Notes under the pieces: model-generated
What the model saw: the letters and a program-made list of their open reading frames with translations, nothing else
Told to the model about the DNA's origin: nothing
Database searches by the model: none
In this document: piece by piece, positions 1 through 64,000 of the stretch
How positions within the stretch are numbered: the stretch's first letter is position 1
How the letters are laid out: every line of letters begins with the position of its first letter
Program-made: the position numbers and the translations under genes
IMG/VR virus record: IMGVR_UViG_3300020388_000010
Origin: a virus
Taxonomy: Duplodnaviria; Caudoviricetes
Strand: one strand, 5' to 3'
Length of the DNA stretch: 64,000 bases

Positions 1-2
1 TT

Positions 3-200
3 CACGCAGATGCACCAGTAACTGCACTTACATTAAATGGTAATGGTAATTATAATATTGGTAGTCAACAACTACCACCAATTACAAATAATGGTGGAAC
101 TGGTGTAGATGGTGATATTGATATGGAAAACGATGCAGCTTGTGTTGGTTTTGTTATTTTAAAGTTAAGAAAAGTTTCTGGTTATAATAACCTATCATAA
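3..200 (+). CDS. 3' end of hypothetical protein upstream of gp21 (partial)
   Basis: Open frame from the window edge (HADAPVTALTLNGNG...GFVILKLRKVSGYNNLS) to TAA at 198-200. Confidence 0.6.
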   Translation, partial: HADAPVTALTLNGNGNYNIGSQQLPPITNNGGTGVDGDIDMENDAACVGFVILKLRKVSGYNNLS

Positions 201-210
201 GGAAAGATGA

Positions 211-858
211 ATGAAATTAATATCTGAAGCACTTGAAAATGTAAAATTTCTTACTGAAGAAGACGATAAAGGTAGCAAAAATTACAAAATTCAAGGTGTA
301 TTTATGCAAGGTAACATAAAGAACCGTAATGGTAGAGTATATCCAACAGATGTTTTGGAAAATGAAGTAAAAAGATACTCTGAAAAATTCATTGAAAAAA
401 ATCGTGCATATGGTGAACTTGGACACCCAGAAGGCCCAACGGTAAATCTGGATAGAGTTTCACATATGGTAACTTCTTTACAAAGAGATGGAGATGATTT
501 TATAGGTGAAGCAAAAATTATGAACACACCAATGGGTAAGATTGTAAAAAATATCATAGATGAAGGTGGCACACTTGGTGTTTCTTCTAGAGGTATGGGT
601 AGTCTTGAACAAAAAAACGGTGCAAATTATGTGAAAAAAGATTTTATGTTGGCAGCTGCTGCTGATATAGTTGCAGACCCCTCTGCACCTAAAGCTTTCG
701 TAAACGGAATTATGGAAGGTAAGGAATGGGTTTGGAATAATGGACTTCTAAAAGAAGTTGAAATAAGTGACATAGTTGAAACTATAGAGAGTTCTGTGCG
801 TAAAAAACTTCCAAATGTGGAAGCTCTTGCGTTTGCAAAATTTCTTAAAAAGTTATAA
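211..858 (+). CDS. gp21: Prohead core protease
   Basis: KNRNGRVYP, GELGHP and LGVSSRGMGS motifs; position before scaffold and major capsid genes. Confidence 0.97.
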   Translation: MKLISEALENVKFLTEEDDKGSKNYKIQGVFMQGNIKNRNGRVYPTDVLENEVKRYSEKFIEKNRAYGELGHPEGPTVNLDRVSHMVTSLQRDGDDFIGEAKIMNTPMGKIVKNIIDEGGTLGVSSRGMGSLEQKNGANYVKKDFMLAAAADIVADPSAPKAFVNGIMEGKEWVWNNGLLKEVEISDIVETIESSVRKKLPNVEALAFAKFLKKL

Positions 859-861
859 AAC

Positions 862-869
862 TATAAATA
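862..869 (+). promoter_or_regulatory. T4-type late promoter TATAAATA
   Basis: Exact gp55 consensus upstream of gp22. Confidence 0.8.
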
Positions 870-900
870 ATAATGATAATTAAAACAAGGAGAACCTTCA

Positions 901-2148
901 ATGTCAGAACTAGATAAGACTATTGAGGAGTTGGAAAAAGAAGTCGTAGCGGAACTAGATGAAGCCAACGGCAAAAAACCTAATTCTACTGGTGGTAAGG
1001 CAGACCCTATGCCAAAAATGAAAGATGGTGAAAAACCAGAAGATGTAGGTGGCCCAACGCCCGAAAAAGATGCGAATATGGTTGGAAAACCAGACGCCGC
1101 AAAAAAAGTTAAAAAGGACACTTCTGCACCCACTAAAGGTGCTGTTCCTCCAGAAAAGGCAGATACTATTAAAGAAGCCGAACACGAGGACGATGAAGAA
1201 CCTAAAATGAAAAAAGATGATGAAGAAGAAGATGATGATGACGATATGGACGAACAAATATCTAAATTATCTAAACTTTCTAAAACTGAACTCGTTAATC
1301 AATATACCAAAGGTATGACTAAATCTGCACTTGCAAAAGGTATCGTAGAGTACGGTAATGGTATGAAAAATGCTATGAAAATGCACGGTAAAGATGACGA
1401 AAAGAAAAAGAAAATGCCTGAAAGTGTTGATGTCAGAAAAGATGTTGATGCACTTTTAGAAGGTGAAGATTTTTCTGATGAGTTTAAAACTAAAGCTGAA
1501 ACAATATTTGAAGCTGCAGTATCATCTAGAATTTCTGAAGTTAAAGAAACTTTAGAAGAACAAAAAACTCAAGCTATTGAAGAAGCAAAAGAAGATATGG
1601 TTGACAAAATTGACTCATATCTAACTTATGTTACTGAAGAGTGGAAGAAAGAAAACCAACTTGCTATTGAAAGAGGTCTAAAGGGAGAAATCGCTGAAGA
1701 CTTTATTACTGGTCTTAAATCTTTATTTGAAGACCACTATATTGATGTTCCAAACGAAAAATATGACATTCTTGAAGCACAGACTAAAGAAATTGAGGAA
1801 CTAAAAGCAAAGGTAAACGATTTAATGGAACAAGATAAATCAGCTAAGAATAAAGTTGGTGAACTTGTTCGTGAATCATTAATTTCTGAAGTATCAAAAG
1901 ATTTAGCAGAAACAGAAAAAGAAAAATTTAATTCTTTGACTGCTGATGTTGAATTTTCTGATGAAGAATCTTTTAAAGAAAAACTATCTACTTTGAAAGA
2001 ATCATACTTCCCTTCAGAGAAAAAAGTTGAAGAAGTATTATCTGAAGACGCTGAAAGTCCTAAGACTATTGAAGCAAACTCAGATATAATGGCGGCATAT
2101 ACGGCTGCAATTAACAAAACCCATAAAAGGGCAGTAAATAAATCGTAA
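901..2148 (+). CDS. gp22: Prohead core scaffolding protein
   Basis: Acidic coiled-coil protein with FKTKAETIFEAAV and YLTYVTEEW motifs; lies between gp21 and gp23. Confidence 0.93.
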   Translation: MSELDKTIEELEKEVVAELDEANGKKPNSTGGKADPMPKMKDGEKPEDVGGPTPEKDANMVGKPDAAKKVKKDTSAPTKGAVPPEKADTIKEAEHEDDEEPKMKKDDEEEDDDDDMDEQISKLSKLSKTELVNQYTKGMTKSALAKGIVEYGNGMKNAMKMHGKDDEKKKKMPESVDVRKDVDALLEGEDFSDEFKTKAETIFEAAVSSRISEVKETLEEQKTQAIEEAKEDMVDKIDSYLTYVTEEWKKENQLAIERGLKGEIAEDFITGLKSLFEDHYIDVPNEKYDILEAQTKEIEELKAKVNDLMEQDKSAKNKVGELVRESLISEVSKDLAETEKEKFNSLTADVEFSDEESFKEKLSTLKESYFPSEKKVEEVLSEDAESPKTIEANSDIMAAYTAAINKTHKRAVNKS

Positions 2149-2183
2149 TGATAAATATAGTAAATATATAAGGAGAAACTAAG

Positions 2184-3524
2184 ATGTTTCAAACAACACA
2201 TTTACAAGAGAAGTGGCAGCCCGTTCTAGACCATCCAGATTTACCAAAAATCAATGATAGTTATAGAAGAGCCGTCACTACTGTTATTTTAGAAAATCAA
2301 GAAAAGGCACTTAGAGAAGATGCTTCTTTCTTGTCAGAATCAGTTCCTACTAACGCAACTGCAGTTGGTGCTAATCCAATGGCAAATTGGGATCCGATCC
2401 TAATTTCATTAGTAAGAAGAGCTATGCCTAATTTGATTGCATATGACATTTGTGGTGTGCAACCAATGACTGGCCCAACTGGTTTAATCTTTGCTATGCG
2501 TTCAAGATTTGATGACCAGTCTGGTGCAGAAGCACTAGTTGATGAAGCAGATGGCGAACATTCTGCTGATAACTCATCATCTTCACTGACAGCTGCACAA
2601 CAAGGTACTAACCCAAGTGTACTTAATGACTCTCCAGAAGGCGCTTATACTTTCGCACAAGGTATGACTGCTGCACAAGCAGAAGCATTAGGTGATAGTT
2701 CTCAAAACCACTTTGCACAAATGGCTTTCTCTATTGAGAAATCAACTGTTACTGCAAAGTCTAGAGCACTTAAAGCTGAGTACACAATGGAACTTGCACA
2801 AGACTTAAAAGCAATTCACGGTCTTGATGCAGAAACAGAACTTGCAAACATCCTTTCTGCTGAAATTCTTGCAGAAATCAATAGGGAAGTAGTAAGAAGA
2901 ATTTACAGAACTGCCGTAGAAGGTGCTGCTGTAAATACAACTACTGCTGGTACTTTTGACTTAGATACAGACTCTAACGGTAGATGGTCTGTTGAAAAAT
3001 TCAAAGGACTAATGTTCCAGATTGAAAGAGATGCAAATGCAATCGGTCAAAAAACTCGTAGAGGGAAAGGTAACATCTTACTAGTAAGTGCTGATGTTGC
3101 TTCTGCTTTACAAATGGCTGGAATTCTAGATTACCAATCTGCATTAAACAACAACCTACAAGTTGATGACACTCAAAACACTTTTGCTGGTGTATTGAAT
3201 GGTCGTTACAGAGTATATGTTGACCCATACGCTGCAAATGTAGCTGCAAGTCAATATTATGTTGTTGGATATAAAGGTACTTCACCTTATGATGCTGGTA
3301 CTTTCTATTGCCCATATGTTCCACTACAAATGGTGAGAGCAGTTGGTGAGCAAACTTTCCAACCTAAAATCGGTTTCAAAACTAGATACGGTATGATTGA
3401 TAACCCATTCGCAGTTGACGCTGGTGCGTTAGCTGATAACAACGATGCTGGTTCTTCAAATACTGCATTTACTAAAGAAACTAACCAATATTACAGAAGA
3501 GTTAAAGTTTCTAACTTAATGTAA
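2184..3524 (+). CDS. gp23: Major capsid protein
   Basis: GVQPMTGPTGLIFAMR, KSRALKAEYTMELAQDLKAIHGLDAE and FQPKIGFKTRYG motifs. Confidence 0.99.
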   Translation: MFQTTHLQEKWQPVLDHPDLPKINDSYRRAVTTVILENQEKALREDASFLSESVPTNATAVGANPMANWDPILISLVRRAMPNLIAYDICGVQPMTGPTGLIFAMRSRFDDQSGAEALVDEADGEHSADNSSSSLTAAQQGTNPSVLNDSPEGAYTFAQGMTAAQAEALGDSSQNHFAQMAFSIEKSTVTAKSRALKAEYTMELAQDLKAIHGLDAETELANILSAEILAEINREVVRRIYRTAVEGAAVNTTTAGTFDLDTDSNGRWSVEKFKGLMFQIERDANAIGQKTRRGKGNILLVSADVASALQMAGILDYQSALNNNLQVDDTQNTFAGVLNGRYRVYVDPYAANVAASQYYVVGYKGTSPYDAGTFYCPYVPLQMVRAVGEQTFQPKIGFKTRYGMIDNPFAVDAGALADNNDAGSSNTAFTKETNQYYRRVKVSNLM

Positions 3525-3546
3525 TAACTACAATCTACCACACCAC

Positions 3547-3577
3547 AAAAAAGGGGAGTTCGCTCCCCTTTTTTTTT
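3547..3577 (+). terminator. Intrinsic terminator after gp23
   Basis: AAAAAAGGGGAG-TTCG-CTCCCCTTTTTTTTT hairpin with UUCG loop and U tract. Confidence 0.93.
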
Positions 3578-3580
3578 GAT

Positions 3581-3588
3581 TATAAATA
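3581..3588 (+). promoter_or_regulatory. Late promoter TATAAATA
   Basis: Exact consensus just upstream of the gp3 ATG at 3594. Confidence 0.8.
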
Positions 3589-3593
3589 ATAGT

Positions 3594-4184
3594 ATGACAG
3601 ATTTAAACGCACTCACACGACAACCAGAAGAGATAGACTATTCTGCACCGAGTCAGTATAGATTCTCTATTATACAATTACCTAAAGTACAATTCTTTAC
3701 TACTGCGTGTAATGTACCAGGCGTTAATATGGGTGATGCAATATTTCCTACACCTTTTAAAGATATTCCAGTTTTACCAGATAAGGTAACATTTGAAAAT
3801 CTTGAAATAACTTTTTTAGTAGATGAAAAATTACAGAATTATCAAGAACTTTTTAACTGGATTATGGCGATTGGATTCCCAGAAGATAGAGCTCAGTTCA
3901 AAAGTTTTAGACAAGAAAATGTAGACCAATTTCCTACATCTCAATCAAAGATAAATGCACCATCAGATTCACCTAAACCTAGAACACCAGACGGTGCAAT
4001 GTATTCAGATGCAACATTAACAATACTATCTAATAAGAATAACCCAATATTAAATGTTAACTTTTCAAATGTATATCCAGTAACACTTTCTGCATTACAG
4101 TATACAAATGACCAAGCAGATACTCAATATATGAGTGCGACTGCAACCTTTCAATATCAATTATTTAAATTTGAATCGTTGTAA
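3594..4184 (+). CDS. gp3: Tail tube terminator / tail completion protein
   Basis: Tail-tube-like motifs (VQFFTTACNVPG, LEITFLVDE, SDATLTIL); position after gp23 as in marine T4-like phages. Confidence 0.85.
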   Translation: MTDLNALTRQPEEIDYSAPSQYRFSIIQLPKVQFFTTACNVPGVNMGDAIFPTPFKDIPVLPDKVTFENLEITFLVDEKLQNYQELFNWIMAIGFPEDRAQFKSFRQENVDQFPTSQSKINAPSDSPKPRTPDGAMYSDATLTILSNKNNPILNVNFSNVYPVTLSALQYTNDQADTQYMSATATFQYQLFKFESL

Positions 4185-4187
4185 TAC

Positions 4188-4216
4188 TTGACAATCTTTT
4201 AATTATGGTATATAAT
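4188..4216 (+). promoter_or_regulatory. Sigma70-type promoter of uvsY
   Basis: TTGACA-17nt-TATAAT; identical 29-mer at 51082-51110. Confidence 0.85.
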
Positions 4217-4221
4217 ATAGT

Positions 4222-4632
4222 ATGGATTTAACAAAAATACAAGAAATGTTTGACAAAGACTCAAAGATTGATGAAACTAATATCAATCTAGAAGAGACTA
4301 GAAGTCCAGCATTATTAAATAAATATTTAAAACTCTACACTAATTTTAGACTTATGTTAAGTAAGGCTGAAACTGATATGAAAATATTAAAAAAACAAAA
4401 ATGGGAATACTATTCTGGTAAAGCAGAGAAACCATTTGAGTTAAAAATTCTTAGACAAGATATTCCAACATACTTAGAATCAGATGAAGATATGGTTAGA
4501 CTACAATCTAAACTAGATTATCTTAAAGTTGTTTCTAGTTACTTGGAACACATAGTAAAAAACTTACACAGTAGAGGGTTTCAATTAAGAAACATAACAA
4601 CTTGGATTAAATATACGGAGGGTGCATTATGA
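4222..4632 (+). CDS. uvsY: Recombination mediator UvsY
   Basis: KWEYYSGKA and RGFQLRNITTW motifs; synteny with gp3 and uvsW. Confidence 0.9.
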   Translation: MDLTKIQEMFDKDSKIDETNINLEETRSPALLNKYLKLYTNFRLMLSKAETDMKILKKQKWEYYSGKAEKPFELKILRQDIPTYLESDEDMVRLQSKLDYLKVVSSYLEHIVKNLHSRGFQLRNITTWIKYTEGAL

Positions 4633-5492
4633 GTATATGTGAAAATAACTACTATTATTTCATAGGTGCATTAAATGACCAACAATGTAATGCAATTATA
4701 GAAAGAGGGTTATCTGATATGACTCTCACAGAACAAAAGAATGGAAAGCAAGCAACTGATGCTACTACTTTTGATTTTAGACAAAAGGGTGGTGAAACAT
4801 CTAACGCTGGTAATATTGCACAAAATCATTTGACTGCACAAGGTAGAAGACAAAAAGGTATTAAAGAAGAAGATGTTTATGTTAGAGATACTAAAGTTGG
4901 GTGGTTAGCAGATAAATGGATATATGATTTAATACACCCATTTATACGAGAAGCAAATCAAAAAGCAAACTGGAATTTTGAGTGGGATTTTTCTGAAACT
5001 TGTCAGTTTACAGTTTACAATCCAGGCCAGTTTTATTCTTGGCATACTGATGGTGGTTCAAGACCATACATACCATTTGACCCAACAGTAGAAGAACAAA
5101 GAAGAAAAGATAATGATGGAAATTATATAGTTGCAAAAGATGATACTGGTAAAGAAGTAAAGTTTGATAAAACATATAGGGGTGGTAAATTTGAAGGATT
5201 GCCAAGATATATTCCAGCGCCTGGTTTTGTAGATAATCCAAATCAATTCTGGAAGACAAGAAAATTATCCGTAACGGTAAATTTAACCAATCCAAAAAAT
5301 TACAAAGGTGGTAATCTTAAATTTGATTTAGGGCCTCATATGGGTAGTAAAAGATATCACACTTGTACGGAAATAAGACCAAGAGGTTCTATCATAGTAT
5401 TTCCATCATTCATACACCACTTGGTCACTCCAGTTACTGAGGGAACTAGATACTCTTTAGTAGTATGGAATTTAGGAAAGATGTTTAAATGA
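4629..5492 (+). CDS. 2OG-Fe(II) oxygenase (prolyl-hydroxylase/PKHD-like) with insertion
   Basis: FYSWHTD...RKLSVTV...VFPSFIHHLVTPVTEGTRYSLVVW. Confidence 0.9.
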   Translation: MSICENNYYYFIGALNDQQCNAIIERGLSDMTLTEQKNGKQATDATTFDFRQKGGETSNAGNIAQNHLTAQGRRQKGIKEEDVYVRDTKVGWLADKWIYDLIHPFIREANQKANWNFEWDFSETCQFTVYNPGQFYSWHTDGGSRPYIPFDPTVEEQRRKDNDGNYIVAKDDTGKEVKFDKTYRGGKFEGLPRYIPAPGFVDNPNQFWKTRKLSVTVNLTNPKNYKGGNLKFDLGPHMGSKRYHTCTEIRPRGSIIVFPSFIHHLVTPVTEGTRYSLVVWNLGKMFK

Positions 5493-6223
5493 TTGATACT
5501 GTAAAATTTTTTAAAGAAAAAAAGTATGTTCTTATAAAAGAAATGATACCTAAAGATATTGCAAAAGTAGGGGCACAATATTCACATTACGATAAAGCAA
5601 GACTATTTCAACCAGAAGCAGAAAGTGCTCAGATTCCAGGCAGTCATAGTGTTTATGGTGACCCACTTATGGAAACACTTTTGAATTTTGGTAGAAAGAA
5701 AATAGAACAATCTACTGGTTTAGAATTGTGGCCTACTTATTCTTATTATAGATTGTACAAAGTAGGTGATGTATTAAAAAGACATAAAGACAGACCATCT
5801 TGTGAAGTATCTATTACTTGTTGTTTAGGATATGATTACAAAGGTAAAGAAGATTATAACTGGGGTATGTTTGTTGGCCCAGAAGATGGTGAAAGAGGTA
5901 CAAAGGGTAAGATGATTCCTATGGAGCCTGGTGATGGAGTAATCTATCGTGGGTGTGAAGTGGAACATTGGAGAGAAGCATTTGATGCACCAGAGGGTGC
6001 CTGGCAAACACAAGTATTTTTACATTATGTAAACAAAAATGGGCCATTTGCTGATTTTTGTAAATTTGATTCTAGACCATCACTTGGTCTTTCACACTCA
6101 ACGAAAGATAAGGAAAAGATTGCGGCTGCTACAAAGGCAGATGCAGAACTTTTATCTAAAAAAGATGCTTTTCCAAAATTGAACAAAGAAGAAGTACCTT
6201 ATGAAAATAGAGAAAAAAAATGA
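5489..6223 (+). CDS. 2OG-Fe(II) oxygenase
   Basis: PTYSYYRLY, LKRHKDRPSCEVS, EHWRE and QVFLHY motifs. Confidence 0.85.
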   Translation: MIDTVKFFKEKKYVLIKEMIPKDIAKVGAQYSHYDKARLFQPEAESAQIPGSHSVYGDPLMETLLNFGRKKIEQSTGLELWPTYSYYRLYKVGDVLKRHKDRPSCEVSITCCLGYDYKGKEDYNWGMFVGPEDGERGTKGKMIPMEPGDGVIYRGCEVEHWREAFDAPEGAWQTQVFLHYVNKNGPFADFCKFDSRPSLGLSHSTKDKEKIAAATKADAELLSKKDAFPKLNKEEVPYENREKK

Positions 6224-7640
6224 AGTATACATACGAATTGAAACCGAACCACATATTGCAAGAGAACTCTCAGAGTATTTTACCTTTGAAGTGCCTGGTG
6301 CAAAATTTATGCCCAGTTATAGAAATAAAATATGGGATGGAAAAATACGATTATTCTCAGTTGCTACTGGACAAATCTATTTGGGATTATTACCATACAT
6401 CAGAGAGTTCTGCAAACGCAATGACATTAGATACGAATTAGATTTTAATACAAAACCAGAAGATATTGATGAATCAACTATTATTTCATTTATTAAACAC
6501 CTTAAAATACCATACAAAGCTCGTGATTATCAAATTTCTAGTATTCTTTATGGTGCCAGAAAATGTCGTGGTCTTTTTGTTTGTCCTACTGCATCTGGTA
6601 AATCGTTAATCATTTACGGTCTTACAAGATGGTGTCATTTAAAAAATCTTAAAACATTGATACTTGTACCTACAACAAGTTTAGTAGAACAGATGTCTAG
6701 TGATTTTATAGATTATGGTTGGTTAGAATCATATATTCAAAAAGTATATTCTGGTCATAGTAAAAAAATAGAAAAAGATGTTGTGATATCTACTTGGCAA
6801 TCTTTACATAAGTTTCCTAAAAAATATTTTGAACAATTTGGTTGTGTAATAGGTGATGAGGCTCATTTATTTAAAGCAAAATCACTTACATCTATAATGA
6901 CTAAATTACATTTATGTAAATATCGTTTTGGACTTACTGGTACACTAGATGATTTACAAACTCATAAATTAGTTTTAGAAGGATTGTTTGGTACAACAAA
7001 TAAAGTTATAACTACAAAGGAATTGATAGAAAAGAAAACATTATCTAATCTTAAAATAAACAGTTTAATTTTAGGATATACTGAAAATGATTGTAAGATT
7101 GTAAAAGATTTAAAATATGCAGATGAAATAGATTATATTGTCAACGATAAAAGAAGATTGCATTTTGTAAATAAATTAGTTAATCCACTAAAAGGAAATA
7201 CATTAGTGTTATATCAATTTGTAGAGAAACACGGAAAGCCTTTATATGAATTAATGAAGAATACCTACAAAGATAGAAAGGTATTTTTTGTAAGTGGTGG
7301 TGTTGATGCATTAACTAGAGAAGAAATTAGAGCTATGACTGAAAAATCTAAAGATGCAATTATTGTTGCATCATATGGAACTTTCTCTACTGGTATTAAT
7401 ATTAAAAATTTACATAACATAATATTTTCATCACCATCTAAAAGTAAAATTAGAGTTTTACAATCCATAGGTAGAGGTTTAAGATTAGGTGATAACAAAA
7501 CTGAATGTAAATTATTTGATATTGCAGATGATTTTACATATAAAAATAGACAAAACTTCACACTTCGTCATTTTATGGAACGAATAAATATATACAACGA
7601 AGAACAATTTGATTATACAATACATAGGATTAACTTATGA
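6201..7640 (+). CDS. uvsW: SF2 DNA helicase UvsW
   Basis: PTASGKS Walker A, DEAH, QSIGRGLR. Confidence 0.96.
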   Translation: MKIEKKNEVYIRIETEPHIARELSEYFTFEVPGAKFMPSYRNKIWDGKIRLFSVATGQIYLGLLPYIREFCKRNDIRYELDFNTKPEDIDESTIISFIKHLKIPYKARDYQISSILYGARKCRGLFVCPTASGKSLIIYGLTRWCHLKNLKTLILVPTTSLVEQMSSDFIDYGWLESYIQKVYSGHSKKIEKDVVISTWQSLHKFPKKYFEQFGCVIGDEAHLFKAKSLTSIMTKLHLCKYRFGLTGTLDDLQTHKLVLEGLFGTTNKVITTKELIEKKTLSNLKINSLILGYTENDCKIVKDLKYADEIDYIVNDKRRLHFVNKLVNPLKGNTLVLYQFVEKHGKPLYELMKNTYKDRKVFFVSGGVDALTREEIRAMTEKSKDAIIVASYGTFSTGINIKNLHNIIFSSPSKSKIRVLQSIGRGLRLGDNKTECKLFDIADDFTYKNRQNFTLRHFMERINIYNEEQFDYTIHRINL

Positions 7641-7888
7641 TTACTAAACCAGAGTATATAAAATTTAAAGAGATGTATGATTATAGAAGAAAGATTGAAT
7701 ACAATAAAGAAAAGATTAAAAAAAGAATAGACAAGATGTACGAAGAATTTGAATTTAACATTGTAGAAACAAAAGAAGAGGTTTTTGACCACTTTTGGGG
7801 AAATGTAAATTTAGATAGAACTAATTTAGATGAGCCTCCAGTTGAATGGAAACCTCAAAACAGAAAGTTAAGGTTGTGGAATGAGTAG
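7637..7888 (+). CDS. Hypothetical protein
   Basis: ORF translationally coupled to both neighbours. Confidence 0.6.
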   Translation: MITKPEYIKFKEMYDYRRKIEYNKEKIKKRIDKMYEEFEFNIVETKEEVFDHFWGNVNLDRTNLDEPPVEWKPQNRKLRLWNE

Positions 7889-8324
7889 TTACCGAATAAT
7901 GAAATTATCTAATGGTGATGAAATCATTTGTAAGTTGCACAATGCTGAAAATGGATACTTTAAAATAGGATATCCTATGAAGATGTGTACGGTAAATACT
8001 ATGGGAAAAGATGGTAAATACGAAGAAAATCTTGCACTTCGTAAGTGGGCTACATTTACTAAAGATAAAGTATTTGCAATAGAAAAAAACCAAGTCGTTC
8101 TACATTATGAAGTAAATATTGGATTATGTAAATATTATGAATATATTTTAAAAAGATATAATGATGCTGAACGATATAAAAATAAAGACGGTGATGAATT
8201 AAAAGTAAATGAAGATAATATTGAAGTCAAAGAACAGATAACTACATTAGAAGAATCCGATATGGAAGAATTAATTGATGAATATCAAAATGTACCTTAT
8301 GATTATGATGAAACTAAACACTAA
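7881..8324 (+). CDS. Conserved T4-like hypothetical protein (Sm-like fold possible)
   Basis: IMKLSNGDEIICK N-terminus, typical of the gene preceding gp55 in marine T4-like phages. Confidence 0.6.
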   Translation: MSSYRIMKLSNGDEIICKLHNAENGYFKIGYPMKMCTVNTMGKDGKYEENLALRKWATFTKDKVFAIEKNQVVLHYEVNIGLCKYYEYILKRYNDAERYKNKDGDELKVNEDNIEVKEQITTLEESDMEELIDEYQNVPYDYDETKH

Positions 8325-8344
8325 TTTCAATCAATACAAGAATA

Positions 8345-8372
8345 AGTATAACACCGAAAAATATTTTGTCAA
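8345..8372 (-). promoter_or_regulatory. Antisense sigma70-type promoter
   Basis: Minus strand reads TTGACA-16nt(ending TGT)-TATACT. Confidence 0.5.
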
Positions 8373-8396
8373 TAGGTAATTTATTTTTTTATATGG

Positions 8397-8424
8397 TTGA
8401 CAATAAAATAAAATATGGTAAAGT
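8397..8424 (+). promoter_or_regulatory. Sigma70-type promoter of gp55
   Basis: TTGACA followed by extended -10 TGGTAAAGT. Confidence 0.6.
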
Positions 8425-8445
8425 AATGAATACAAGGAAATAATA

Positions 8446-8991
8446 TTGGCTGCAAAAAAACAACATTATGTTAATAACAAACAATTCTTAGAAGCAATCA
8501 CAGAGTGGAAAGAAACGGTAAAAGATGCAGAATCTTTAGGGGAAGAAAGACCACCAGTAACAGATTATATTGGTGAGTGTTTTTTAAAGATTGCACAACA
8601 TTTATCATTCAGACCTAACTTTATTAATTATTCATATAAAGAAGAAATGATAGGTGATGGTATTGAAAACTGTTTACAGTATGTAAATAACTTTGACCCA
8701 GAGAAGTCAAAGAATCCCTTTTCATATTTTACACAAATAATATATTATGCATTTATTCGTAGAATACAAAAAGAAAAAAAACAAACACATACTAAACATA
8801 AAATAATAGAAAAAAGTATGATGGCTACTTTTGACCAAAATCCACTTGATGATACAAATTATGGTAATCAGTATATGGATTATTTACAAAAGAATATGTT
8901 ACCAGCTGATGGTCAAGAGGTTTATAAAACAAGTAGTTCAAAGAAAAAAGAAACTAAAAAGAGTTTAGAAAACTTTTATGAGGAAAAATAA
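8446..8991 (+). CDS. gp55: Late transcription sigma factor
   Basis: HYVNNKQF, RPNFINYSYKEEMIGDGIENC and NPFSYFTQIIYYAFIRRI motifs; TTG start after AAGGA. Confidence 0.97.
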   Translation: MAAKKQHYVNNKQFLEAITEWKETVKDAESLGEERPPVTDYIGECFLKIAQHLSFRPNFINYSYKEEMIGDGIENCLQYVNNFDPEKSKNPFSYFTQIIYYAFIRRIQKEKKQTHTKHKIIEKSMMATFDQNPLDDTNYGNQYMDYLQKNMLPADGQEVYKTSSSKKKETKKSLENFYEEK

Positions 8992-9209
8992 TGTATAAAG
9001 TTTATGGCACAACAATATGTCTATATTGCGATAAGGCTGAAAACTTATTGAAAACAAAAGATTTACCCTTTGAAAAAATATATATTGACCAAGATGAAGA
9101 TGCAAAAGATTATATAATAGAACAAGGGTTCAGAACAGTTCCACAGATTTGGTTAGATGACAAATGGATAGGTGGATATGATGATTTAGTAAAGTTCTTA
9201 AATAAATAA
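8991..9209 (+). CDS. nrdC: Glutaredoxin
   Basis: CLYC redox motif, TVPQI, IGGYDDL. Confidence 0.9.
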   Translation: MYKVYGTTICLYCDKAENLLKTKDLPFEKIYIDQDEDAKDYIIEQGFRTVPQIWLDDKWIGGYDDLVKFLNK

Positions 9210-9228
9210 GAAAGTTAAAGGAGATAAA

Positions 9229-9414
9229 ATGTTTAGTTTTATAACAAATTTATTTAAACCAAAACCAAAAAAGATTTCAAAGTCAAGACTTATGACTATG
9301 ACTAAGAGAGAGTTAGAGAATGTAGGTCGTAAACACGGTATTGAATTAGATAGAAGATATCTAAAAGATGACCTTGTTGAACAACTTTGGAAACATATAA
9401 ATGGAAAGAAATAA
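9229..9414 (+). CDS. Small protein with Rho-N/HeH-like motif
   Basis: MTKRELENVGRKHGIELDRRYLKDDLV; strong AAGGAG RBS. Confidence 0.55.
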   Translation: MFSFITNLFKPKPKKISKSRLMTMTKRELENVGRKHGIELDRRYLKDDLVEQLWKHINGKK

Positions 9415-9845
9415 TGTATGAATATAAATGTGAAATTGTCAAGATTGTGGACGGCGACACTATTGATGTCAATATTGATTTGGGTTTCGGTACTTGGATT
9501 CATAATGAACGAATACGCCTCTATGGAATTGACACACCAGAATCAAGAACAAGAGACTTGGAAGAAAAGAAAGCTGGTCTGTACGCAAAAAAGTGTGTGG
9601 AAGGATTTATGCCAGTGGGTTCAAGTCAAGTCTTAATGACAAAGAAAGATAAGTCTGGTAAGTTTGGTAGGGTCTTAGGTGACTTTATAATCTATGATGG
9701 ACAAGAAGATAGAAATATGGGTATCGTTGAGTATATGATAAAACACAATATAGGTGTTGAATATAATGGACAATCCAAACAACAGATTCAAGAACATCAC
9801 TTACAAAATAGACAATATTTAAAATCACAAGGCGTAATAGATTAG
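9414..9845 (+). CDS. Thermonuclease (staphylococcal nuclease) family protein
   Basis: IVDGDTIDV, RIRLYGIDTPE and GKFGRVLG motifs. Confidence 0.9.
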   Translation: MYEYKCEIVKIVDGDTIDVNIDLGFGTWIHNERIRLYGIDTPESRTRDLEEKKAGLYAKKCVEGFMPVGSSQVLMTKKDKSGKFGRVLGDFIIYDGQEDRNMGIVEYMIKHNIGVEYNGQSKQQIQEHHLQNRQYLKSQGVID

Positions 9846-9848
9846 ATT

Positions 9849-10916
9849 ATGAAGATAGCTTTAGTAACCGACACCCATTTCGGTGCTCGGAATGACCACG
9901 ACCATTTCAACACATATTTTTACAAATTCTATGAGGATATATTCTTTCCTTATCTTAAAGAACATAATATAAAAGATTGTATTCATTTAGGTGATGTAAT
10001 GGATAGAAGAAAATTTGTGTCATATAAAACTGCAAAAGATTTCAGAGAACAGTTTTGTGAAAGTTTTGTGACAAATGACATAAATGTGCATATGATAGTG
10101 GGCAATCACGATACATACTTTAAGAATACTAATGAAGTAAATTCACTTGATGAATTGATTGGTAGTCGTTATGAGAACATAAAGATATATTCGGAAGCAG
10201 AAACTGTTGAGTTTGATATACCTATATTTTTTCTGCCTTGGATTAATTCAACAAACTATAATAAAACACTTGAGAAAATGCAAAAGACAAAAGCTACAGT
10301 TGCAATGGGTCACCTTGAAATAAAAGGATTTGAAATGCATCACGGTTTTCCAAGTGAAACTGGTATGGATAAATCAGAGTTTAATAGATTTGATATGGTA
10401 ATGTCTGGACACTTTCATAAAAAATCAGATGATGGACATATATTTTACTTAGGAACACCCTATCAAATATATTGGAATGATGATAAATGTCCAAAAGGAT
10501 TTCATATATTTGATACAGAAACAAGAGAATTAGAAAGAATTGTAAACCCATACAAAATATTTAAAAAAGTTTATTATGATGATTCTAATGGTCAAGACTA
10601 TAATTTCAATCAAATAAAAGATTTAGAGGACAAATATGTCAAACTAATAGTTGTAAATAAAAAAGACTTATATATGTTTGATAAGTTTGTAGACCAAGTT
10701 TTAACAGAATCAAAAGCACACGATGTTAAAATTATAGAGGACTTTTCAGACTTGAAAGCTGAGAATGTAAAAAATGAAATTATAGAAAATGCACAAGATA
10801 CAATAACCTTATTGGATTCTTATGTTGAAGAAATAGATGTGAATAACTTAGATAAAAATAGACTCAAAACAATGTTAAAAGGATTGTATGTTGAGGCTAG
10901 TAATATGGAAATTTAG
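9849..10916 (+). CDS. gp47: Recombination endonuclease subunit (Mre11/SbcD-like)
   Basis: DTHFG, HLGD, GNHD and SGHFH metallophosphoesterase motifs. Confidence 0.96.
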   Translation: MKIALVTDTHFGARNDHDHFNTYFYKFYEDIFFPYLKEHNIKDCIHLGDVMDRRKFVSYKTAKDFREQFCESFVTNDINVHMIVGNHDTYFKNTNEVNSLDELIGSRYENIKIYSEAETVEFDIPIFFLPWINSTNYNKTLEKMQKTKATVAMGHLEIKGFEMHHGFPSETGMDKSEFNRFDMVMSGHFHKKSDDGHIFYLGTPYQIYWNDDKCPKGFHIFDTETRELERIVNPYKIFKKVYYDDSNGQDYNFNQIKDLEDKYVKLIVVNKKDLYMFDKFVDQVLTESKAHDVKIIEDFSDLKAENVKNEIIENAQDTITLLDSYVEEIDVNNLDKNRLKTMLKGLYVEASNMEI

Positions 10917-10925
10917 GAGTAAATA

Positions 10926-11462
10926 ATGGTTGATATAGTTCCGAATGTTGTTTTTAAAACAAGAGTAAAAGATAATGATTGCACGGATTGTCCAAACCCA
11001 TATAAGTGGGAAGATAAATCTACTGATGATTATTTTAGTGGTAAGAAAGTTGTTTTGTTTTCTTTGCCTGGTGCATTTACACCAACTTGTTCAACATATC
11101 AATTACCAGATTTTGAAGCTATGTATTCACAGTTTAAAGAAGAAGGAATAGATGACATTTATTGTATGTCTTGTAATGATGCATTTGTAATGAACAAATG
11201 GGCAGAACAACATAGTTTAGAAAATGTTAAAGTTATACCAGATGGTAATGGAGATTTTACTTCTGGAATGGGTATGTTAGTTAAAAAAGAAAATTTAGGT
11301 TTTGGTGATAGGTCGTGGAGATATGCGGCTATAATAAATGATAAAAACATTGAACATCTTTTTATTGAACCAAACAAAAAAGATAATGCAGATGATGACC
11401 CATATGGTGAAACCTCACCACAAAATATACTTCAGTATATTAAAAGTAATAAAGGAAAGTAA
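10926..11462 (+). CDS. Peroxiredoxin (Prx5/Redoxin family)
   Basis: FSLPGAFTPTCS, NDAFVM and RSWRYA motifs. Confidence 0.93.
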   Translation: MVDIVPNVVFKTRVKDNDCTDCPNPYKWEDKSTDDYFSGKKVVLFSLPGAFTPTCSTYQLPDFEAMYSQFKEEGIDDIYCMSCNDAFVMNKWAEQHSLENVKVIPDGNGDFTSGMGMLVKKENLGFGDRSWRYAAIINDKNIEHLFIEPNKKDNADDDPYGETSPQNILQYIKSNKGK

Positions 11463-11463
11463 A

Positions 11464-12435
11464 ATGAGAAACTTCTTATTTGTATTTACATTATTATTTG
11501 CAACAACTTTGTTTGCACGAGATCAAATTAAAATAGTAGGTAGTTCTACTGTATATCCATTTGCAACAACTGTTGCAGAACGATTTGGTAAGTCTAGTGG
11601 ATTTAAAACACCAGTAGTTGAGTCAACTGGTTCTGGTGGTGGATTAAAACTTTTTTGTGCTGGTATGGGAACACAACACCCAGACATAACAAATGCATCA
11701 AGAAGAATAAAACAAACAGAAATAGATAATTGTAAAAAGAATGGTATCAAAGATATTACAGAAGTTAAAATAGGATATGATGGTATTGCGATTGCAAACT
11801 CAAAAAAAGGTGTTAACTTTCATTTATCAACAAGAGATTTATATCTTGCACTTGCAAAAGATGTACCAGCAGACATTGATGGTAAAACTGTTAAACCTAA
11901 TCCATATAAAAAATGGATAGAAATAAATCCAACATATCCAGACTTACCTATTGCTGTTTATGGCCCACCTCCAACATCTGGTACTAGAGATGCACTTAAT
12001 GAACTTGGTATTGAAAGGGGTTGTAAAACATATCCAGAGAGAAAAAAACTTAAAGAAAAAAATAAAGAATTATATAAATCTGAATGTCGTGCAATAAGAA
12101 CAGATGGTGTATATATAGAAGCTGGTGAGAACGACAATCTAATAATTGAAAAATTAATAACAAACCCAGATTCATTAGGTATATTTGGTTATTCTTTTTT
12201 AGATGAGAATAGAGATAAAGTAAAGGCTGCAACAATTAATGGTGTTAGTCCAGAGTTTGAATTAATTAGTAATGGTACATATCCTATTTCTAGGTCATTA
12301 TGGTTTTATGTAAAAGATGCACACGCAGCTGTAATTCCAGGCATTAGAGAATATACAAAAGAATTTACATCTGATAGAGCAATAGGTGATGACGGATATT
12401 TGATAGGTAAAGGACTCATACCACTTAATGATTAA
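11464..12435 (+). CDS. pstS: Phosphate ABC transporter substrate-binding protein
   Basis: Signal peptide, then RDQIKIVGSSTVYPF, ESTGSGGG, GPPPTSGTRD and YPISRSL. Confidence 0.93.
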   Translation: MRNFLFVFTLLFATTLFARDQIKIVGSSTVYPFATTVAERFGKSSGFKTPVVESTGSGGGLKLFCAGMGTQHPDITNASRRIKQTEIDNCKKNGIKDITEVKIGYDGIAIANSKKGVNFHLSTRDLYLALAKDVPADIDGKTVKPNPYKKWIEINPTYPDLPIAVYGPPPTSGTRDALNELGIERGCKTYPERKKLKEKNKELYKSECRAIRTDGVYIEAGENDNLIIEKLITNPDSLGIFGYSFLDENRDKVKAATINGVSPEFELISNGTYPISRSLWFYVKDAHAAVIPGIREYTKEFTSDRAIGDDGYLIGKGLIPLND

Positions 12436-12925
12436 ATTTAGTGAAATAAAAGATATACACCCAGAGGGTTCTATTTGGTTAGGTGAAAATCGTAATAAAA
12501 ATGATAAAACTCTTTTGCATAATCAAGCATTATCTTTTCACGAGAATTTTCTTGATGTTGCAAAAGATGTTTTTACAGAAGACAAAAGATTTGCAGATGT
12601 AACCGAACACGATTGGATGCAACCACTATTTGATAAACTAATGAAATTATTAGAAGATGTTGGATTTGGTAAATATTATGTTGTACAAGCAGATTTAAAC
12701 AAGGCTACAGATGTTCCATCACATTATCGTATGTTATATATACCTTGTTGTTCTCCAGATTGTATTGACTTAGATATTCAAACTGGTGAAAAAGGTATTT
12801 TTAAACTACCACTCAAAGAGGGAAGTTTTATAGTAATGCCTCCCAATTCTGGTATTAGAATTATTGCACCACCAGGCAAAATGTTTTTATCTTTGATTAT
12901 GGGTATTTGTAAAGATGAGGATTGA
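12428..12925 (+). CDS. Hypothetical protein (possible degenerate double-stranded beta-helix fold)
   Basis: Coupled ORF; C-terminal LKEGSFIVMPP resembles oxygenase strands but the HxD/H ligands are missing. Confidence 0.45.
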   Translation: MIKFSEIKDIHPEGSIWLGENRNKNDKTLLHNQALSFHENFLDVAKDVFTEDKRFADVTEHDWMQPLFDKLMKLLEDVGFGKYYVVQADLNKATDVPSHYRMLYIPCCSPDCIDLDIQTGEKGIFKLPLKEGSFIVMPPNSGIRIIAPPGKMFLSLIMGICKDED

Positions 12926-13544
12926 CAGCATACCATTGTTCCCAACAATGATTTACAAATTTCATATTGACCCAAACTTATATAATAAACAAAGTATAAT
13001 TGATATTGTAGAAAAGAATTACCAAAAAAATAGTTATAGAAATAAGTTTGATAGTAATAGTGACATACATCATTCATATGCTGATTTTGACAATGATGAT
13101 TACGATAAACCAGTTTTAGATAAACTAACAGATGTTTACAATAATACATTTACTGAATTTACTAAACAACTAAAATTTAAAAGGTTTGAATATAGTTTAG
13201 ATAATATTGTTGCAACTAAAGGTTCTCAATATATGGCTCCACATAATCATTTACCAGTTGCAGACTATTCTTGTATTCATTATATAAAGTTTAATAAAGA
13301 TGTTCATAAACCAACCACATTTAGAAATCCTAGTATGTTTGCTAAAAGTTTACATCATATTAAACCTAAATTTAAACCTAGAATAAATGAAGTAGACTTT
13401 TCAATATTTTCTGAAAAACATTTTGTTTTGACAACAGAAGATGATATGATAATTATACCATCTTACTTAGAACACCAAGTAGATAAATCATATAATGACG
13501 AAATGAGAATAACTATCGTTACAAATTTAATAGTAAATGACTAA
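12915..13544 (+). CDS. Putative 2OG-Fe(II) oxygenase
   Basis: PHNH...YSCIHY...IIPSYLEHQV...RITIVTN. Confidence 0.8.
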   Translation: MRIDSIPLFPTMIYKFHIDPNLYNKQSIIDIVEKNYQKNSYRNKFDSNSDIHHSYADFDNDDYDKPVLDKLTDVYNNTFTEFTKQLKFKRFEYSLDNIVATKGSQYMAPHNHLPVADYSCIHYIKFNKDVHKPTTFRNPSMFAKSLHHIKPKFKPRINEVDFSIFSEKHFVLTTEDDMIIIPSYLEHQVDKSYNDEMRITIVTNLIVND

Positions 13545-14058
13545 AATGATTATAACAAAAAATGATATATTATCAGAGGAAGATAGGCTTCTTATAGTAA
13601 AAGATATACAGTATGAGTTAAAACATAACCCTACTCCAAATAAAATGAAACCTTTATATCAAACAAAGGTTGACATACACAGAAAATATGTTAAAATACA
13701 TAAACATTGGGATAATTTTTTCAAATCAATATATGATATGTTTATTTTAAACAAGATAGGATTTGGTGCTTTCACAATGTGTTGGGGTATGAAACAATCT
13801 AAAGAAACAATAAATATGTATCACACACACCAGAAAGCAGACACTAACGAAAGTCCAGATTTAAGTATCATATATTATGCACAAAATAAATATCCTAAGT
13901 ATGGAACTTATATAGGTATTGGAGATATGAAAGAGGGAGTACAAAATTCACTTGTAGTTTTTGATGCAAGTATTCCACATAGAGCTCCAGATTTACCTAA
14001 AGAAGTTTTAGAAGAAGAAGACAGAATAATAATCGCAATGGATTACATATATGACTAA
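13537..14058 (+). CDS. Putative 2OG-Fe(II) oxygenase
   Basis: YHTH...SIIYY...VVFDASIPHRAP...RIIIAMD. Confidence 0.7.
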   Translation: MTKMIITKNDILSEEDRLLIVKDIQYELKHNPTPNKMKPLYQTKVDIHRKYVKIHKHWDNFFKSIYDMFILNKIGFGAFTMCWGMKQSKETINMYHTHQKADTNESPDLSIIYYAQNKYPKYGTYIGIGDMKEGVQNSLVVFDASIPHRAPDLPKEVLEEEDRIIIAMDYIYD

Positions 14059-14290
14059 AAAATACATACACATAAATCAACACAAGATTCGTGCAAATAA
14101 AAAACACGGAACAAATGAAGCAGTAATTACTATTAAAGAAGGTCGTAAAAATACTTATTGTCATAGTGTTGAAATACTAGGCCCATCTAAATTATTTTAT
14201 GGTGGTAATGATAAACCAATTCTACCTTGTGGTGCAAGAGTTGTTATTGAAACAGAAAGTGATTTAAAGATTGATAATAAAGACTATTGA
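14051..14290 (+). CDS. Conserved phage hypothetical protein
   Basis: IHINQHKIRANKK...LPCGARVVIET motif. Confidence 0.65.
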   Translation: MTKKYIHINQHKIRANKKHGTNEAVITIKEGRKNTYCHSVEILGPSKLFYGGNDKPILPCGARVVIETESDLKIDNKDY

Positions 14291-15065
14291 TTGGAAAGTT
14301 GCAACTCTTTTCGTTCAAAAAAGACACTATAGTGCAGTTATGCCTAGACTAACTAAACATTGGTTAGGTTGTTATCAAAATGAAAAGTTAGTTGGGGTAA
14401 TAACTTTAGGTTGGGGAACTAGACCTAAACATACCATACAAAAAATATTTCCAGAATTAGATACAAAAGATTATTATGAAATAGGAAAAATGTGTATGGA
14501 TGAAGATATGCCTCGTAATTCTGAATCTCAAATGTTATCAAAAACATTAAGTTATATACGAGAAAATTTATCCAATATAAAATATCTTTATACTTGGGCA
14601 GATGGTATTGTTGGTAAGCCTGGATATGTTTATCAATCTGCAAATTTTTTATATGGTGGATTTGTTTGGACAGATGTTTATATTTTAGATGGAGAAAAGG
14701 TACACCCAAGAACATTACAAGGACAATTACCAAATGATGATGGAATGAAGTATGGACACAGACCCAATTCCGAACAACTAAAAGAAATGAAAATTACTAG
14801 AGTTTTTGGTAAACAGTTTCGTTACATATATCCTATGAATAAAACATATAGAAAGTATCTTAAAAAATCTACTATGAATTGGAATTTAGACTATCCAAAA
14901 GATAAAGACTTGGAATGGAAAGTTAAAAAACCAGAGGACGAGAAATATACTTTGACAAAGGTAATGCCGTTCAAACAAGATAGTGGTAAAGTAAAACATA
15001 ACTCTACTAATGTAAATAAAGTTGCAGATAAGTATGGAACAGCAAGTTTGGAGGAATTCATTTGA
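14271..15065 (+). CDS. Mom-like (GNAT-fold) DNA base-modification enzyme
   Basis: RHYS, LVGVITLG, EIGKMC, PRNSES and TWAD...GYVYQSANFLYGG follow the Mu Mom family pattern. Confidence 0.75.
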   Translation: MIIKTIDWKVATLFVQKRHYSAVMPRLTKHWLGCYQNEKLVGVITLGWGTRPKHTIQKIFPELDTKDYYEIGKMCMDEDMPRNSESQMLSKTLSYIRENLSNIKYLYTWADGIVGKPGYVYQSANFLYGGFVWTDVYILDGEKVHPRTLQGQLPNDDGMKYGHRPNSEQLKEMKITRVFGKQFRYIYPMNKTYRKYLKKSTMNWNLDYPKDKDLEWKVKKPEDEKYTLTKVMPFKQDSGKVKHNSTNVNKVADKYGTASLEEFI

Positions 15066-16768
15066 TAATATTTAAGAAAGTTAGATGGAAAAATTTATTA
15101 TCTACTGGTAATTATTTTTTAGAAGTTGAATTAGATAGAAGCCCTACAACACTCATAGTCGGAGAAAATGGTTCTGGTAAATCAACAGTTCTTGATGCAC
15201 TATGTTTTGTACTATTCAATAAACCATTTAGAACTGTGAGTAAGTCACAACTAATTAACTCTATCAATTTAGGGGGAACTATTGTTGAGATAGAATTTGT
15301 AATACAAAAAAATAATTTTAAAATTATTCGTGGTATGAAACCAAATATATTTGAAATATATTGTAATGGTCGTATGATGAATCAAGATGCAAATGCATTA
15401 GATACACAAAAGATATTAGAACAACAAATCCTTAAATTAAATTATCGTTCATTTACTCAAGTTGTAATCTTAGGCTCATCTACATTTGTTCCTTTTATGC
15501 AATTAAGAAGTAAAGATAGAAGAGAAGTAGTAGAGGATATATTAGACATTAAGATATTCTCATTAATGAATTTCTTATTAAAACATAAAGTAAAAGAAGT
15601 TTCAGAAGAACTAAAGTCAATAGAATATGAATTTAGATTATCAAAAGAAAAGATTGATTTACAAAACAAATATATTGAAGATATAAAAAGAAACAAAGAA
15701 AAAATTATAGAAGAAAAGGAACATTTGATATTTGATAGTGAAAAGGTTGTGTTATCAGAACAAGAAAAAGCAGATGTTTTAAATGAAGAAGTTAAAAAAC
15801 TACAACCAGAGGTTTTACAAAAAGATATTGTTAAAGGTAGTATTCGTGAATATCATAAGATGGAAGCTAAACTTTCTAATAGAATAGATGAAAACAAAAG
15901 ACAAAAAGAATTCTTTGAAAATAACGAATCTTGTCCACTTTGTACTCAAGATATAGAATTAGATTTAAAGAAACAAAAGATAGAAGAAAAATCAAAAAGA
16001 ATACAAGAACTTAATAGTGGTATAGACAAACTTAAAATAGAACTAAATGATAAAGAACAACTTCTTAAAGGTATAGAGATGTTGTCAAAACAAATTAGAG
16101 AGAAAGAAGTTGAGGTTGCAAAGATATGTACTTCTATAACACATATGCAAAAATTAATTACACAAACATCACAACAGATTAATGTTATGAAAAAGGGTGA
16201 AGTATCTGAAGAAGATAAAGTTAAACTTACAAGACTATCAGAAAGATGTAAATTACAAGAGGAACAGATAACTAAACTAAGAGAAGATAAGTTTTATGTA
16301 GATGTTGCAAGAAATTTATTAATGGACACTGGTATCAAAACAAAGATAATAAACAAGTATTTACCGATTATGAATAAATTAATCAATGGGTACTTGACAA
16401 GTATGGATTTTTATGTTAACTTTAAACTGGACAATAATTTTAATGAAACTATTAAGTCCAGACACAGAGATGAATTTAGTTATTCTTCTTTTAGTGAGGG
16501 TGAAAAAATGAGGATTGACCTTGCACTTCTCTTTACTTGGAGAGCTGTTGCAAAGATGAAAAACTCAACCAACACTAATTTATTAATACTAGATGAAATC
16601 TTTGATAGTAGTTTAGATACTACTGGTACTGATGATTTCTTAAAAATATTGCACACTTTTGCTGACCAAAATGTATTTGTCATAAGTCATAAGGGAGATA
16701 CAATGTTTGATAAGTTTAGAAGTGTGATAAAGTTTGAAAAACAAAGAAACTTTAGTAAATTATTATGA
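15062..16768 (+). CDS. gp46: Recombination endonuclease ATPase subunit (Rad50/SbcC-like)
   Basis: GENGSGKS, CPLC hook, FSEGEKMRIDL signature, LILDE. Confidence 0.97.
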   Translation: MIIFKKVRWKNLLSTGNYFLEVELDRSPTTLIVGENGSGKSTVLDALCFVLFNKPFRTVSKSQLINSINLGGTIVEIEFVIQKNNFKIIRGMKPNIFEIYCNGRMMNQDANALDTQKILEQQILKLNYRSFTQVVILGSSTFVPFMQLRSKDRREVVEDILDIKIFSLMNFLLKHKVKEVSEELKSIEYEFRLSKEKIDLQNKYIEDIKRNKEKIIEEKEHLIFDSEKVVLSEQEKADVLNEEVKKLQPEVLQKDIVKGSIREYHKMEAKLSNRIDENKRQKEFFENNESCPLCTQDIELDLKKQKIEEKSKRIQELNSGIDKLKIELNDKEQLLKGIEMLSKQIREKEVEVAKICTSITHMQKLITQTSQQINVMKKGEVSEEDKVKLTRLSERCKLQEEQITKLREDKFYVDVARNLLMDTGIKTKIINKYLPIMNKLINGYLTSMDFYVNFKLDNNFNETIKSRHRDEFSYSSFSEGEKMRIDLALLFTWRAVAKMKNSTNTNLLILDEIFDSSLDTTGTDDFLKILHTFADQNVFVISHKGDTMFDKFRSVIKFEKQRNFSKLL

Positions 16769-17217
16769 TTAAAAAGATTAGTGTATTGTGTTTATTACCA
16801 TCATTTGTTTTCGCAACAAATCCTTGTGAATATGATAATCAAACTACATCCACAATGCAAGGTACAGTAGAATCAGTAATCGTAAAAGATAAAACAGTAA
16901 CAGAGTATTTTAGAGAAACAAAGAAATGTAAAGTAATAATTAAAGCAAAAGTACAAGGTAAATGGTATATCACTTCAGAAGATTATATATTCACACCAGA
17001 TATGTCAGAAAACGAAGCTTGCCAAAATGCAGTTAATCGTGCAAAAGAAAGATTATTACAAGAGTTTGTTCCAGAAACATTAGAATCAACAAAAAATTTA
17101 AATTGTCAAGTAAAGGCCTTGACAAAACCAAGAATTGAGTGTACAGTAGAAACACTTAATGTTGTAATGCCAGGGTTGGGATTACAAGAAGTTAAACTTA
17201 AACAATGTAATAGGTGA
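16765..17217 (+). CDS. Secreted Cys-containing hypothetical protein
   Basis: Signal peptide ending VFA; six Cys in the mature part. Confidence 0.6.
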   Translation: MIKKISVLCLLPSFVFATNPCEYDNQTTSTMQGTVESVIVKDKTVTEYFRETKKCKVIIKAKVQGKWYITSEDYIFTPDMSENEACQNAVNRAKERLLQEFVPETLESTKNLNCQVKALTKPRIECTVETLNVVMPGLGLQEVKLKQCNR

Positions 17218-17220
17218 TAT

Positions 17221-17415
17221 ATGAATAAAAGAAAAGGCATTTTAACCAATGTTTTAATTTTATGTGGAGTTTTTGCTCTACTTATATTTACACAGTCTTG
17301 TGGTACTGTTTCTGGATTCGGCCAAGATATAAAAGATGTATCTGGTTGGGGAAAAGAGAAACTACAAAATTCTGATGAAGAGGAGGTGATTAATTATGAA
17401 GAAGAAGTTATTTAG
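17221..17415 (+). CDS. Entericidin EcnA/B-like lipoprotein
   Basis: Hydrophobic signal, then SC-GTVSGFGQDIK. Confidence 0.7.
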   Translation: MNKRKGILTNVLILCGVFALLIFTQSCGTVSGFGQDIKDVSGWGKEKLQNSDEEEVINYEEEVI

Positions 17416-18103
17416 CATCTTGCCTCTCATCGCACTAGGTTCTTGTGCAACAAAAGTAGATGTTGACCCTTTGGTTGAAACACCAGAGATTCAACAACAA
17501 ATACAGAAAGTTGAAAGTACATCTAGTGTTATACCAAATTGGTTCAAAGAACTTCCAGAAGATGAAAAAATGATTTACTCATCTGGAACTGCAATCGCAC
17601 CAGATTTACAATTATCTGTTGATATTGCAACTATGAACGCTAAAACAGTTCTTGCAGATAGAATAAATGGTAAACTTAATAGTATGACCAAACAATTTAT
17701 TGCAAAAACTGGTACTACGGATTTAGATTCTCAAGTATTAAATGAATTAGAAAGAGTATCTAAAAATGTAATTGCATCAGTAGATGTTGCTGGTTATAAA
17801 ATTAAAGATATGGAAGTATATCCTGCTGGAACTCAATATCGTTCATTTGTATTATTAGAATATTCTGATGAAGAAGCTATAAAAATACTTATGAATAGAA
17901 TGAGAAAAGACAGAGCTGTATATGCAAAACTTCGTTCTAATAATGCATTTAAAGAATTAGAAAGAAGTGTTGACAAATCTTTAAACCAAGACGAAGTACA
18001 ATCTTTATCTAATATAGAAAAAGAATTGGATGACTTGGGTGATAATAATAGACACATCAGAACAGTTCCCTCATATGGGCCTGATAAATGGATGACAGAG
18101 TAA
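17396..18103 (+). CDS. Lipoprotein (LPP20-like)
   Basis: Lipobox LGSC; IPNWF...SSGTA...A...AKTVLA pattern. Confidence 0.65.
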   Translation: MKKKLFSILPLIALGSCATKVDVDPLVETPEIQQQIQKVESTSSVIPNWFKELPEDEKMIYSSGTAIAPDLQLSVDIATMNAKTVLADRINGKLNSMTKQFIAKTGTTDLDSQVLNELERVSKNVIASVDVAGYKIKDMEVYPAGTQYRSFVLLEYSDEEAIKILMNRMRKDRAVYAKLRSNNAFKELERSVDKSLNQDEVQSLSNIEKELDDLGDNNRHIRTVPSYGPDKWMTE

Positions 18104-18423
18104 TGAGATTATTTATTGTCTTAATTTTTCTGTTTGCATCAACAACTGCATTTAGTCAACCTAAAAAGGGATTATTTGAAGGTGTTGGTGCATTTCTAGG
18201 TGTAGTGGGTGCAAAACAGTTAAATGTTTCTGACCCATATGCACTTGCGGCTAGTGGACTACTAGGATTATTCATTGGTGGTCAAGTCGGTCAACATATT
18301 GACCGAACTGAAGAAATACACGATATAGAAAGTAAAAGATGTAAAAAGTTTATTACTGGAACTAATCGTGTAGGAATGGCTTGCAGAGAGTTTGGACAAT
18401 GGGTAGTCGTACATATGGAGTAA
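18103..18423 (+). CDS. Glycine-zipper membrane protein (17 kDa surface antigen-like)
   Basis: Signal peptide, GVGAFLGVVGA and GLLGLFIGGQVGQHID zippers, two C-terminal Cys. Confidence 0.65.
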   Translation: MRLFIVLIFLFASTTAFSQPKKGLFEGVGAFLGVVGAKQLNVSDPYALAASGLLGLFIGGQVGQHIDRTEEIHDIESKRCKKFITGTNRVGMACREFGQWVVVHME

Positions 18424-18427
18424 AAAT

Positions 18428-18481
18428 ATGTGGATTGCAATAGGTATTGTAGGGTATTTACTATTACCTTATATAGTATAA
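18428..18481 (+). CDS. Putative 17-aa hydrophobic peptide
   Basis: MWIAIGIVGYLLLPYIV; GGAG 7 nt upstream. Confidence 0.35.
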   Translation: MWIAIGIVGYLLLPYIV

Positions 18482-18482
18482 G

Positions 18483-18513
18483 AAAAAGGGAACTTCGTGT
18501 TCCCTTTTTTTTT
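18483..18513. terminator. Bidirectional intrinsic terminator
   Basis: AAAAAGGGAAC-TTCGT-GTTCCCTTTTTTTTT. Confidence 0.85.
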
Positions 18514-18580
18514 AGTTGATTCCCATTCCTATACTCATTAATATTGTGAATACTGACATTGTAATCGTAAATAAATTCAT
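18512..18580 (-). CDS. Putative 22-aa hydrophobic peptide (minus strand)
   Basis: MNLFTITMSVFTILMSIGMGIN; AGGGGA RBS upstream; stop abuts the terminator. Confidence 0.45.
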   Translation of the reverse strand: MNLFTITMSVFTILMSIGMGIN

Positions 18581-18680
18581 TTGAATCCCCTATGGCTTGG
18601 TCTATATCTTTATATAGTATTCTGTATAAAAAATATAAAGTATATTCACAAATAAAATATCAAAAAAATACAAAAAGGGG

Positions 18681-18708
18681 TTGACATTGTTTCAAAAACA
18701 AGTATAAT
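18681..18708 (+). promoter_or_regulatory. Early promoter with TTGTT-N5-AACAA spacer
   Basis: TTGACA-TTGTTTCAAAAACAAG-TATAAT with an A-rich upstream element. Confidence 0.85.
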
Positions 18709-18757
18709 ATAGTTATGATAACAAATAACATAATAACAATTAAAAAAGGAGTATATT

Positions 18758-19711
18758 ATGGTTGCAGCTGTTGAGACAATGGCATATGCTGGAGAAGTGC
18801 CTTGGCACGGATTAGGAACAAAAGTTCCACACGATTTATCAACTGACGAGATGTTAAAACAATCTGGTTTAGATTGGTATGTACAAAAACTACCTACTTA
18901 TGTAGATAACCCATCTGGACAACAAAAGACTGGTTCATTTGCATTAGTTAGAAGTTCTGATAACAAAGTTCTTGCACCAAGTGTAGGACAAAACTGGAAT
19001 CCAGTTCAAAACAAAGAAGCATTTGATTTCTTTTCTGAGTATGTTGAAGCTGGTGATTTAGAGATGCATACTGCTGGTTCTTTAATGGACGGTAAAATGG
19101 TATGGGCTCTTGCAAAAGTTAAACAAAGTTTTGAATTATTCAAAGGTGATGAGGTAGAAAACTATATGTTGTTTTCAAATCCACATCAGTTTGGTAAGTC
19201 TATTGATATTAGAATGACACCTATTAGGGTTGTTTGTAATAACACTTTAACTTTATCTTTGAGTACCGATAGTGATTCTATGGTGAAAGTAAATCATAGA
19301 AGAGAGTTTAATCCAGAAATGGTTAAAGAACAACTTGGTATTGCAAAAGAAAAAATGGATAATTACAAGACTATGGCAGAGTTTCTTGGTAGTAAAAGAT
19401 ATACTACTGAAAGACTTGTTGAGTATCTTAACACAGTATATCCATCTAATATCAAAGATGATGATATTAAAAACCCATCTGTTCCGACAACAGTTAATGG
19501 TAGGAAAGCATTTGAAGTTATTGAAACTCAGCCTGGTAATCAGTATGCAAAAGGTACTTGGTGGCAGGCGTTTAATGCAGTAACTTTTAATACTGACCAC
19601 CAACAAGGTTCTACTACTGACGGAAGACTTACTTCTGCTTGGTATGGTAGGAACAGAAGAGTTAAGTTAAAAGCACTTGATACTGCATTAAAAATGGCAG
19701 AAGTTGCTTAG
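18758..19711 (+). CDS. DUF932/DUF945 phage-plasmid family protein
   Basis: VETMAYAGEVPWHGLG, TPIRVVCNNTL and GTWWQAFNAVT motifs. Confidence 0.88.
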   Translation: MVAAVETMAYAGEVPWHGLGTKVPHDLSTDEMLKQSGLDWYVQKLPTYVDNPSGQQKTGSFALVRSSDNKVLAPSVGQNWNPVQNKEAFDFFSEYVEAGDLEMHTAGSLMDGKMVWALAKVKQSFELFKGDEVENYMLFSNPHQFGKSIDIRMTPIRVVCNNTLTLSLSTDSDSMVKVNHRREFNPEMVKEQLGIAKEKMDNYKTMAEFLGSKRYTTERLVEYLNTVYPSNIKDDDIKNPSVPTTVNGRKAFEVIETQPGNQYAKGTWWQAFNAVTFNTDHQQGSTTDGRLTSAWYGRNRRVKLKALDTALKMAEVA

Positions 19712-19751
19712 GGACTTGACAAATTATTGACTCTATGGTAGTGTAATAATA

Positions 19752-19759
19752 TATAAATA
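19752..19759 (+). promoter_or_regulatory. Late promoter TATAAATA upstream of hsp20 leader
   Basis: Exact consensus. Confidence 0.7.
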
Positions 19760-19763
19760 TAGA

Positions 19764-19926
19764 TGAGAAGCCGTTCATAAGACTTCTCAATGACACAATA
19801 TAGTATACCTACCCTAGAGTGTCATAAATAAATAGAGTTATGGGGTTCTCTATAAAAAACCCCAACTTTATGAGTTGCCTTTTTGGGACTCAATATTAAT
19901 CTTGCTTAAAGAAGGAGATAGATATG
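19764..19926 (+). ncRNA. Structured 5' leader ending in a ROSE-like RNA thermometer
   Basis: Four upstream inverted repeats plus AUCUUGCUU pairing with AAGGAGAU (the SD) with a bulged G. Confidence 0.7.
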
Positions 19927-20352
19927 AATACTTTAGCAACATTAGACCGTAATAGGTTAACACCGTATACAGTTGGTTTTGATAGTCTATTTGATAGACT
20001 TTTTGATACTGACTTTCATACAACAAGTGGTGGATTCCCACCATATAACATAGTCAAAAATGATGACTACAACTATCAAATTGAGATGGCCTTGGCTGGT
20101 TATTCCAAAAAAGACATTGATATTGAACTAAAGGAAGGAACTTTAAGTATCTCATCTAAAAAAATAGAAGGTGATACAAATGAGAATACTTTAATACACA
20201 GAGGTATTTCTCACAAAAGTTTCAAAAGAAGTTTTACTTTATCAGATGAGATGAAAGTGAAAGGTGCAAAAATGGAAAATGGAATGTTATACATTGCATT
20301 AGAAAGAATTGTGCCTGACCACAAAAAACCTCAAACGATACAAGTAAAATAA
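19924..20352 (+). CDS. hsp20: Small heat shock protein (IbpA-like)
   Basis: FPPYNI, IEMALAGY, HRGIS...FKRSFTL and GAKMENGML motifs. Confidence 0.96.
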   Translation: MNTLATLDRNRLTPYTVGFDSLFDRLFDTDFHTTSGGFPPYNIVKNDDYNYQIEMALAGYSKKDIDIELKEGTLSISSKKIEGDTNENTLIHRGISHKSFKRSFTLSDEMKVKGAKMENGMLYIALERIVPDHKKPQTIQVK

Positions 20353-20359
20353 ATTTATC

Positions 20360-20395
20360 GGTGGGGTTGACAAAACCCCACCTTTATTATATAAT
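20360..20395 (+). terminator. Hairpin terminator overlapping a sigma70 promoter
   Basis: GGTGGGGTT-GACAA-AACCCCACC-TTT; TTGACA (20367) to TATAAT (20390) with 17-nt spacer. Confidence 0.65.
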
Positions 20396-20401
20396 GATTA
20401 T

Positions 20402-20644
20402 ATGAAAAAAATAGATAATGTTAACCACCCACCACATTACAATCAACAAAAAATTGAATGTATAGATGCAATAGAATGTGCAACTGGTGATGGTTTTGAA
20501 AGCTATCTTCAAGGTAATATATTAAAATACATTTGGAGATATAATTATAAAAATGGTACTGAGGACTTAAAGAAAGCCCAATGGTACTTAAATAAACTTA
20601 TTGAAGTGAAGGAACTAAATAATGAAATTGTCAAATCAGACTAA
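20402..20644 (+). CDS. DUF3310 family protein
   Basis: DNVNHPPHY, IECIDAI, GNILKYIWRY..KNGTEDLKKAQWYL. Confidence 0.88.
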   Translation: MKKIDNVNHPPHYNQQKIECIDAIECATGDGFESYLQGNILKYIWRYNYKNGTEDLKKAQWYLNKLIEVKELNNEIVKSD

Positions 20645-21296
20645 AGAGATATTAAAAAACTATTCTCAAATCAATCAAAACATTTTAATCAAACAAGGTA
20701 ATCAGTTAAAAACTGTATCTGCAATGAAAAACATTGTTGCATCTGCAACTGTTCCAGATGAGTTCTCACAAGAGATTCCTATCTACAATCTAAATGAATA
20801 TCTTGCAGCTATGTCTTTATTTAAAGAACCAATTTTATCTTTTAATGATAAGTATATGACTATCGCAGAAGAAGATAATAGTTCAAGTTGTAAGTATCAT
20901 TATTCTGACCCATCTGTTATCGTTACAGTTGATAAAGAAATTAGTATGCCATCTGTTGATGCAGAGGTTGATATCACAGAAGTAAATCTAAAGAAAGTTA
21001 TTACTGCAGCTGGCACATTAGGTGTATCTGATTTAGTATTAACTGGTCAAAAAGATAGTACAATACAACTAAAAGTAAAAGATAAAAAGAACAAAGCATC
21101 AAATGATTTTGCAATCACAATCGGTAGTGGTGCATCTGCATTTTTTGAATTTTATTTCAAAGTAGAAAATCTAAAACTATTGCCTGGTGATTATAAAGTA
21201 CAAGTTTCATCTAAAGGTATTTCTTATTTCCAACATAAGAATTTAGATGTATCATATTTTATTGCATTAGAACCAGAATCAACATACAATTCATAG
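20622..21296 (+). CDS. gp45: Sliding clamp
   Basis: MKLS..T..ILKNYSQIN, FKVENLKLLPGDY and YFIALE motifs. Confidence 0.95.
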   Translation: MKLSNQTKEILKNYSQINQNILIKQGNQLKTVSAMKNIVASATVPDEFSQEIPIYNLNEYLAAMSLFKEPILSFNDKYMTIAEEDNSSSCKYHYSDPSVIVTVDKEISMPSVDAEVDITEVNLKKVITAAGTLGVSDLVLTGQKDSTIQLKVKDKKNKASNDFAITIGSGASAFFEFYFKVENLKLLPGDYKVQVSSKGISYFQHKNLDVSYFIALEPESTYNS

Positions 21297-21305
21297 GGGA
21301 GTTAA

Positions 21306-22259
21306 ATGAATAACACCTTTTTATGGGTTGAGAAGTATAGACCTAAAACTATACAAGATTGTATATTACCAGAAACTCTAAAGAAAACTTTTTCTGAGTT
21401 TGTTAAAAATGGTATTCCTAATCTATTACTAACAGGCGGGCCTGGTGTTGGTAAAACAACAGTTGCAAAAGCAATGTTAGAACAAATAGGTTATGATTAT
21501 ATTATGATTAACGGTTCTGAAGAATCTGGTATTGATGTACTTCGTAATAAAATGAAAAACTTTGCATCTACTATGTCGTTAGAGGGTAGTAGAAAGTTTA
21601 TCATTATTGATGAGGCAGATTATCTAAATGCACAATCAACACAACCAGCACTTCGTGGTATGATAGAGGAGTTTCACAAGAACTGTGGATTTATTCTTAC
21701 TTGTAATTTTAAGAATAGAATCATAGAACCTTTACATAGTCGTTGTAGTGTGGTTGAATTTAATATTCCAAAAACTGAAAAACCAACACTTGCAAGAGAG
21801 TTTATGACAAGTATTGAAAATGTTCTCAAAACAGAGAGAGTAAATGATAAAAAAATAAAGTATGATGAAAGAGTTGTACAAGAACTAATTATAAAGTTCT
21901 TTCCAGATTGGAGAAGATGTCTTAATGAATTACAAAGATATTCTACCTCTGGACAAATTGATAGTGGAATATTAGTAAACCTTTCTGAAAAGAATATGAG
22001 AGATTTAATCACATTCTTGAGAGAGAAAGATTTTACAAGTATGAGAAAGTGGGTTGTTAATAATTTAGATAACGACCCTGCTAGAATATTTAGAAAAATG
22101 TATGACAATCTTTATGAGTATTTTGAAGATGGTCGTTCAATCGCAACAGCAGTTTTATTGATTGCAGACTATCAATACAAAGCTGCATTTGTTGCCGACC
22201 AAGAAATTAATTTACTTGCTTGTCTAACACAGTTGATGGGTGAATGTAAATTTAAATAG
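21306..22259 (+). CDS. gp44: Clamp loader large subunit
   Basis: WVEKYRP, GPGVGKT, IIDEAD, LHSRC. Confidence 0.96.
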   Translation: MNNTFLWVEKYRPKTIQDCILPETLKKTFSEFVKNGIPNLLLTGGPGVGKTTVAKAMLEQIGYDYIMINGSEESGIDVLRNKMKNFASTMSLEGSRKFIIIDEADYLNAQSTQPALRGMIEEFHKNCGFILTCNFKNRIIEPLHSRCSVVEFNIPKTEKPTLAREFMTSIENVLKTERVNDKKIKYDERVVQELIIKFFPDWRRCLNELQRYSTSGQIDSGILVNLSEKNMRDLITFLREKDFTSMRKWVVNNLDNDPARIFRKMYDNLYEYFEDGRSIATAVLLIADYQYKAAFVADQEINLLACLTQLMGECKFK

Positions 22260-22267
22260 GAGTTATT

Positions 22268-23032
22268 ATGGTTGATACAAATGAACAGGCAATTAATCTT
22301 GCAAAAGATATTAAGATGTCAATGGTTACTAAACCAGCATTAAATATGTTGGAAGTATTTTTACCAGAATATGTTACAGATGAATTTAATGAGTATATTG
22401 ATGGTGTAAGAGGAAGTGCAAAAAGTTTTTCACACGAACTTGTAGGACAAATTAAAGCAAATAAAAAGTCTGCACAATTAGATATGAACTTTGAAGATAA
22501 GCCAGTAAAAGGTTTGAAAGCACTTCTTGAAGGTTTTACACTTTCATATCTACAATTTTTAGGTTGTGCAGATGCAAAAAGTGATTGTGTATCTATGTGG
22601 TCAGTACATAGTTATGAAGGTGATTATAATCCACTACACGATCACGGTGTTAATACACCTACTGGAATGTCTTGTATTTTATATTTAAAAGTACCACCAC
22701 AGATAGAAAAATTATCTGGTAGTGCAAAAGAATACGAGACTGGTGGACTTAAACTAGATTTAAATAATGCATCTGGTACTACTGATGGTTTCACATTTTT
22801 TAGTTGGGGTATGAACTGCACTAGTGATATTAAACAATTAAAACCAGTTCAAGAAGCATTTGTAAAACCAGAAGTTGGTAAACTATTAATGTTTCCTAAT
22901 TGGTTAAAACACTCTGTATCACCATTTTATGGTGAAGGAGAAAGAAGAACTTTATCTGCAAACTTTGAGATAGAATTAAAAACTATGCCTTTACTTGCAG
23001 ACCAAAAGATACTTGCACAGAGCCCACAATAA
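22268..23032 (+). CDS. Putative 2OG-Fe(II) oxygenase
   Basis: YNPLHDH...SCILYL...MFPNWLKHSVSPF...RRTLSAN. Confidence 0.82.
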   Translation: MVDTNEQAINLAKDIKMSMVTKPALNMLEVFLPEYVTDEFNEYIDGVRGSAKSFSHELVGQIKANKKSAQLDMNFEDKPVKGLKALLEGFTLSYLQFLGCADAKSDCVSMWSVHSYEGDYNPLHDHGVNTPTGMSCILYLKVPPQIEKLSGSAKEYETGGLKLDLNNASGTTDGFTFFSWGMNCTSDIKQLKPVQEAFVKPEVGKLLMFPNWLKHSVSPFYGEGERRTLSANFEIELKTMPLLADQKILAQSPQ

Positions 23033-23433
23033 TGGCATATGAATTAAAAGAGTATCTGAATTCTTTAAACTTTAATAAGAATAATCTTATGGACGGTGAG
23101 GACGATATGTACGAAAAAAAGTATAGTCCTTTTATTGTAAATAAATGTCTTGCACCACATAATGATTGTATATTATTAGTGAATGAAATGAATCGTTATG
23201 GTTCAGTTTTAGACAAAGACAAGAAGTTGCAATATGACTTTTTACTAAATACTATAAGAACAAGAAAAAGATATGCCCCTTGGATAAGGGAAAGCAAATC
23301 TAAAAATCTTGAGTATGTAAAAGAATATTATGGATATAATAACTCTAAAGCTAAATCAATTCTTGACATACTTAACGATAAACAAATAGAGTTTATCAAA
23401 AGTAAACTGAATAAAGGTGGAATGAAAAAATGA
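23032..23433 (+). CDS. gp62: Clamp loader small subunit
   Basis: YSPFIVNKCL, LQYDFLLN and VKEYYGYN..KA motifs. Confidence 0.93.
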   Translation: MAYELKEYLNSLNFNKNNLMDGEDDMYEKKYSPFIVNKCLAPHNDCILLVNEMNRYGSVLDKDKKLQYDFLLNTIRTRKRYAPWIRESKSKNLEYVKEYYGYNNSKAKSILDILNDKQIEFIKSKLNKGGMKK

Positions 23434-23855
23434 ACGAAACTTTATGGAACACAGATAAGATGTTAGAAGTTTCTTTGAAAGAACCAGATGATTTTTTAAA
23501 GGTTAGGGAAACACTTTCCAGAATCGGAGTATCATCTAGAAAAGAAAAGAAACTTTTTCAATCTTGTCACATACTACACAAACAAGGCAAATATTACATA
23601 GTTCACTTCAAAGAACTATTTGCACTTGATGGTAAAGAGCACAACATATCAGATAACGATATAGGAAGAAGAAATTCTATAGCCTGTCTTTTAAAAGATT
23701 GGGGACTAGTTAGTTTTGAGAACGAACCAGAAACCAAAGCTCCACTATCACAAATAAAAGTTATCTCTTTTAAAGAAAAAGGTGATTGGATTTTAGAACC
23801 AAAATATAATATAGGAAAAAAGAAAGAGGAAACTGATGAGCCAAAAAGCGATTAA
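23430..23855 (+). CDS. regA: Translational repressor RegA
   Basis: DDFLKVRETLSRIG and QSCHILHKQGKYYIVHFKELF motifs. Confidence 0.97.
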   Translation: MNETLWNTDKMLEVSLKEPDDFLKVRETLSRIGVSSRKEKKLFQSCHILHKQGKYYIVHFKELFALDGKEHNISDNDIGRRNSIACLLKDWGLVSFENEPETKAPLSQIKVISFKEKGDWILEPKYNIGKKKEETDEPKSD

Positions 23856-24075
23856 ACAAAAATTAAAATCTGCATTTTTACTTCACTCTGAAGGACATAT
23901 TAAGAAACACCTTGCAAATGTTGAGGTGTTACTTGACAATCCAAGAGGCATTGGTGAACACGGTGATATCGTAAGTGAAATAGAAAAAGAACTGCACGAG
24001 GTCGCTAAATATGAAGATTTAATTGAGGCAATGAACAAATACTTTCCAGAGGAAAAAGATTTAATTGAGGGTTGA
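23836..24075 (+). CDS. Hypothetical protein
   Basis: ANVEVLLDNPRGIGEH motif; coupled ORF. Confidence 0.65.
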   Translation: MSQKAIKQKLKSAFLLHSEGHIKKHLANVEVLLDNPRGIGEHGDIVSEIEKELHEVAKYEDLIEAMNKYFPEEKDLIEG

Positions 24076-24105
24076 CTATTTTTAAAAAGGTGATATAGTT
24101 ATATT

Positions 24106-26595
24106 ATGGATTTTTATACTAATGTAGTGCAATGGGGTAATTTTCTTTTAGTTCGTGGTGTTGATAAAAATCAAAGAGTAAGTTTTAGATTAAAATACAA
24201 ACCAACTTTGTTTGTTCCAGTAATGAAACAAACGGATTGGAAAACTCTTGATGGTAAATCAGTAACACCATATCAATTTGATTGTATAAAAGATGCAAAG
24301 GACTTTTTTCTCAAATACGAAAGTCAGCCTCATCTTGTTCACGGACTAAACAGATTTGCATACACATATATTTCAGATACATTTCCACAGAAGGTAAACT
24401 GGAACATTGATAAACTATTAATTATGACGATTGATATTGAGGTTCAATGTGAGAATGGTTTTCCTAATCCAGAATCTGCAATAGAACCTTTACTTTCTAT
24501 TACAGTTAAAGACCAACAATCTAAAAAAATTATAGTGTGGGGTATTCAACCTTACGAGAATACAAGAGAAAATGTTACTTATATTCGTTGTCCTAACGAA
24601 CACGATTTGATTATGGAGTTTATGTCTTTCTGGACAAAGAACTATCCAGATGTTATTACTGGTTGGAATACAGACTTCTTTGATATTCCTTATCTTGCAA
24701 ATAGAATCAAACAAGTTTGTGGTGAAGATAAAATGCGAGAACTATCACCTTGGAAAAATGTTAGTGCAAGAAAAATATATAGTATGGGTAGAAATCATTT
24801 GATGTATGACATTATGGGTGTATCTCAATATGATTATTTACAACTCTATCAAAAGTTTACTTACACCAGACAAGAATCATACAAGTTAGATTATATTGCA
24901 AGTGTAGAGCTTGGTGAAAAGAAAGATGAAAATCCATACGAAACATTTAGAGAGTGGTATGAAAAAGACTTTCAATCTTTCATTGATTATAATATTCAAG
25001 ATGTGGAAATAGTTGACAAACTAGAAGACAAGATGGGTTTGATTGACCTTGCACTTACTATGGCCTATGAGGGTAAAGTAAATTATTCAGATGTGTTTGG
25101 TCAAGTTAAATATTGGGATATTTTAATCTATAACTTCTTGAGAAAAAGAAAGATTGTTATACCACAGAAAAAGTCTTATAACAAAAACGAACAATATGAA
25201 GGTGCATATGTAAAAGAACCGATTACTGGTTTACATAAGTGGGTTGTATCATTTGATTTGAATTCACTATATCCACATTTAATTATGCAATATAATCTCT
25301 CACCAGAAACATTATTGAAAAGTAAACATCAAGACATTACAGTTGATGATATGTTAAAAGGTATTAAACTAGACATACCAGATAGAACTACTATGACACC
25401 AAATGGTGCATTGTTTAGAACAGATAAAAAAGGTTTCTTACCAACTATGATGGAAGAGTTATACAATGAACGAGTGACTTACAAAAAGAAAATGTTATCT
25501 GCACAACAAGAATTTGAAAACACAAAAGACAACAAGTATAAAAAACTGATAAGTCGTTATAACAATATTCAGATGGCTCGTAAGATTTCTTTGAACTCTG
25601 CTTATGGTGCAATAGGTAATCAATATTTTCGTTATTACGATAAAGCGATTGCAGAGGGTATTACAAAGAGTGGTCAATTATCTATTCGTTGGATTGAAAA
25701 CAAACTTAACAAATATCTAAACAATGTTTTAAAAACAGATGATGATTATGTGATTGCATCTGATACCGACTCTGTTTATTTGACTATGGATAAACTTGTT
25801 AGTGAAACAATTAAAAGTGATAATGCACTTAGTAAAACAATAAACTTTCTAGACAAGGTTGCATCAGAATCTATTGAACCATACATTACAAAATCGTATG
25901 ACGAACTTAAACAATACACAAATGCATATGCAAATAAGATGTTTATGAAACGAGAAGTGATTGCAGACAAAGGTATTTGGGTTGCAAAGAAAAGATATAT
26001 TCTAAATGTTTGGGATAGTGAAGGTGTATCATACAAAGAAGCAAAGTTGAAGATGATGGGTATTGAAGCTGTCAAGTCATCAACGCCTGCAATGTGTAGA
26101 CAAAAGATTAAAGATGCACTTGAACTTATAATGACAAGTGATGAAAAAGAATTAAACAAGTTTGTAATTAATTTTAGAGAAGAGTTTCTTAAAGTAAAAC
26201 CAGAATTGATTTCGTTTCCTCGTTCAGTAAATGGTTTATCAAAATACTTTGATAGTGGAACAACATTTAAAAAGTCAACACCTATGCATATCAAAGGTGC
26301 ATTGATATACAATCATAAGATAAAACAAAATAAACTTATAAACAAATACCCTTTGATACAAGAGGGTGATAAGATTAAGTTTGTTTATTTAAAACAACCT
26401 AATCCATTTACTTCAAATGTAATCACATACATTACTAAACTTCCTAAAGAATTTGATATACACAGTTTTGTTGATTATGATATACAGTTTGAAAAAGTTT
26501 TCATTGACCCCTTGACATTAATTTTAAATAGTATAAAATGGAATATAGATAGAACTTATGGAACACAAGGTAACTTAGAGGATTTTTTTGGGTAA
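24106..26595 (+). CDS. gp43: DNA polymerase, family B
   Basis: DIEV exonuclease motif; SFDLNSLYP, KISLNSAYG, SDTDS, KKRY. Confidence 0.99.
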   Translation: MDFYTNVVQWGNFLLVRGVDKNQRVSFRLKYKPTLFVPVMKQTDWKTLDGKSVTPYQFDCIKDAKDFFLKYESQPHLVHGLNRFAYTYISDTFPQKVNWNIDKLLIMTIDIEVQCENGFPNPESAIEPLLSITVKDQQSKKIIVWGIQPYENTRENVTYIRCPNEHDLIMEFMSFWTKNYPDVITGWNTDFFDIPYLANRIKQVCGEDKMRELSPWKNVSARKIYSMGRNHLMYDIMGVSQYDYLQLYQKFTYTRQESYKLDYIASVELGEKKDENPYETFREWYEKDFQSFIDYNIQDVEIVDKLEDKMGLIDLALTMAYEGKVNYSDVFGQVKYWDILIYNFLRKRKIVIPQKKSYNKNEQYEGAYVKEPITGLHKWVVSFDLNSLYPHLIMQYNLSPETLLKSKHQDITVDDMLKGIKLDIPDRTTMTPNGALFRTDKKGFLPTMMEELYNERVTYKKKMLSAQQEFENTKDNKYKKLISRYNNIQMARKISLNSAYGAIGNQYFRYYDKAIAEGITKSGQLSIRWIENKLNKYLNNVLKTDDDYVIASDTDSVYLTMDKLVSETIKSDNALSKTINFLDKVASESIEPYITKSYDELKQYTNAYANKMFMKREVIADKGIWVAKKRYILNVWDSEGVSYKEAKLKMMGIEAVKSSTPAMCRQKIKDALELIMTSDEKELNKFVINFREEFLKVKPELISFPRSVNGLSKYFDSGTTFKKSTPMHIKGALIYNHKIKQNKLINKYPLIQEGDKIKFVYLKQPNPFTSNVITYITKLPKEFDIHSFVDYDIQFEKVFIDPLTLILNSIKWNIDRTYGTQGNLEDFFG

Positions 26596-27787
26596 TTATT
26601 TTAGATATACATTAGACGATTTAGAAAAGTCTGCAAATAGAAAACTATTTAATTTTATCAGCTTCTTTGCTGGTGGAGGTGGTTCTTCTTGTGGATATAA
26701 ATTATCTGGTGGTGAATGTTTATTTGTAAATGAGTTTCAACAAGTTGCAGTAAATGATTATCTTGCAAACTTTCCAAACACACAACATATCTGTGGTGAT
26801 ATTAAAAATGTCACTGGTCAAAAGATTATGGAAATGACTGGATTAAAGCCTGGTGAGTTAGATATATTAGATGGTTCACCACCTTGTCCACCATTTAGTA
26901 TGTCTGGTACAAAACAAAAAGGTTGGAATCAAGAAAAAACTGCATATGGTATGAAACAAAAAAACATTGAAGATTTAACTTGGGAACAAATTAGAATTGT
27001 TGGTGATTTAAAACCTAGAGTTGTTGTTTGTGAAAATGTTAAAGGTTTAACAATGGATTATGCAAGAGATCATTTAAATAGAATGGTTAAAGATTTTGAA
27101 TCACACGGATATCATACAGTATGGAGAGTTTTAAAAGGACACGAACACGGAGTTCCACAAAAGAGAGAAAGAGTTTTTATAGTATCAGTTAGAGAAGATG
27201 TATTAGATGATATAGGTTTACCTTTTATGTGTTTAGATAGTTCTATATTTCCAGACCCAAAAGAAGAAAGATATAATATTAAAGATGCAATATATGATAT
27301 ACAAAAGACAAATAAAAATATATCTGAAGCATTTGAATTAAAAGAGTCTATGAAGAAAAGTGCTAAATATAAGTGGTTAAAAAGATTACAAAAGAATCCA
27401 GACAAAGTTATGTCTGTTGGTGATGATGTTGTCGGGCCTTGGTATAGAAAAGTAATTGAACATAGAAAGAAGTGGGGTAAAAGTGAATGGAAAGAAAAAC
27501 ATAGTTTTTATCAATCAAGAAGAGTGCCTTGGAATCAACCAAGTCATACTCTATCAGAACAAGGATTAAGACAATCTCTTGCAGTTCATTTACACCCAGA
27601 AGAAGATAGAGTTTTTACTACTATTGAGGCTGCAAGAATAATGACATTACCAGAAGATTATAAACTTGTTGGTAAATTAGATGACAACCTTGCGAGGATA
27701 GGGTTGATGGTTGCACCTTTACAATTACATTATCTATCAAAAAAGATTTATGAAAATATCCTAAAACCATATAAGGAGACAAAATGA
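26588..27787 (+). CDS. DNA (cytosine-5) methyltransferase
   Basis: FFAGGGG (motif I), GSPPCPPFS (IV), ENV (VI), PQKRERVF (VIII); TTG start after GAGGA. Confidence 0.93.
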   Translation: MGNYFRYTLDDLEKSANRKLFNFISFFAGGGGSSCGYKLSGGECLFVNEFQQVAVNDYLANFPNTQHICGDIKNVTGQKIMEMTGLKPGELDILDGSPPCPPFSMSGTKQKGWNQEKTAYGMKQKNIEDLTWEQIRIVGDLKPRVVVCENVKGLTMDYARDHLNRMVKDFESHGYHTVWRVLKGHEHGVPQKRERVFIVSVREDVLDDIGLPFMCLDSSIFPDPKEERYNIKDAIYDIQKTNKNISEAFELKESMKKSAKYKWLKRLQKNPDKVMSVGDDVVGPWYRKVIEHRKKWGKSEWKEKHSFYQSRRVPWNQPSHTLSEQGLRQSLAVHLHPEEDRVFTTIEAARIMTLPEDYKLVGKLDDNLARIGLMVAPLQLHYLSKKIYENILKPYKETK

Positions 27788-28764
27788 AAAAAATAGTATT
27801 AGAAAAAGATTATGGTAAGAAAGAAACATTTGAAAAATGGAATGGTAAATTCTTAGATGATTCATCTTATGATAAAGTTTACAAAGTTACACAAAAAGAA
27901 GATTTAGGAATAATGAAACCAGTAAGGTCATTAGATGGTTCTGATGTTCCCCTTGCATATGTTGTAAACAATGTATATCCTAATGATGATATTAGAGATG
28001 TTCTCACAACAATAGAAGATACATCTACAATGAGAGCAAATTGTTCTGGGCCTATTGATAAAGAAGAAATGAAGAAAAAAGGTTTGATAGAGGGTGAACA
28101 TTATAAATTAAGAACACCAAACTCTTATTATGTAAAAACCAAATCTGGTAAATGGGGTATGATTGCATACAGTAATGAAATACATTCAGTAATGATAGGA
28201 TATAAAAGAGGAAGATTTACTGGTGCAATAGATTCATCTGGTTGGTGTAAAGATAATAAAGAGAGATGGGAAAGACTTCAAGAGATATCTAAATGGAATG
28301 AGATTGCATTTAAGAAAGCAAACGAACAAGTATACAAATCTCAAAAGAGTTTTGCAGATAATAACATAAAACCAGAACATAGAGTTGGTGGTGGTATATT
28401 TACAACACTTTCTGCAAATAGATATTCTGCATATCAATCTACAAAGATGTCTGCACATATTGATAGTGGAGATACAGATGCTGGACTTACATCAATGTGC
28501 GTTTTCAGAGAAGGTGATTATGAGGGTGCATACTTAGTGTTTCCTAGATATGGAGTTGCTCTTGATGCACCAGATAACTCAGTAATCATTGCAGATAGTA
28601 ATGAAGTACACGGAGTTACAGAGATAAGAGGTTCTGGACAAAGGTTTAGTTGTGTTGCATATTGTGATAGAAGACTCGCAACAGTAGGTGTTTATGGTAA
28701 ACAAGAAAAACTTATTGGTAAGTATGCAGCTAAAGAAAGTGGAAACTTAGAAGAATTTATGTAA
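27784..28764 (+). CDS. TET/JBP-family 2OG-Fe(II) dioxygenase
   Basis: AHIDSGD (HxD), GAYLVFPRYGVALD, EVHGVTEI (H), RFSCVAY (R); overlaps the C5-MTase stop. Confidence 0.8.
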   Translation: MKKIVLEKDYGKKETFEKWNGKFLDDSSYDKVYKVTQKEDLGIMKPVRSLDGSDVPLAYVVNNVYPNDDIRDVLTTIEDTSTMRANCSGPIDKEEMKKKGLIEGEHYKLRTPNSYYVKTKSGKWGMIAYSNEIHSVMIGYKRGRFTGAIDSSGWCKDNKERWERLQEISKWNEIAFKKANEQVYKSQKSFADNNIKPEHRVGGGIFTTLSANRYSAYQSTKMSAHIDSGDTDAGLTSMCVFREGDYEGAYLVFPRYGVALDAPDNSVIIADSNEVHGVTEIRGSGQRFSCVAYCDRRLATVGVYGKQEKLIGKYAAKESGNLEEFM

Positions 28765-28868
28765 CTACACATTTTGCAGACCCTTATATAGTGGTATTAT
28801 TGAGAGAGTGTGTTATATTAAAATAGAATCACAATTAAGTGATATCCATTAAAACAAAAGGAGTTAAG

Positions 28869-29855
28869 ATGGAAATTAAAAAAAAGGCAATATCAGCCTC
28901 AGAAGAAATATTAGGATTTAATCCTAAATCAAAAGAAGAAGATATCTTTAGAGTTGTAATGACACCAAAAATGGCAAGGTATATTCTTAATAATCATAAT
29001 AAACATAACAGAAAGTTTGTTCCAGCTCAATTAAAAGCAATAAACCTTAGTGTAGACAGACATAACTGGTTACACACTGGTGATACTTGTGCATTTGATA
29101 CAACTGGCAATTTAACTGAGTTTCAACATAGACTAGAAAATATTGCAGCTGAAAGAAAAAACAGAGTTGTTTGGATTGCAACTGGTGTTAGAAAAGATAG
29201 TTTTGAAAAGGCTGCACCAGCAAAAAACCGAACTAAGTTTGATGTTGTATGGCGTTATGAAAAAAGTGCAACAAAAGATGAGGTCACTACCTTAGAACAA
29301 GTTTTAAGAATGAGAAAAGGGAAGGACAAACAATCTATTGATACCGAAACTTTAACAATGGTAAATGCACTAAGTTTATTTAGAGTATGGAAAGAATATA
29401 TTCGTATAGGTATGAACATAACCAATAAATTTTTTGAAGATAAAAAAGTTAGAAGATTTTTACCTTGGCAAAGAATTTTAAATGCTTGGGCAACAATTTT
29501 AGTCTTTCAAGGTAAAGATGAAATACCAAAAAACTTTTTATCACTACTTAAAACTCATCTCACAACAACAAAAAAAGTTCAACTCTTTACAGAAATGAAT
29601 GAGTATTTTCTTGGAGATGAGGGTAAAGGTGTCGGTTGGATTACTGGAACAAAAAAATCTGAACAGATGTTTTATATGTTATGTAAAGCCACAGATAGAT
29701 TTTTAATCGCACCAGAAGGTGATTGTGAGTTCGGTTTAAGTCTTGCAGAATCTAATCACACAAATATGCTTCAACAGAGTTCAACTTATAGAAGTTTTTT
29801 AATGAATCCTCAAGGATTAAAATTAAAAACTAAAAACATAGTAACTTTATTTTAG
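28869..29855 (+). CDS. Hypothetical protein with ParB/DGQHR-like N-terminal domain
   Basis: MTPKMARYIL...NR...W..TGD...GNLTEFQHRL; AAGGAG RBS before ATG 28869. Confidence 0.55.
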   Translation: MEIKKKAISASEEILGFNPKSKEEDIFRVVMTPKMARYILNNHNKHNRKFVPAQLKAINLSVDRHNWLHTGDTCAFDTTGNLTEFQHRLENIAAERKNRVVWIATGVRKDSFEKAAPAKNRTKFDVVWRYEKSATKDEVTTLEQVLRMRKGKDKQSIDTETLTMVNALSLFRVWKEYIRIGMNITNKFFEDKKVRRFLPWQRILNAWATILVFQGKDEIPKNFLSLLKTHLTTTKKVQLFTEMNEYFLGDEGKGVGWITGTKKSEQMFYMLCKATDRFLIAPEGDCEFGLSLAESNHTNMLQQSSTYRSFLMNPQGLKLKTKNIVTLF

Positions 29856-29858
29856 ATT

Positions 29859-30383
29859 ATGATTATAATGATTAGTGGTATACCTTGCTCTGGCAAAACC
29901 ACATTACTTAAATCTATAATAAAAGACTTGGGTTCATATGAAAATTGTGAACCCACTTCTTTATTTAAATGTCAAAAATTTAAAGATGTTCTTGTAATAG
30001 GTCAATATCCAGAAAATGAAACATTTGGTGGTACTGACAGATTATCATATGGAACAATTAGTAAGTTTCAAGATTTTATAAACACACAATCAAAACAATA
30101 TAAACACATTATCTTTGAGGGTGATAGGTTCACAAATAATATTGAGTGGGTACTTGACAAACACCAAAGTATAGTGTATATTCTAATAGTAAGCTATGAA
30201 GAAGAAAATAAAAGACACACTTTGAGAAAAGACAATCAAAGTGAAACTTGGTTAAAAGGAAGAAGAACCCAAATAGACAATATACAAAAGAATTTAAGTC
30301 TTATGGGAAGATTACAGATTAGAGATACTTCAGATGGTATCAATACTGTAAAGGGTGAAATTATGGAGATACTGAATGCCTGA
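29859..30383 (+). CDS. P-loop nucleotide kinase-like protein
   Basis: GIPCSGKT Walker [16 protein letters not shown]. Confidence 0.75.
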
Positions 30384-31416
30384 TTTTTTAAAAGAAGTTA
30401 TCAAAACAACTGGTAACGAATATGCATCATTAGTTTCAGACGGAGTTGGAGCTGGTGATGTAGATGAATTTATTGATACTGGGTCATATGCTTTAAATGC
30501 ATTATTATCTGGTTCAATAAATGGTGGACTTCCAGCAAATAAGATTACTGCAATCGCTGGTGAAAGTGCAACTGGTAAAACATTTTTTCTGATGGGTATG
30601 TGTAAAAACTTTCTGGACAAAAATCCAGAGAGTGGTGTCATATACTTTGAAAGTGAAAGTGCGATTACTAAACAAATGATTATTGATAGAGGTATTGACC
30701 CATCAAGAATGGTTATACTTCCAGTAACAACAGTACAAGAATTTAGAACTCAATCATTGAAAGTTCTAGATAGCTATATTAATCAAGAAGAATCTATTCG
30801 TAGACCATTATTTCTTGCATTAGATTCACTTGGTATGTTATCAACAACAAAAGAAGTTGAAGATACTGCTGAGGGAAAAGAAACAAGAGATATGACTCGT
30901 GCTCAAGTTCTTAAAGCTGCATTTAGAGTGTTGACTTTAAAACTTGGTAAAGCAAAAGTACCTATGGTTGTAACGAATCACACATATGATGTTGTTGGTT
31001 CTATGTTTCCAACAAAAGAAATGGGTGGTGGTTCTGGATTAAAATATGCAGCTTCTTCTATTGTATATCTTTCTAAAAGAAAAGAAAAAGAAGGAACAGA
31101 AGTTGTAGGTAATATTATACATTGTAAAAACTTTAAATCAAGACTTACCATTGAAAACAAAATGGTAGATGTTAGACTAACATATAATAAAGGTCTTGAT
31201 AGATATTATGGATTACTTGAACTTGCAGAAAAATATAAAGTATTCAAAAAAGTTTCAACAAGGTATGAATTACCAGACGGTTCAAAACAATATGGTAAAA
31301 CTATATTGAATGACCCAAAGAAATATTTCACTAAAGATGTTATGGCCATCTTAGATGAATGTGCAAAAAAGGAATTTAGATATGGTGGAACAGAAAGCGT
31401 TGAAGAAAGCGAATGA
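30376..31416 (+). CDS. uvsX: RecA-like recombinase UvsX
   Basis: [28 protein letters not shown]. Confidence 0.96.
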
Positions 31417-31777
31417 TACCTCAAAAAGATATTTAGGTAATATCGCAGATAGTTATGTTTTCTTAGAAAACAAATCAAAATCACAACAAGATTGCATTGG
31501 TATTAAAGGTGGTAGATATGATGGTGTAGTATTCAAGTTTGGAAAGATTGCATCAGTACAAGACTCACAAAACCAAGGCTTAGAAGCAGTTCTTAAATTT
31601 CAATATACAGTTGTTGATTACAACGGATTGAAAGAAGAACATTTGAATATAGATTTCAAAAATCTTCTAGGTGATATACTTTGTGATATAGTAGATAAAC
31701 ATTATTCAGAGGGGGTAATTAGTGGTACAAAATCAAACGATAGAAGTAACGACACTAAGTCAGTTATTGAACAATGA
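31382..31777 (+). CDS. Head vertex assembly chaperone-like protein (gp40 position)
   Basis: Lies between uvsX and gp41 as in T4; GVVFKFGKI and LLGDIL motifs. Confidence 0.5.
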
Positions 31778-33128
31778 ACAATTCAATCGTAAGGTAACAC
31801 CCTTTTTAAAGAAAGAATATTTTAAAGATAGAAGTCAACAGATTGTCTTTGAAGAAATAAATGACTTTGTAGAGAAGTATTCTAAACCTCCAACTCAAAC
31901 TGTTTTAGAAATAGAACTTCAAAACAGAAGAGATTTATCAGATACTGAACATACTAGTGCATTAGAACTTTTAAAATCACTTGATAAGTCAGAGGTTGAT
32001 TACGATTGGTTGTTGAAAACAGTTGAACAATTCTGTAAAGACAAAGCTGTATATAATGCAGTTGTTGATAGTATAAAAATAATAGAAGACAAAGATAAGA
32101 ACAACACACCAGAATCTATTCCAAGTATATTATCAGATGCACTTTCAGTATCATTTGACAATCATATTGGACACGATTATATTGATGAGTCTGAAAATAG
32201 ATATGAATACTATCATAAAAAAGAAGATAAAATATCTTTTGACTTAGACTACTTTAATAAGATTACTAAAGGTGGTTTACCTAATAAAACATTAAATGTT
32301 GCACTTGCTGGTACTGGTGTAGGTAAATCATTGTTTATGTGTCATATGGCTGCATCAACTTTGATGCAAGGTAAAAATGTTCTTTATATTACATTAGAAA
32401 TGGCAGAAGAAAAGATTGCAGAAAGAATAGATGCAAACTTAATGAATATATCTATTGATGATTTACACGAACTACCTAAAAAGATGTTTACTGATAAGAT
32501 ATCAAGTATATCTAAAAAGACAAATGGTAAATTAGTAATTAAAGAATATCCAACTGCATCTGCACATAGTGGACACTTTAAAGGTTTAGTAAAAGAACTT
32601 GCACTCAAGAAATCATTTAAACCAGATATCATTTTTATAGACTATCTAAATATTTGTTCATCATCTAGGTTTAAAGGTAATGCAAGTATAGGTTCATATT
32701 TTTATATTAAGGCTATTGCAGAAGAACTTAGAGGGTTTGCAGTTGAATCAAATGTACCGATTGTTTCTGCAACACAGACAACGAGAAGTGCATACACTTC
32801 AACAGATGTAGGATTAGAAGATACATCTGAAAGTTTTGGATTGCCTGCAACTGCTGATTTAATGTTTGCATTAATATCAACAGAGGAACTAGAGGATTTA
32901 AATCAGATAATGATTAAACAATTAAAGAACAGATATAATGACCCTACTATGAATAAAAGATTCATATTAGGAATAGATAGAGCAAAGATGAAGTTATATG
33001 ATGTTGAACAAGTCGCACAAAAAGATGTGTTAGACTCTGGACAGAATGAACCAGTCTTTGACAATACTGGTGTTGGAAAAAGATTAGGAGAGAAGTCTTA
33101 TGAAAAGTTTTCCGACCTCAAAATATAA
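31722..33128 (+). CDS. gp41: Replicative DnaB-like helicase
   Basis: LAGTGVGKSLFMC, IFIDYLNI, SATQTTR, SESFGLPATAD. Confidence 0.97.
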   Translation: MVQNQTIEVTTLSQLLNNEQFNRKVTPFLKKEYFKDRSQQIVFEEINDFVEKYSKPPTQTVLEIELQNRRDLSDTEHTSALELLKSLDKSEVDYDWLLKTVEQFCKDKAVYNAVVDSIKIIEDKDKNNTPESIPSILSDALSVSFDNHIGHDYIDESENRYEYYHKKEDKISFDLDYFNKITKGGLPNKTLNVALAGTGVGKSLFMCHMAASTLMQGKNVLYITLEMAEEKIAERIDANLMNISIDDLHELPKKMFTDKISSISKKTNGKLVIKEYPTASAHSGHFKGLVKELALKKSFKPDIIFIDYLNICSSSRFKGNASIGSYFYIKAIAEELRGFAVESNVPIVSATQTTRSAYTSTDVGLEDTSESFGLPATADLMFALISTEELEDLNQIMIKQLKNRYNDPTMNKRFILGIDRAKMKLYDVEQVAQKDVLDSGQNEPVFDNTGVGKRLGEKSYEKFSDLKI

Positions 33129-33330
33129 AAAGTACAAGGTTAAATATTTTGTTGATGTGGAATGGAGAGATAAAGCAGCTTGCTATGTTGTTATTGAATT
33201 ACCGACAAACGATGTTGTCCAAATATTTAAATTCAAGGAAGACGCTGAAGAAATGGTTTTAACTCTAATGACTATAAGACCATTTGGTAAAGAACCTTTA
33301 CCAAAATTCTTAAAGGAAAATGTATGGTAG
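33100..33330 (+). CDS. Hypothetical protein
   Basis: Coupled ORF with AGGAG upstream. Confidence 0.55.
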   Translation: MKSFPTSKYKKYKVKYFVDVEWRDKAACYVVIELPTNDVVQIFKFKEDAEEMVLTLMTIRPFGKEPLPKFLKENVW

Positions 33331-33896
33331 ATGATCCAGTAAAAGACCACCCACCAATATGGGGTAAAGAAGGTAGACAAATATTATTCAAAGAGAGATA
33401 TCCAGTTGTTCTCAAAACATATGATAAATGGAAAACTCTTAACCCTATATTAGAAAAGTTTATCAGACAACAAGGTGATAGAATAAATTACAAGTCAAAT
33501 GTAAAAGCACAAATGACTGAATGGAATATGCAATTAGAAGCTGGTGGTGAACATTTTCAAGAACTAGTAAACTGGGTAAGAGAAATTTCAATAGAAGTAT
33601 CACCAGTACAATTCATTCCAGATTGTTACGATTGTTGGGGTGCAGTATATAAAAAGGGAGAATATACTATATCCCACGACCATTGGCCTGCGATATGGTC
33701 TTGGACATACTATGTTAATGTAACTAGTCAATGTTCACCATTAGTATTCACAAACACAGATTATAAAGTACAACCGTCAAACGGATTGCTGGTGATGTTT
33801 CCAGGCTGGGTAAAACATAAAGTACCACCACAAGAAATTGACTTTGAAAGAGTTATGGTTGCTGGTAATTTAAATGCAAGAACTGGAATGTTTTAA
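33324..33896 (+). CDS. Putative 2OG-Fe(II) oxygenase
   Basis: SHDH...WSWTYY...MFPGWVKHKV...RVMVAGN. Confidence 0.82.
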   Translation: MVDDPVKDHPPIWGKEGRQILFKERYPVVLKTYDKWKTLNPILEKFIRQQGDRINYKSNVKAQMTEWNMQLEAGGEHFQELVNWVREISIEVSPVQFIPDCYDCWGAVYKKGEYTISHDHWPAIWSWTYYVNVTSQCSPLVFTNTDYKVQPSNGLLVMFPGWVKHKVPPQEIDFERVMVAGNLNARTGMF

Positions 33897-33900
33897 AGAC

Positions 33901-33924
33901 TTGACAAATTTCAATTTATAAATA
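33901..33924 (+). promoter_or_regulatory. Overlapping TTGACA and late promoter TATAAATA
   Basis: TTGACA at 33901 and TATAAATA at 33917, ahead of the cargo gene block. Confidence 0.65.
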
Positions 33925-33956
33925 TAGTAGTAATAGAACTATGGAAAAATTGAAAA

Positions 33957-35195
33957 ATGTTAACATTTAAAGAATTTTTATTAGAAGATAAACAAGGCAA
34001 AAATCTACACCTTGAACACTTGGAAGATGAGATACTCAACTTTGGTGTCGGTGGGGGTAGAGGTGCAATTAATTTTCTACAATCATTAAGAGATATGTTA
34101 TCTGGGTCATCTAAAGGTTCAGTTAATATGACTGTTAAGTGGGACGGGGCCCCTGCTATATTTGCAGGCATTGACCCATCAGATGGCAAGTTCTTTGTCG
34201 CAAAGAAATCAGTATTTAATGTAAATCCAAAGTTGTATAAAGAAGAATCAGAAATAGATGTTTCTGGTGATTTAAAAGACAAGTTTGCAATCGCATTAAA
34301 AGAATTTAAAAAATTAGGAATTAAAAATGTTATTCAAGGTGATTTAATGTTCACCAAGAAAGATTTAAAAAAGGAGAAAATTGATGAACAAACCTTTATT
34401 TCTTTTCAGCCTAACACTATCGTTTATGCTGCACCTATGGGTTCTGAACTTGCTGGACAAATCTCTAAATCACAAATTGGAGTTGTATGGCACACCACCT
34501 ATGAAGGCGATAATTTGCCATCAATGTCAGCAAAATTCGGTGTGGATATAAAAGGATTAAAAAATATAGATAGTGTATGGATGGATAATGCTTCATTTAA
34601 AGATGTTTCTGGTAAGGCAACATTTACTCAATCAGAAACAGAAGAAGTAACATCATACTTATCAACAGTTGGTAAGATTTTTAGACGAATAAATTCATCA
34701 TTGTTAGAGAAGTTTATTAGACTTCAAAATTCAATGGTAGGGAATTTGTCTGGTGCTTCTCTGAAAACATATAATAATTTAAAAGTAAGAGAAGGACAAA
34801 CTATCAAAAATGTAAGACAACACGCTCAAGGATATCTTGACCATATTGCAAACCATTTTGATAAGAATAAGGACAAAGTAAAGACACTCGGAGCAAAAGA
34901 AAAGATTGAAAGAAATAAGAACGAGTATCTGAGAGAGTTTAAGAAACATATCAGAAATATAGAAAATGTCATTTCTTTTCAACAAGCCCTTGTGGCCGCA
35001 AAGATGTTAATTGTTAAAAAGTTGAATTCAGTTAAACAACTAACGGACACCTTTATAAAAACAAAAAATGGATTTAAGGTTACAAATCCAGAAGGTTATG
35101 TTGCAATTAATAATGATGGTAAGGCCGTAAAACTTGTTGATAGAATGGAGTTTAGTTTTAATAACTTTACTGCAATAAAGAATTGGGATAAGTGA
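33957..35195 (+). CDS. Conserved marine T4-like protein (GKNLHLEHLED family) with internal-protein-like N-terminus
   Basis: MLTFKEFLLE, KWDGAPAI, PEGYVA and KLVDRMEFS motifs (KxDG...EG...K as in ligase-fold nucleotidyltransferases). Confidence 0.7.
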   Translation: MLTFKEFLLEDKQGKNLHLEHLEDEILNFGVGGGRGAINFLQSLRDMLSGSSKGSVNMTVKWDGAPAIFAGIDPSDGKFFVAKKSVFNVNPKLYKEESEIDVSGDLKDKFAIALKEFKKLGIKNVIQGDLMFTKKDLKKEKIDEQTFISFQPNTIVYAAPMGSELAGQISKSQIGVVWHTTYEGDNLPSMSAKFGVDIKGLKNIDSVWMDNASFKDVSGKATFTQSETEEVTSYLSTVGKIFRRINSSLLEKFIRLQNSMVGNLSGASLKTYNNLKVREGQTIKNVRQHAQGYLDHIANHFDKNKDKVKTLGAKEKIERNKNEYLREFKKHIRNIENVISFQQALVAAKMLIVKKLNSVKQLTDTFIKTKNGFKVTNPEGYVAINNDGKAVKLVDRMEFSFNNFTAIKNWDK

Positions 35196-35242
35196 CTTGA
35201 CAAACATATTTAAATATAGTAATTATAAAGTAGAGGAATGTT

Positions 35243-36340
35243 ATGAAAACATTTAAACAATTTATAAACGAACAAAAGGAGTATTTAATTATGGGTGACA
35301 CAAAAAAAGCATATGATATGGAAAGAGTGATTGTATCTGCAGCTGGAGGTGAAAACTTCGTTTCAGACTTGATTCCTAATTCAGAAAAAGTTGGTAAAAA
35401 AATTATTAATGATTTAAAATTAACTGGTAAATCGTATTTTCCTAAAAATTCTTATCCAGCAACTGATAAATGGGCAAAATACTTTTTGCCTGATAAACCT
35501 AAAGGTTCAACATTGACACCTAAAACTGATTTTATAATCGGTAACAAAAAGATATCTTTAAAAACTGGTGATGCAGTATTAATGTCTGGTGAAAGAAAAG
35601 AAGCAACTGCTACTTTTTATAATGCAATGGATAATACAAAAACATTGGATGATGCAGTTAAAAGATTAAAAAAACATATAGACAATATGTTACCATCAAC
35701 AGATATGACAAAATATAATATAAAAGGTAATAAAACACAATTATCAAAAGCAGGTAAATTTGCAGAGATAGAAATACTAAAAAAAGCAGATGAAGCTCAT
35801 AAAGCATTTAAAAAAGATATGAGAGATGTATTTATAAATTCAGAAGGATTTGGTAGAGAATTTACTTTTGAAGCAATGACTGGTAAAATTAAATTTGGTG
35901 ATAATGATGGAACTGCTGACCATTTTTTAGTAACAGATTATGATGGTAATGCAACTTTACATAAAGTAACTAAATCATCAGACGAATATGTTTCTAAAAT
36001 AATGAAATATGTTAAACCAGATGCAACTTTTAAAACAACACAAAGAACTTCTGCTAAATTAAAATCACCATCTAATAAAAAAGGTGGTACTGGTTATTAC
36101 ACCTTTTGGTCTGCTTTGAAGGTCGGTGTTAAAATGATACAAGAAGAAGAAATAAAAAATGCAGATTTGTTAAATGAGAGTATTTTTGATATAATAAAAA
36201 GAACTTTTAAAAAAGCGATTAACTGGATAAAAAGTTTTTTTAAAAAAATTTATAGTTTTGTTTCTAAATCTTATAAATCATTGATGGAATTTATGGTTTT
36301 AGAACCAGTTGTGAAATATAATAATATGGTTAAGTGGTAA
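35243..36340 (+). CDS. PD-(D/E)xK nuclease-like protein with capsid-targeting-like N-terminus
   Basis: MKTFKQFINE; E...TPKTDF...ISLK catalytic-like motif. Confidence 0.6.
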   Translation: MKTFKQFINEQKEYLIMGDTKKAYDMERVIVSAAGGENFVSDLIPNSEKVGKKIINDLKLTGKSYFPKNSYPATDKWAKYFLPDKPKGSTLTPKTDFIIGNKKISLKTGDAVLMSGERKEATATFYNAMDNTKTLDDAVKRLKKHIDNMLPSTDMTKYNIKGNKTQLSKAGKFAEIEILKKADEAHKAFKKDMRDVFINSEGFGREFTFEAMTGKIKFGDNDGTADHFLVTDYDGNATLHKVTKSSDEYVSKIMKYVKPDATFKTTQRTSAKLKSPSNKKGGTGYYTFWSALKVGVKMIQEEEIKNADLLNESIFDIIKRTFKKAINWIKSFFKKIYSFVSKSYKSLMEFMVLEPVVKYNNMVKW

Positions 36341-36363
36341 TGAAAACATTTAAACAATTTATA
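35243..36363 (+). repeat. Identical 24-nt direct repeats ATGAAAACATTTAAACAATTTATA
   Basis: Copies at 35243-35266 and 36340-36363. Confidence 0.9.
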
Positions 36364-36660
36364 GAAGCACCAAGAATACCTAGAAAGAAAGGTCAACCAG
36401 CAGGGTCTGATAAACATTCTGATTTATATACAGATGAGAATCCTAAAGGTACGATACACGGACTAGGATTTAAAGATGAAAAGACTGCAAGGGCAAGTGT
36501 AAAGAAAATAAATAGTAGTAATAGAAAACACGCACATAAAATACAAGCTGCGATTGCAATGGAACAAAGAGCAAAAGTTGCTGGTAAAACAAAAGAGGCT
36601 GCAATCTATCGTGCTTATATAGAGAAGATGAAAAAGAAAACAAAGGAAATGAACAAATGA
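36340..36660 (+). CDS. Basic hypothetical protein, putative internal head protein
   Basis: MKTFKQFIE-A N-terminus; HSDLYTDENPKGTIHGLGF. Confidence 0.7.
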   Translation: MKTFKQFIEAPRIPRKKGQPAGSDKHSDLYTDENPKGTIHGLGFKDEKTARASVKKINSSNRKHAHKIQAAIAMEQRAKVAGKTKEAAIYRAYIEKMKKKTKEMNK

Positions 36661-37118
36661 AGACATTTACAGAGTTAAAAAAGTATGTTATGGATTTGGA
36701 TAACGATGTAAGAGATATGTATTCTGTTGATCAAGAAGTTGTTGAGATTATGGATAAAGAAAATCTTGATGAAGTAACTGCAATTTCTAAGTTTATACAA
36801 AGAGCAAGAAAAGCAGGAAGAAAGTTAAGAGCTAAGTCTGCATTGTTTTTAAAGAAAAGAATGAAATCTCTTAAAAGGTATAAAAAACCAGAAGCAATTA
36901 AAAGAATTGCAAGAAAGAAAGCAATAGATTTGTTAGTGCAAAAGATATACAAACTTCCATATAGAAGTTTACCTATGCAGAGAAAAGCACAGATAACTCA
37001 AAACTTTTTATCTAAACCGAATGTTAAAAAGAAAATTAATAAGATTGCGAAGAAACAAGAAAGAAAAGTAAGAATTGCAGACAGAGAGAGAATTGCAAAA
37101 ATGAGAGCAAAAAAATGA
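36657..37118 (+). CDS. Very basic hypothetical protein
   Basis: MKTFTEL start, LDE junction, then a K/R-rich helical region. Confidence 0.6.
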   Translation: MKTFTELKKYVMDLDNDVRDMYSVDQEVVEIMDKENLDEVTAISKFIQRARKAGRKLRAKSALFLKKRMKSLKRYKKPEAIKRIARKKAIDLLVQKIYKLPYRSLPMQRKAQITQNFLSKPNVKKKINKIAKKQERKVRIADRERIAKMRAKK

Positions 37119-37315
37119 TGGAAGATGGCCCTATGAAAGAACACATTAATAGAAGTAAAGAAGGTGTAATTGTTGCAAAGTATATCACTTACACTTTAAA
37201 AAATGGTATGTTGGTAAAAGATGTTAGTACGAGAAAATATATGAAATCATCTAAAGGTGATTACATAGATACATCTAGCAGTGAACCAATAGTAGAGGTA
37301 TCAAATGAAACTTAG
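37115..37315 (+). CDS. Hypothetical protein
   Basis: Coupled ORF. Confidence 0.55.
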   Translation: MMEDGPMKEHINRSKEGVIVAKYITYTLKNGMLVKDVSTRKYMKSSKGDYIDTSSSEPIVEVSNET

Positions 37316-40300
37316 AGAGTTATTAGAAGAAGAGGTATCAAGAAAAGATATAAATGATTTAGAAAAATTTGCAGATAGAATATTAAAAAAATATGGAGTT
37401 GATATAGAATTTACTAAACACTTTGTAGATAGAATGAATGACCCAAGAAATAGTCCAGAGATAAAAGTATCTGAACTACAAAGGTTCTTTAAAAAGATTC
37501 AAAAAAACAAAGCGAGAAATATAATAAACAACCCAGACATACAAGCTGTTTTAAAAGATATGTCAACTAATTTAAATTTACCAGTTGTTATTAAAACAAA
37601 AGGTAATGAGATAGAAGTAACAAACAAGACTATTATGAGAAAACCAGATTTTAAAACACCTAATAAGGTTATTAAGTACGAGTCATTTAGAACTTTTTCA
37701 GAAGCAACTGAATCAGTTGTATTTACATTTGGTAGATTTAATCCACCAACAACTGGTCACGAAAAACTAATAGAGAAAGTCAAGAAGATTGCTGGTGGTG
37801 ATGACTATTATATATTCCCATCACATTCTCAGAACAATAAGAAAGACCCTTTACCACTTGCAAAGAAAGTTGCATATATGAGAGATATGTTTCCAAAACA
37901 TAAAAGAAACATAATCGCAAATAATAAATTAAAAACAGTTTTAGATATTGCAGTTTATTTTCACCAACAAGGTTATGTAGAATTAAATATGGTGGTGGGT
38001 TCGGATAGAGTTGCAGAGTTTAAAAAACTGTTGACAACATATAATGGTCAAGAAAAAAGACACGGTTTTTACGATTTTGATACTATACAAATTTTTAGTG
38101 CTGGTGAAAGAGACCCAGATGCAGAAGGTGTTACTGGAATGAGTGCATCTAAGATGAGAGCAGCTGCAACCAATAATGATTATGATACATTTCAAAAAGG
38201 ATTACCACGAGGTTTTAAAAATGGTAATCAATTATTCAAGGATGTGAGGAAAGGTATGAACTTAAAAGAGAATTCAAAATACTCTGATGAAGAAATTGAA
38301 AGAGATTTATATGTCAGAGGTGCAATCTATCAAATCGGAGATTTGGTAGAAAATATAAATGATGGAACTAGTGGTGAGATAATTAGAAGAGGTACTAACT
38401 ATGTGCAATACACAGATGGTGAAAATGTGCATAAAGCATTTCTTCATTCAATAAAAGAAACAAAAAAAATAACAAAAACAAAACAAGACTCAGATATAAA
38501 AGACAGTCCAGGCTCTGAACCAGCAAAGTATTATGCAAAAGGTGTAGGTGATAAAAAAGGAATGTCTGTATCTACTAAAAAGGCAAGAGATGCCCATTTT
38601 ACAAAGGGAGCGAAAATGGACGATGACAACCCAAATGCATATAAACCAGCGCCTGGTGATAAAGATAAGAAAACTAAACCTTCACAATATACTAAAAAGT
38701 TTAAACAGATGTATGGTGAAGTTTCAGAAAAAAGAATAGACCCAGCAGATATTGATGATTTTGCAACAGATGATGATATTAAAGCTGCAGATAAAAATAT
38801 TATGATGCAGTTAAGAAAGTCTGTATCTTTACGAGGTAATTTTCCAGTACAATTTATGGATAAGAAGAAAGTAAAAGTTTCATCTAAGATTGCACAAGCA
38901 GTTCAATCAAAATATGATTCTATGAAAAAAGCATCTGATAAAGAAAAATTTCAGAGTAAAATTTCTAAATCATATAAAGATTTATTAAGTGCGTTGAAAG
39001 AACAACTTAATATTAATGAACAACCAAAACACGAAATTACAGTAGGTGATTACACAACTAAGTTTTTCTATATGTGTGGTTCTGCACAAACAACTATGAA
39101 AAAACACGCAGATAAAGAAGGTGCAGAAGAACTTACTCGTATGCAAGATTTATTTTATAAAATGGAAAAAGATGCAATGGACTCTGGTGGTGCAAGTGAT
39201 GAACAGAAAAAGAAATCACAAATACTCTATGATAAAATAATTGCAAAAGCAGACGATATAGGTATTAAGAATGAAGTTGACAAATATATGAAACTTCATT
39301 TGACTTCAATGTTAAATAATAAACCTAAACTAGGATTTGGTAGAACAGATATTAGTGAAAGTCTTTGGAAAAACATTCATAAAAAAAGACAAAGAATAAA
39401 ACAAGGTTCTGGTGAGAAGATGAGAAAACCTGGCGAGAAGGGAGCTCCAACACCAGCACAATTAAAAAGAGCAAAAGGTGAAGAAACTGATATAAAAGAA
39501 ATGCCCTATTATAGAAAAATCTATGATAAGATACATCAAATGGTGCATCCTAAAGGTTATGATAGGATACTTAAAATGTACATACAAATGCATAAACAAG
39601 GACATAGAAATCCTGCTCAAGCATTAGGACAAATGGTAAAAGGTGTTAATGCAAGAGATGTTGCATATTACATTAATGGTTTAGTAAAAAAAGGTAAATT
39701 ACCATCTGACCTTGCAGCTAAAGTTGATTTTGAAATAGACGAATCGGTAAATCTTAATGAGAAGATTGAAGGTTTAGTTAAGAAATCACAACAAACTGGT
39801 GTTCCTTATGGTATTCTAAAAAAGAGTTATGATAGAGGACTTGCAGCTTGGAAAACTGGACACAGACCAGGCACTACTCCACAACAATGGGCATTTGCAA
39901 GAGTGAACTCAATGTTAACTGGTGGTAAAGCAGACCCAGATTTACAAAAACAAGCAAGAGCATCTAAAAAGAAAAAGAAAAAAGAATCATATGAAATAGG
40001 AGAACCTTATGCTAGACATACATTTGATGTTACACCAGGCCAAGACTATGAACAGTCAGTCAAGTCAAAGGTTGCGAGTGAATCCAACATACAAGACTGG
40101 TTTGAAAGACCGTCTACTAGAAAAGAGTATCAAGAAAGATACAAAGATGAGTGGGAAGAAAAACTCCAAGAAACCTATAATCTTATGAGGTCAAAGATTT
40201 CTAAAGATGATTTAGAAGATAAATATATAGAGAAACTAGAGATAGTAGAATCTGAATATCAAGGTCGTAAAGTTAAGTTAAATGACCCATTTAGACTACC

Positions 40301-40520
40301 TAGTGGAAGTAATAAAAAATTTGGTGTTTATGTGAAAAATGAAAAAGGTAATGTAGTTAAAGTGACTTTCGGCGACCCAAATATGGAGATTAAGAGAGAC
40401 GACCCAGGCAGATTAAAAAGTTTTAGAGCAAGACATAATTGTGATAATCCAGGCCCTAAAACAAAAGCACGATACTGGAGTTGTTTTCAGTGGAGAAAAG
40501 GTGCAAAGGTTGATAATTAG
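37305..40520 (+). CDS. Multi-module protein containing a cytidylyltransferase-like (HIGH) domain
   Basis: FTFGRFNPPTTGH, VVGSDR and MSASKMR motifs; about ten further modules separated by (I/L/V)xE. Confidence 0.8.
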   Translation: MKLRELLEEEVSRKDINDLEKFADRILKKYGVDIEFTKHFVDRMNDPRNSPEIKVSELQRFFKKIQKNKARNIINNPDIQAVLKDMSTNLNLPVVIKTKGNEIEVTNKTIMRKPDFKTPNKVIKYESFRTFSEATESVVFTFGRFNPPTTGHEKLIEKVKKIAGGDDYYIFPSHSQNNKKDPLPLAKKVAYMRDMFPKHKRNIIANNKLKTVLDIAVYFHQQGYVELNMVVGSDRVAEFKKLLTTYNGQEKRHGFYDFDTIQIFSAGERDPDAEGVTGMSASKMRAAATNNDYDTFQKGLPRGFKNGNQLFKDVRKGMNLKENSKYSDEEIERDLYVRGAIYQIGDLVENINDGTSGEIIRRGTNYVQYTDGENVHKAFLHSIKETKKITKTKQDSDIKDSPGSEPAKYYAKGVGDKKGMSVSTKKARDAHFTKGAKMDDDNPNAYKPAPGDKDKKTKPSQYTKKFKQMYGEVSEKRIDPADIDDFATDDDIKAADKNIMMQLRKSVSLRGNFPVQFMDKKKVKVSSKIAQAVQSKYDSMKKASDKEKFQSKISKSYKDLLSALKEQLNINEQPKHEITVGDYTTKFFYMCGSAQTTMKKHADKEGAEELTRMQDLFYKMEKDAMDSGGASDEQKKKSQILYDKIIAKADDIGIKNEVDKYMKLHLTSMLNNKPKLGFGRTDISESLWKNIHKKRQRIKQGSGEKMRKPGEKGAPTPAQLKRAKGEETDIKEMPYYRKIYDKIHQMVHPKGYDRILKMYIQMHKQGHRNPAQALGQMVKGVNARDVAYYINGLVKKGKLPSDLAAKVDFEIDESVNLNEKIEGLVKKSQQTGVPYGILKKSYDRGLAAWKTGHRPGTTPQQWAFARVNSMLTGGKADPDLQKQARASKKKKKKESYEIGEPYARHTFDVTPGQDYEQSVKSKVASESNIQDWFERPSTRKEYQERYKDEWEEKLQETYNLMRSKISKDDLEDKYIEKLEIVESEYQGRKVKLNDPFRLPSGSNKKFGVYVKNEKGNVVKVTFGDPNMEIKRDDPGRLKSFRARHNCDNPGPKTKARYWSCFQWRKGAKVDN

Positions 40521-40528
40521 GAAAAGTT

Positions 40529-41584
40529 ATGACAACATATAGAAGAACAATGACAGAGATGTATCAACAAGTTAGGGAAAGAACACTGACTCCAAATGAG
40601 TTGAAACGCAGAGAAGAGATTGCAAAAGATTTACCTTTAAAAGATTTTGAAAAAAGATATGGTAAAGAAAAAGGTATGCAAGTTAAAATGGCAGTTGCAA
40701 CTAAAATGGCAAAAAAAGAATCTTTTGAACTTGATGAAGTATCAATGACGAATCCTCAGTCATTGTCATTAACAACAAAAGATGCCCTTGTTATAAGAGC
40801 AAAACAACTTAGAGAAAAGGGACTTGGTTTGAAAGCAAGAATAGAAATTGCAAATAAAATTGAAATTAAATCACCATCTTTATTTAAGTATTATCGTGAA
40901 TTAGAAAAAAAAGGTATTAAAAAGGGGCCTGAAGTTAAGAAGTTTGATAAACAACTTATGTCTGCACTTGCAAAGAAGTTTGGACAAGATATTGCAAAGA
41001 AAACAGAGAAGGCACTAAAAGAAGAACTTAATGAAGATGGACATAGTGATGTTCCATCAATGATTAGAAAATGTAAAACAGTTATTGAAGATGCAAATGA
41101 GATTATGAGTAAACTAAACTCTATGGACAAGGAAGGTTCACTACCAACTTGGTGGACTAATAAACTTGCAGTTGCATCAAACAGTATGAATAAAATGAGA
41201 GATTATATTCTGAACCCTATTGAAGAAAGTGTTATTATGGAAAAAGAAGGTGATTTAGAGGATATGAAAAAAGTTGTTGAAGAACTTAAAGGTGCATCTA
41301 AAATGCATTTAGGTCAAGCAGTTCGTATTGATAAATTAGATTTAGAAAACAAAACACTAGATACTATTTGTGATGAATTAAGAGGTGCATCTAAAATGCA
41401 TTTAGGCCAATCCAAAAGAGTTCAAGCACATATTAATATGATGGAAGGTGATGCTACTGATGCAGCCAAAGAATTGATTAATAGAGAAAAAGAGAGAATG
41501 AAAGATAAACACGACACAATTATGCAAAGAGCAAAAATTAAAGATGTTACTGATGCGAGTCGTGAGAAACAAGGAGAAAATTAA
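40529..41584 (+). CDS. Modular hypothetical protein
   Basis: Modules delimited by VRE, ELDE, LNE; internal repeat GASKMHLGQ. Confidence 0.65.
   Translation: MTTYRRTMTEMYQQVRERTLTPNELKRREEIAKDLPLKDFEKRYGKEKGMQVKMAVATKMAKKESFELDEVSMTNPQSLSLTTKDALVIRAKQLREKGLGLKARIEIANKIEIKSPSLFKYYRELEKKGIKKGPEVKKFDKQLMSALAKKFGQDIAKKTEKALKEELNEDGHSDVPSMIRKCKTVIEDANEIMSKLNSMDKEGSLPTWWTNKLAVASNSMNKMRDYILNPIEESVIMEKEGDLEDMKKVVEELKGASKMHLGQAVRIDKLDLENKTLDTICDELRGASKMHLGQSKRVQAHINMMEGDATDAAKELINREKERMKDKHDTIMQRAKIKDVTDASREKQGEN
41291..41406 (+). repeat. 23-nt intragenic direct repeat
   Basis: GGTGCATCTAAAATGCATTTAGG at 41291 and 41384. Confidence 0.85.
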
Positions 41585-42363
41585 TGACAAAGTATTTTGA
41601 TACAAAAAATGGAACTTTGGAAAATGCCGTGTTATCTGTTTACGAGAAAAAATTAGACCCAGTAAATAAAAACGCTGTAAAGAAAAAGTTTGACGATAGA
41701 AAAGATAAAGATATTGATAATGATGGAGATGTGGATTCAACAGATAAATTTCTTCACAAAAGAAGAAAAGCAATCACTAAAGCGATTGAAAAAGAAGGTA
41801 ATATGTTTACTATGAAACTTGCACAAGCAAGAAAAAATGGTGACGATGAAATGGTTGTTTCTGGTAAAAAATATAAAGTAAAAGATGTTGAAGGAACTGT
41901 AAAGGAGTTAAAAATGTCTAAAAATGAAAACGCATATTTTAGAGTTGATACTATGAGAGATGCTCTAAAAAAAGTATGGGGTGATGCAGTAAAAGAATCT
42001 GTTGAACCTAAAAAAGAATCTCTAGAAGAAAAGAAACTAGAAGATTCACCTAACCCAGCTAACCAATGGCATATGTGTGCAAAAAATGTAGTACACGAAA
42101 AATGGGGTAGGGGTAATACAATACACTCTATGCACGCCGACCCAGATAAAAAAGGTATGGTTGAATGGTATGATATTTGGTTTCAACACGGAATTGAAAA
42201 ACAAGTTCCAACTAAAGATTTGGAAATAGTTCACGAAGAAGGACACGAAAACCATAAGAAAGATAAAGATAAAAAACTTATGGGTAAAAAAATGCATAAG
42301 ACTATGACTGGTAAACCAATGTCAGATATTGAAACTTCTAAAGAAGAAAAAAAATCTGCATAG
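41584..42363 (+). CDS. Modular hypothetical protein with DxDxDG motif
   Basis: DKDIDNDGDVDSTD; C-terminal beta-rich module. Confidence 0.65.
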   Translation: MTKYFDTKNGTLENAVLSVYEKKLDPVNKNAVKKKFDDRKDKDIDNDGDVDSTDKFLHKRRKAITKAIEKEGNMFTMKLAQARKNGDDEMVVSGKKYKVKDVEGTVKELKMSKNENAYFRVDTMRDALKKVWGDAVKESVEPKKESLEEKKLEDSPNPANQWHMCAKNVVHEKWGRGNTIHSMHADPDKKGMVEWYDIWFQHGIEKQVPTKDLEIVHEEGHENHKKDKDKKLMGKKMHKTMTGKPMSDIETSKEEKKSA

Positions 42364-42416
42364 GGTTGACAAGTTACGATAGTATGTTATAATAACAGAA
42401 TGAAAAGAGAGGTAAA

Positions 42417-42944
42417 GTGAAAAATTTTTATGATGTTTATAATTCTACATTAAGTGAGAAAGAGGAATTACCAACACTATTTTGCGATATGGATATGGTG
42501 TTGGTTGATTTTTTAGGAGGTGCCGATAAAGAAGTCGGTCAAACCTTTGTAAAAATGGATAATGCAAAAAGATGGGCAACTATTCACAAGAATAAATCCT
42601 TTTGGGAAAACTTAGAATGGATGCCTGGAGCAAAGAGATTATGGAGTTTCGTTAATAAATATGGTTCACATATATTATCTGCATATTCAACAAAAGATAG
42701 TAATTGTGTGCCTGGTAAAATGAAATGGTTGAGAAAGAATTTGAGTTTAACACAGAGAAGCCGTATACATTTAGTAAGGCGTTCTCAAAAACAAGATTTT
42801 GCAATGACAAACAATAAACCTAATGTTTTAATTGATGACCACGCTAAAAATATTAAAGAGTGGAAATCAAAAGGTGGTATCGGAATACATCATATGTCTG
42901 TGAGTACAACATTAAACGAATTGAAAAAATTAGGTTATAAATAG
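42417..42944 (+). CDS. HAD-family 5'(3')-deoxyribonucleotidase-like protein
   Basis: FCDMDMVLVDF, ILSA, K, VLIDD...W...GGIGIHH; upstream TTGACA/TATAAT promoter. Confidence 0.82.
   Translation: MKNFYDVYNSTLSEKEELPTLFCDMDMVLVDFLGGADKEVGQTFVKMDNAKRWATIHKNKSFWENLEWMPGAKRLWSFVNKYGSHILSAYSTKDSNCVPGKMKWLRKNLSLTQRSRIHLVRRSQKQDFAMTNNKPNVLIDDHAKNIKEWKSKGGIGIHHMSVSTTLNELKKLGYK
42936..42943 (+). promoter_or_regulatory. Late promoter TATAAATA
   Basis: Exact consensus before the structural gene at 42969. Confidence 0.75.
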
Positions 42945-42968
42945 TTATAAAACTATAAGGAGAAAACA

Positions 42969-44489
42969 ATGAGTTTATGGAGTATGAATGATGGCTCCGC
43001 TTTATCTGGTACTCACACTTACACGAATGGAAGTGCGATTGTACAAGCTAATGCAAGTGGAGCATACAAAACCGAAGTAAAAATCGGTGATGTAGTTACT
43101 ACAGCTGGTGGAGAAAAAGTGAGAGTAAAAGACCTTACACCACCTAGAACAGTTGCTACATCTGCTGTAAACGCAAGTAATGAAAGAATTACCATTACTT
43201 CACACGGATATACTGCAAACACACCACTCACATATAGTGCAGCTGGTGGAACTGCAATCGCTGGAATCACAGACGGACAAATCGTATTTGTTAAAACTGT
43301 TCACGATGCAAACACAATAGATGTATCTGCAACAGAAGGCGGTTCAGTAATTAATATAACTGGAACTGGTAATAATTCACAAACATTTATTGGTGAAACA
43401 AATACTGGTATGACATTAACATCTGATTTTGGTGGAAGCACAGAAAGTGGTGTTGCCGCAACTGTATCAAGACCACCAATAAACGGACACGGTGGAACTA
43501 TTGATAGCACCGTATTTGGTATAGATGAAGGTGAATCTGTTGCTGGTGTTGATAATGTGACTGATATTGCATTAACATCAACTACTGGTGCAAGATATGT
43601 ACAAGCACCAACTATTACTGTTGCAGGGCCAACTGCAAGAGTTCTTACAACTGCAAATGTTTCACTTGCAAACGATACATTTACCATTACAGGCCACAAT
43701 ATGAGAACTGGTACATCTATAACTTATAATAGTCAAGGTGGAACTAATCTTGCACAAAATAGTGGTAACATTACAGATGATACTGAATTATTTGTTATTC
43801 GTGTAGATGCAGACACTATTAAGTTAGCAAGTTCACTTTCTAATGCAGAAGCTGGTACTGCACTTGATATGACTGGTGGTTCTGGTAATGTTGGTAATAA
43901 CTCACAAACATTAACTGGTACTACTGCAACTGCAACTGCAACAGTTTCTGGTGGAGCTGTTTCTGCAATTACTGTAACAGCAGTAGGTTCTGATTATCAA
44001 TCTACACCAGCTGTAACAGTTGAAGCACCAAAAATGACAATTCCAACTGGTAATGTAAATGCTGGTACTAATGTAATCACATTTACTGGACACGGACTAA
44101 CAGATGCTGACCAAATCACTTACAACCAAGTAGGTGGTGGAACTTTAATGACCAATGTAACTAACGGACAAACTGTATTTGTTAGAGATAAAACTGACGA
44201 TACCTTTAAGATTGCAGCTACTGAAGGTGGAACTGCGATTAACATTGGTACTGGTCATAGTGCTCAAACATTTACTATTGTAACTGGTGCAACAACAGCA
44301 ACTGCTGTAGCTTCAACTGGTTTAGGTAATGACGGTGATAGTAACACCACAGAACTTAGCCATGTAGGTTGGGTTAAGAAAACAGTAGGTACTGGTGGTC
44401 GTGCTGGTAGAGTTCAATATGAAACTCTAGTTGCTGCTTCAAGTATTTCTGGTGATGCTGCTGATGATATCGCACTACCAGATAGCTAG
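42969..44489 (+). CDS. Virion structural (fibre/decoration) protein with three beta-rich repeats
   Basis: Thr/Gly/Ala-rich; repeats ITSHGY, ITGHNM, FTGHGL; late promoter. Confidence 0.75.
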   Translation: MSLWSMNDGSALSGTHTYTNGSAIVQANASGAYKTEVKIGDVVTTAGGEKVRVKDLTPPRTVATSAVNASNERITITSHGYTANTPLTYSAAGGTAIAGITDGQIVFVKTVHDANTIDVSATEGGSVINITGTGNNSQTFIGETNTGMTLTSDFGGSTESGVAATVSRPPINGHGGTIDSTVFGIDEGESVAGVDNVTDIALTSTTGARYVQAPTITVAGPTARVLTTANVSLANDTFTITGHNMRTGTSITYNSQGGTNLAQNSGNITDDTELFVIRVDADTIKLASSLSNAEAGTALDMTGGSGNVGNNSQTLTGTTATATATVSGGAVSAITVTAVGSDYQSTPAVTVEAPKMTIPTGNVNAGTNVITFTGHGLTDADQITYNQVGGGTLMTNVTNGQTVFVRDKTDDTFKIAATEGGTAINIGTGHSAQTFTIVTGATTATAVASTGLGNDGDSNTTELSHVGWVKKTVGTGGRAGRVQYETLVAASSISGDAADDIALPDS

Positions 44490-44512
44490 AATCTAAATTA
44501 TAGGAGTATATT

Positions 44513-44749
44513 ATGTCTTTAGAATTAAAAGATATTGAAACGAGAAAACAAGAATTACAAGTTGAATTATCAAAGGTAGAGAATCAACTTGTAGAGGCAC
44601 TCAAAAAAGTAGAGTCGTTGAAACAAACTAAATTCTCTATCGCTGGTGCCATAGCGCTTTGTAATGAATTCGGTGAGAAAACTGATGTCGGAAAAGATGA
44701 AAATTCTGATGCCGACAGTAACATTCCCCACACTATTGCTGGGGTTTAG
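44513..44749 (+). CDS. Small coiled-coil protein
   Basis: Heptad pattern, AGGAG RBS. Confidence 0.6.
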   Translation: MSLELKDIETRKQELQVELSKVENQLVEALKKVESLKQTKFSIAGAIALCNEFGEKTDVGKDENSDADSNIPHTIAGV

Positions 44750-44766
44750 ACCATAGGAGATAAAAT

Positions 44767-45231
44767 ATGGCTGATAAGAAAATTACTGCGTTAACAGACT
44801 TAGGGTCTGGTATCGCAACTGCTGATTTATTTCACATTGTAGATGACCCAACTGGTACACCTATCAATAAGAAAATTTCAGCTGCGAATGTATTTAACTA
44901 TATTCCAACATTTATTGCAACTAACAGTACAGAAGCACTAACTAATACTTCTACTGCTGTTTCAGTTTCTACTGCTGTTTCAACAGTTGATTCATCTGGT
45001 GGTGCAGTAACTGTAACACTTGCAGCTGGTGTAACTGGTCAGTTGAAGACAATTATTTGTACTACTGCTGGTAATAACATCACTGTAACTCCTGCCGCCA
45101 CAGTTGGTTCTGGTACTACTGTTGTACTAGATGCCGCTGGTGAATCAGTATCATTAATGTATACTGGTACTGCTTGGGCTGCAGTTGCAACTTCATCTTT
45201 CGCAACAAGTATTGCAACAGTCATTCAGTAA
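44767..45231 (+). CDS. Virion structural protein
   Basis: [13 protein letters not shown]-terminus; Thr/Ala/Val-rich beta domain. Confidence 0.7.
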
Positions 45232-45404
45232 TGTCTGACTTAAAGATGAAAAGTAAAAAGATGGGTGACCATCTTGATACTATGTTGAAAAAATATAAGA
45301 GAGGTGAAAAAATAGGTTTCACCGCTCTTGCAAGACTAAAGGCACGAGGTTTAATTCCTCGTGCTGATGGTTCAAAGAAAAAAGGTAAATTAGGGAAATC
45401 ATAA
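45231..45404 (+). CDS. Small basic hypothetical protein
   Basis: TAATG coupling on both sides; KIGFTALARLKARGLIPR. Confidence 0.6.
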   Translation: MSDLKMKSKKMGDHLDTMLKKYKRGEKIGFTALARLKARGLIPRADGSKKKGKLGKS

Positions 45405-45835
45405 TGATAGATTTTAAACAGTATATTACTGAACTAAAGGGAACAAAACCCGCTAACTCTAATGCACAACACGACTCCGACCACGATATGGTTGATGTGT
45501 CTGATGATGGTGTTGTTAGAAAACTTAATTCATTTTTGGGTTGTATTGCCGAAATGGATCATATGTTACCAGAACAAACTATTAGTGTTGTGAGAAGAAG
45601 ACTTGCAAGTATTGGATTAACATTTCCAAATATTGATGTAGTAGAAGATTCTGGAAACATATCTGCACCGTTAACACAATTCGGTGGTAGATTTGGTAAA
45701 GACATTGACACACCTCACAATGAGTTTGTTAATGATGATGGTATTTCACATAGAGTTGAAGGTGGTCGTTCCATTAATTTTGTTTATGAAAAAAAAGAAA
45801 ATGGAAAATTCAAGGTCACTGCCGAAATTAAATAA
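45404..45835 (+). CDS. Hypothetical protein with internal-protein-like N-terminus
   Basis: MIDFKQYITE. Confidence 0.6.
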   Translation: MIDFKQYITELKGTKPANSNAQHDSDHDMVDVSDDGVVRKLNSFLGCIAEMDHMLPEQTISVVRRRLASIGLTFPNIDVVEDSGNISAPLTQFGGRFGKDIDTPHNEFVNDDGISHRVEGGRSINFVYEKKENGKFKVTAEIK

Positions 45836-46197
45836 TGTTTGAGAAAATAACTGTTGATAATGTTATGATGTATGCGATGAAACATTATAATAATCCTCAA
45901 GGGGATAATGAAAAAGAATTTCTTGATGATATGAAGAGATTCAAATATATTAAGAGATTGTTGAGAAAATATCAAGACAATGGGCCTTTGAAAGAACGAT
46001 TGATTTTAAATCACATAATTGTTTTAAATAATGTCTTTGGTGCAGATGCGTGTTCAACACTTTTATTATTTAAATTAGAAACTTCGTTATGGAAATATAT
46101 AAAACCATTTATGGAATTTTTAAAAATTCTTCCAGAATGTGAGTTAAAAAATATAGAGAATGACGAAAAAGTAGAAAGTATTTTAAGGAATATTTAA
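45835..46197 (+). CDS. Conserved T4-like hypothetical protein
   Basis: YAMKHYNNP, DMKRFKYIKRLL and RLILNHIIVLNNVFG motifs. Confidence 0.75.
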   Translation: MFEKITVDNVMMYAMKHYNNPQGDNEKEFLDDMKRFKYIKRLLRKYQDNGPLKERLILNHIIVLNNVFGADACSTLLLFKLETSLWKYIKPFMEFLKILPECELKNIENDEKVESILRNI

Positions 46198-46835
46198 TGG
46201 GAACTGCGATAGATTTATTTGTAACTTATAGGTTTATTAAATTATTAGTAACACCTTTTGAAAAAACTGATGCATTTAAACTTGGTATTATTAACGAAAA
46301 GGGTTTACGACAAGTCGTGCCTGGAACAACAAAACCAACACCTCTTTCAACAATCAAAGAAAGAAATGCATATACTGTTCTCCACAAGTTAGTATTCAAT
46401 ATTAAAAGAATTTTTGCAAGAGTGCCTGGACTAGGTTCTAAAGTTGGAACTTATGCAGCTGCACTTTTTTTATTAAAGGACACATTCAAAGAGGGTGTTG
46501 ACCCTAAAATGTTTGAAAGAGAATTTTTAAAGTTTATAAAAGAAAATGATATTAAACTAGATGACACGATTACTGAAGAAGTTGATTTAGTTGATGGAAA
46601 ATTACCAAAAGGTGTTTATAAACTGTCAAATGATATTATAAAAGATGATGATGAAGACATACCATTACTAAAAAAAGATGATGATGTGGAAACATTAGAG
46701 GACACATTACCATCTGATACAGTATTAGGTGTTCCAGTTTTTGCAGTCCTACATACTAATAGTAATAGTAAGATTTTTGTAAGTATGGATGATATTGAAC
46801 CAGTATCAGTAGAAGATGCATTAGGAGAAATTTAA
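46197..46835 (+). CDS. Conserved T4-like hypothetical protein
   Basis: YRFIKLLVTPFEKTDAFKLGII and HKLVFNIKR motifs. Confidence 0.7.
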   Translation: MGTAIDLFVTYRFIKLLVTPFEKTDAFKLGIINEKGLRQVVPGTTKPTPLSTIKERNAYTVLHKLVFNIKRIFARVPGLGSKVGTYAAALFLLKDTFKEGVDPKMFEREFLKFIKENDIKLDDTITEEVDLVDGKLPKGVYKLSNDIIKDDDEDIPLLKKDDDVETLEDTLPSDTVLGVPVFAVLHTNSNSKIFVSMDDIEPVSVEDALGEI

Positions 46836-48700
46836 TGGATAAGAAAAAATATGTAAGAGTAGACCCTTTCACTGGATTCCCAGAGAAAGATGTAAAAGAA
46901 GATGCACCGACAACATCTACTGCTGGTGTTGCAGCCACTGGTGATGACCCAACAGTTGTTATGAAAAAGAAAAAGAAAAAATTATATGATGGTAGAACAT
47001 CTATTGCAAAGAAATTTGTTGAAAGAATATTAAAACAAAGAGAAGCAAGGAGAGTTGCAGAAGAAGTTGAACTTGAAGAAAAAGTAAAACAACCTAGACA
47101 ATTAATTAATCCAAGTAAAGAAGCTATGGTTGTAAAAAATAATAAAGTTATCGTAGTTGATAAAAAAGATTTAAAACAATACACATCAAAAGGTTGGTCT
47201 CTTGCAGAAGATATTGAACTTGATGAAATGCGAGGTATATATGTTGTTCGTAATGATAATGGTAGAATGATTGCAAAAAATAAAAACAGAAATGCGATTG
47301 ATAAAGAGAGAAAAAAGTACGAAACACAAACTGGTAACAAAACTACAATGAATATTGAAAAAGAACCAGTTCCAGATTTAAAAGAAGGCACTGAACTTGA
47401 AGAGGCACTAAAACCAAAAGATAAAAAAGTTGTAGATGCATTTTATGATGGTAAATCTATGAAAGGTGATACACTATCCACAGATGGTAAAAAACTAGAA
47501 AAAAGTGGTTTGGGTGCTCAAACTATTGCAACTTCATCTGGTGGCAAATTTAAGGTTGTTGCAAAGATGGACGGAAAACATACTCAGTCAGTAGTTTCAT
47601 ATATTAAAAAATCATTTCCTAAAAATGTAGTAGAAGAGATTACAGAAGGAACTATGGCTAGTGGTCTTTTTTCAAATAACCCAGAAACATCAAACAAATC
47701 TGGTTATGAATTAACTAAGTTTTTTAAGAAAAAACCTAATGCAAAACAAGCATATGATTTTGTAGATAGACACATTCCAGATGATGAATTAGGTGATGAT
47801 ATAGCTGCACTTGCTGGTGAATTAGATGATGCACCAGGCAGATTGAAAGACTTTCCATATAAAAAACAAAAGAAAGCATATAGTAAAATTGACCCAAGAA
47901 GTGTTGTCTTAAATAGACTTGCAGATTTTACTGATGACAAAAATGCAATGTTGTTAGTTAAAACACTTATGAATATGGGTGTTAAACCAATTAAATTAGG
48001 TACTGGTAGGGCTGGTAAAGGTGAGTATGACCCTATAAAGATGAAAATTAATCCTAGTAAAATAGATGCAATCTTAAAAAAATTTGGTGTGTCAGACCCC
48101 AAACAAATTACATTCAAGGAAGAAACAATGGAAATAACAGAAGAAGTTATGACACTTAAAACAAAAGATAGTGTTATGGGACTTAAAGTATTTAATGGTG
48201 CAAAGGGTTTAGGTTTAAAAGCTGCACTCTTAGGAAAATATGTAAGAGTTAAAGGTAGTAAAAAACAAGTAAACGATTTTGGAAGAACAGTTATTGGTAA
48301 ATCATCAATGGGTAGTCCTACTGAATTAAATCCCCCTCAACTAGATCAAATACCACAAGAAGATAGAATGTTAAATAAAAGGTTGAAAGAAGAACTAGAA
48401 ATTCAAACAACATTTACTGCATCTATTCTAGAAAAAGTAAATGACTTTGGAAACGAACACGAACTTGTGGAAACTAATTTAAAAGTTTTACAAAACATTG
48501 TGAAGAAAAAACAAAATCAAAAAGTTAAGTTCAAAGACAAACAGGCAACTGTTGACTTATTTACTGCAAGTGCAATTATGAAAGTATATGATGCCGTAAA
48601 ACCAGATAATAAAAAGAAAATAGAAAAATTGATGAACGGAACACTTGTTGATTTTTTAAAGTTACAAAAGTTTGCAATGAAACAAGTGAAGTTTGCGTAG
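46835..48700 (+). CDS. Modular polyprotein-like hypothetical protein
   Basis: Basic modules separated by EEVELEE, EDIELDE, EGTELEE, EEITE, EITE, ELVE. Confidence 0.7.
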   Translation: MDKKKYVRVDPFTGFPEKDVKEDAPTTSTAGVAATGDDPTVVMKKKKKKLYDGRTSIAKKFVERILKQREARRVAEEVELEEKVKQPRQLINPSKEAMVVKNNKVIVVDKKDLKQYTSKGWSLAEDIELDEMRGIYVVRNDNGRMIAKNKNRNAIDKERKKYETQTGNKTTMNIEKEPVPDLKEGTELEEALKPKDKKVVDAFYDGKSMKGDTLSTDGKKLEKSGLGAQTIATSSGGKFKVVAKMDGKHTQSVVSYIKKSFPKNVVEEITEGTMASGLFSNNPETSNKSGYELTKFFKKKPNAKQAYDFVDRHIPDDELGDDIAALAGELDDAPGRLKDFPYKKQKKAYSKIDPRSVVLNRLADFTDDKNAMLLVKTLMNMGVKPIKLGTGRAGKGEYDPIKMKINPSKIDAILKKFGVSDPKQITFKEETMEITEEVMTLKTKDSVMGLKVFNGAKGLGLKAALLGKYVRVKGSKKQVNDFGRTVIGKSSMGSPTELNPPQLDQIPQEDRMLNKRLKEELEIQTTFTASILEKVNDFGNEHELVETNLKVLQNIVKKKQNQKVKFKDKQATVDLFTASAIMKVYDAVKPDNKKKIEKLMNGTLVDFLKLQKFAMKQVKFA

Positions 48701-48706
48701 GTTGAT

Positions 48707-49036
48707 ATGAAAAAGTTTAAAGAATATTACAACTTTCCTTATGCAGATTTAACTTCTAAACCTATGGCTGATTTAAATGCATCTAAGTTTAGTAATGATA
48801 TGATTAACAAACTTAGAAAAGCATATGAACCATTAAAAGGTAAAAAGATTAATCCAACACCTTTAATGAAAATATTTGATAAGATTGATTCAAATAAAGA
48901 TGGTTTAATTCAATTATATAAAGCAGATATACCTTTTGTTAGTACAATGGCTATGTCAAGACTTATGTTAAAACACAATTATAAAGCATCTGATATAAAC
49001 AAACTTGGTAAAATTAGAATGGAAGATTTTAAGTAA
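48707..49036 (+). CDS. Hypothetical protein
   Basis: MKKFKEY N-terminus. Confidence 0.6.
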   Translation: MKKFKEYYNFPYADLTSKPMADLNASKFSNDMINKLRKAYEPLKGKKINPTPLMKIFDKIDSNKDGLIQLYKADIPFVSTMAMSRLMLKHNYKASDINKLGKIRMEDFK

Positions 49037-49510
49037 ATGATATTTGGTTATGCAAAAATGGCAATCACTTTAGTGATGATTATAGGTATAGGTGGTGCAT
49101 TAACTTATGTATTCAAACTTCGTGCAGACAACGCTGTACTCAAAGCAAATAATTTAGTATTAGAAAAGAGTGTAGAATCTCAACAACAAGTTATTGCACA
49201 ACAAAAAGAAGATTTCAAAACAATATTAGAAACAAATCAAAGACTTACAACATTATCAAATAATCTTCAAAAAGAATTAAACGATTTAGACAAAAGATTT
49301 ACTAAAGGTAATAGAGATATAGGTAAAACTGCAATCGCAAAAGACAAAGTAATACAAAGAATAATTAACAAAGCAAGTGCAGCTGCACTTAGATGTGTAG
49401 AAATATCATCTGGTTCACCACTAACAGAGAAAGAATTAAATGCAACAAAGAAAAGTGAAATCAATAGGGAGTGTCCTTCTATCGCTAACCCTAATTATAT
49501 TCCTTACTAG
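49037..49510 (+). CDS. Inner-membrane spanin (Rz-like)
   Basis: N-terminal TM, long coiled coil, C-terminal Cys; overlaps a lipoprotein gene. Confidence 0.72.
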   Translation: MIFGYAKMAITLVMIIGIGGALTYVFKLRADNAVLKANNLVLEKSVESQQQVIAQQKEDFKTILETNQRLTTLSNNLQKELNDLDKRFTKGNRDIGKTAIAKDKVIQRIINKASAAALRCVEISSGSPLTEKELNATKKSEINRECPSIANPNYIPY

Positions 49511-49820
49511 TTGTTCTAGTATCAAGAAGATAGAAACATTTTTCACACCAGTTGAAAGAGAACCTCTTGGTTTAGAAGAGCCTGTTTTGGGTAAGTTAGA
49601 ATCAATAAAGTGGATTGTTATCACATCAGAAAATGCAGAAGAAGTATTTAAGAAACTAGAAGAAGAGGGTATTGACCCAGTTCTATTTGGTCTTACAGAT
49701 AATGACTATCAACTGATTGCAAAAAACTTTGCACAGATAAGACATAACCTTAAAACTAAATCAGAGATAATTAAGTCTTATAAAGACTATTACGAAAAAG
49801 AATCTAAGGAAAAGAAATGA
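49440..49820 (+). CDS. Outer-membrane spanin lipoprotein (Rz1-like)
   Basis: Lipobox LTSC; overlaps the 3' end of the i-spanin. Confidence 0.72.
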   Translation: MQQRKVKSIGSVLLSLTLIIFLTSCSSIKKIETFFTPVEREPLGLEEPVLGKLESIKWIVITSENAEEVFKKLEEEGIDPVLFGLTDNDYQLIAKNFAQIRHNLKTKSEIIKSYKDYYEKESKEKK

Positions 49821-50410
49821 TGGAAATGATATTATCACTTGCAGAACAATTTTGGCAATGGACAGTTGTTATAATATTAATACTTATTGGATTGTTAATT
49901 AATTTTCTAGATAGAAAACAAGTAAATAAGTGGAGAGTAAGTTTTAAATATGATGAGTACCCTCATATGAAACCTATTAGAATTGCAACTAAAGATAGAG
50001 GTTTTTGGGGTGCAATATTAATGTGGTTATTGGGTAGTAGAAGATGGGAAATAACAAAAGATTTTCATTATGAATTAAAAGGTATTAAATATGTTATACC
50101 AAAAGGTTTTTCTTTTGACGGTGCAAGTGTGCCAAAGTTTTTGGCAACTTTTTTATCACCAGTTGGGGTATTACTTTTAGGTGGTTTAATCCACGATTAT
50201 GCTTATAAATATGCAGCTCTGAAACCTGCCTTACAACAAAGTTCGTTGTTGGTGGTTGACCAAAAACAGGCAGATAAAATTTTCAGAGATATCAATATAG
50301 AAATAAATGGTTTCTATTTTCTAAACTATCTTGCCTACTGGGCACTAAGACTTGGTGGTTGGTTTGCTTGGAATAAACATAGAAAAAGAAATTTAAAAAT
50401 AGGAGAATAA
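49817..50410 (+). CDS. DUF1353 family membrane protein
   Basis: IPKGFSFDGASVP, IHDYAY, ADKIF, LRLGGW. Confidence 0.82.
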   Translation: MMEMILSLAEQFWQWTVVIILILIGLLINFLDRKQVNKWRVSFKYDEYPHMKPIRIATKDRGFWGAILMWLLGSRRWEITKDFHYELKGIKYVIPKGFSFDGASVPKFLATFLSPVGVLLLGGLIHDYAYKYAALKPALQQSSLLVVDQKQADKIFRDINIEINGFYFLNYLAYWALRLGGWFAWNKHRKRNLKIGE

Positions 50411-50411
50411 G

Positions 50412-50597
50412 ATGGTAGAGTGGATTCAAAACGCTAGAGAATGGATTAGTGATAGAGTTCAAGAGAGAACATCTTGGGACGGAGCAATGCTAGTCGGTGT
50501 AGGTCTTGTTGGTTTATTATTTCAAGGTTTAATAACTTGGGCTGCTTACATTGCTATTGCATACGGAGTTTGGACTATTGTTAAGTCTGAATGGTAG
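50412..50597 (+). CDS. Small two-TM membrane protein (holin candidate)
   Basis: ERTSWDG followed by two hydrophobic segments; near the spanins. Confidence 0.5.
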   Translation: MVEWIQNAREWISDRVQERTSWDGAMLVGVGLVGLLFQGLITWAAYIAIAYGVWTIVKSEW

Positions 50598-50668
50598 TCA
50601 TTTGTTTGACTGTTTGTTTAGTCAAATTATGTAAGTTGTCAAATTTTTGAACACTTATAAATATAAGT

Positions 50669-51079
50669 ATGACTATCAAAACAGAACTAGAACTTCTTAA
50701 AAAGGATGTGAGTGATATGAAACATATTCACTCACGCCTTGATACTGCGATTAGTAAACTTACAGATGTATCAAACTGTATTAACAAAATACTTGCAGTA
50801 CACGAAGAAAAACTTGGAAGACAAGAAGAAGAAATAGTTAAACACGAAAAAGAAATAAAAAGAGAAATACAAGAATTACATTCAAGGGTTACATCAAATT
50901 ATAAAGAAATAGTAGCAGTTATAAGTAAACACAATTCAGATGATATTGAAAGATTTCATCAACTTCAAAAAGAATTATCTAATAGGGTAGGTATATTAGA
51001 AAAGTGGAGATGGATTATTATCGGTGGTTCAATAGTCGCTGGATTTATTCTTCACAAAGTAATAATGTTTGCAATATAG
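50669..51079 (+). CDS. Coiled-coil protein with C-terminal TM
   Basis: Late promoter TATAAATA at 50656; LEKWRWIIIGG anchor. Confidence 0.65.
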   Translation: MTIKTELELLKKDVSDMKHIHSRLDTAISKLTDVSNCINKILAVHEEKLGRQEEEIVKHEKEIKREIQELHSRVTSNYKEIVAVISKHNSDDIERFHQLQKELSNRVGILEKWRWIIIGGSIVAGFILHKVIMFAI

Positions 51080-51081
51080 TA

Positions 51082-51110
51082 TTGACAATCTTTTAATTAT
51101 GGTATATAAT
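51082..51110 (+). promoter_or_regulatory. Sigma70-type promoter of primase
   Basis: Identical to 4188-4216. Confidence 0.85.
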
Positions 51111-51118
51111 GTTTATCT

Positions 51119-52126
51119 ATGAACACTTTTGTTGATACAAAATATATTGGTCTTTTATCTTCAAAGTTATCACAGTTTAAAAAGAAATCTGGAAATCTAT
51201 ACAATTTCAGATGCCCCTACTGTGGTGATTCAGAAAAGTCAAAAACTAAAGCCAGAGGATATCTAATACTCAATAAGACATTTTATGTTTATAAATGTCA
51301 TAATTGTGAGAAATCTACTGACTTTGGTAGTCTATTAAGATATGTAAATGGTGATTTGCATAAGGAATATACATTTGAAATCTATAAAAATAAGAATGTA
51401 TATATACAATCAGACGATAAAAAAAAAGATTTGAATTTATCTAAATCAGTATTTTTAAAAGGGGATTCTCCACTCAAAAAACTCAAGAAAATTTCACAAC
51501 TTAGTCCAGACCACCCAGTAACTAAATGGGTCAGAAATAGACATATTCAAAGTCGTTTTCATTACAAGTTGTTTTTCTGCAACAAATTCTATGAGTGGGT
51601 CAACACATTTGCACCGAACAAGTTTCCATCTTTAAAGGGTGATCACCCTAGATTCGTGATACCTTTTTTAGATAAGAGTAATAAAATGTTCGCACTACAA
51701 GGTCGTGCATTTGGTAAAGAAGAACCGAAGTATCTGACTATAAGATTATCAGATGATAAAAAATTATATGGTTTAGATAGTGTTGATTGGAATAAAAGGG
51801 TTTATGTGGTAGAAGGGCCTATTGATAGTTTATTTTTAGATAATTGTATTGCAACTGCACACTCTGATTTAAGAATTGATAAAAAGAATAGTGTAACTTT
51901 GATACCAGATAATGAACCAAGAAATAGGGAAATAGTAAAAAGAATTAGAAGTTTCATAGAAGATGATTATTCTGTTTGTTTGTTTCCAGAACAAATAAAA
52001 CAGAAAGACATCAACGAAATGGTTGTGTCTGGAGTAAAAGACATAAAAAAATTAATAGACAATAACACATATAAAGGACTAGAAGCAAAAGTCCGATTTA
52101 ACGAATGGAGAAAAATAGATGCTTAA
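51119..52126 (+). CDS. gp61: DNA primase
   Basis: NFRCPYCGDS...CHNC zinc finger; VVEGPIDSLF TOPRIM motif; DNEPRN, KDINEM. Confidence 0.96.
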   Translation: MNTFVDTKYIGLLSSKLSQFKKKSGNLYNFRCPYCGDSEKSKTKARGYLILNKTFYVYKCHNCEKSTDFGSLLRYVNGDLHKEYTFEIYKNKNVYIQSDDKKKDLNLSKSVFLKGDSPLKKLKKISQLSPDHPVTKWVRNRHIQSRFHYKLFFCNKFYEWVNTFAPNKFPSLKGDHPRFVIPFLDKSNKMFALQGRAFGKEEPKYLTIRLSDDKKLYGLDSVDWNKRVYVVEGPIDSLFLDNCIATAHSDLRIDKKNSVTLIPDNEPRNREIVKRIRSFIEDDYSVCLFPEQIKQKDINEMVVSGVKDIKKLIDNNTYKGLEAKVRFNEWRKIDA

Positions 52127-54035
52127 TGGTAAACTTCCAACTAATTATCAAGAATTTATACACCTATCAAGATACTCAAGGTGGATACCGAAAGAAGGTA
52201 GAAGAGAAACTTGGAGAGAAACAGTAACTAGATACTTTGATTTTTTTCAAGAACATTTGAAACAAAGTTGTAAATATAATCTAGATAAGTCATTGAGAGA
52301 AGAGTTGGAAGATGCAGTAATACATCTTGATATTATGCCTTCTATGAGATGTTTAATGACAGCTGGTGAAGCACTAAGAAGAGAAAATATTGCTGGTTAT
52401 AATTGTAGTTATGTTGCAGTTGATAGACCACAAGCATTTGACGAAATACTATATGTATTGATGAATGGAACTGGGGTAGGATTCTCAGTTGAAAGACAAT
52501 TTGTTGGTAATCTACCAACAGTTGCAGAAGAGTTTCACCCTAGTGATACAACTATTGTTGTTCAAGACAGTAAAATGGGTTGGGCAAAAGCATTTAAAGA
52601 ACTTGTTGCAATGTTATATCACGGACAAATACCTAAATGGGATTTAACTAAAGTAAGACCAGCTGGTGCTCCACTAAAAACTTTTGGTGGTCGTGCATCT
52701 GGGCCTGAACCATTACATAGATTATTTGAATTCACAACAGAAATATTTCAAAATGCACACGGAAGAAAATTAAGTTCTATTGAATGTCACGATATTGTTT
52801 GTAAAACAGCAGAGATTGTTGTTGTTGGTGGTGTTAGAAGAAGTGCATTAATTAGTTTATCTAATCTTTCTGACGATAGAATGAGAGTTGCAAAGTCTGG
52901 TCAATGGTGGATTGATAATGGTCAAAGAGCACTTGCAAATAACTCTGCTTGTTATACTGAGAAACCAGACATAGGTATTTTTATGGACGAATGGAAAGCA
53001 CTTTATGATTCTAAGTCTGGTGAACGAGGAATATTCAACAGAGAATCTGCAAAGAGAATTGCAGAGAAGAATGAAAGAAGAGATGTTGGATATGATTTTG
53101 GAACAAATCCTTGTTCAGAAATAATTTTACGAAGTAGAGAATTTTGTAACTTATCTGAAGTTGTTGTCAGACCAAAGGATACAGAAGATACATTACTAAG
53201 AAAAGTAAAACTTGCAACAATACTTGGAACATTTCAATCTACACTTACTAATTTTAAATATGTAAGTAAAGATTGGAAAAAGAATTGTGTTGAAGAAAGA
53301 TTATTAGGTGTATCTCTTACTGGTATTATGGATAATAAATGGACTGCTGGTAAATTAAATGGTTTAGATGTGTTATTAAAAAACCTTAAACAAATGTCAG
53401 TAGATACTAACAAAGATTGGTCTAAGAAATTAAAGATTAATCACTCAGCTGCGATTACTTGTGTGAAACCGTCTGGAACTGTTTCACAATTAGTAGATAG
53501 TGCAAGTGGTATTCACGCTAGACACAATCCTTATTATATTAGAACTGTAAGAGGTGATAAGAAAGACCCACTTACAAAGATGATGGTAGAAGAAGGTTTT
53601 CCTAATGAAGATGATGTTATGAAACCAAATGATACTACTGTGTTTTCTTTTCCAATAAAATGTAGTCCAGATGCAGTATTTAGACAAGATTTAACTGCGA
53701 TTGAACAACTAGAACTTTGGAAAACATATCAAGTACATTGGTGTGAACACAAACCTTCAGTTACTATTTCTGTAAAAGAAGAAGAATGGATTGATGTTGG
53801 GGCTTGGGTATATAAGAACTTTGACTTAATGAGTGGAGTGAGTTTCTTACCATATAGTGAACATACATATAAACAAGCACCGTATCAAGATTGTGATGAA
53901 AAAGAGTATAATGATTTATTGAATAAAATGCCTATTACTGTTGATTGGAATAAGTTATCAGAGTATGAGAAATCCGATATGACAGTAGGTTCACAAGAAC
54001 TTGCGTGTTCGTCTGGTTCTTGTGAGATTCAGTAA
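52119..54035 (+). CDS. nrdJ: Ribonucleotide reductase, class II (adenosylcobalamin-dependent)
   Basis: SRYSRW...RRETW, YNCSY, VVVGGVRRSA, GTNPCSEI, TCVKPSGT, C-terminal ACSSGSCE; no adjacent beta subunit. Confidence 0.85.
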   Translation: MLNGKLPTNYQEFIHLSRYSRWIPKEGRRETWRETVTRYFDFFQEHLKQSCKYNLDKSLREELEDAVIHLDIMPSMRCLMTAGEALRRENIAGYNCSYVAVDRPQAFDEILYVLMNGTGVGFSVERQFVGNLPTVAEEFHPSDTTIVVQDSKMGWAKAFKELVAMLYHGQIPKWDLTKVRPAGAPLKTFGGRASGPEPLHRLFEFTTEIFQNAHGRKLSSIECHDIVCKTAEIVVVGGVRRSALISLSNLSDDRMRVAKSGQWWIDNGQRALANNSACYTEKPDIGIFMDEWKALYDSKSGERGIFNRESAKRIAEKNERRDVGYDFGTNPCSEIILRSREFCNLSEVVVRPKDTEDTLLRKVKLATILGTFQSTLTNFKYVSKDWKKNCVEERLLGVSLTGIMDNKWTAGKLNGLDVLLKNLKQMSVDTNKDWSKKLKINHSAAITCVKPSGTVSQLVDSASGIHARHNPYYIRTVRGDKKDPLTKMMVEEGFPNEDDVMKPNDTTVFSFPIKCSPDAVFRQDLTAIEQLELWKTYQVHWCEHKPSVTISVKEEEWIDVGAWVYKNFDLMSGVSFLPYSEHTYKQAPYQDCDEKEYNDLLNKMPITVDWNKLSEYEKSDMTVGSQELACSSGSCEIQ

Positions 54036-54181
54036 TGCCTGGAAAAACAATTTATTGCGATTCTTGTGAAGCAGAATTTAAAATAAATCACAATATGGAC
54101 GATGAATACTATAAAGTTAATCATTGTCCTTTTTGTGGTGAAGAACTTGATGAAGATAATGTAGATGAAGACACAGAGTAA
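54035..54181 (+). CDS. 48-aa zinc-ribbon protein
   Basis: MPGKTIYCDSC...HCPFCGEEL; TAATG-coupled to nrdJ; missing from the ORF track. Confidence 0.75.
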   Translation: MPGKTIYCDSCEAEFKINHNMDDEYYKVNHCPFCGEELDEDNVDEDTE

Positions 54182-54500
54182 AAAATCAAAAGGTAGAAGA
54201 TTACAGAAATGGGTTAGGGAACAACTCATAGAAAAATTAGATATACACGAAGAGGATATTGAAAGTCGTTCAATGGGTGCTGGTGGTGAAGATTTAATTA
54301 TGGCAAGAGCTGCAAGAGAAAAGTTTCCATATTCCATTGAATGTAAAAATCAAGAAAAATTAAATATATGGGAATCATATAAACAGGCATCTGATAATGC
54401 TGGTAAATATGAACCGATTGTTGTTATAAAAAGAAACAATCAAAAACCATTAGTTTTAATTGATGCAGAATATTTTATGAGGTTACATAATGGACATTGA
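54165..54500 (+). CDS. PD-(D/E)xK nuclease / Holliday junction resolvase-like protein
   Basis: KSKGRRLQ, GAGGEDL and SIECKNQE motifs. Confidence 0.75.
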   Translation: MKTQSKKSKGRRLQKWVREQLIEKLDIHEEDIESRSMGAGGEDLIMARAAREKFPYSIECKNQEKLNIWESYKQASDNAGKYEPIVVIKRNNQKPLVLIDAEYFMRLHNGH

Positions 54501-55041
54501 ACAACATTATATTGACTTGTATAGGTCAATGCACGAAGATAAAAACACCTATCAAGGTGTTAGTTTATTCAAAGAAACCCCAAACATTGCGAATATTGTT
54601 TTGATAACAAATTCTCAAACAGTATTAGATTATGGTTGTGGAAAGGGTAGTCAATACACAGATTCACACCTTAACATCTTATTTCATATAAATGATGAAA
54701 ACATCTATATGTACGACCCAGGCTTTCCAGAACACGAAAACATACCAGAGGATAAGTTTGACGGTGTTATATCAACAGATGTTTTAGAACATATACCAGA
54801 AGAGATAGTACCTAAAATACTTGATGAGATATACAGTAAGGCAAACAAATTTGTATATCTTGCGATTTGTACTAGACTTGCACAAGCAATACTACCAAAC
54901 GGTGAAAATGCACATTGTACTGTAAAAGAACCAGATTGGTGGGAAAAACACATTATAAAATCCAATAAAAACAAGATTCATACCGAAGTTCATTGGTATG
55001 GAAACCACAATGATTACAGAAAATATAACATATCTTCATAA
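54490..55041 (+). CDS. Class I SAM-dependent methyltransferase
   Basis: VLDYGCGKG, YDP, STDVLEHIPE. Confidence 0.85.
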   Translation: MDIEQHYIDLYRSMHEDKNTYQGVSLFKETPNIANIVLITNSQTVLDYGCGKGSQYTDSHLNILFHINDENIYMYDPGFPEHENIPEDKFDGVISTDVLEHIPEEIVPKILDEIYSKANKFVYLAICTRLAQAILPNGENAHCTVKEPDWWEKHIIKSNKNKIHTEVHWYGNHNDYRKYNISS

Positions 55042-55089
55042 GTCATTGATTTAATTCATATCTTTTTTTCATTTTTTTAACTTTTTTAC

Positions 55090-55118
55090 TTGACATTGTT
55101 CTCAAAACAAGGTACAAT
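55090..55118 (+). promoter_or_regulatory. Early promoter with TTGTT-N5-AACAA spacer
   Basis: TTGACA-TTGTTCTCAAAACAAGG-TACAAT. Confidence 0.85.
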
Positions 55119-55152
55119 AGATACATAAAGTCAAGAAAGAAAGGACAAAAAA

Positions 55153-55464
55153 ATGGGTAAAAGAGTTAAATCTTCAAATAAAAAAACAATAAGTTTAAGA
55201 CAGTATGCTGGTTTTGGTGGTGCAAGACTAAGTGTATTGACTGTAAGAAATCCAAAGACTAATTGGATGCAATCTGATGATTCTATGAATGTTGTTAATC
55301 TTAGTAAAGAAGAAGCAAAAAAGTTAGCAAATGATTTGTTAGCGTGGGTTGATGATTCAATAGAAGATGACCACGAGTGGCCTTCATTAGAAGTTCAAGA
55401 AGAAGTTTGGAATAGAGAACAAAGAATAAAACAAAGAAAAGTAAGAAACGAACTTTGGTCATAA
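55153..55464 (+). CDS. Early hypothetical protein
   Basis: Behind an early promoter, AAGGA RBS. Confidence 0.65.
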   Translation: MGKRVKSSNKKTISLRQYAGFGGARLSVLTVRNPKTNWMQSDDSMNVVNLSKEEAKKLANDLLAWVDDSIEDDHEWPSLEVQEEVWNREQRIKQRKVRNELWS

Positions 55465-55487
55465 TAATTTAGAAGAAAGGATATAAT

Positions 55488-55694
55488 ATGACAATCGCAA
55501 ATATAACTGATAAACATATGGATAATCTTGTAGAAAGATTCTATGATAATGTTGACGAAAATGATATAAAAGAATGTCAAGTATTTGAAGAGTTCTTAGG
55601 TATTGCAAAAGACAAATGTGAAAACATATGGAGTGAAGCTGATTTAAGTTGGATTGCAAATTATGTGTGGAACGATTATTGGAGTAAATATTAA
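55488..55694 (+). CDS. Early hypothetical protein (acidic)
   Basis: AAGGA RBS. Confidence 0.6.
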   Translation: MTIANITDKHMDNLVERFYDNVDENDIKECQVFEEFLGIAKDKCENIWSEADLSWIANYVWNDYWSKY

Positions 55695-55713
55695 TATTTT
55701 TTTTAAAAAAGAC

Positions 55714-55742
55714 TTGACATTGTTCTTAAAACAAAGTATAAT
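55714..55742 (+). promoter_or_regulatory. Early promoter with TTGTT-N5-AACAA spacer
   Basis: TTGACA-TTGTTCTTAAAACAAAG-TATAAT. Confidence 0.85.
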
Positions 55743-55775
55743 AATAATATAATCAAGAAAGAAAGAGAAAGAAAT

Positions 55776-56024
55776 ATGAAAAAAAAAGATATATTTAATA
55801 GTCTAAAATTTGCAAAACGAATGAATGAATTTGTAGAGTATGTTTATGATTTTTATGGTAAAAATGGTATCTATGATATGGGTGCAACTAGAGATAATAT
55901 CACTACTGCAACTATTGACTATCTTGCAAGTGATGATTCTTTGCCATTTTATGGTGATAGTCTTGACAGAGAAAGAGTAAGAGATATTCTTACAAGTAAG
56001 TTTAATTTAAAAGAGGTAATATAA
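55776..56024 (+). CDS. Early hypothetical protein
   Basis: FYGKNGIY and GDSLDRERVRD motifs. Confidence 0.65.
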   Translation: MKKKDIFNSLKFAKRMNEFVEYVYDFYGKNGIYDMGATRDNITTATIDYLASDDSLPFYGDSLDRERVRDILTSKFNLKEVI

Positions 56025-56308
56025 TGGAAAAATGTTATAAAGTTTTAGATGAAAAAGGTCGGACTATGACACCTTGTGGTAATTGGTGGTATGACGAATG
56101 GAGCCCTAAATTTAATGCTCTATTTGATATAGATTTAAATCCAGATACATTTTATACTGATACTGTAAATAATGCATTTTGTGCTATAGAAGGTCAAAAT
56201 AAAGGTTATTACGATATTGTAGAGTGTGAAGCTGATGGTAGAGGAGATGTTAAACCTACTGATAAAGAAACAAGATGTTATTACAATGGAGGCAAAATTG
56301 CAGTATAG
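56024..56308 (+). CDS. Early hypothetical protein
   Basis: GAGG RBS, TAATG coupling. Confidence 0.6.
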   Translation: MEKCYKVLDEKGRTMTPCGNWWYDEWSPKFNALFDIDLNPDTFYTDTVNNAFCAIEGQNKGYYDIVECEADGRGDVKPTDKETRCYYNGGKIAV

Positions 56309-56537
56309 AGTAGAAGTAAATTTAAACGGCCCAGACGGAAATGCATTTGCATTGATGAGTAAGGCAAAATATTTAGGAGTTAAATTAAATTTATCAAAAG
56401 ATGAGATTGACACAATAGTCAAAGAAATGATGTCTGGAGATTATGATAATTTAGTAGAAGTTTTCAAAACAAACTTTGGTCAATTAGTTAGATTAGTTAA
56501 AATAGAAAATGGTGAGTTAGTAGAAACTTTAAATTAG
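56286..56537 (+). CDS. Conserved phage hypothetical protein
   Basis: LNGPDGNAFALM...EMMSGDYDNL. Confidence 0.7.
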   Translation: MEAKLQYRVEVNLNGPDGNAFALMSKAKYLGVKLNLSKDEIDTIVKEMMSGDYDNLVEVFKTNFGQLVRLVKIENGELVETLN

Positions 56538-56573
56538 GGTTGACAATATTAATTTTTATGGTAAGATGTAATT

Positions 56574-56795
56574 ATGGATAATTTAGAAAAAGTTGGAATT
56601 AATTTAAGTTTGAAAGATTTAAAACCAATCAAAACTAATAAACAACTTGCACTTGAAAACCTTGAAGATATTGTTAAAATGATGTGGTCTAAAGTTAATG
56701 ATTCTGAAACACACGGAATTAATGATTTTGGAAAAGATTATATTAGACATTATGCAGAAATGGTAGAGAGTGAAATTAGACGATATAAAACTTAA
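56574..56795 (+). CDS. Hypothetical protein
   Basis: Preceded by a TTGACA...TGGTAAGAT promoter at 56540. Confidence 0.55.
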   Translation: MDNLEKVGINLSLKDLKPIKTNKQLALENLEDIVKMMWSKVNDSETHGINDFGKDYIRHYAEMVESEIRRYKT

Positions 56796-56803
56796 CAATA
56801 TAG

Positions 56804-57007
56804 GTGAATATGATTTATTTTTATAATACACACGAAGATATCCCTAATCACATTGTAGACTATGTTATGAAGTGTGCAGATGTTTCGGATATTACAAAAC
56901 TATCAATAACAGATATCAATGCTTTTTTAACAGGCGTTGACCAATATGAAGCAGAAGTTACTAATCAATTAATGGAGGATATGTATGAGATTCAAACAAG
57001 TACATAA
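56804..57007 (+). CDS. Hypothetical protein
   Basis: Acidic ORF overlapping the bS21 start. Confidence 0.5.
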   Translation: MNMIYFYNTHEDIPNHIVDYVMKCADVSDITKLSITDINAFLTGVDQYEAEVTNQLMEDMYEIQTST

Positions 57008-57251
57008 GTTTAATAAAAAGAAAAGATTTCCAGAGAAAAGATTGCCTGGTACTGCTGTTGCAGTAGAAAACGGTAATATTGATAAGGCAATCAGAAAACT
57101 TAAAAAGAAGTTACAAAAAGAAGATATGTTCAATGAACTTCGCAAAAGAGAGTTCTTTGAAACTAGAAGTGAAAGAAAAAGAAAAGAGAAGGCTGCGAGT
57201 ACAAGAAGATGTATAAGAAAAATAGAAAAAGAAAAGATGTCAGAGGTTTAA
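56985..57251 (+). CDS. rpsU: Ribosomal protein bS21
   Basis: VAVENGNIDKAIRKLKKK...ELRKREFFETRSERKRK. Confidence 0.85.
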   Translation: MRFKQVHKFNKKKRFPEKRLPGTAVAVENGNIDKAIRKLKKKLQKEDMFNELRKREFFETRSERKRKEKAASTRRCIRKIEKEKMSEV

Positions 57252-57445
57252 AATGGTTTGGTTCTATCCTATTGTTGATAGGCTTATGTTTTACATCTTT
57301 TAATATCTATCCACTAAACCTATACTTTATGACCATTGGTAGTGTTGTATGGGTTAGTGTTGGATATTACTGGAAAGACGGTTCTATCATACTATTAAAC
57401 TCTGTTGGGTTTATTATATCAGTTGTTGGTTTAATGAACTTTTGA
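57209..57445 (+). CDS. Small three-TM membrane protein
   Basis: LKWFGSILLLIG...NIYPLN...W...WKD..IILLN; start uncertain. Confidence 0.6.
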   Translation: MYKKNRKRKDVRGLKWFGSILLLIGLCFTSFNIYPLNLYFMTIGSVVWVSVGYYWKDGSIILLNSVGFIISVVGLMNF

Positions 57446-57459
57446 ACATAAATATTATT

Positions 57460-57852
57460 ATGGAAAAGAAAAACGATAACATAATTACATTTCCTAAAAG
57501 ATTTAAGGGTAAAAGAAAAGTGGTTAAGCCAGACAAAAATTTGTTAAGACTTAATGAAGATATGTCTTTTGCAGATACACTTACTGAAGCCTTGATAGTA
57601 CAATTAGTACACGCTTTAGATGATAATGGATTGAAAGTTAATAACCCAACATTTATAAAAGATTTATCTTTTGTTATTGAATCAATCAAGAGCTCTATTT
57701 ACAGAGATTTAGATATTAAACACGAAATGCAACCTTTAGTTGATAAGTTTATGGTTCAAGAAAAAGATAAAAAGGGTAATACTAACACAATATTTAAAAT
57801 GGAATTGATACCTAAGTTTTTAAAAGCTTTGGACAAAAAAAAGAATAAATGA
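57460..57852 (+). CDS. Hypothetical protein
   Basis: NIITFP N-terminal motif; precedes rnh. Confidence 0.6.
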   Translation: MEKKNDNIITFPKRFKGKRKVVKPDKNLLRLNEDMSFADTLTEALIVQLVHALDDNGLKVNNPTFIKDLSFVIESIKSSIYRDLDIKHEMQPLVDKFMVQEKDKKGNTNTIFKMELIPKFLKALDKKKNK

Positions 57853-58694
57853 TATTAGTTGATATGAATCAAGTTACAATTAGTAATTTGATGATACAGA
57901 TAAAAGATGAACCTTTGAGTGAAGATTTGGTAAGGCATATGGTACTAAATTCTTTAAGGTCATATAAAACAAAATTCAGTAAAGATTTTGGTGAATTGGT
58001 GCTTTGTTATGATGACAGACATTGTTGGAGAAAAGATTACTTTCCTTATTACAAACAAAATCGTAAAAAAGCAAGAAGTGAAAGTAGTTTAAATTGGAAT
58101 GAACTATTTGATATACTAACTAAAATTCAAAATGAGTTAGAAGAAAATTTCCCATATAAAGTTTTAAAAATTGAAGGTGCAGAAGCTGATGATATTATTG
58201 CGATAATATCAAATAGGATTTCTTCTACACCAAATTTATATGAGGATATATTAATTATATCTGGAGATAAAGACTTCATACAATTACACGAAAAGAATAA
58301 TGTAAAACAATATTCACCTACTTTGAAAAAATTTGTGGTTGATGACAACCCAGAACAATATAAATTTGAACACATTATAAGAGGTGATAAAGGTGATGGC
58401 GTTCCAAATGTTTTATCACAAGATACTGTCTTTGTAGATGAATTAAGACAAAGACCTATAACGAAAAAGAAATTAACAGAATGGAAAGAGAATGGTATTC
58501 CAGAGGGTGAGATAAAAAGAAACTATCAAAGAAACAAAACATTGATAGACTTTGATAGTATACCAAATGAATTGGGAGAACTTATATATAATATGTGGGT
58601 AAATAAAATTACTCAAAGTGATAGGAGTAAAATATTACCTTATTTTATGAAACATAGACTAAAAGAACTAACTGAAAAACTAGGAGATTTTTAA
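57849..58694 (+). CDS. rnh: RNase H / 5'-3' exonuclease
   Basis: WRKDYFPYYK, EADDIIA, SGDKDFIQL, GDKGDGVPN. Confidence 0.95.
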   Translation: MILVDMNQVTISNLMIQIKDEPLSEDLVRHMVLNSLRSYKTKFSKDFGELVLCYDDRHCWRKDYFPYYKQNRKKARSESSLNWNELFDILTKIQNELEENFPYKVLKIEGAEADDIIAIISNRISSTPNLYEDILIISGDKDFIQLHEKNNVKQYSPTLKKFVVDDNPEQYKFEHIIRGDKGDGVPNVLSQDTVFVDELRQRPITKKKLTEWKENGIPEGEIKRNYQRNKTLIDFDSIPNELGELIYNMWVNKITQSDRSKILPYFMKHRLKELTEKLGDF

Positions 58695-59173
58695 TGGCAT
58701 ATGATGTTGTAAGACCTTTAATACACGAAGTATTAACAATGGTCAATAATGCAAAAGTAAAAGATAAAAAAATAGAAGTATTAAGAAAATACAGAAGTGA
58801 TGGATTGAAAATGATTTTGAAATCTAGCTTTGACCCTAAGATTGTATGGAGATTACCAGACGGTGATGTACCATTTATTAAAAATGATGCACCAGCTGGA
58901 ACTGAACATACAAGGTTAGAACAAGAAGCAAGTAAACTATTTCACTTTATAAGAGGTGGAAACGATAAATTAAAACAAGTTAAATGTGAAACTATGTTTG
59001 TCCAAATGTTAGAAGGATTACAAGAGGCTGAAGCAGAAGTTTTAATACTTGCAAAGGATAAGAGATTACATCAAAAATATAAAGGATTATCAAAACAAGT
59101 AGTACAAGAGGCATTTGATTGGGATGACAATTTTTTAAATGTTAAACACAAAGATTATAAAAAATCTGCATAG
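58694..59173 (+). CDS. Conserved T4-like hypothetical protein
   Basis: LPDGDVPF and ETMFVQMLEGL...EAEVLILAKDK motifs. Confidence 0.75.
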   Translation: MAYDVVRPLIHEVLTMVNNAKVKDKKIEVLRKYRSDGLKMILKSSFDPKIVWRLPDGDVPFIKNDAPAGTEHTRLEQEASKLFHFIRGGNDKLKQVKCETMFVQMLEGLQEAEAEVLILAKDKRLHQKYKGLSKQVVQEAFDWDDNFLNVKHKDYKKSA

Positions 59174-59244
59174 GGGTTGACATTTAATTAGAATATGTTA
59201 TTATAATAACATATATTATTAACATTTAAATTTATAGGTATATT

Positions 59245-59406
59245 ATGTTTTATTTTTTGATTGGATTTATATTCAGTATTCTTGCGGCTGGTGCTGTTGA
59301 TGGTGACGCCTCTCTCACTACTCTTTCCATCCTCTCAGTCGCTGGGATTGGGTTTATGAGTCTTGGCACTTATATTATGAATAAGAAAGATGACCAAGAG
59401 AACTAA
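59245..59406 (+). CDS. 53-aa two-TM membrane protein
   Basis: MFYFLIGFIFSILAAGAVDG...; AGGT RBS; behind the promoter at 59177; missing from the ORF track. Confidence 0.55.
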   Translation: MFYFLIGFIFSILAAGAVDGDASLTTLSILSVAGIGFMSLGTYIMNKKDDQEN

Positions 59407-60040
59407 ACCCAGAGTTGTAAGGGAACAAGTTGGATTACCAGACCGTTCCCTACAATTCAAAAACACAGAGGGGCACAGAGTGTTTTTTAAAGTTTTTATA
59501 TCAATATTATCAACAGTTGTTATTATTGCTGGTATCAATAGACCAGACAGAACACCAAAAATGCAATATATGGAAATTGCACAATATGATAGATATATTA
59601 ACAAACAAGAAATTACTTGTCTTGCAAAAAATATGTATTTTGAAGCTCGTAATGAGGGAACAGCTGGAGTTCTAGGTGTAACCAATGTAGTTTTAAATAG
59701 AGTAAAAAGTGAATTATATCCAAACACAATTTGTGGTGTTATAGAAGATGCTAAAATATCACAATGGTGGTTAAAAGAAAAAGGTTTAAAGAAACCCATT
59801 AAAAATATGTGTCAATTTAGTTGGTACTGTGATGGTAAATCAGATGAGATAAAAGATTACTACACATATAATCAACTGTTTACACTTGCAGAGGGTTTAG
59901 TTGCATCAAATTTCAAAACTTTACTTGACATTACAGACGGTGCGTTGTATTATCACGCTGACTATGTTAAACCAAAATGGTCAAGAGATTTTGAAAAAAC
60001 TGTTAAAATTGGTAGACACATTTTTTATAGAAGGAGATAA
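59390..60040 (+). CDS. Cell wall hydrolase (SleB/Hydrolase_2)
   Basis: CLAKNMYFEARNE, VVLNRV, PNTICGV, CQFSWYCDGK, YYHADYV, IGRHIFY. Confidence 0.92.
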   Translation: MTKRTKPRVVREQVGLPDRSLQFKNTEGHRVFFKVFISILSTVVIIAGINRPDRTPKMQYMEIAQYDRYINKQEITCLAKNMYFEARNEGTAGVLGVTNVVLNRVKSELYPNTICGVIEDAKISQWWLKEKGLKKPIKNMCQFSWYCDGKSDEIKDYYTYNQLFTLAEGLVASNFKTLLDITDGALYYHADYVKPKWSRDFEKTVKIGRHIFYRRR

Positions 60041-60041
60041 T

Positions 60042-60599
60042 ATGAATATATTTTATACTAATGAAGACCCAAAGATTGCATCTTTGGAACATTGTGATAA
60101 ACACGCTGTAAAAATGTGTGTAGAGTATGCACAACTATTATCTACTGCACATAGATTACTAGACGGAAAAGAATATGCTGGTAAATCTAAAACTGGTAGA
60201 AATGTAAAAAGATGGAAACACCCAACAGACTTTATGGAAGAAAACCTAATGTTAGCGTGTCATACTAAACACCCATCTGCAATATGGTGTAGAGAAACCA
60301 AAGGTAATTATTCTTGGTTATTACATTTACTAATGAATTTACTAAAAGAATATACATTTAGATATGGTAAGAAACACTCAGTAGAAAATAGATTACCATA
60401 CTTAAATATTATACCAAAGAATATTAATCCAGATACTAGACTAACTGAGATGCCTCAATGTATGCCAGATTATTGCAAAATTCCTAACCAACCAATCGCA
60501 GCTTATAAGAACTACTATATAAAAGAGAAGACTAGATTTGCGACTTGGAAGAATAGGAGTATACCATTATGGTTTCAAGAAAAGGATATTGGGATATGA
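60042..60599 (+). CDS. Pyrimidine dimer DNA glycosylase/DenV-like family protein
   Basis: MNIF...HCDKHAVKMCVEYAQLLSTAH, HPSAIW, EYTFRYGKKH. Confidence 0.75.
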   Translation: MNIFYTNEDPKIASLEHCDKHAVKMCVEYAQLLSTAHRLLDGKEYAGKSKTGRNVKRWKHPTDFMEENLMLACHTKHPSAIWCRETKGNYSWLLHLLMNLLKEYTFRYGKKHSVENRLPYLNIIPKNINPDTRLTEMPQCMPDYCKIPNQPIAAYKNYYIKEKTRFATWKNRSIPLWFQEKDIGI

Positions 60600-60799
60600 T
60601 TAATGAACACATTGTAAAAGGTGACTTAGAATATTTAGAGAGTGAAGAAGTGAGAAAAAAGAGAGAAGAGTTAAAGAAAAACTGGTTAGGTAAAGACGAG
60701 TTATATCAATTTGAAATTGCACAAATGCAAAAGCAAATACACGACTTACAAATAAGAGTTAAAGAACTTATAGAAGAATTGGAGAAAAAAAATGGGTGA
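60596..60799 (+). CDS. Small coiled-coil hypothetical protein
   Basis: ATGA coupling. Confidence 0.5.
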   Translation: MINEHIVKGDLEYLESEEVRKKREELKKNWLGKDELYQFEIAQMQKQIHDLQIRVKELIEELEKKNG

Positions 60800-60923
60800 A
60801 TTATTACTATTTTTTACTGGTTTCTTTTTTGGTATGTTTGTAATGCAAACAATAGATATGTTTACAATACTAAAAGAGTTTAAAGGTGAAATTGAAAATT
60901 ATAAAAAAAAACTAAGGAGATAA
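60792..60923 (+). CDS. 43-aa membrane peptide
   Basis: MGELLLFFTGFFFGMFVM...; GGAG RBS. Confidence 0.5.
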   Translation: MGELLLFFTGFFFGMFVMQTIDMFTILKEFKGEIENYKKKLRR

Positions 60924-60927
60924 TATT

Positions 60928-61101
60928 ATGGTAAGTAAACTTGATAGACTTATGATGCTTCAAGAGGAAATAAAGATTGCAAAAAAGTTTGTAAAAGAAA
61001 ATGGCCCAGAAGATATGGGTTATGTCCACACTGCAATTAATTATATAGAAGAAAGAATTATTGACTTGAGATTAGAGATTAATAAGAAGTTAGATGCCTA
61101 G
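60928..61101 (+). CDS. 57-aa hypothetical protein
   Basis: AAGGAG RBS; MVSKLDRLMMLQEE... Confidence 0.6.
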   Translation: MVSKLDRLMMLQEEIKIAKKFVKENGPEDMGYVHTAINYIEERIIDLRLEINKKLDA

Positions 61102-61393
61102 ATACGATTTCTATAACAAAAAAGAAGATAAATATTTTGATGAATTTATGTCTTATGATGAGAAAGTAGACTATTTAAAAAATAATCCTAATATTGAACC
61201 TGCTGATTATTTAAATATGAATGTGGTTAGTGGAGTTACTAAAAGTGAAAAAGGTGATTCTGGTATGAGAGAAGTGTTTAGTAAGATTGCAGAAAAACAT
61301 CCTACAAGCCCACTCGCAGATAGATATGGTAAAAAATCTATCAGAAAATTAAAAGCAAAAAGAGCATATGACAAACACAAAAATCGCACTTAG
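61094..61393 (+). CDS. FmdB-like conserved phage protein
   Basis: MPRYDFYN...FMS...YLKNNP...EVFSKIAEKHP. Confidence 0.6.
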   Translation: MPRYDFYNKKEDKYFDEFMSYDEKVDYLKNNPNIEPADYLNMNVVSGVTKSEKGDSGMREVFSKIAEKHPTSPLADRYGKKSIRKLKAKRAYDKHKNRT

Positions 61394-62093
61394 TTTAATA
61401 ATACTTAGTATAATATTGTTGATACCTAAATTTTCTACATCTGATAGTTGGAATGAATGGTTAAACGATAATTTATATAAAGACCAGTTTTTAGAACAAA
61501 CTGATGACATAATTATTGAATCACCTTATCGTGCAATAGACGGTGGAAATGTTCCCATTGTTATCACAACAAAATCAAAAGACTTAATTAAATTTACTTT
61601 AATTATAGATGAGAATCCAACACCTTGTTGTGCAACATTTGAGTTTGTAGGTTTGTTACCATATATAGAAACTAATATAAGAGTAAATGCATACACTTAT
61701 TTAACTGTTGTTGCAGAAGATATAGATGGTAATTTATATGTTAATAGAAAGTATATTAAGGCGGCTGGTGGTTGTTCTGCAACTCCAATAGTTAATAGTG
61801 ATATACCAAAAGATAGAGTAGATATTATTGATGACAAATTACATTTTGATAAAAAGAAAATACAATTCAATCACCCAAACTATTCTGGACTACAATTTGA
61901 TCAATTAACTAGAACAGAAATACCAGCAGATTATATTGACTCTGTTGTTGTTAAAACAAGTAAAGGTATATTCTCATATGAGGGAACAATCGGTATATCA
62001 CAAAATCATTACTTTACTTTGTTTAGTGGAGATATAGAAAAAATAGTATATACTGATAATTTAGGAAATAATTACGAGGAAAGTTATGAGTAA
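61368..62093 (+). CDS. Fused SoxYZ-like periplasmic carrier (quinoprotein dehydrogenase-associated type)
   Basis: Signal peptide; SPYRA.DG..VP, IIDENPTP, IRVNAYT, KAAGGCS, then HPNYSGLQFDQLT. Confidence 0.8.
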   Translation: MTNTKIALSLIILSIILLIPKFSTSDSWNEWLNDNLYKDQFLEQTDDIIIESPYRAIDGGNVPIVITTKSKDLIKFTLIIDENPTPCCATFEFVGLLPYIETNIRVNAYTYLTVVAEDIDGNLYVNRKYIKAAGGCSATPIVNSDIPKDRVDIIDDKLHFDKKKIQFNHPNYSGLQFDQLTRTEIPADYIDSVVVKTSKGIFSYEGTIGISQNHYFTLFSGDIEKIVYTDNLGNNYEESYE

Positions 62094-62790
62094 AAAACAA
62101 GACATTAAATTAGATAATTTAGTTACTGTAAAACCAATTACAGATAATCAAAAGGTAGTCTTTAATGCCTGGAGAAAAGACAATAAGAATTTGTTTTTGT
62201 TTGGTGCAGCTGGTACTGGAAAAACTTTTATATCAATGTATCTAGCATTAGAGCAAGTGTTAGACCCAAAAACTAAGTACGAAAATGTTATCATTATTCG
62301 TTCAGTTGTTCCAACAAGAGATATGGGGTTTCTGCCTGGTGATGAAGAAGATAAGTCTGCATTGTACCAAGTACCATATCACAATATGGTTCAGTTTATG
62401 TTTGAACAATCAAGTGATAATGCATTTAGTATGTTATACGACAGATTAAAGAATCAAGGTAGTGTTACCTTCTTGACAACTTCATATCTTCGTGGTATAA
62501 CATTAGATAACGCTGTCGTAATTGTTGACGAATCTCAGAACTGTAACTTTCACGAGTTAGATACGATTGTTACAAGAGTTGGTCAAGACAGTAAAATTAT
62601 ATTTTGTGGTGATTTCTTTCAATCAGATTTGACCAAGATGAGTGAAAAAGAAGGACTACAAGATTTTATGAGAATATTAGAACAAATGAAAGAATTTGAA
62701 ACAGTAGAATTTACAATAGGTGATATTGTTCGTTCTGGTTTTGTTCGTAATTATTTAATAGAAAAAACAAAACTTGGTCTAGGAGAGTAA
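62086..62790 (+). CDS. phoH: PhoH-like ATPase
   Basis: GAAGTGKT, GFLPG, RGITL, VDESQN, GDFFQSD, IVRSG. Confidence 0.95.
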   Translation: MSKKQDIKLDNLVTVKPITDNQKVVFNAWRKDNKNLFLFGAAGTGKTFISMYLALEQVLDPKTKYENVIIIRSVVPTRDMGFLPGDEEDKSALYQVPYHNMVQFMFEQSSDNAFSMLYDRLKNQGSVTFLTTSYLRGITLDNAVVIVDESQNCNFHELDTIVTRVGQDSKIIFCGDFFQSDLTKMSEKEGLQDFMRILEQMKEFETVEFTIGDIVRSGFVRNYLIEKTKLGLGE

Positions 62791-62796
62791 TATATT

Positions 62797-63009
62797 ATGC
62801 AAAGTACAAAACAAAGATGGGATTGGAGAATACAAGAAACATTAGTGAAAGAAGTATTAAGACTTGACCCAGAAAACGACTACATTAAAAAGTGGTGTGA
62901 AATGGGAAATCATCACGGTGCGAATATTCGTAAGGCTAGAGATTATTATTTAAAACACGGAAAATCACCAGAAGAAAATGGTGAACACCCAGAAGGAAGT
63001 TGTATATGA
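62797..63009 (+). CDS. Hypothetical protein
   Basis: AGGAG RBS. Confidence 0.55.
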   Translation: MQSTKQRWDWRIQETLVKEVLRLDPENDYIKKWCEMGNHHGANIRKARDYYLKHGKSPEENGEHPEGSCI

Positions 63010-63602
63010 TTAAGAAATGTTTAATCATTGCAAGTGTTATTGCATTACCTTTTACTAGTAATGCAGAACACATACACACTAAAGATTGTAATCACTCAAG
63101 AGGTTATTATGCAAAGTTTGGTTATGGTTTACAAGACGGATTAAATGGTGGTAGTAATGCATCAGAGTATGGACTTACTGTTGGTAAGAAACTAAATGAT
63201 GTATTCTCTGCCGAAATAAAAACAAGATTAAAAGTAAAAGATAATTCTACTAGTAATGACCAGAGAGCAGAATTTGCATTGATAAGTTCTAAAAAAGTTT
63301 ATGGTAAACTTAGTATGTACATACGAGGTGGTGCTGGATATAAATTTACTAGAGATAAAAGTCACGAATACTGGCACATAGAGCCTGGTCTAAAATATAA
63401 ATTAAATAATGTCTGGAGTATCAAAGGTGGTGTAAGATTCAGAGATAGTTTTGATTCAATATACGAACAAACAGACATTACATATAAGGCAGGGTTATCT
63501 TATAAACTTGATAAGAATAATAGTATAGGTATTGGAAGTAAATTTAAAAGAGGCGATAGTCAATATAATGCAATAGGTGTGAGTTACAAGGTAAATTTTT
63601 AG
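63006..63602 (+). CDS. Outer-membrane beta-barrel protein (small porin-like)
   Basis: Signal peptide, alternating amphipathic strands, C-terminal IGVSYKVNF. Confidence 0.78.
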   Translation: MIKKCLIIASVIALPFTSNAEHIHTKDCNHSRGYYAKFGYGLQDGLNGGSNASEYGLTVGKKLNDVFSAEIKTRLKVKDNSTSNDQRAEFALISSKKVYGKLSMYIRGGAGYKFTRDKSHEYWHIEPGLKYKLNNVWSIKGGVRFRDSFDSIYEQTDITYKAGLSYKLDKNNSIGIGSKFKRGDSQYNAIGVSYKVNF

Positions 63603-63611
63603 GAGAGAAAT

Positions 63612-64000
63612 ATGTCTGAAAGATTGAGTAAAAACTTTACTGTTGCAGAATATATTAAATCACAAACTGCAACACGACACGGAATAGATAATTCATTAAG
63701 TGAAGAACATTTACAAAATGCAAAAAAATTATTTGCAAATGTTGTACAACCAATAAGAGAAAAGTTTGGTGTAACACTTATTACATCTGGGTATAGAAGC
63801 CCAGATTTAAATGCAAAGATAGGTGGTTCGTCTAAATCACAACATTGTAAAGGTCAGGCAGTTGACCTTGAATGTCTAAAAGAAAGTAATGCAGATGTTG
63901 CTATGTGGATAGAAAACAATCTAGATTTTGACCAGCTCATTTTAGAGTTCTATACACCAGGCGACCCTAGAAGTGGGTGGATTCATATATCTTATAATGA
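63612..64000 (+). CDS. Peptidase M15 family endolysin (partial)
   Basis: LSKNF, SGYRS..LN..IGGS..SQH..G.AVD, WIHISY; runs off the window. Confidence 0.88.
   Translation, partial: MSERLSKNFTVAEYIKSQTATRHGIDNSLSEEHLQNAKKLFANVVQPIREKFGVTLITSGYRSPDLNAKIGGSSKSQHCKGQAVDLECLKESNADVAMWIENNLDFDQLILEFYTPGDPRSGWIHISYN

Follow-up and report, generated by a model that had tools for sequence, protein, structure and literature searches.

The DNA analysed here, called the window throughout, is the 64,000-nucleotide IMG/VR record IMGVR_UViG_3300020388_000010 (Duplodnaviria; Caudoviricetes), which belongs to a marine T4-like pelagimyophage, kin of Melnitz and HTVC008M, and carries a variable modification island between its DNA polymerase (polB) and recombinase (uvsX) genes (Table 1). 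A PstS-like gene gave no host signal, its matches being 54-65% identical and spread over many Proteobacteria. The C5-methyltransferase (MTase) of the island couples its profile match with the motif IV Pro-Cys of C5-MTases, conserves the GSPPCPPFS and ENVKG motifs in alignment, and shares 76% identity with the Melnitz enzyme. Its nearest solved structure is 8YF3 (E 2e-69), the GC-motif enzyme SpCmoX; SPPC is present, but Leu occupies the position of CmoX R350 (GLMV, not GRMV), so the protein is not itself assigned to CmoX, while both MT2a and MT2b of L019, a relative, have Arg there. The enzyme falls in the phage GC-specific C5-MTase/CmoX group. The adjoining TET/JBP-type dioxygenase adds an HxD motif (H-I-D, residues 225-227) to its profile match and is 78% identical to its Melnitz counterpart. 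Next comes a 338-aa protein that is missing from a 99%-identical relative, has no Pfam or NCBIfam match, and by tblastn against the other loci has no match except at 41% in L234; ParB_N occurs in 13% of the members of its Atlas neighbour cluster, which offers only a weak lead towards a ParB-like protein. The kinase-like protein before uvsX is 58% identical to a Melnitz island gene and is possibly a tailoring enzyme. Burke et al. 2021 (PMC8256090) describe this order of polB, MTase, TET and kinase-like gene for their clade II/B, in which polB precedes the pair and a P-loop kinase follows TET, and for which they measured GpC[C/T], some members leaving GCA untouched; a preliminary description of this DNA had stated that characterised C5-MTase/TET pairs act on GpC-type contexts.

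Table 1. Features of the window, with coordinates, strand and supporting evidence
Feature	Position	Strand	Evidence or remark
Mom-family protein, 264 aa	14271..15065	+	PF25680, 180.8 bits (cut-off 27.1)
Exception 1 to the CCTG/CAGG rule	17170..17174	+	Reads atgCCAGGg; as a CCWGG site still G-flanked
Family B DNA polymerase (gp43)	24106..26595	+	PF00136 and PF03104; left border of variable modification island
C5-cytosine DNA methyltransferase, 399 aa; candidate writer of the GCC mark	26588..27787	+	PF00145, 187 bits (cut-off 22)
TET/JBP-type 2OG-Fe(II) dioxygenase, 326 aa	27784..28764	+	PF12851, 44.5 bits (cut-off 34.9); overlaps MTase stop codon
338-aa protein, no family found	28839..29855	+	Match to phrog_5931 (family of unknown function)
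P-loop nucleotide kinase-like protein, 174 aa	29859..30383	+	PF18751 (Ploopntkinase3), E 8e-6, below cut-off
UvsX/RecA-like recombinase	30376..31416	+	PF00154; right border of island
Exception 2 to the CCTG/CAGG rule	39429..39433	+	Reads aaaCCTGGc; as a CCWGG site still C-flanked
Sole CATG in 64 kb	44361..44364	+	Exact count

All expected counts for the window, 95% of whose bases are coding, were taken from 300 synonymous-codon shuffles that kept every protein and the codon usage of each gene. Exact counts against these shuffles revealed a footprint across positions 1..64000 in which CCWGG, CCTG/CAGG, CCCG and CCGC are kept only as GCC.../...GGC, and GGWCC, ACGT, TCGA, CCGG, CATG, GATC, CAATTG, AGTACT and CTTAAG are purged. 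None of the 36 CCWGG sites is unshielded: 20 have only the 5' G, 15 only the 3' C and one has both. The shuffles gave 35.0 such sites in total, with 27.3 +/- 3.0 unshielded (minimum 19), and at that shuffled shielding rate of 7.7/35, the chance of finding 36/36 shielded is 2e-24. GGWCC is absent (23.6 expected), while GGSCC occurs 23 times (3.8 expected). CCTG/CAGG is reduced to 70 sites from an expected 226, with 56 carrying a 5' G (20 expected), 12 a 3' C alone (52 expected) and two neither flank (153 expected); the latter are the exceptions in Table 1, located by recount at 17171 and 39429 and the same pair that had been reported near 17170 and 39428. Instead of the many unshielded CCNGG-type, GGWCC or non-GC CCTG sites that the preliminary description had named as grounds against its reading, exact counts leave 0 unshielded CCWGG, 0 GGWCC and 2 unflanked CCTG/CAGG. 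Among palindromes, ACGT (0 vs 84 expected), TCGA (0 vs 72), CATG (1 vs 118) and GATC (11 vs 154) are depleted beyond protein and codon-usage constraint (z -10 to -16), as in restriction-site avoidance, and CCGG is absent (15.5 expected); the earlier impressions of no CCGG and of about a dozen GATC against some 150 were accurate. The common GC-containing palindromes noted at the same time include TGCA (516 vs 345 expected) and GGCC (36 vs 16), both enriched, but AGCT (96 vs 138) is tolerated rather than common. GCTA/TAGC is depleted despite containing GC (85 vs 241 expected).

CC-type sites survive only in GCC form, and synonymous codons are picked to make the flank. All 33 Pro-Gly pairs in the window (counted earlier as 34, likewise all flanked) are shielded, 18 as G-CCT-GGW, where the codon before is a rare one ending in G (binomial p 2e-9), and 15 as CCA-GGC, though GGC makes up 5% of Gly codons (p 1e-11). 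Every one of the 21 Gly-Pro pairs uses GGC or GGG and never GGT or GGA, as had been read by eye; elsewhere, GGT/GGA occur 1035 times (Fisher p 3e-23). The dodging of CATG by CAC-G is equally real: before a G-starting codon, His is written CAC 75 times and CAT once, and 0/535 internal ATG codons are preceded by a C-ending codon.

In unbiased scans of the window and Melnitz, the 5' base that rescued sites was G, and it did so for no cores except those that open with CC, from which it follows that the protective context is GCC/GGC. The rule demands G and is symmetric, a 5' G and a 3' C serving alike: Melnitz tolerates GCCAGGR (9 vs 5.3 expected) and hCCAGGC (40 vs 12), and has no hCCAGGT (36 expected) or hCCAGGR (34 expected), a symmetry expected of a palindromic GC step. 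Conditional survival is seen for CCWGG, CCTG/CAGG, CCCG and CCGC in the window and for CCGG in relatives, and sites unable to overlap GCC (GGWCC, ACGT, TCGA, GATC), together with CATG, which is reachable only through GCA, are removed, in agreement with the earlier claim that unshieldable sites are purged. GCC protects, and GCA gives little protection or none (GCAGG 12 vs 52 expected and GCATG 0 vs about 31 in the window). The proposal that C in GpC shields overlapping sites was therefore right about the flank and too broad about the context. The best reading of the flank rule is a modified GC step within GCC/GGC, where a mark on the C of GCC and one on the G of GGC are indistinguishable from sequence alone.

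Island contents between polB and uvsX were compared over about 150 loci; a Mom or MTase missing from a fragmentary contig was not counted as evidence, and relatives nearly identical to the window were compared as fragments. The CCWGG rule holds in all sampled MTase+TET lineages: the cultured phage Melnitz, which has both genes, shields 68/68 CCWGG and 15/15 CCGG sites genome-wide, and 34 other lineages, counted after dereplication, have 0/76 unshielded CCWGG. HTVC008M, without such an MTase, leaves 108/132 CCWGG sites unshielded. L019, in which the rule is absent at 82% nucleotide identity, has 19 HCCTGD sites of which 15 are synonymously recoded in the window.

The same bias in relatives lacking the MTase had been named in advance as a result that would count against the proposal, and it does occur. 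G007 is a complete contig of 148,443 bp whose gene order follows the Melnitz map throughout. Pfam and sensitive family HMMs detected no C5-MTase, TET or N6/N4 MTase in it, yet it shields 65/68 CCWGG and 15/15 CCGG sites and holds GGWCC at 2 (72 expected) and HCCTGD at 12 (413 expected). Its island encodes a T4 BGT/AGT-like fold, a TAGT glycosyltransferase and a ParB/Noc-like protein, and a dCMP hydroxymethylase was sought in the contig and not found. Its 403-aa and 328-aa proteins were considered as a divergent MTase and TET and rejected, hhalign and BLASTP finding nothing and the predicted folds being ParB/Noc-like and T4 BGT/AGT-like (pLDDT only 66 for the latter model); a legacy of a former MTase+TET was rejected because no sampled MTase+TET lineage has a polB more than 71% identical to that of G007. 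Unshielded CCWGG is also rare with other islands (SPPY N4-type MTase-like 0/13, DruA-like 1/48, empty 0/17). MT+TET, N4-type and DruA-only islands replace one another in contigs whose polB genes are 96-99% identical, the footprint persists over lineages with polB only 60-70% identical and synonymous sites saturated, and avoided-site sets differ even between very close relatives. All-against-all BLASTP found no universal island protein, and the genes that the window, Melnitz and G007 have and HTVC008M lacks include no plausible writer, Mom being the only base-modifying enzyme among them. Because G007 has the same footprint without the pair, a causal link from MTase/TET to footprint is only partly supported.

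The explanation we favour, at a little better than an even chance, is that restriction-type sites are avoided wherever they escape a protective mark on the GC step in GCC/GGC, with the C5-MTase as the likeliest writer here. In the window phage, the C5-MTase would methylate GC[C/T] after replication, the adjacent TET would turn 5mC into 5hmC, and further tailoring may fall to the kinase and the 338-aa protein. Selection would come from sequence-specific nucleases met during infection, whether from host restriction-modification or others. The membership of the MTase in the GC-motif clade and the GpC[C/T] measured for the same layout, some members sparing GCA, fit the preference for GCC over GCA seen here. 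As a clade-wide footprint that outlives swaps of the polB-uvsX island, it may be served by several writer kits with one GCC address or by an unrecognised shared writer. More tentatively, and as less likely than not, we suggest that a conserved "address layout" of CC-type sites in GCC/GGC is kept clade-wide while writers are swapped at polB-uvsX, or while an unrecognised writer is shared; the kits found at this hot spot include C5-MT/TET, an SPPY N4-type MTase-like kit and a glycosyltransferase/ParB/Mom kit.

Other explanations place the writer or the selection elsewhere. That another writer than C5-MTase/TET places the GCC/GGC mark, the pair being an add-on that happens to have this context, is unlikely but deserves serious weight: G007 and the DruA-like, N4-type and empty islands all keep the rule, and the writer could be an unrecognised one shared by the clade or a G007-type kit of two DNA-glycosyltransferase-like proteins, a ParB-like protein and Mom, the G007 island indeed encoding the first three. 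Against this, the genes that the window, Melnitz and G007 share to the exclusion of HTVC008M offer no candidate, the context of Mom misfits, and the family of the window MTase has exactly the specificity needed. The selecting nucleases might instead be encoded by the phage or its competitors, for host-DNA breakdown or superinfection exclusion, and not by host restriction-modification, the phage genome being kept free of, or shielded at, the cut sites of its own nucleases. Reports credit SAR11 with hardly any restriction-modification systems, yet HTVC008M, isolated on SAR11, has TCGA at 2 (205 expected) and GGCC at 19 (75 expected); avoided-site sets vary among very close relatives, and an SNase-like nuclease is common to the window, Melnitz and G007 and not in HTVC008M. 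This origin of the nucleases nonetheless seems distinctly improbable to us, as nucleases of SNase type are not site-specific, no gene for a sequence-specific endonuclease was found in the scanned parts of the window, and the many independent avoided sites resemble a diverse restriction-modification landscape. We give very little credence to the footprint as a relic inherited through gene flow in a recombining population and no longer needed or maintained here, which the alternation of islands at 96-99% polB identity would allow; the rule is perfect for CCWGG in the window and nearly so for CCTG/CAGG, persists where synonymous sites are saturated, and was lost completely by a relative at 82% nucleotide identity.

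The window also has a second DNA-modification gene, encoding the Mom-family protein, which the preliminary description had not tied to the signature; homologues occur in Melnitz (63%) and G007 (66%) and none in HTVC008M. Mom-type adenine modification (SAS), codon or dinucleotide bias, or mutation pressure could instead have produced the pattern, and in favour of the first are a bona fide Mom gene and the fit of CAGGC to the older S-A-S-N-Y consensus. As a shield, Mom was rejected: an SAS adenine context misfits the flank rule, given the tolerance of GCCAGGR and the absence of hCCAGGT in Melnitz; CCGG, CCCG and CCGC obey the rule without an A; GGWCC contains SAS but is absent; and L046 has a Mom homologue (62% identical) without the footprint. 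Protein sequence and codon usage are constant in the shuffles that serve as the null. We regard this whole group of causes as scarcely credible. Mom is probably a second, independent protection layer.

If the favoured explanation is true, codon choices alone report a DNA-modification context (GCC, not GCA) and the nuclease specificities that a phage has faced, which allows precise and inexpensive predictions to be made for Melnitz and the OM43 host, already cultured, and opens a route to the specificities of thousands of uncharacterised MTase/TET/CmoX modules in viromes. G007, with a footprint and no writer, flags an unknown modification route, and avoidance this strong sits badly with the idea that streamlined marine hosts put phages under little restriction pressure. 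The address layout, if true, constrains which new writers can be accepted and implies intense site-specific nuclease pressure in SAR11/OM43-type hosts thought almost free of restriction-modification.

Classical palindrome avoidance in phage genomes is restriction-site avoidance, and the footprint resembles it in that 4-6 bp palindromes and type IIS sites fall far below codon-controlled expectation; unlike it, avoidance here is conditional, the same site being tolerated or enriched when overlapping GCC/GGC, and forced Pro-Gly and Gly-Pro pairs are recoded to create the overlap. Mom of phage Mu (SAS-specific adenine glycinamide modification; PMC13219725) has a clear family member in the window and is likewise a broad anti-restriction modification, but its SAS context cannot give a GC-flank rule. 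Chlorovirus M.CviPI, a GpC C5-MTase likened here by specificity alone, is also a virus-encoded orphan C5-MTase with specificity at the level of the GC dinucleotide, whereas the context here appears narrower (GCC far above GCA). SpCmoX of the SpCmoX/CmoA/CmoY system of Synechococcus phage S-B43 (8YF3; PMC12783734) is the closest solved homologue, shares SPPC and is GC-motif-specific; the window MTase differs in having Leu for the carboxymethyl-binding Arg350 and in being paired with TET, not an amide ligase. True CmoX-like pairs, with the Arg and an Asn-synthetase-like neighbour, occupy this island in relatives such as L019, most of them without the footprint. A parallel in layout is the clade II/B C5-MTase/TET (5mYOX) system (PMC8256090), alike in its order of polB, C5-MT, TET and then P-loop kinase or glycosyltransferase, in its marine virome origin, in a GpC[C/T] specificity that fits the GCC inferred here, and in a proposed anti-restriction role. 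There, specificity was assayed in E. coli and no phage-genome footprint was reported, whereas here it is read from codon choices, and the footprint extends to relatives without the pair.

Restriction-like sites of the CC type are, across this clade of phages, allowed only within GCC or GGC, a rule that operates at the codon level, and sites that cannot be placed in these trinucleotides are purged in a lineage-specific manner. The window (31% GC, all long ORFs on the plus strand) carries the T4-like replication genes gp45, gp44, polB, UvsX, and a gp41-type helicase, as found by profile search, and its closest isolates are the Methylophilales phage Melnitz and the Pelagibacter phage HTVC008M; judged by this gene content and kinship, it is a genome of the marine pelagimyophage type. 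Four genes, including a C5-methyltransferase (MTase) and a TET/JBP dioxygenase, occupy its polB-uvsX interval. Auxiliary genes include those for a PstS-like phosphate-binding protein, a SoxY-SoxZ fusion, a DUF932 protein, and a staphylococcal-nuclease-like protein common to Melnitz and the IMG/VR record G007 (IMGVR_UViG_3300027791_000007) and not found in HTVC008M, and there is also a match to a fragment of B12-dependent ribonucleotide reductase.

Features of the window and compared polB-uvsX islands (L-numbers denote IMG/VR contigs)
Feature	Source	Coordinates	Strand	Remark
polB	window	24106-26595	+	left neighbour of island
C5-MTase	window	26588-27787	+	polB-uvsX interval
TET/JBP dioxygenase	window	27784-28764	+	polB-uvsX interval
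338-aa protein	window			polB-uvsX interval; no family assigned
P-loop kinase-like protein	window			polB-uvsX interval
uvsX	window	30376-31416	+	right neighbour of island
Mom-family protein	window	14271-15065		PF25680, E 3e-53; just upstream of gp46
Auxiliary genes	window	11338-12435, 61368-62093, 9387-9845, 18758-19711, 52119-54035		
Island compared	window	26588-30383		
Island compared	L034	12483-18658		
Island compared	L048	12487-15662		region with 420-aa protein, 12487-14375
Island compared	L018	12487-15022		region with 420-aa protein, 12487-15022
Island compared	L019	6590-9711		
Island compared	L012	9969-11093		
Island of G007	L206	5203-11066		

Gene calling gave 93-98 genes, which take up 95% of the window. 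Expected counts come from a shuffle in which synonymous codons trade places within each amino-acid class, so that all proteins and the codon usage stay unchanged. Against this null, ACGT (0 vs. 84 expected), TCGA (0 vs. 72), CATG (1 vs. 118), GATC (11 vs. 154), CCGG (0 vs. 15.5), and CAGG+CCTG (70 vs. 226) were avoided, as were CAATTG (0 vs. 30), AGTACT (0 vs. 18), CTTAAG (0 vs. 12.5), GTCTC/GAGAC (8 vs. 44), GGATG/CATCC (19 vs. 59), and GACGC (5 vs. 20), while TGCA (516 vs. 345), GGCC (36 vs. 16), and CCAG+CTGG (426 vs. 265) were over-represented. All 36 CCWGG sites were shielded, i.e., had a 5' G or a 3' C, where the shuffle left 27.3 ± 3.0 unshielded (minimum 19); GGWCC was absent (23.6 expected) and GGSCC reached 23 (3.8 expected). 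CCTG-class sites followed their flanks, with 56 carrying a 5' G (20 expected), 12 a 3' C only (52 expected), and just two, at 17171 and 39429, neither (153 expected). The rule is visible in codon choice: all 33 Pro-Gly pairs are written G|CCT|GGW, the preceding codons being rare G-ending ones, or CCA|GGC; Gly-Pro uses GGC or GGG in 21 of 21 cases (Fisher p 3e-23); ahead of codons that start with G, His is written CAC in 75 cases and CAT in one; and internal ATG codons are never preceded by a codon ending in C. The counts of the preliminary description were right almost to the digit, save that AGCT, listed there as common, is mildly depleted (96 vs. 138 expected). The GC-containing GCTA/TAGC is strongly depleted as well (85 vs. 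241), and AGCA/TGCT is low (280 vs. 471).

A scan of every 4- and 5-mer core with every 5' base, in the window and Melnitz, found G to be the rescuing 5' flank, and this essentially only for cores starting with CC, namely CCTG, CCCG, and CCGC in the window and CCGG, CCCG, CCTGG, CCTCC, and CCTGA in Melnitz. A flanking G did not rescue CATG (0 vs. about 31 expected) and GCAGG was tolerated weakly, so the protective context is GCC/GGC and not every GpC. Both GCCTGG and GCCAGG occur in lineages that do not follow the CCTG rule, which shows that the CCWGG rule does not depend on it. Melnitz tolerates GCCAGGR (9 vs. 5.3 expected) and hCCAGGC (40 vs. 12) and lacks hCCAGGT (0 vs. 36) and hCCAGGR (0 vs. 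34); such a symmetric rule is what a mark on the palindromic GC step predicts.

The preliminary description had proposed that modification of C in GpC shields these sites. Comparison of relatives supported a link to the MTase/TET pair in one direction, as the pair always occurs with the footprint (i.e., obedience to the flank rule). Melnitz, whose MTase and TET are 76% and 78% identical to those of the window, has genome-wide 68 CCWGG (unshielded 0 vs. 69 expected), 15 CCGG (unshielded 0 vs. 55), and no GGWCC (68 expected), with a normal CATG count, and 34 dereplicated IMG/VR lineages with the pair showed 0 of 76 CCWGG unshielded. HTVC008M, which has neither gene, leaves 108 of 132 CCWGG unshielded, has GGWCC at 69 vs. 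63 expected, and avoids GGCC and TCGA instead; across the loci of this SAR11 phage (L173, L003, and L172), avoidance was strong, at 2 vs. 205 expected for TCGA, 19 vs. 75 for GGCC, 1 vs. 32 for CGCG, and 81 vs. 321 for GATC. Contig L019, 82% identical in nucleotides to the window, is without the rule, and at 15 of its 19 HCCTGD sites the window has synonymous codons instead. A separate cluster (L151 and relatives, L146-L153) has a 74% identical MTase homologue away from polB, with no TET within 10 kb, and the four CCWGG of L151 are all flanked on both sides (GCCWGGC).

The converse is not true: the footprint also occurs with N4-type, DruA-like, and empty islands and in G007. Between polB and uvsX lies a hypervariable island, and the exchange of at least five different DNA-modification gene sets at this hot spot extends to contigs whose polB is 96-99% identical. 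L034, a 99% relative, retains the MTase/TET pair but has four different genes after it, an EcKL-like kinase and a cytidylyltransferase among them, where the window has its 338-aa protein and kinase. Some islands are empty, some encode a DruA-like protein, and some combine an Asn-synthetase-like gene with CmoX-like pairs that have Arg350. In others an SPPY N6_N4-MTase-like protein comes first, and behind it lie either PLP-fold-like and GNAT-like proteins or a second MTase half plus an unknown protein. Unshielded CCWGG numbered 0 of 13 in N4-type, 1 of 48 in DruA-like, and 0 of 17 in empty islands, where fragmentary contigs cannot establish MTase absence and the complete-map record G007 can, while most CmoX-like lineages break the rule (24 of 37 unshielded in a first sample, 65 of 97 in a second). 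Lineages with and without the footprint are interspersed at short distances on the polB tree, and every N4-type lineage has a close sister with the MTase/TET pair.

The 420-aa protein of L018 and L048, lineages that keep the GCC footprint, has the SPPY motif typical of N4-cytosine enzymes and comprises no more than the N-terminal half of an N6_N4 MTase; in L048 the ORF that follows encodes the SAM-binding half (DPFMGSGTT) separately, and in L018 and relatives that ORF gives way to the PLP-fold-like and GNAT-like proteins. The L019-type islands (relatives L025-L028 and L253-L269), with an Asn-synthetase-like gene and one or two C5-MT-like genes bearing the CmoX Arg350, look like CmoY/CmoX 5-carboxymethylcytosine systems; they are mostly off the CCWGG rule, and a subgroup (L215, L218, L225, L232, and L234) obeys it. 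Avoided-site sets differ sharply by lineage, e.g., CATG numbers 0 in the window's 99% group vs. 28 per 16.6 kb in L019, and the lineage of L041-L050, L070, L074, and L076 (about 53% polB identity) almost lacks TGCA (0-3 per 4-12 kb), has no CATG, and shows ordinary, unshielded CCWGG.

G007 (148,443 bp) is collinear with Melnitz over the whole of the latter's circular map, and neither Pfam searches nor family HMMs with all filters off found a C5-MTase, TET, or N6/N4 MTase in it, although those HMMs pick up the Melnitz genes with E values of 1e-197 or lower. It nonetheless carries the full footprint: 68 CCWGG (unshielded 3 vs. 64 expected), GGWCC 2 vs. 72, 15 CCGG (unshielded 0 vs. 44), and HCCTGD 12 vs. 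413. Since its polB shares no more than 71% identity with that of any sampled lineage with the pair, this footprint is maintained, not inherited. Its island encodes a DruA-like protein, a 403-aa ParB/Noc-like protein homologous to a 427-aa Melnitz island gene, a 328-aa protein whose best structural matches, at moderate model confidence, are the T4 beta- and alpha-glucosyltransferases (BGT/AGT), a TET-associated glycosyltransferase (TAGT), endonuclease VII, a Mom-family protein, and MazG; because of this gene content G007 probably modifies its own DNA, yet alongside the glycosyltransferases no recognisable enzyme making a hydroxymethyl base was found in the island.

Mom was a further candidate for the cause of the flank rule, with homologues in Melnitz and G007, inside the island only in the latter, and none in HTVC008M. 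It was rejected: Mu Mom targets A in SAS (PMC13219725), which every CCWGG and GGWCC contains whatever the flank; there is no A in CCGG, CCCG, or CCGC; hCCAGGT does not occur, although it fits the older S-A-S-N-Y consensus; L046 shows no footprint despite a Mom homologue of 62% identity; and the N4-type L048 and L018 are without Mom at the syntenic place. By analogy with Mu, the window's Mom gene would add a second DNA modification, on adenine in SAS context, and Mom probably provides another layer of protection, independent of the first.

For the flank rule itself, we favor a protective modification at the GCC/GGC trinucleotide, which in this phage would be written by the C5-MTase, with or without TET, and selection for the rule may come from sequence-specific nucleases. 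Attribution to the MTase rests on family specificity and on a perfect co-occurrence that runs one way. As the footprint is also found without the pair, we put the full chain of modification, writer, and nuclease selection only slightly above even. SAR11 reportedly has almost no restriction-modification systems, and the selecting nucleases may be phage-borne.

The kind of enzyme pair and restriction avoidance are already known; a conditional, flank-dependent avoidance that spells a modification context, and a footprint persisting through swaps of the writer module, appear to be undescribed, neither being mentioned in the papers searched. By a wide margin, the nearest solved relative of the window MTase is SpCmoX of Synechococcus phage S-B43 (8YF3), a C5-carboxymethyltransferase with a GC motif requirement (PMC12783734). 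The SPPC motif is kept, whereas the carboxymethyl-binding Arg350 is Leu in the window, from which the enzyme is expected to be a methyltransferase rather than a carboxymethyltransferase, a role that fits its TET neighbour. The virome C5-MT/TET clade of Burke et al. has DNA polymerase upstream, a P-loop kinase or glycosyltransferase downstream, and a measured specificity of GpC[C/T], with GCA untouched by some members (PMC8256090), and the window matches this clade in both its gene layout and the context that its sites suggest.

Follow-up and report, generated by a model that had tools for sequence, protein, structure and literature searches.

The locus lies in a window of 64,000 nucleotides (IMG/VR record IMGVR_UViG_3300020388_000010) from a marine T4-like phage of the Melnitz/pelagimyophage type. 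Four genes stand between those for the DNA polymerase and the UvsX recombinase (Table 1). The open reading frames bear out these genes as first annotated, in both existence and coordinates, together with the reported overlaps: the first 8 nt of the methylase gene lie within the polymerase gene, and the TET ATG begins 4 nt before the methylase gene ends. At the far side, the kinase gene runs 8 nt into UvsX. Upstream of the conserved methylase N terminus there is neither an ATG nor a GTG, and a GAGGA stands 5 nt ahead of the TTG start. For ORF3, the most likely start is the ATG at 28869 rather than the GTG at 28839, as judged from an AAGGAG 5 nt upstream and from its aligned homologues, 19 of 19 of which have their start on this Met, a few residues away from it or further upstream. 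This start leaves a 104-nt gap behind TET, in which promoter-like matches are no more frequent than chance. The combination of methylase, TET and kinase has been known since 2021 as a predicted route to phosphorylated hydroxymethylcytosine, proposed for C5-MT/TET contigs that also carry a P-loop kinase and a ParB (Burke et al. 2021, PMC8256090).

Table 1 Features of the locus between the polymerase and uvsX genes
Feature	Position	Strand	Basis and remarks
gp43-type family B DNA polymerase	24106..26595	+	PF00136/PF03104, phrog_262; left anchor of locus
C5-cytosine DNA methyltransferase (C5-MTase), 399 aa	26588..27787	+	PF00145; TTG start, GAGGA RBS
TET/JBP (5mYOX) Fe(II)/2OG dioxygenase, 326 aa	27784..28764	+	PF12851
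Intergenic gap and left recombination junction	28765..28868	+	blastn breakpoints
ORF3, 328 aa from ATG 28869	28869..29855	+	frame open from GTG 28839
P-loop kinase, 174 aa	29859..30383	+	PF18751; remote 5-HMUDK homologue
UvsX recombinase	30376..31416	+	PF00154, phrog_97; right anchor of locus
Right recombination junction	from 30365	+	homology to L012/L013/L014 resumes at 30365 (blastn)

Methylase and dioxygenase

The methylase matches PF00145 over the whole profile (E 8e-55), contains the FxGxG, PPCPPFS, ENV and QKRER motifs and shares 76% amino acid identity with the methylase of the cultured OM43 phage Melnitz. The dioxygenase scores 44.5 bits against PF12851 (cut-off 34.9), is 78% identical to Melnitz gp6 and carries H225-x-D227, H276 and R287, which are invariant across 62 distinct relatives. 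By these measures, both proteins are clear members of their families with catalytic residues intact. Behind the polymerase, the two genes are neighbours in Melnitz and, with few exceptions, in the roughly 100 related loci from marine phages. Such C5-MT/TET pairs have been shown biochemically to yield Gp5mC and then 5hmC only, and the methylases prefer GpC (Burke et al. 2021, PMC8256090). Family matches, intact residues and invariant pairing support the initial proposal of a post-replicative module that would convert 5mC into 5hmC; as the methylase is the invariant partner, the TET substrate is probably 5mC.

The polymerase ends in a clamp-binding-type tail, GNLEDFFG, that is conserved in 69 relatives, and the TET tail, GNLEEFM, copies it. 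The motif is present in 38 of 38 distinct TET tails from 99 relatives, and the two tails co-vary across lineages, both being SLDSFF or both GNLEDFF-like. Within the window, it ends 3 of 98 plus-strand open reading frames: those of the polymerase, TET and a Mom-like protein. The clamp tail first annotated is thus confirmed for TET in its likeness to and co-variation with that of the polymerase, so TET probably rides the sliding clamp behind the replisome.

The sequence composition of the window also bears on the pair. Among the sixteen 4-bp palindromes, ACGT, TCGA, CCGG and CGCG do not occur in the window, and CATG and GATC are found once and 11 times against expected counts of 191 and 186, respectively. 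The top three ratios belong to the three palindromes that have GpC at their centre and contain no CpG (observed/expected: GGCC, 1.74; AGCT, 1.42; TGCA, 1.14). In a comparison of two phages with the MT–TET pair and two without, whose hosts differ, the GGCC ratio is 1.37 in Melnitz, the other carrier, versus 0.23 in HTVC008M and 0.12 in S-RIM4, relatives that lack the pair. The previously claimed GpC signature was therefore recovered as a compositional mark in the palindrome ratios. Together with the published preference (Burke et al. 2021), this pattern suggests that the methylase probably has GpC-context specificity. The biological role would most likely be the shielding of GpC-containing sites against host nucleases, and the TET tail and palindrome pattern are compatible with GpC-directed, clamp-coupled protection.

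A swap hot-spot containing ORF3

Between the stop of TET and the start of UvsX lies a recombination hot-spot in which genes are swapped. Relatives that are 98–99% identical outside this slot (L012/L013) carry 4 kb of different genes inside it, and blastn homology to them stops at 28785. The slot is empty in L063, in which UvsX directly follows TET. Across loci, at least 18 different first genes occupy it, the commonest occupant being the kinase, and the TET–kinase interval is filled by mutually unrelated families (C3+C4, C7, C9/Melnitz gp7, C35 and C45). The four genes cannot be regarded as one conserved unit, as the initial annotation had presented them, because ORF3 and the kinase lie in a slot that near-identical phages have refilled.

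ORF3 has no Pfam match and no PDB sequence match. Its description as ParB/DGQHR-like stands for the QHR motif (TEFQHRL), which is invariant among its homologues (24 clusters) and lies at the start of a helix after a β-hairpin; for the fold, only weak signals emerged. The AF2 model (pLDDT 66) has ParB/Noc proteins as its best six Foldseek matches, at E values of 0.1–0.6; VIA matches over residues 32–128 are Srx, SerK, ParB-N, PadC and Osa (Z 4.0–5.5); and in the nearest named ESM Atlas cluster, 13% of members carry ParB_N. The model thus weakly suggests a ParB/Srx-like N-terminal domain followed by a helical C-terminal part.

The exact place between TET and kinase is taken by a member of the ORF3 family in three divergent lineages, represented by the window, by L009/L010 (61% identity) and by L148/L176/L177 (31% identity; hhalign Prob 100%). 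ORF3 also occurs, after a DruA-like gene and a 171-aa gene, where methylase, TET and kinase are all absent nearby, in at least eight IMG/VR loci, metagenome contigs L004–L008 and cyanophage S-RIM4, whose whole record has neither TET nor C5-MT. In L018, it has been swapped independently of the kinase. As it is also found in phages without methylase, TET or kinase, ORF3 is an exchangeable accessory, probably a ParB/Srx-type DNA- or nucleotide-binding protein able to serve different modification modules.

The P-loop kinase

The GGTDRLS and EGDR motifs by which the kinase was originally recognized are both present and invariant in its family. It scores 26.0 bits against PF18751, 1 bit under the cut-off of 27, which many close relatives pass. 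The predicted fold (AF2 pLDDT 92.7) matches generic nucleoside/NMP kinases only (among them NRK1, UCK2, AK6 and Gmk), so the structure does not fix the substrate. Profile alignment with hhalign relates it over its full length (173 columns) to M6-type 5-HMUDK (Prob 95.6%, E 1e-8) with the GxY, GxD(R) and EG motifs lined up, whereas the Tmk and Gmk controls align only at the P-loop or over a short segment. The 5-HMUDK Pfam model PF18748, although it detects the M6 and ViI enzymes, does not match the kinase.

Across 38 informative kinase loci in IMG/VR (those with at least 3.5 kb upstream), the methylase is present in 36 and TET in 31. Five of the seven loci without a TET match have a methylase (L102, L105, L116, L124 and L085), mostly with a slot gene between methylase and kinase. 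Minimal MT–TET–kinase cassettes with zero intervening genes also exist (L114, L126, L129, L132 and L152), and in Caulobacter phage Cr30 kinase and TET are 7 kb apart. Co-occurrence of the last two genes with the pair in other genomes thus holds for the kinase but largely fails for ORF3. Conversely, of the 35 TET loci whose downstream sequence reaches 2.5 kb or more, 16 contain the kinase, 9 a TET-associated glycosyltransferase and 11 neither; with 16 of 35 carrying it, the kinase is optional. In L051, it has an NDP-sugar epimerase on one side and a TET-associated glycosyltransferase on the other.

Domain fusions add to this picture. One 1179-aa protein (P0415) joins C5-MT, TET and this kinase; another of 894 aa (P0364), whose gene adjoins that of an amino-acid:DNA transferase, joins the kinase to a radical-SAM domain and a TET-associated glycosyltransferase. 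Some relatives are fused to protein-phosphatase-type domains (P0300 and P0362), a context without bearing on TET. Co-occurrence, fusions and 5-HMUDK homology together place the kinase with the MTase–TET pair, as had been proposed. Because of the methylase/TET co-occurrence, the full-length 5-HMUDK homology and the MT+TET fusion, we infer that it most likely phosphorylates 5hmC in DNA; the initially offered alternative, recycling of modified dNMPs, is disfavoured by that homology and fusion, and a post-replicative route has no obvious need of it. We found no experimentally shown 5hmC DNA kinase in the literature consulted.

The absence of a glycosyltransferase, as originally stated, holds within the window: no such family appears for the 63 other plus-strand open reading frames at E ≤ 1e-5 among the matches listed (which, for the first half of the window, include 25 of 31 families), and custom profiles for TAGT, GT1, epimerase and AADT have no match there. 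No amino-acid:DNA transferase being found in the window, the phosphate ester would be the end product or another enzyme would follow.

Proposed pathway and alternatives

On balance we favour, with modest confidence, a post-replicative cytosine-modification cassette running from MTase through TET to a DNA kinase, with ORF3 outside the fixed pathway. The C5-methyltransferase, placed by its family, would methylate cytosines of phage DNA, most likely in GpC context. The TET-type dioxygenase, recognizable by family and catalytic residues and probably held on the clamp by its polymerase-like tail, would turn 5mC into 5hmC. The kinase would then phosphorylate the hydroxymethyl group in DNA to give 5-phosphomethylcytosine, either as end product or as a leaving group for further substitution. 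ORF3 is one of many alternative hot-spot genes between TET and UvsX.

Unlikely, although the least so of the alternatives, is a pathway that ends at 5hmC (or 5mC/5hmC mixtures), with kinase and ORF3 as unrelated cargo of a hypervariable island and the kinase having a nucleotide, a nucleoside or some other small molecule as its substrate, as in dNMP salvage or sugar-donor supply. The many first genes of the slot, the empty slot of L063, the generic kinase fold, the sugar-gene neighbours in L051 and the phosphatase fusions would all suit it; the methylase in 36 of 38 kinase loci, the single polypeptide joining kinase to MT+TET, full-length homology with a DNA kinase rather than with Tmk or Gmk, and the lack of obvious use for a modified-dNMP kinase after replication argue against it. 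That the dioxygenase instead oxidises thymine to 5hmU, the kinase being an ordinary 5-hmdU DNA kinase, is very improbable. Most phage 5mYOX genes are without a methylase and have been predicted to encode T-dioxygenases, the kinase is a remote homologue of 5-HMUDK and a few kinase loci lack the TET-adjacent methylase order, but here the methylase is translationally coupled to TET through the 4-nt overlap and adjacent to it in nearly every relative, the published T-dioxygenase clades have no adjacent C5-MT, and the compositional mark falls on GpC sites.

Two further readings give ORF3 a fixed role. As a ParB-type protein that activates or targets the dioxygenase, or serves the modification machinery generally, a role that we consider improbable, it would recall the ParB homologues that activate cognate 5mYOX enzymes, often beside P-loop kinases (O'Toole et al. 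2026, PMC13229309); its weak N-terminal fold, QHR motif and ESM Atlas neighbour fit this. However, TETs 72–99% identical to that of the window occur in loci without ORF3 (Melnitz, L012/L013 and L063), ORF3 occurs without any TET, the published partners are clear structural ParBs with a dimerisation domain whereas ORF3 has no sequence-level ParB signal, and the published ParB-dependent subclass has no neighbouring methylase. Lower again we place a tailoring role, in which ORF3 and other slot genes would add a nucleophile to kinase-activated 5-phosphomethylcytosine, each yielding a different final base. The position between TET and kinase in three lineages and the resemblance of the unrelated slot families to the combinatorial tailoring genes of thymidine hypermodification speak for it; against it, ORF3 resembles neither amino-acid:DNA transferases nor any other transferase, its sole fold signal is ParB/Srx-like, it occurs in the loci devoid of methylase, TET and kinase, and the minimal cassettes have no slot gene.

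Relation to known systems

T-even phages make glucosyl-5hmC by means of gp42 dCMP hydroxymethylase, gp1 dNMP kinase and α/β-glucosyltransferases. As proposed for the favoured MTase–TET–kinase cassette, this pathway leaves a T4-like phage with 5hmC-derived bases that guard it against host nucleases, but it works before replication, on the nucleotide pool, and exchanges every C, whereas the window route would be post-replicative and limited by sequence context, with no glycosyltransferase in the window.

The ParB-dependent phage thymine dioxygenases, such as 5mYOX176/ParB176 (O'Toole et al. 2026, PNAS, PMC13229309), resemble the window in having a TET/JBP dioxygenase next to a protein of the ParB superfamily, often accompanied by a P-loop kinase, but they have no C5-MT and their substrate is T. 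Their ParBs can be recognised as homologues, possess a dimerisation domain and are required by the cognate dioxygenase, unlike the marginally ParB/Srx-like ORF3, which most loci with near-identical TETs lack and which is also found without TET.

Thymidine hypermodification, in which 5-HMUDK (PF18748) acts with AADT/aGPT-Pplase (Lee et al. 2018/2021, PMC8989533; NAR 2026, PMC13458397), likewise relies on a small P-loop kinase, which installs a phosphate leaving group on a 5-hydroxymethylpyrimidine of already synthesised DNA. The full-length alignment of the window kinase with 5-HMUDK and the relative encoded beside an AADT gene extend the likeness; the differences are that the window base would be a cytosine made through methylase and TET rather than dUMP hydroxymethylase, that the kinase fails PF18748 and that the window has no AADT.

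Closest are the marine metavirome clusters of 5mYOX clade A/B (Burke et al. 2021, PNAS, PMC8256090), particularly the kinase-bearing contigs 49, 76 and 88. Common to both are adjacent, co-directional C5-methyltransferase and TET genes, T4-like replication neighbours (polymerase and clamp loader), a P-loop kinase and ParB-like gene nearby, modules swapped between phages, the GpC methylase preference and a proposed kinase step on TET-made 5hmC. The clusters put to test by Burke et al. end in glycosyltransferases, the kinase branch being predicted only. The Melnitz record annotates dioxygenase and kinase as hypothetical proteins, and the Melnitz paper discusses the methylase alone, as a type II methylase. 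Beyond the earlier study, the slot breakpoints are here mapped to the base, and the cassette is also found, as MT–TET–x–kinase, in that cultured phage.

Layout of the locus

Between the polymerase and UvsX genes lies a genuine, well-formed methylase–TET–kinase cassette, the fourth gene of which is exchangeable. The four-gene locus claimed by the initial annotation is borne out by the open reading frames, the family matches and the intact methylase and TET residues, with every gene of the region called on the plus strand. The methylase start is forced to a TTG (26588), preceded by GAGGA 5 nt upstream and overlapping the polymerase stop by 8 nt, while the methylase stop and the TET start overlap by 4 nt. 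For ORF3, the ATG at 28869 is the most likely start, judging from the AAGGAG ahead of it and from homologues that start at or near that methionine or further upstream. A scan for sigma-70-type promoters across 26–31 kb was uninformative (31 sites versus 26.3 ± 5.3 in shuffled sequences).

Features of the window, with their positions and identifying matches
Feature	Position	Strand	Match
Family B (gp43-type) polymerase	24106-26595	+	family match
Polymerase C-terminal tail	26560-26595		
C5-cytosine methyltransferase	26588-27787	+	PF00145, E 8e-55
TET/JBP dioxygenase	27784-28764	+	PF12851, 44.5 bits (cut-off 34.9)
TET C-terminal tail	28735-28764		
ORF3	28839/28869-29855	+	no Pfam match; phrog_5931, function unassigned
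P-loop kinase	29859-30383	+	PF18751, 26.0 bits (cut-off 27)
UvsX	30376-31416	+	family match
Mom-family protein	14271-15065	+	PF25680, E 3e-53
Peroxiredoxin	10926-11462		
PstS-like PBP	11338-12435		

The methylase is full length, matching positions 1–323 of the 324 in PF00145 at 187 bits (cut-off 22), and its translation contains FAGGGG (motif I, FxGxG), SPPCPPFS (motif IV, with the catalytic cysteine), CENVKG (motif VI, ENV) and PQKRERVF (motif VIII, QxRxR). In TET, the iron triad H225/D227/H276 and the 2-oxoglutarate-binding R287 are unchanged across 62 distinct relatives. A co-oriented C5-methyltransferase (C5-MT) lies directly beside TET in the window and in nearly all relatives, one of the two marks of the 5mC-specific phage 5mYOX enzymes of clades A and B, which convert 5mC to 5hmC only; TET is a candidate member of that group.

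An exchange hot-spot between TET and UvsX

A megablast search of 50,697 phage records returned a sole match, to the methylase–TET pair of Methylophilales phage Melnitz (MZ577097; 76.5% nucleotide identity), in which the order is polymerase, methylase, TET, a 427-residue gene (gp7), kinase, two small genes and RecA/UvsX. The Melnitz TET and kinase are 78% and 58% identical to those of the window, and the 427-residue gene has no relation to ORF3. Among these genes, the Melnitz paper treats the methylase alone, as a type II methylase.

The polymerase–methylase–TET order is nearly invariant in 60 IMG/VR loci with TETs that are 51–99% identical, whereas the content downstream varies. We mapped the junctions of this slot, between the TET stop and the UvsX start, by blastn against the nearest relatives. 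Loci L012 and L013 are 98–99.5% identical to the window in nucleotides outside the slot (aligned to 28785 and from 30365) and carry there about 4 kb with four other genes. Other gene sets fill the slot in L014, L015, L017 and L019 (~81–96% outside it); L018, 95.7% identical across the kinase, keeps that gene and has an unrelated 393-residue gene in place of ORF3; and in L063 (~81–83%) the slot is empty, with UvsX directly after TET. By clustering, the gene that comes first after TET belongs to one of at least 18 families. The slot families include the TET-associated glycosyltransferase (TAGT; PF20691, C5), a GT1 glycosyltransferase (C42) and an NDP-sugar epimerase (C38); most others are family-less. 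That twelve of the slot families might be a single fast-evolving one was rejected by profile–profile comparison, which shows no relation among them apart from C3 with C46 (Prob 68%) and C40 with C59, which match over an N-terminal stretch of 30 residues.

Where 2.5 kb or more of sequence follows TET (35 loci), the kinase is present in 16 and TAGT in 9, with both in 1 and neither in 11; TAGT sits in the equivalent slot of 9–10 related loci, and the nearest record, the 47-kb contig that is the source of L013 (G001), has neither. The kinase is optional for the methylase–TET pair. The exact breakpoints show how marine T4-like phages exchange genes for DNA tailoring at this single hot-spot and retain the methylase–TET core.

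In agreement with the initial annotation, no glycosyltransferase was detected in the window. Pfam tallies of 63 of its open reading frames contain no glycosyltransferase, epimerase or amino-acid:DNA transferase (AADT) among the families listed (25 of 31 in one of two tallies), the searches turned up no TAGT or GT-A/GT-B enzyme either inside the slot or outside it, and phmmer with the PF18724-type AADT of locus L082 gave no match among its six-frame open reading frames. Between 33324 and 63602, the same tallies list PhoH, DUF6267, a cell-wall hydrolase, an outer-membrane beta-barrel domain and the domains SoxY and SoxZ; genes for these sulfur-oxidation carriers are an unusual thing for a phage to carry. 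The first half of the window encodes Hsp20 and several small 2OG oxygenases, along with the PstS-like protein and the peroxiredoxin.

The kinase and its place in the pathway

The initial annotation had placed both the kinase and ORF3 with the methylase–TET pair. Co-occurrence holds for the kinase (of 38 kinase-anchored loci whose upstream sequence reaches 3.5 kb, 36 have the methylase and 31 TET) and largely fails for ORF3, which also occurs in loci that lack all three genes. Some kinase-anchored loci are minimal methylase–TET–kinase cassettes placed upstream of the polymerase. Seven of the 38 have no TET match within ~6 kb, 5 of these still with a methylase. A C5-methylase, a slot gene and the kinase occur with no TET within ~6 kb in L102, L105, L113, L116, L124 and L085, and neighbours in L105-type loci include MT-A70, a clamp-loader subunit, RegA and a RimK-type ATP-grasp protein. 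The last of these is the 332-residue reading frame upstream of the methylase, which was considered as a displaced TET and rejected.

With 1442 representatives at 50% identity, the family is large, and it includes informative fusions. A 1179-residue protein on a metagenome contig (P0415) joins C5-MT, TET and kinase in one chain; P0364 (L082:6001-8685), near a beta-clamp gene, fuses the kinase to radical-SAM and TAGT domains and adjoins an AADT gene (PF18724) on more than 20 contigs. Other members (P0300 and P0362) are fused to low-molecular-weight or dual-specificity protein-phosphatase domains, and the family thus extends beyond the methylase/TET context.

PF18748 (HMUDK_HMUD1) gives no match to the window kinase at E ≤ 0.01; this model detects the M6 (65.8 bits) and ViI (386 bits) enzymes and nothing in Melnitz or Cr30. 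Profile–profile alignment with hhalign matches the kinase family to the M6-type 5-hydroxymethyluracil DNA kinases (5-HMUDK) over 173 columns (Prob 95.6%, E 1.1e-8), with GxY, GxD(R) and EG in register, whereas the E. coli controls Tmk and Gmk, which are not of equal profile depth, align over 26 and 61 columns at Prob 12–33%, covering the P-loop or a short stretch. The PF18751 label (Ploopntkinase3), a name on which our search returned no paper, is carried as a precomputed annotation by many relatives (52–94% identity), and the fused relatives reach 40 bits. Against PDB sequences, the kinase profile matches the P-loop and nothing beyond, and the AF2 model (pLDDT 92.7) resembles generic nucleoside/NMP kinases only. 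A predicted TET–kinase complex scored 0.00, which says nothing for or against an interaction.

We read the kinase family as a sister family of 5-HMUDK. The fusion to methylase and TET, and the AADT adjacency of a relative, are support from context for action on a 5-hydroxymethylpyrimidine within DNA, and the kinase would most likely phosphorylate the hydroxymethyl group of TET-made 5hmC. Burke et al. (2021; PMC8256090) proposed this phosphorylation for contigs 49, 76 and 88; a literature search found no experimental test of a 5hmC-DNA kinase step. The case for placing the kinase in the methylase–TET pathway gains from its reciprocal co-occurrence, from Rosetta-stone fusions and from homology to 5-HMUDK along the full length.

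A homologue in Caulobacter phage Cr30 (NC_025422; L011:5989-6534; 33% identity, hhalign Prob 99.5%) is labelled 'terminase small subunit', as is PHROG 800; on the Cr30 protein, this label is probably a propagated mis-annotation. Cr30 has a TET/JBP gene 7 kb from the homologue.

ORF3 is decoupled from the pathway

ORF3 has 24 homologue clusters, all unnamed and all from marine metagenomes. The initial annotation described it as a ParB-like member of the pathway, and two questions are involved, its fold and its partners. As to fold, 20 family members have no match in Pfam and none to ParB-type models at E ≤ 1, and the family profile finds no relative among PDB sequences, ParB and Srx included. 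An ESM Atlas shape search returned only unnamed viral clusters (TM < 0.5). In the nearest Atlas cluster that has a name, 13% of members carry ParB_N. In the AF2 model, which is of mediocre confidence (pLDDT 66), strands 84–87 and 92–94 precede a helix (96–104) that opens with the invariant QHR, such that this motif starts a helix after a beta-hairpin, as does the GxxR-type motif in the ParB/Srx fold. The top six Foldseek hits are ParB/Noc proteins at weak E values (0.1–0.6), and the exhaustive aligner VIA places residues 32–128 with sulfiredoxin, SerK, pNOB8 ParB-N, PadC and Osa at Z 4.0–5.5, a range common by chance. Because there is no sequence match and the fold scores are weak, we take 'ParB/Srx-like' as a lead rather than as membership.

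As to partners, the interval from TET to kinase holds an ORF3-family gene in the window, in L009/L010 and in L148/L176/L177, the last at 31% identity. ORF3 is also found behind a DruA-like gene and a 171-residue gene in metagenome contigs L004–L008 and at least 8 IMG/VR loci, where methylase, TET and kinase are missing; L171 has this arrangement in the equivalent polymerase–UvsX slot. Cyanophage S-RIM4 has ORF3 in a tRNA island, in a genome with neither TET nor C5-MT, and TETs that are 72–99% identical to that of the window occur without ORF3. This distribution, with loci that lack methylase, TET and kinase, weighs against ORF3 being a fixed pathway member: the gene is swapped in near-identical relatives and present without TET. 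A distant homologue (34% identity) lies directly upstream of the polymerase in L053/L054:2343-3266, with methylase–TET downstream of the polymerase, and so the family moves around the replication module.

The trio of a DruA-like protein (PF14236, 33 bits), the 171-residue protein (with a faint YunG match) and the ORF3 homologue fills the region from polymerase to UvsX in related phages (L171:3448-6005, L173–L175, L168–L170 and L003–L008) that lack methylase, TET and kinase there, and may be another DNA-directed module that shares ORF3.

Polymerase-like tails

The tail motif xL[ED][ED]F[FLIM] ends 3 of the 98 plus-strand open reading frames of the window: the polymerase, TET and the Mom-family protein (...GTASLEEFI), itself a second enzyme of DNA modification. 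The tails are conserved in 99 TETs and 69 polymerases and co-vary by lineage (loci L012–L154), with polymerase ...ASLDSFFG accompanying TET ...GSLDSFF, and ...GNLEDFFG accompanying ...GNLE[ED]F[FLM]. The motif is present in all 38 distinct TET tails and in no methylase tail; the window methylase, ORF3 and kinase do not have it. This rarity and co-variation fit the clamp tail noted at the outset; the phage's gp45 clamp is encoded at 20622-21296.

Palindromes spared at GpC

The 4-bp palindromes ACGT, TCGA, CCGG and CGCG are absent from the window (68, 74, 14 and 5 expected), CATG occurs once (191 expected) and GATC 11 times (186 expected). The CpG-free palindromes with a central GpC, namely GGCC (36 copies, O/E 1.74), AGCT (96, 1.42) and TGCA (516, 1.14), are the three highest of the sixteen and the sole G/C-containing ones that are not avoided. 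A single 6-bp palindrome containing CpG is present against 134 expected, CpG rho is 0.39, and TTGCAA has 81 copies against ~20 expected.

In 60-kb samples, GGCC O/E is 1.37 in Melnitz, versus 0.23 and 0.12 in HTVC008M and S-RIM4, neither of which has methylase or TET anywhere in its record; GpC rho is 0.86/0.85 versus 0.97/0.97 in this comparison of two phages with the methylase–TET pair and two without. Burke et al. (2021), whose clade I/II C5-MTs methylate GpC with a preference for GpC[C/T], report enzymology that would predict GpC-directed modification; for the window methylase, the predicted motif is GpC, probably GpC[C/T]. The pattern fits such a protective modification, supports the GpC signature of the initial annotation, and may serve as a sign, readable from sequence alone, of protection at GpC sites.

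Discussion

Metaviromes led Burke et al. (2021, PMC8256090) to predict that methylase–TET pairs with a DNA-base-type kinase. New here are the evidence that ties the kinase to the pathway, the mapping of the hot-spot, the decoupling of ORF3 and the recognition of Melnitz as a culturable test system. Two outcomes can be envisaged for the finished base. In minimal methylase–TET–kinase phages, and in the window too if ORF3 is no transferase, 5-phosphomethylcytosine at GpC sites may be a finished, negatively charged natural base. Alternatively, a dozen or more unrelated genes of TET–kinase slots (ORF3, C3 with C4, C7, C9, C35 and C45) may form a new, fast-swapping tailoring set that converts the phosphate ester into varied cytosine adducts. 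We offer both as speculation and consider it rather unlikely that either holds.

Because Melnitz has the same cassette and both it and its host are in culture, mass spectrometry of its virion DNA could test the product directly. Either outcome, if true, would give thymidine hypermodification a counterpart on cytosine, one chemically unseen so far. The locus differs from the ParB-dependent 5mYOX system (O'Toole 2026, PMC13229309), in which ParB is consistently paired with its cognate dioxygenase and no C5-MT is adjacent: here, the pairing of ORF3 with TET is not consistent, and a C5-MT directly adjoins the dioxygenase.
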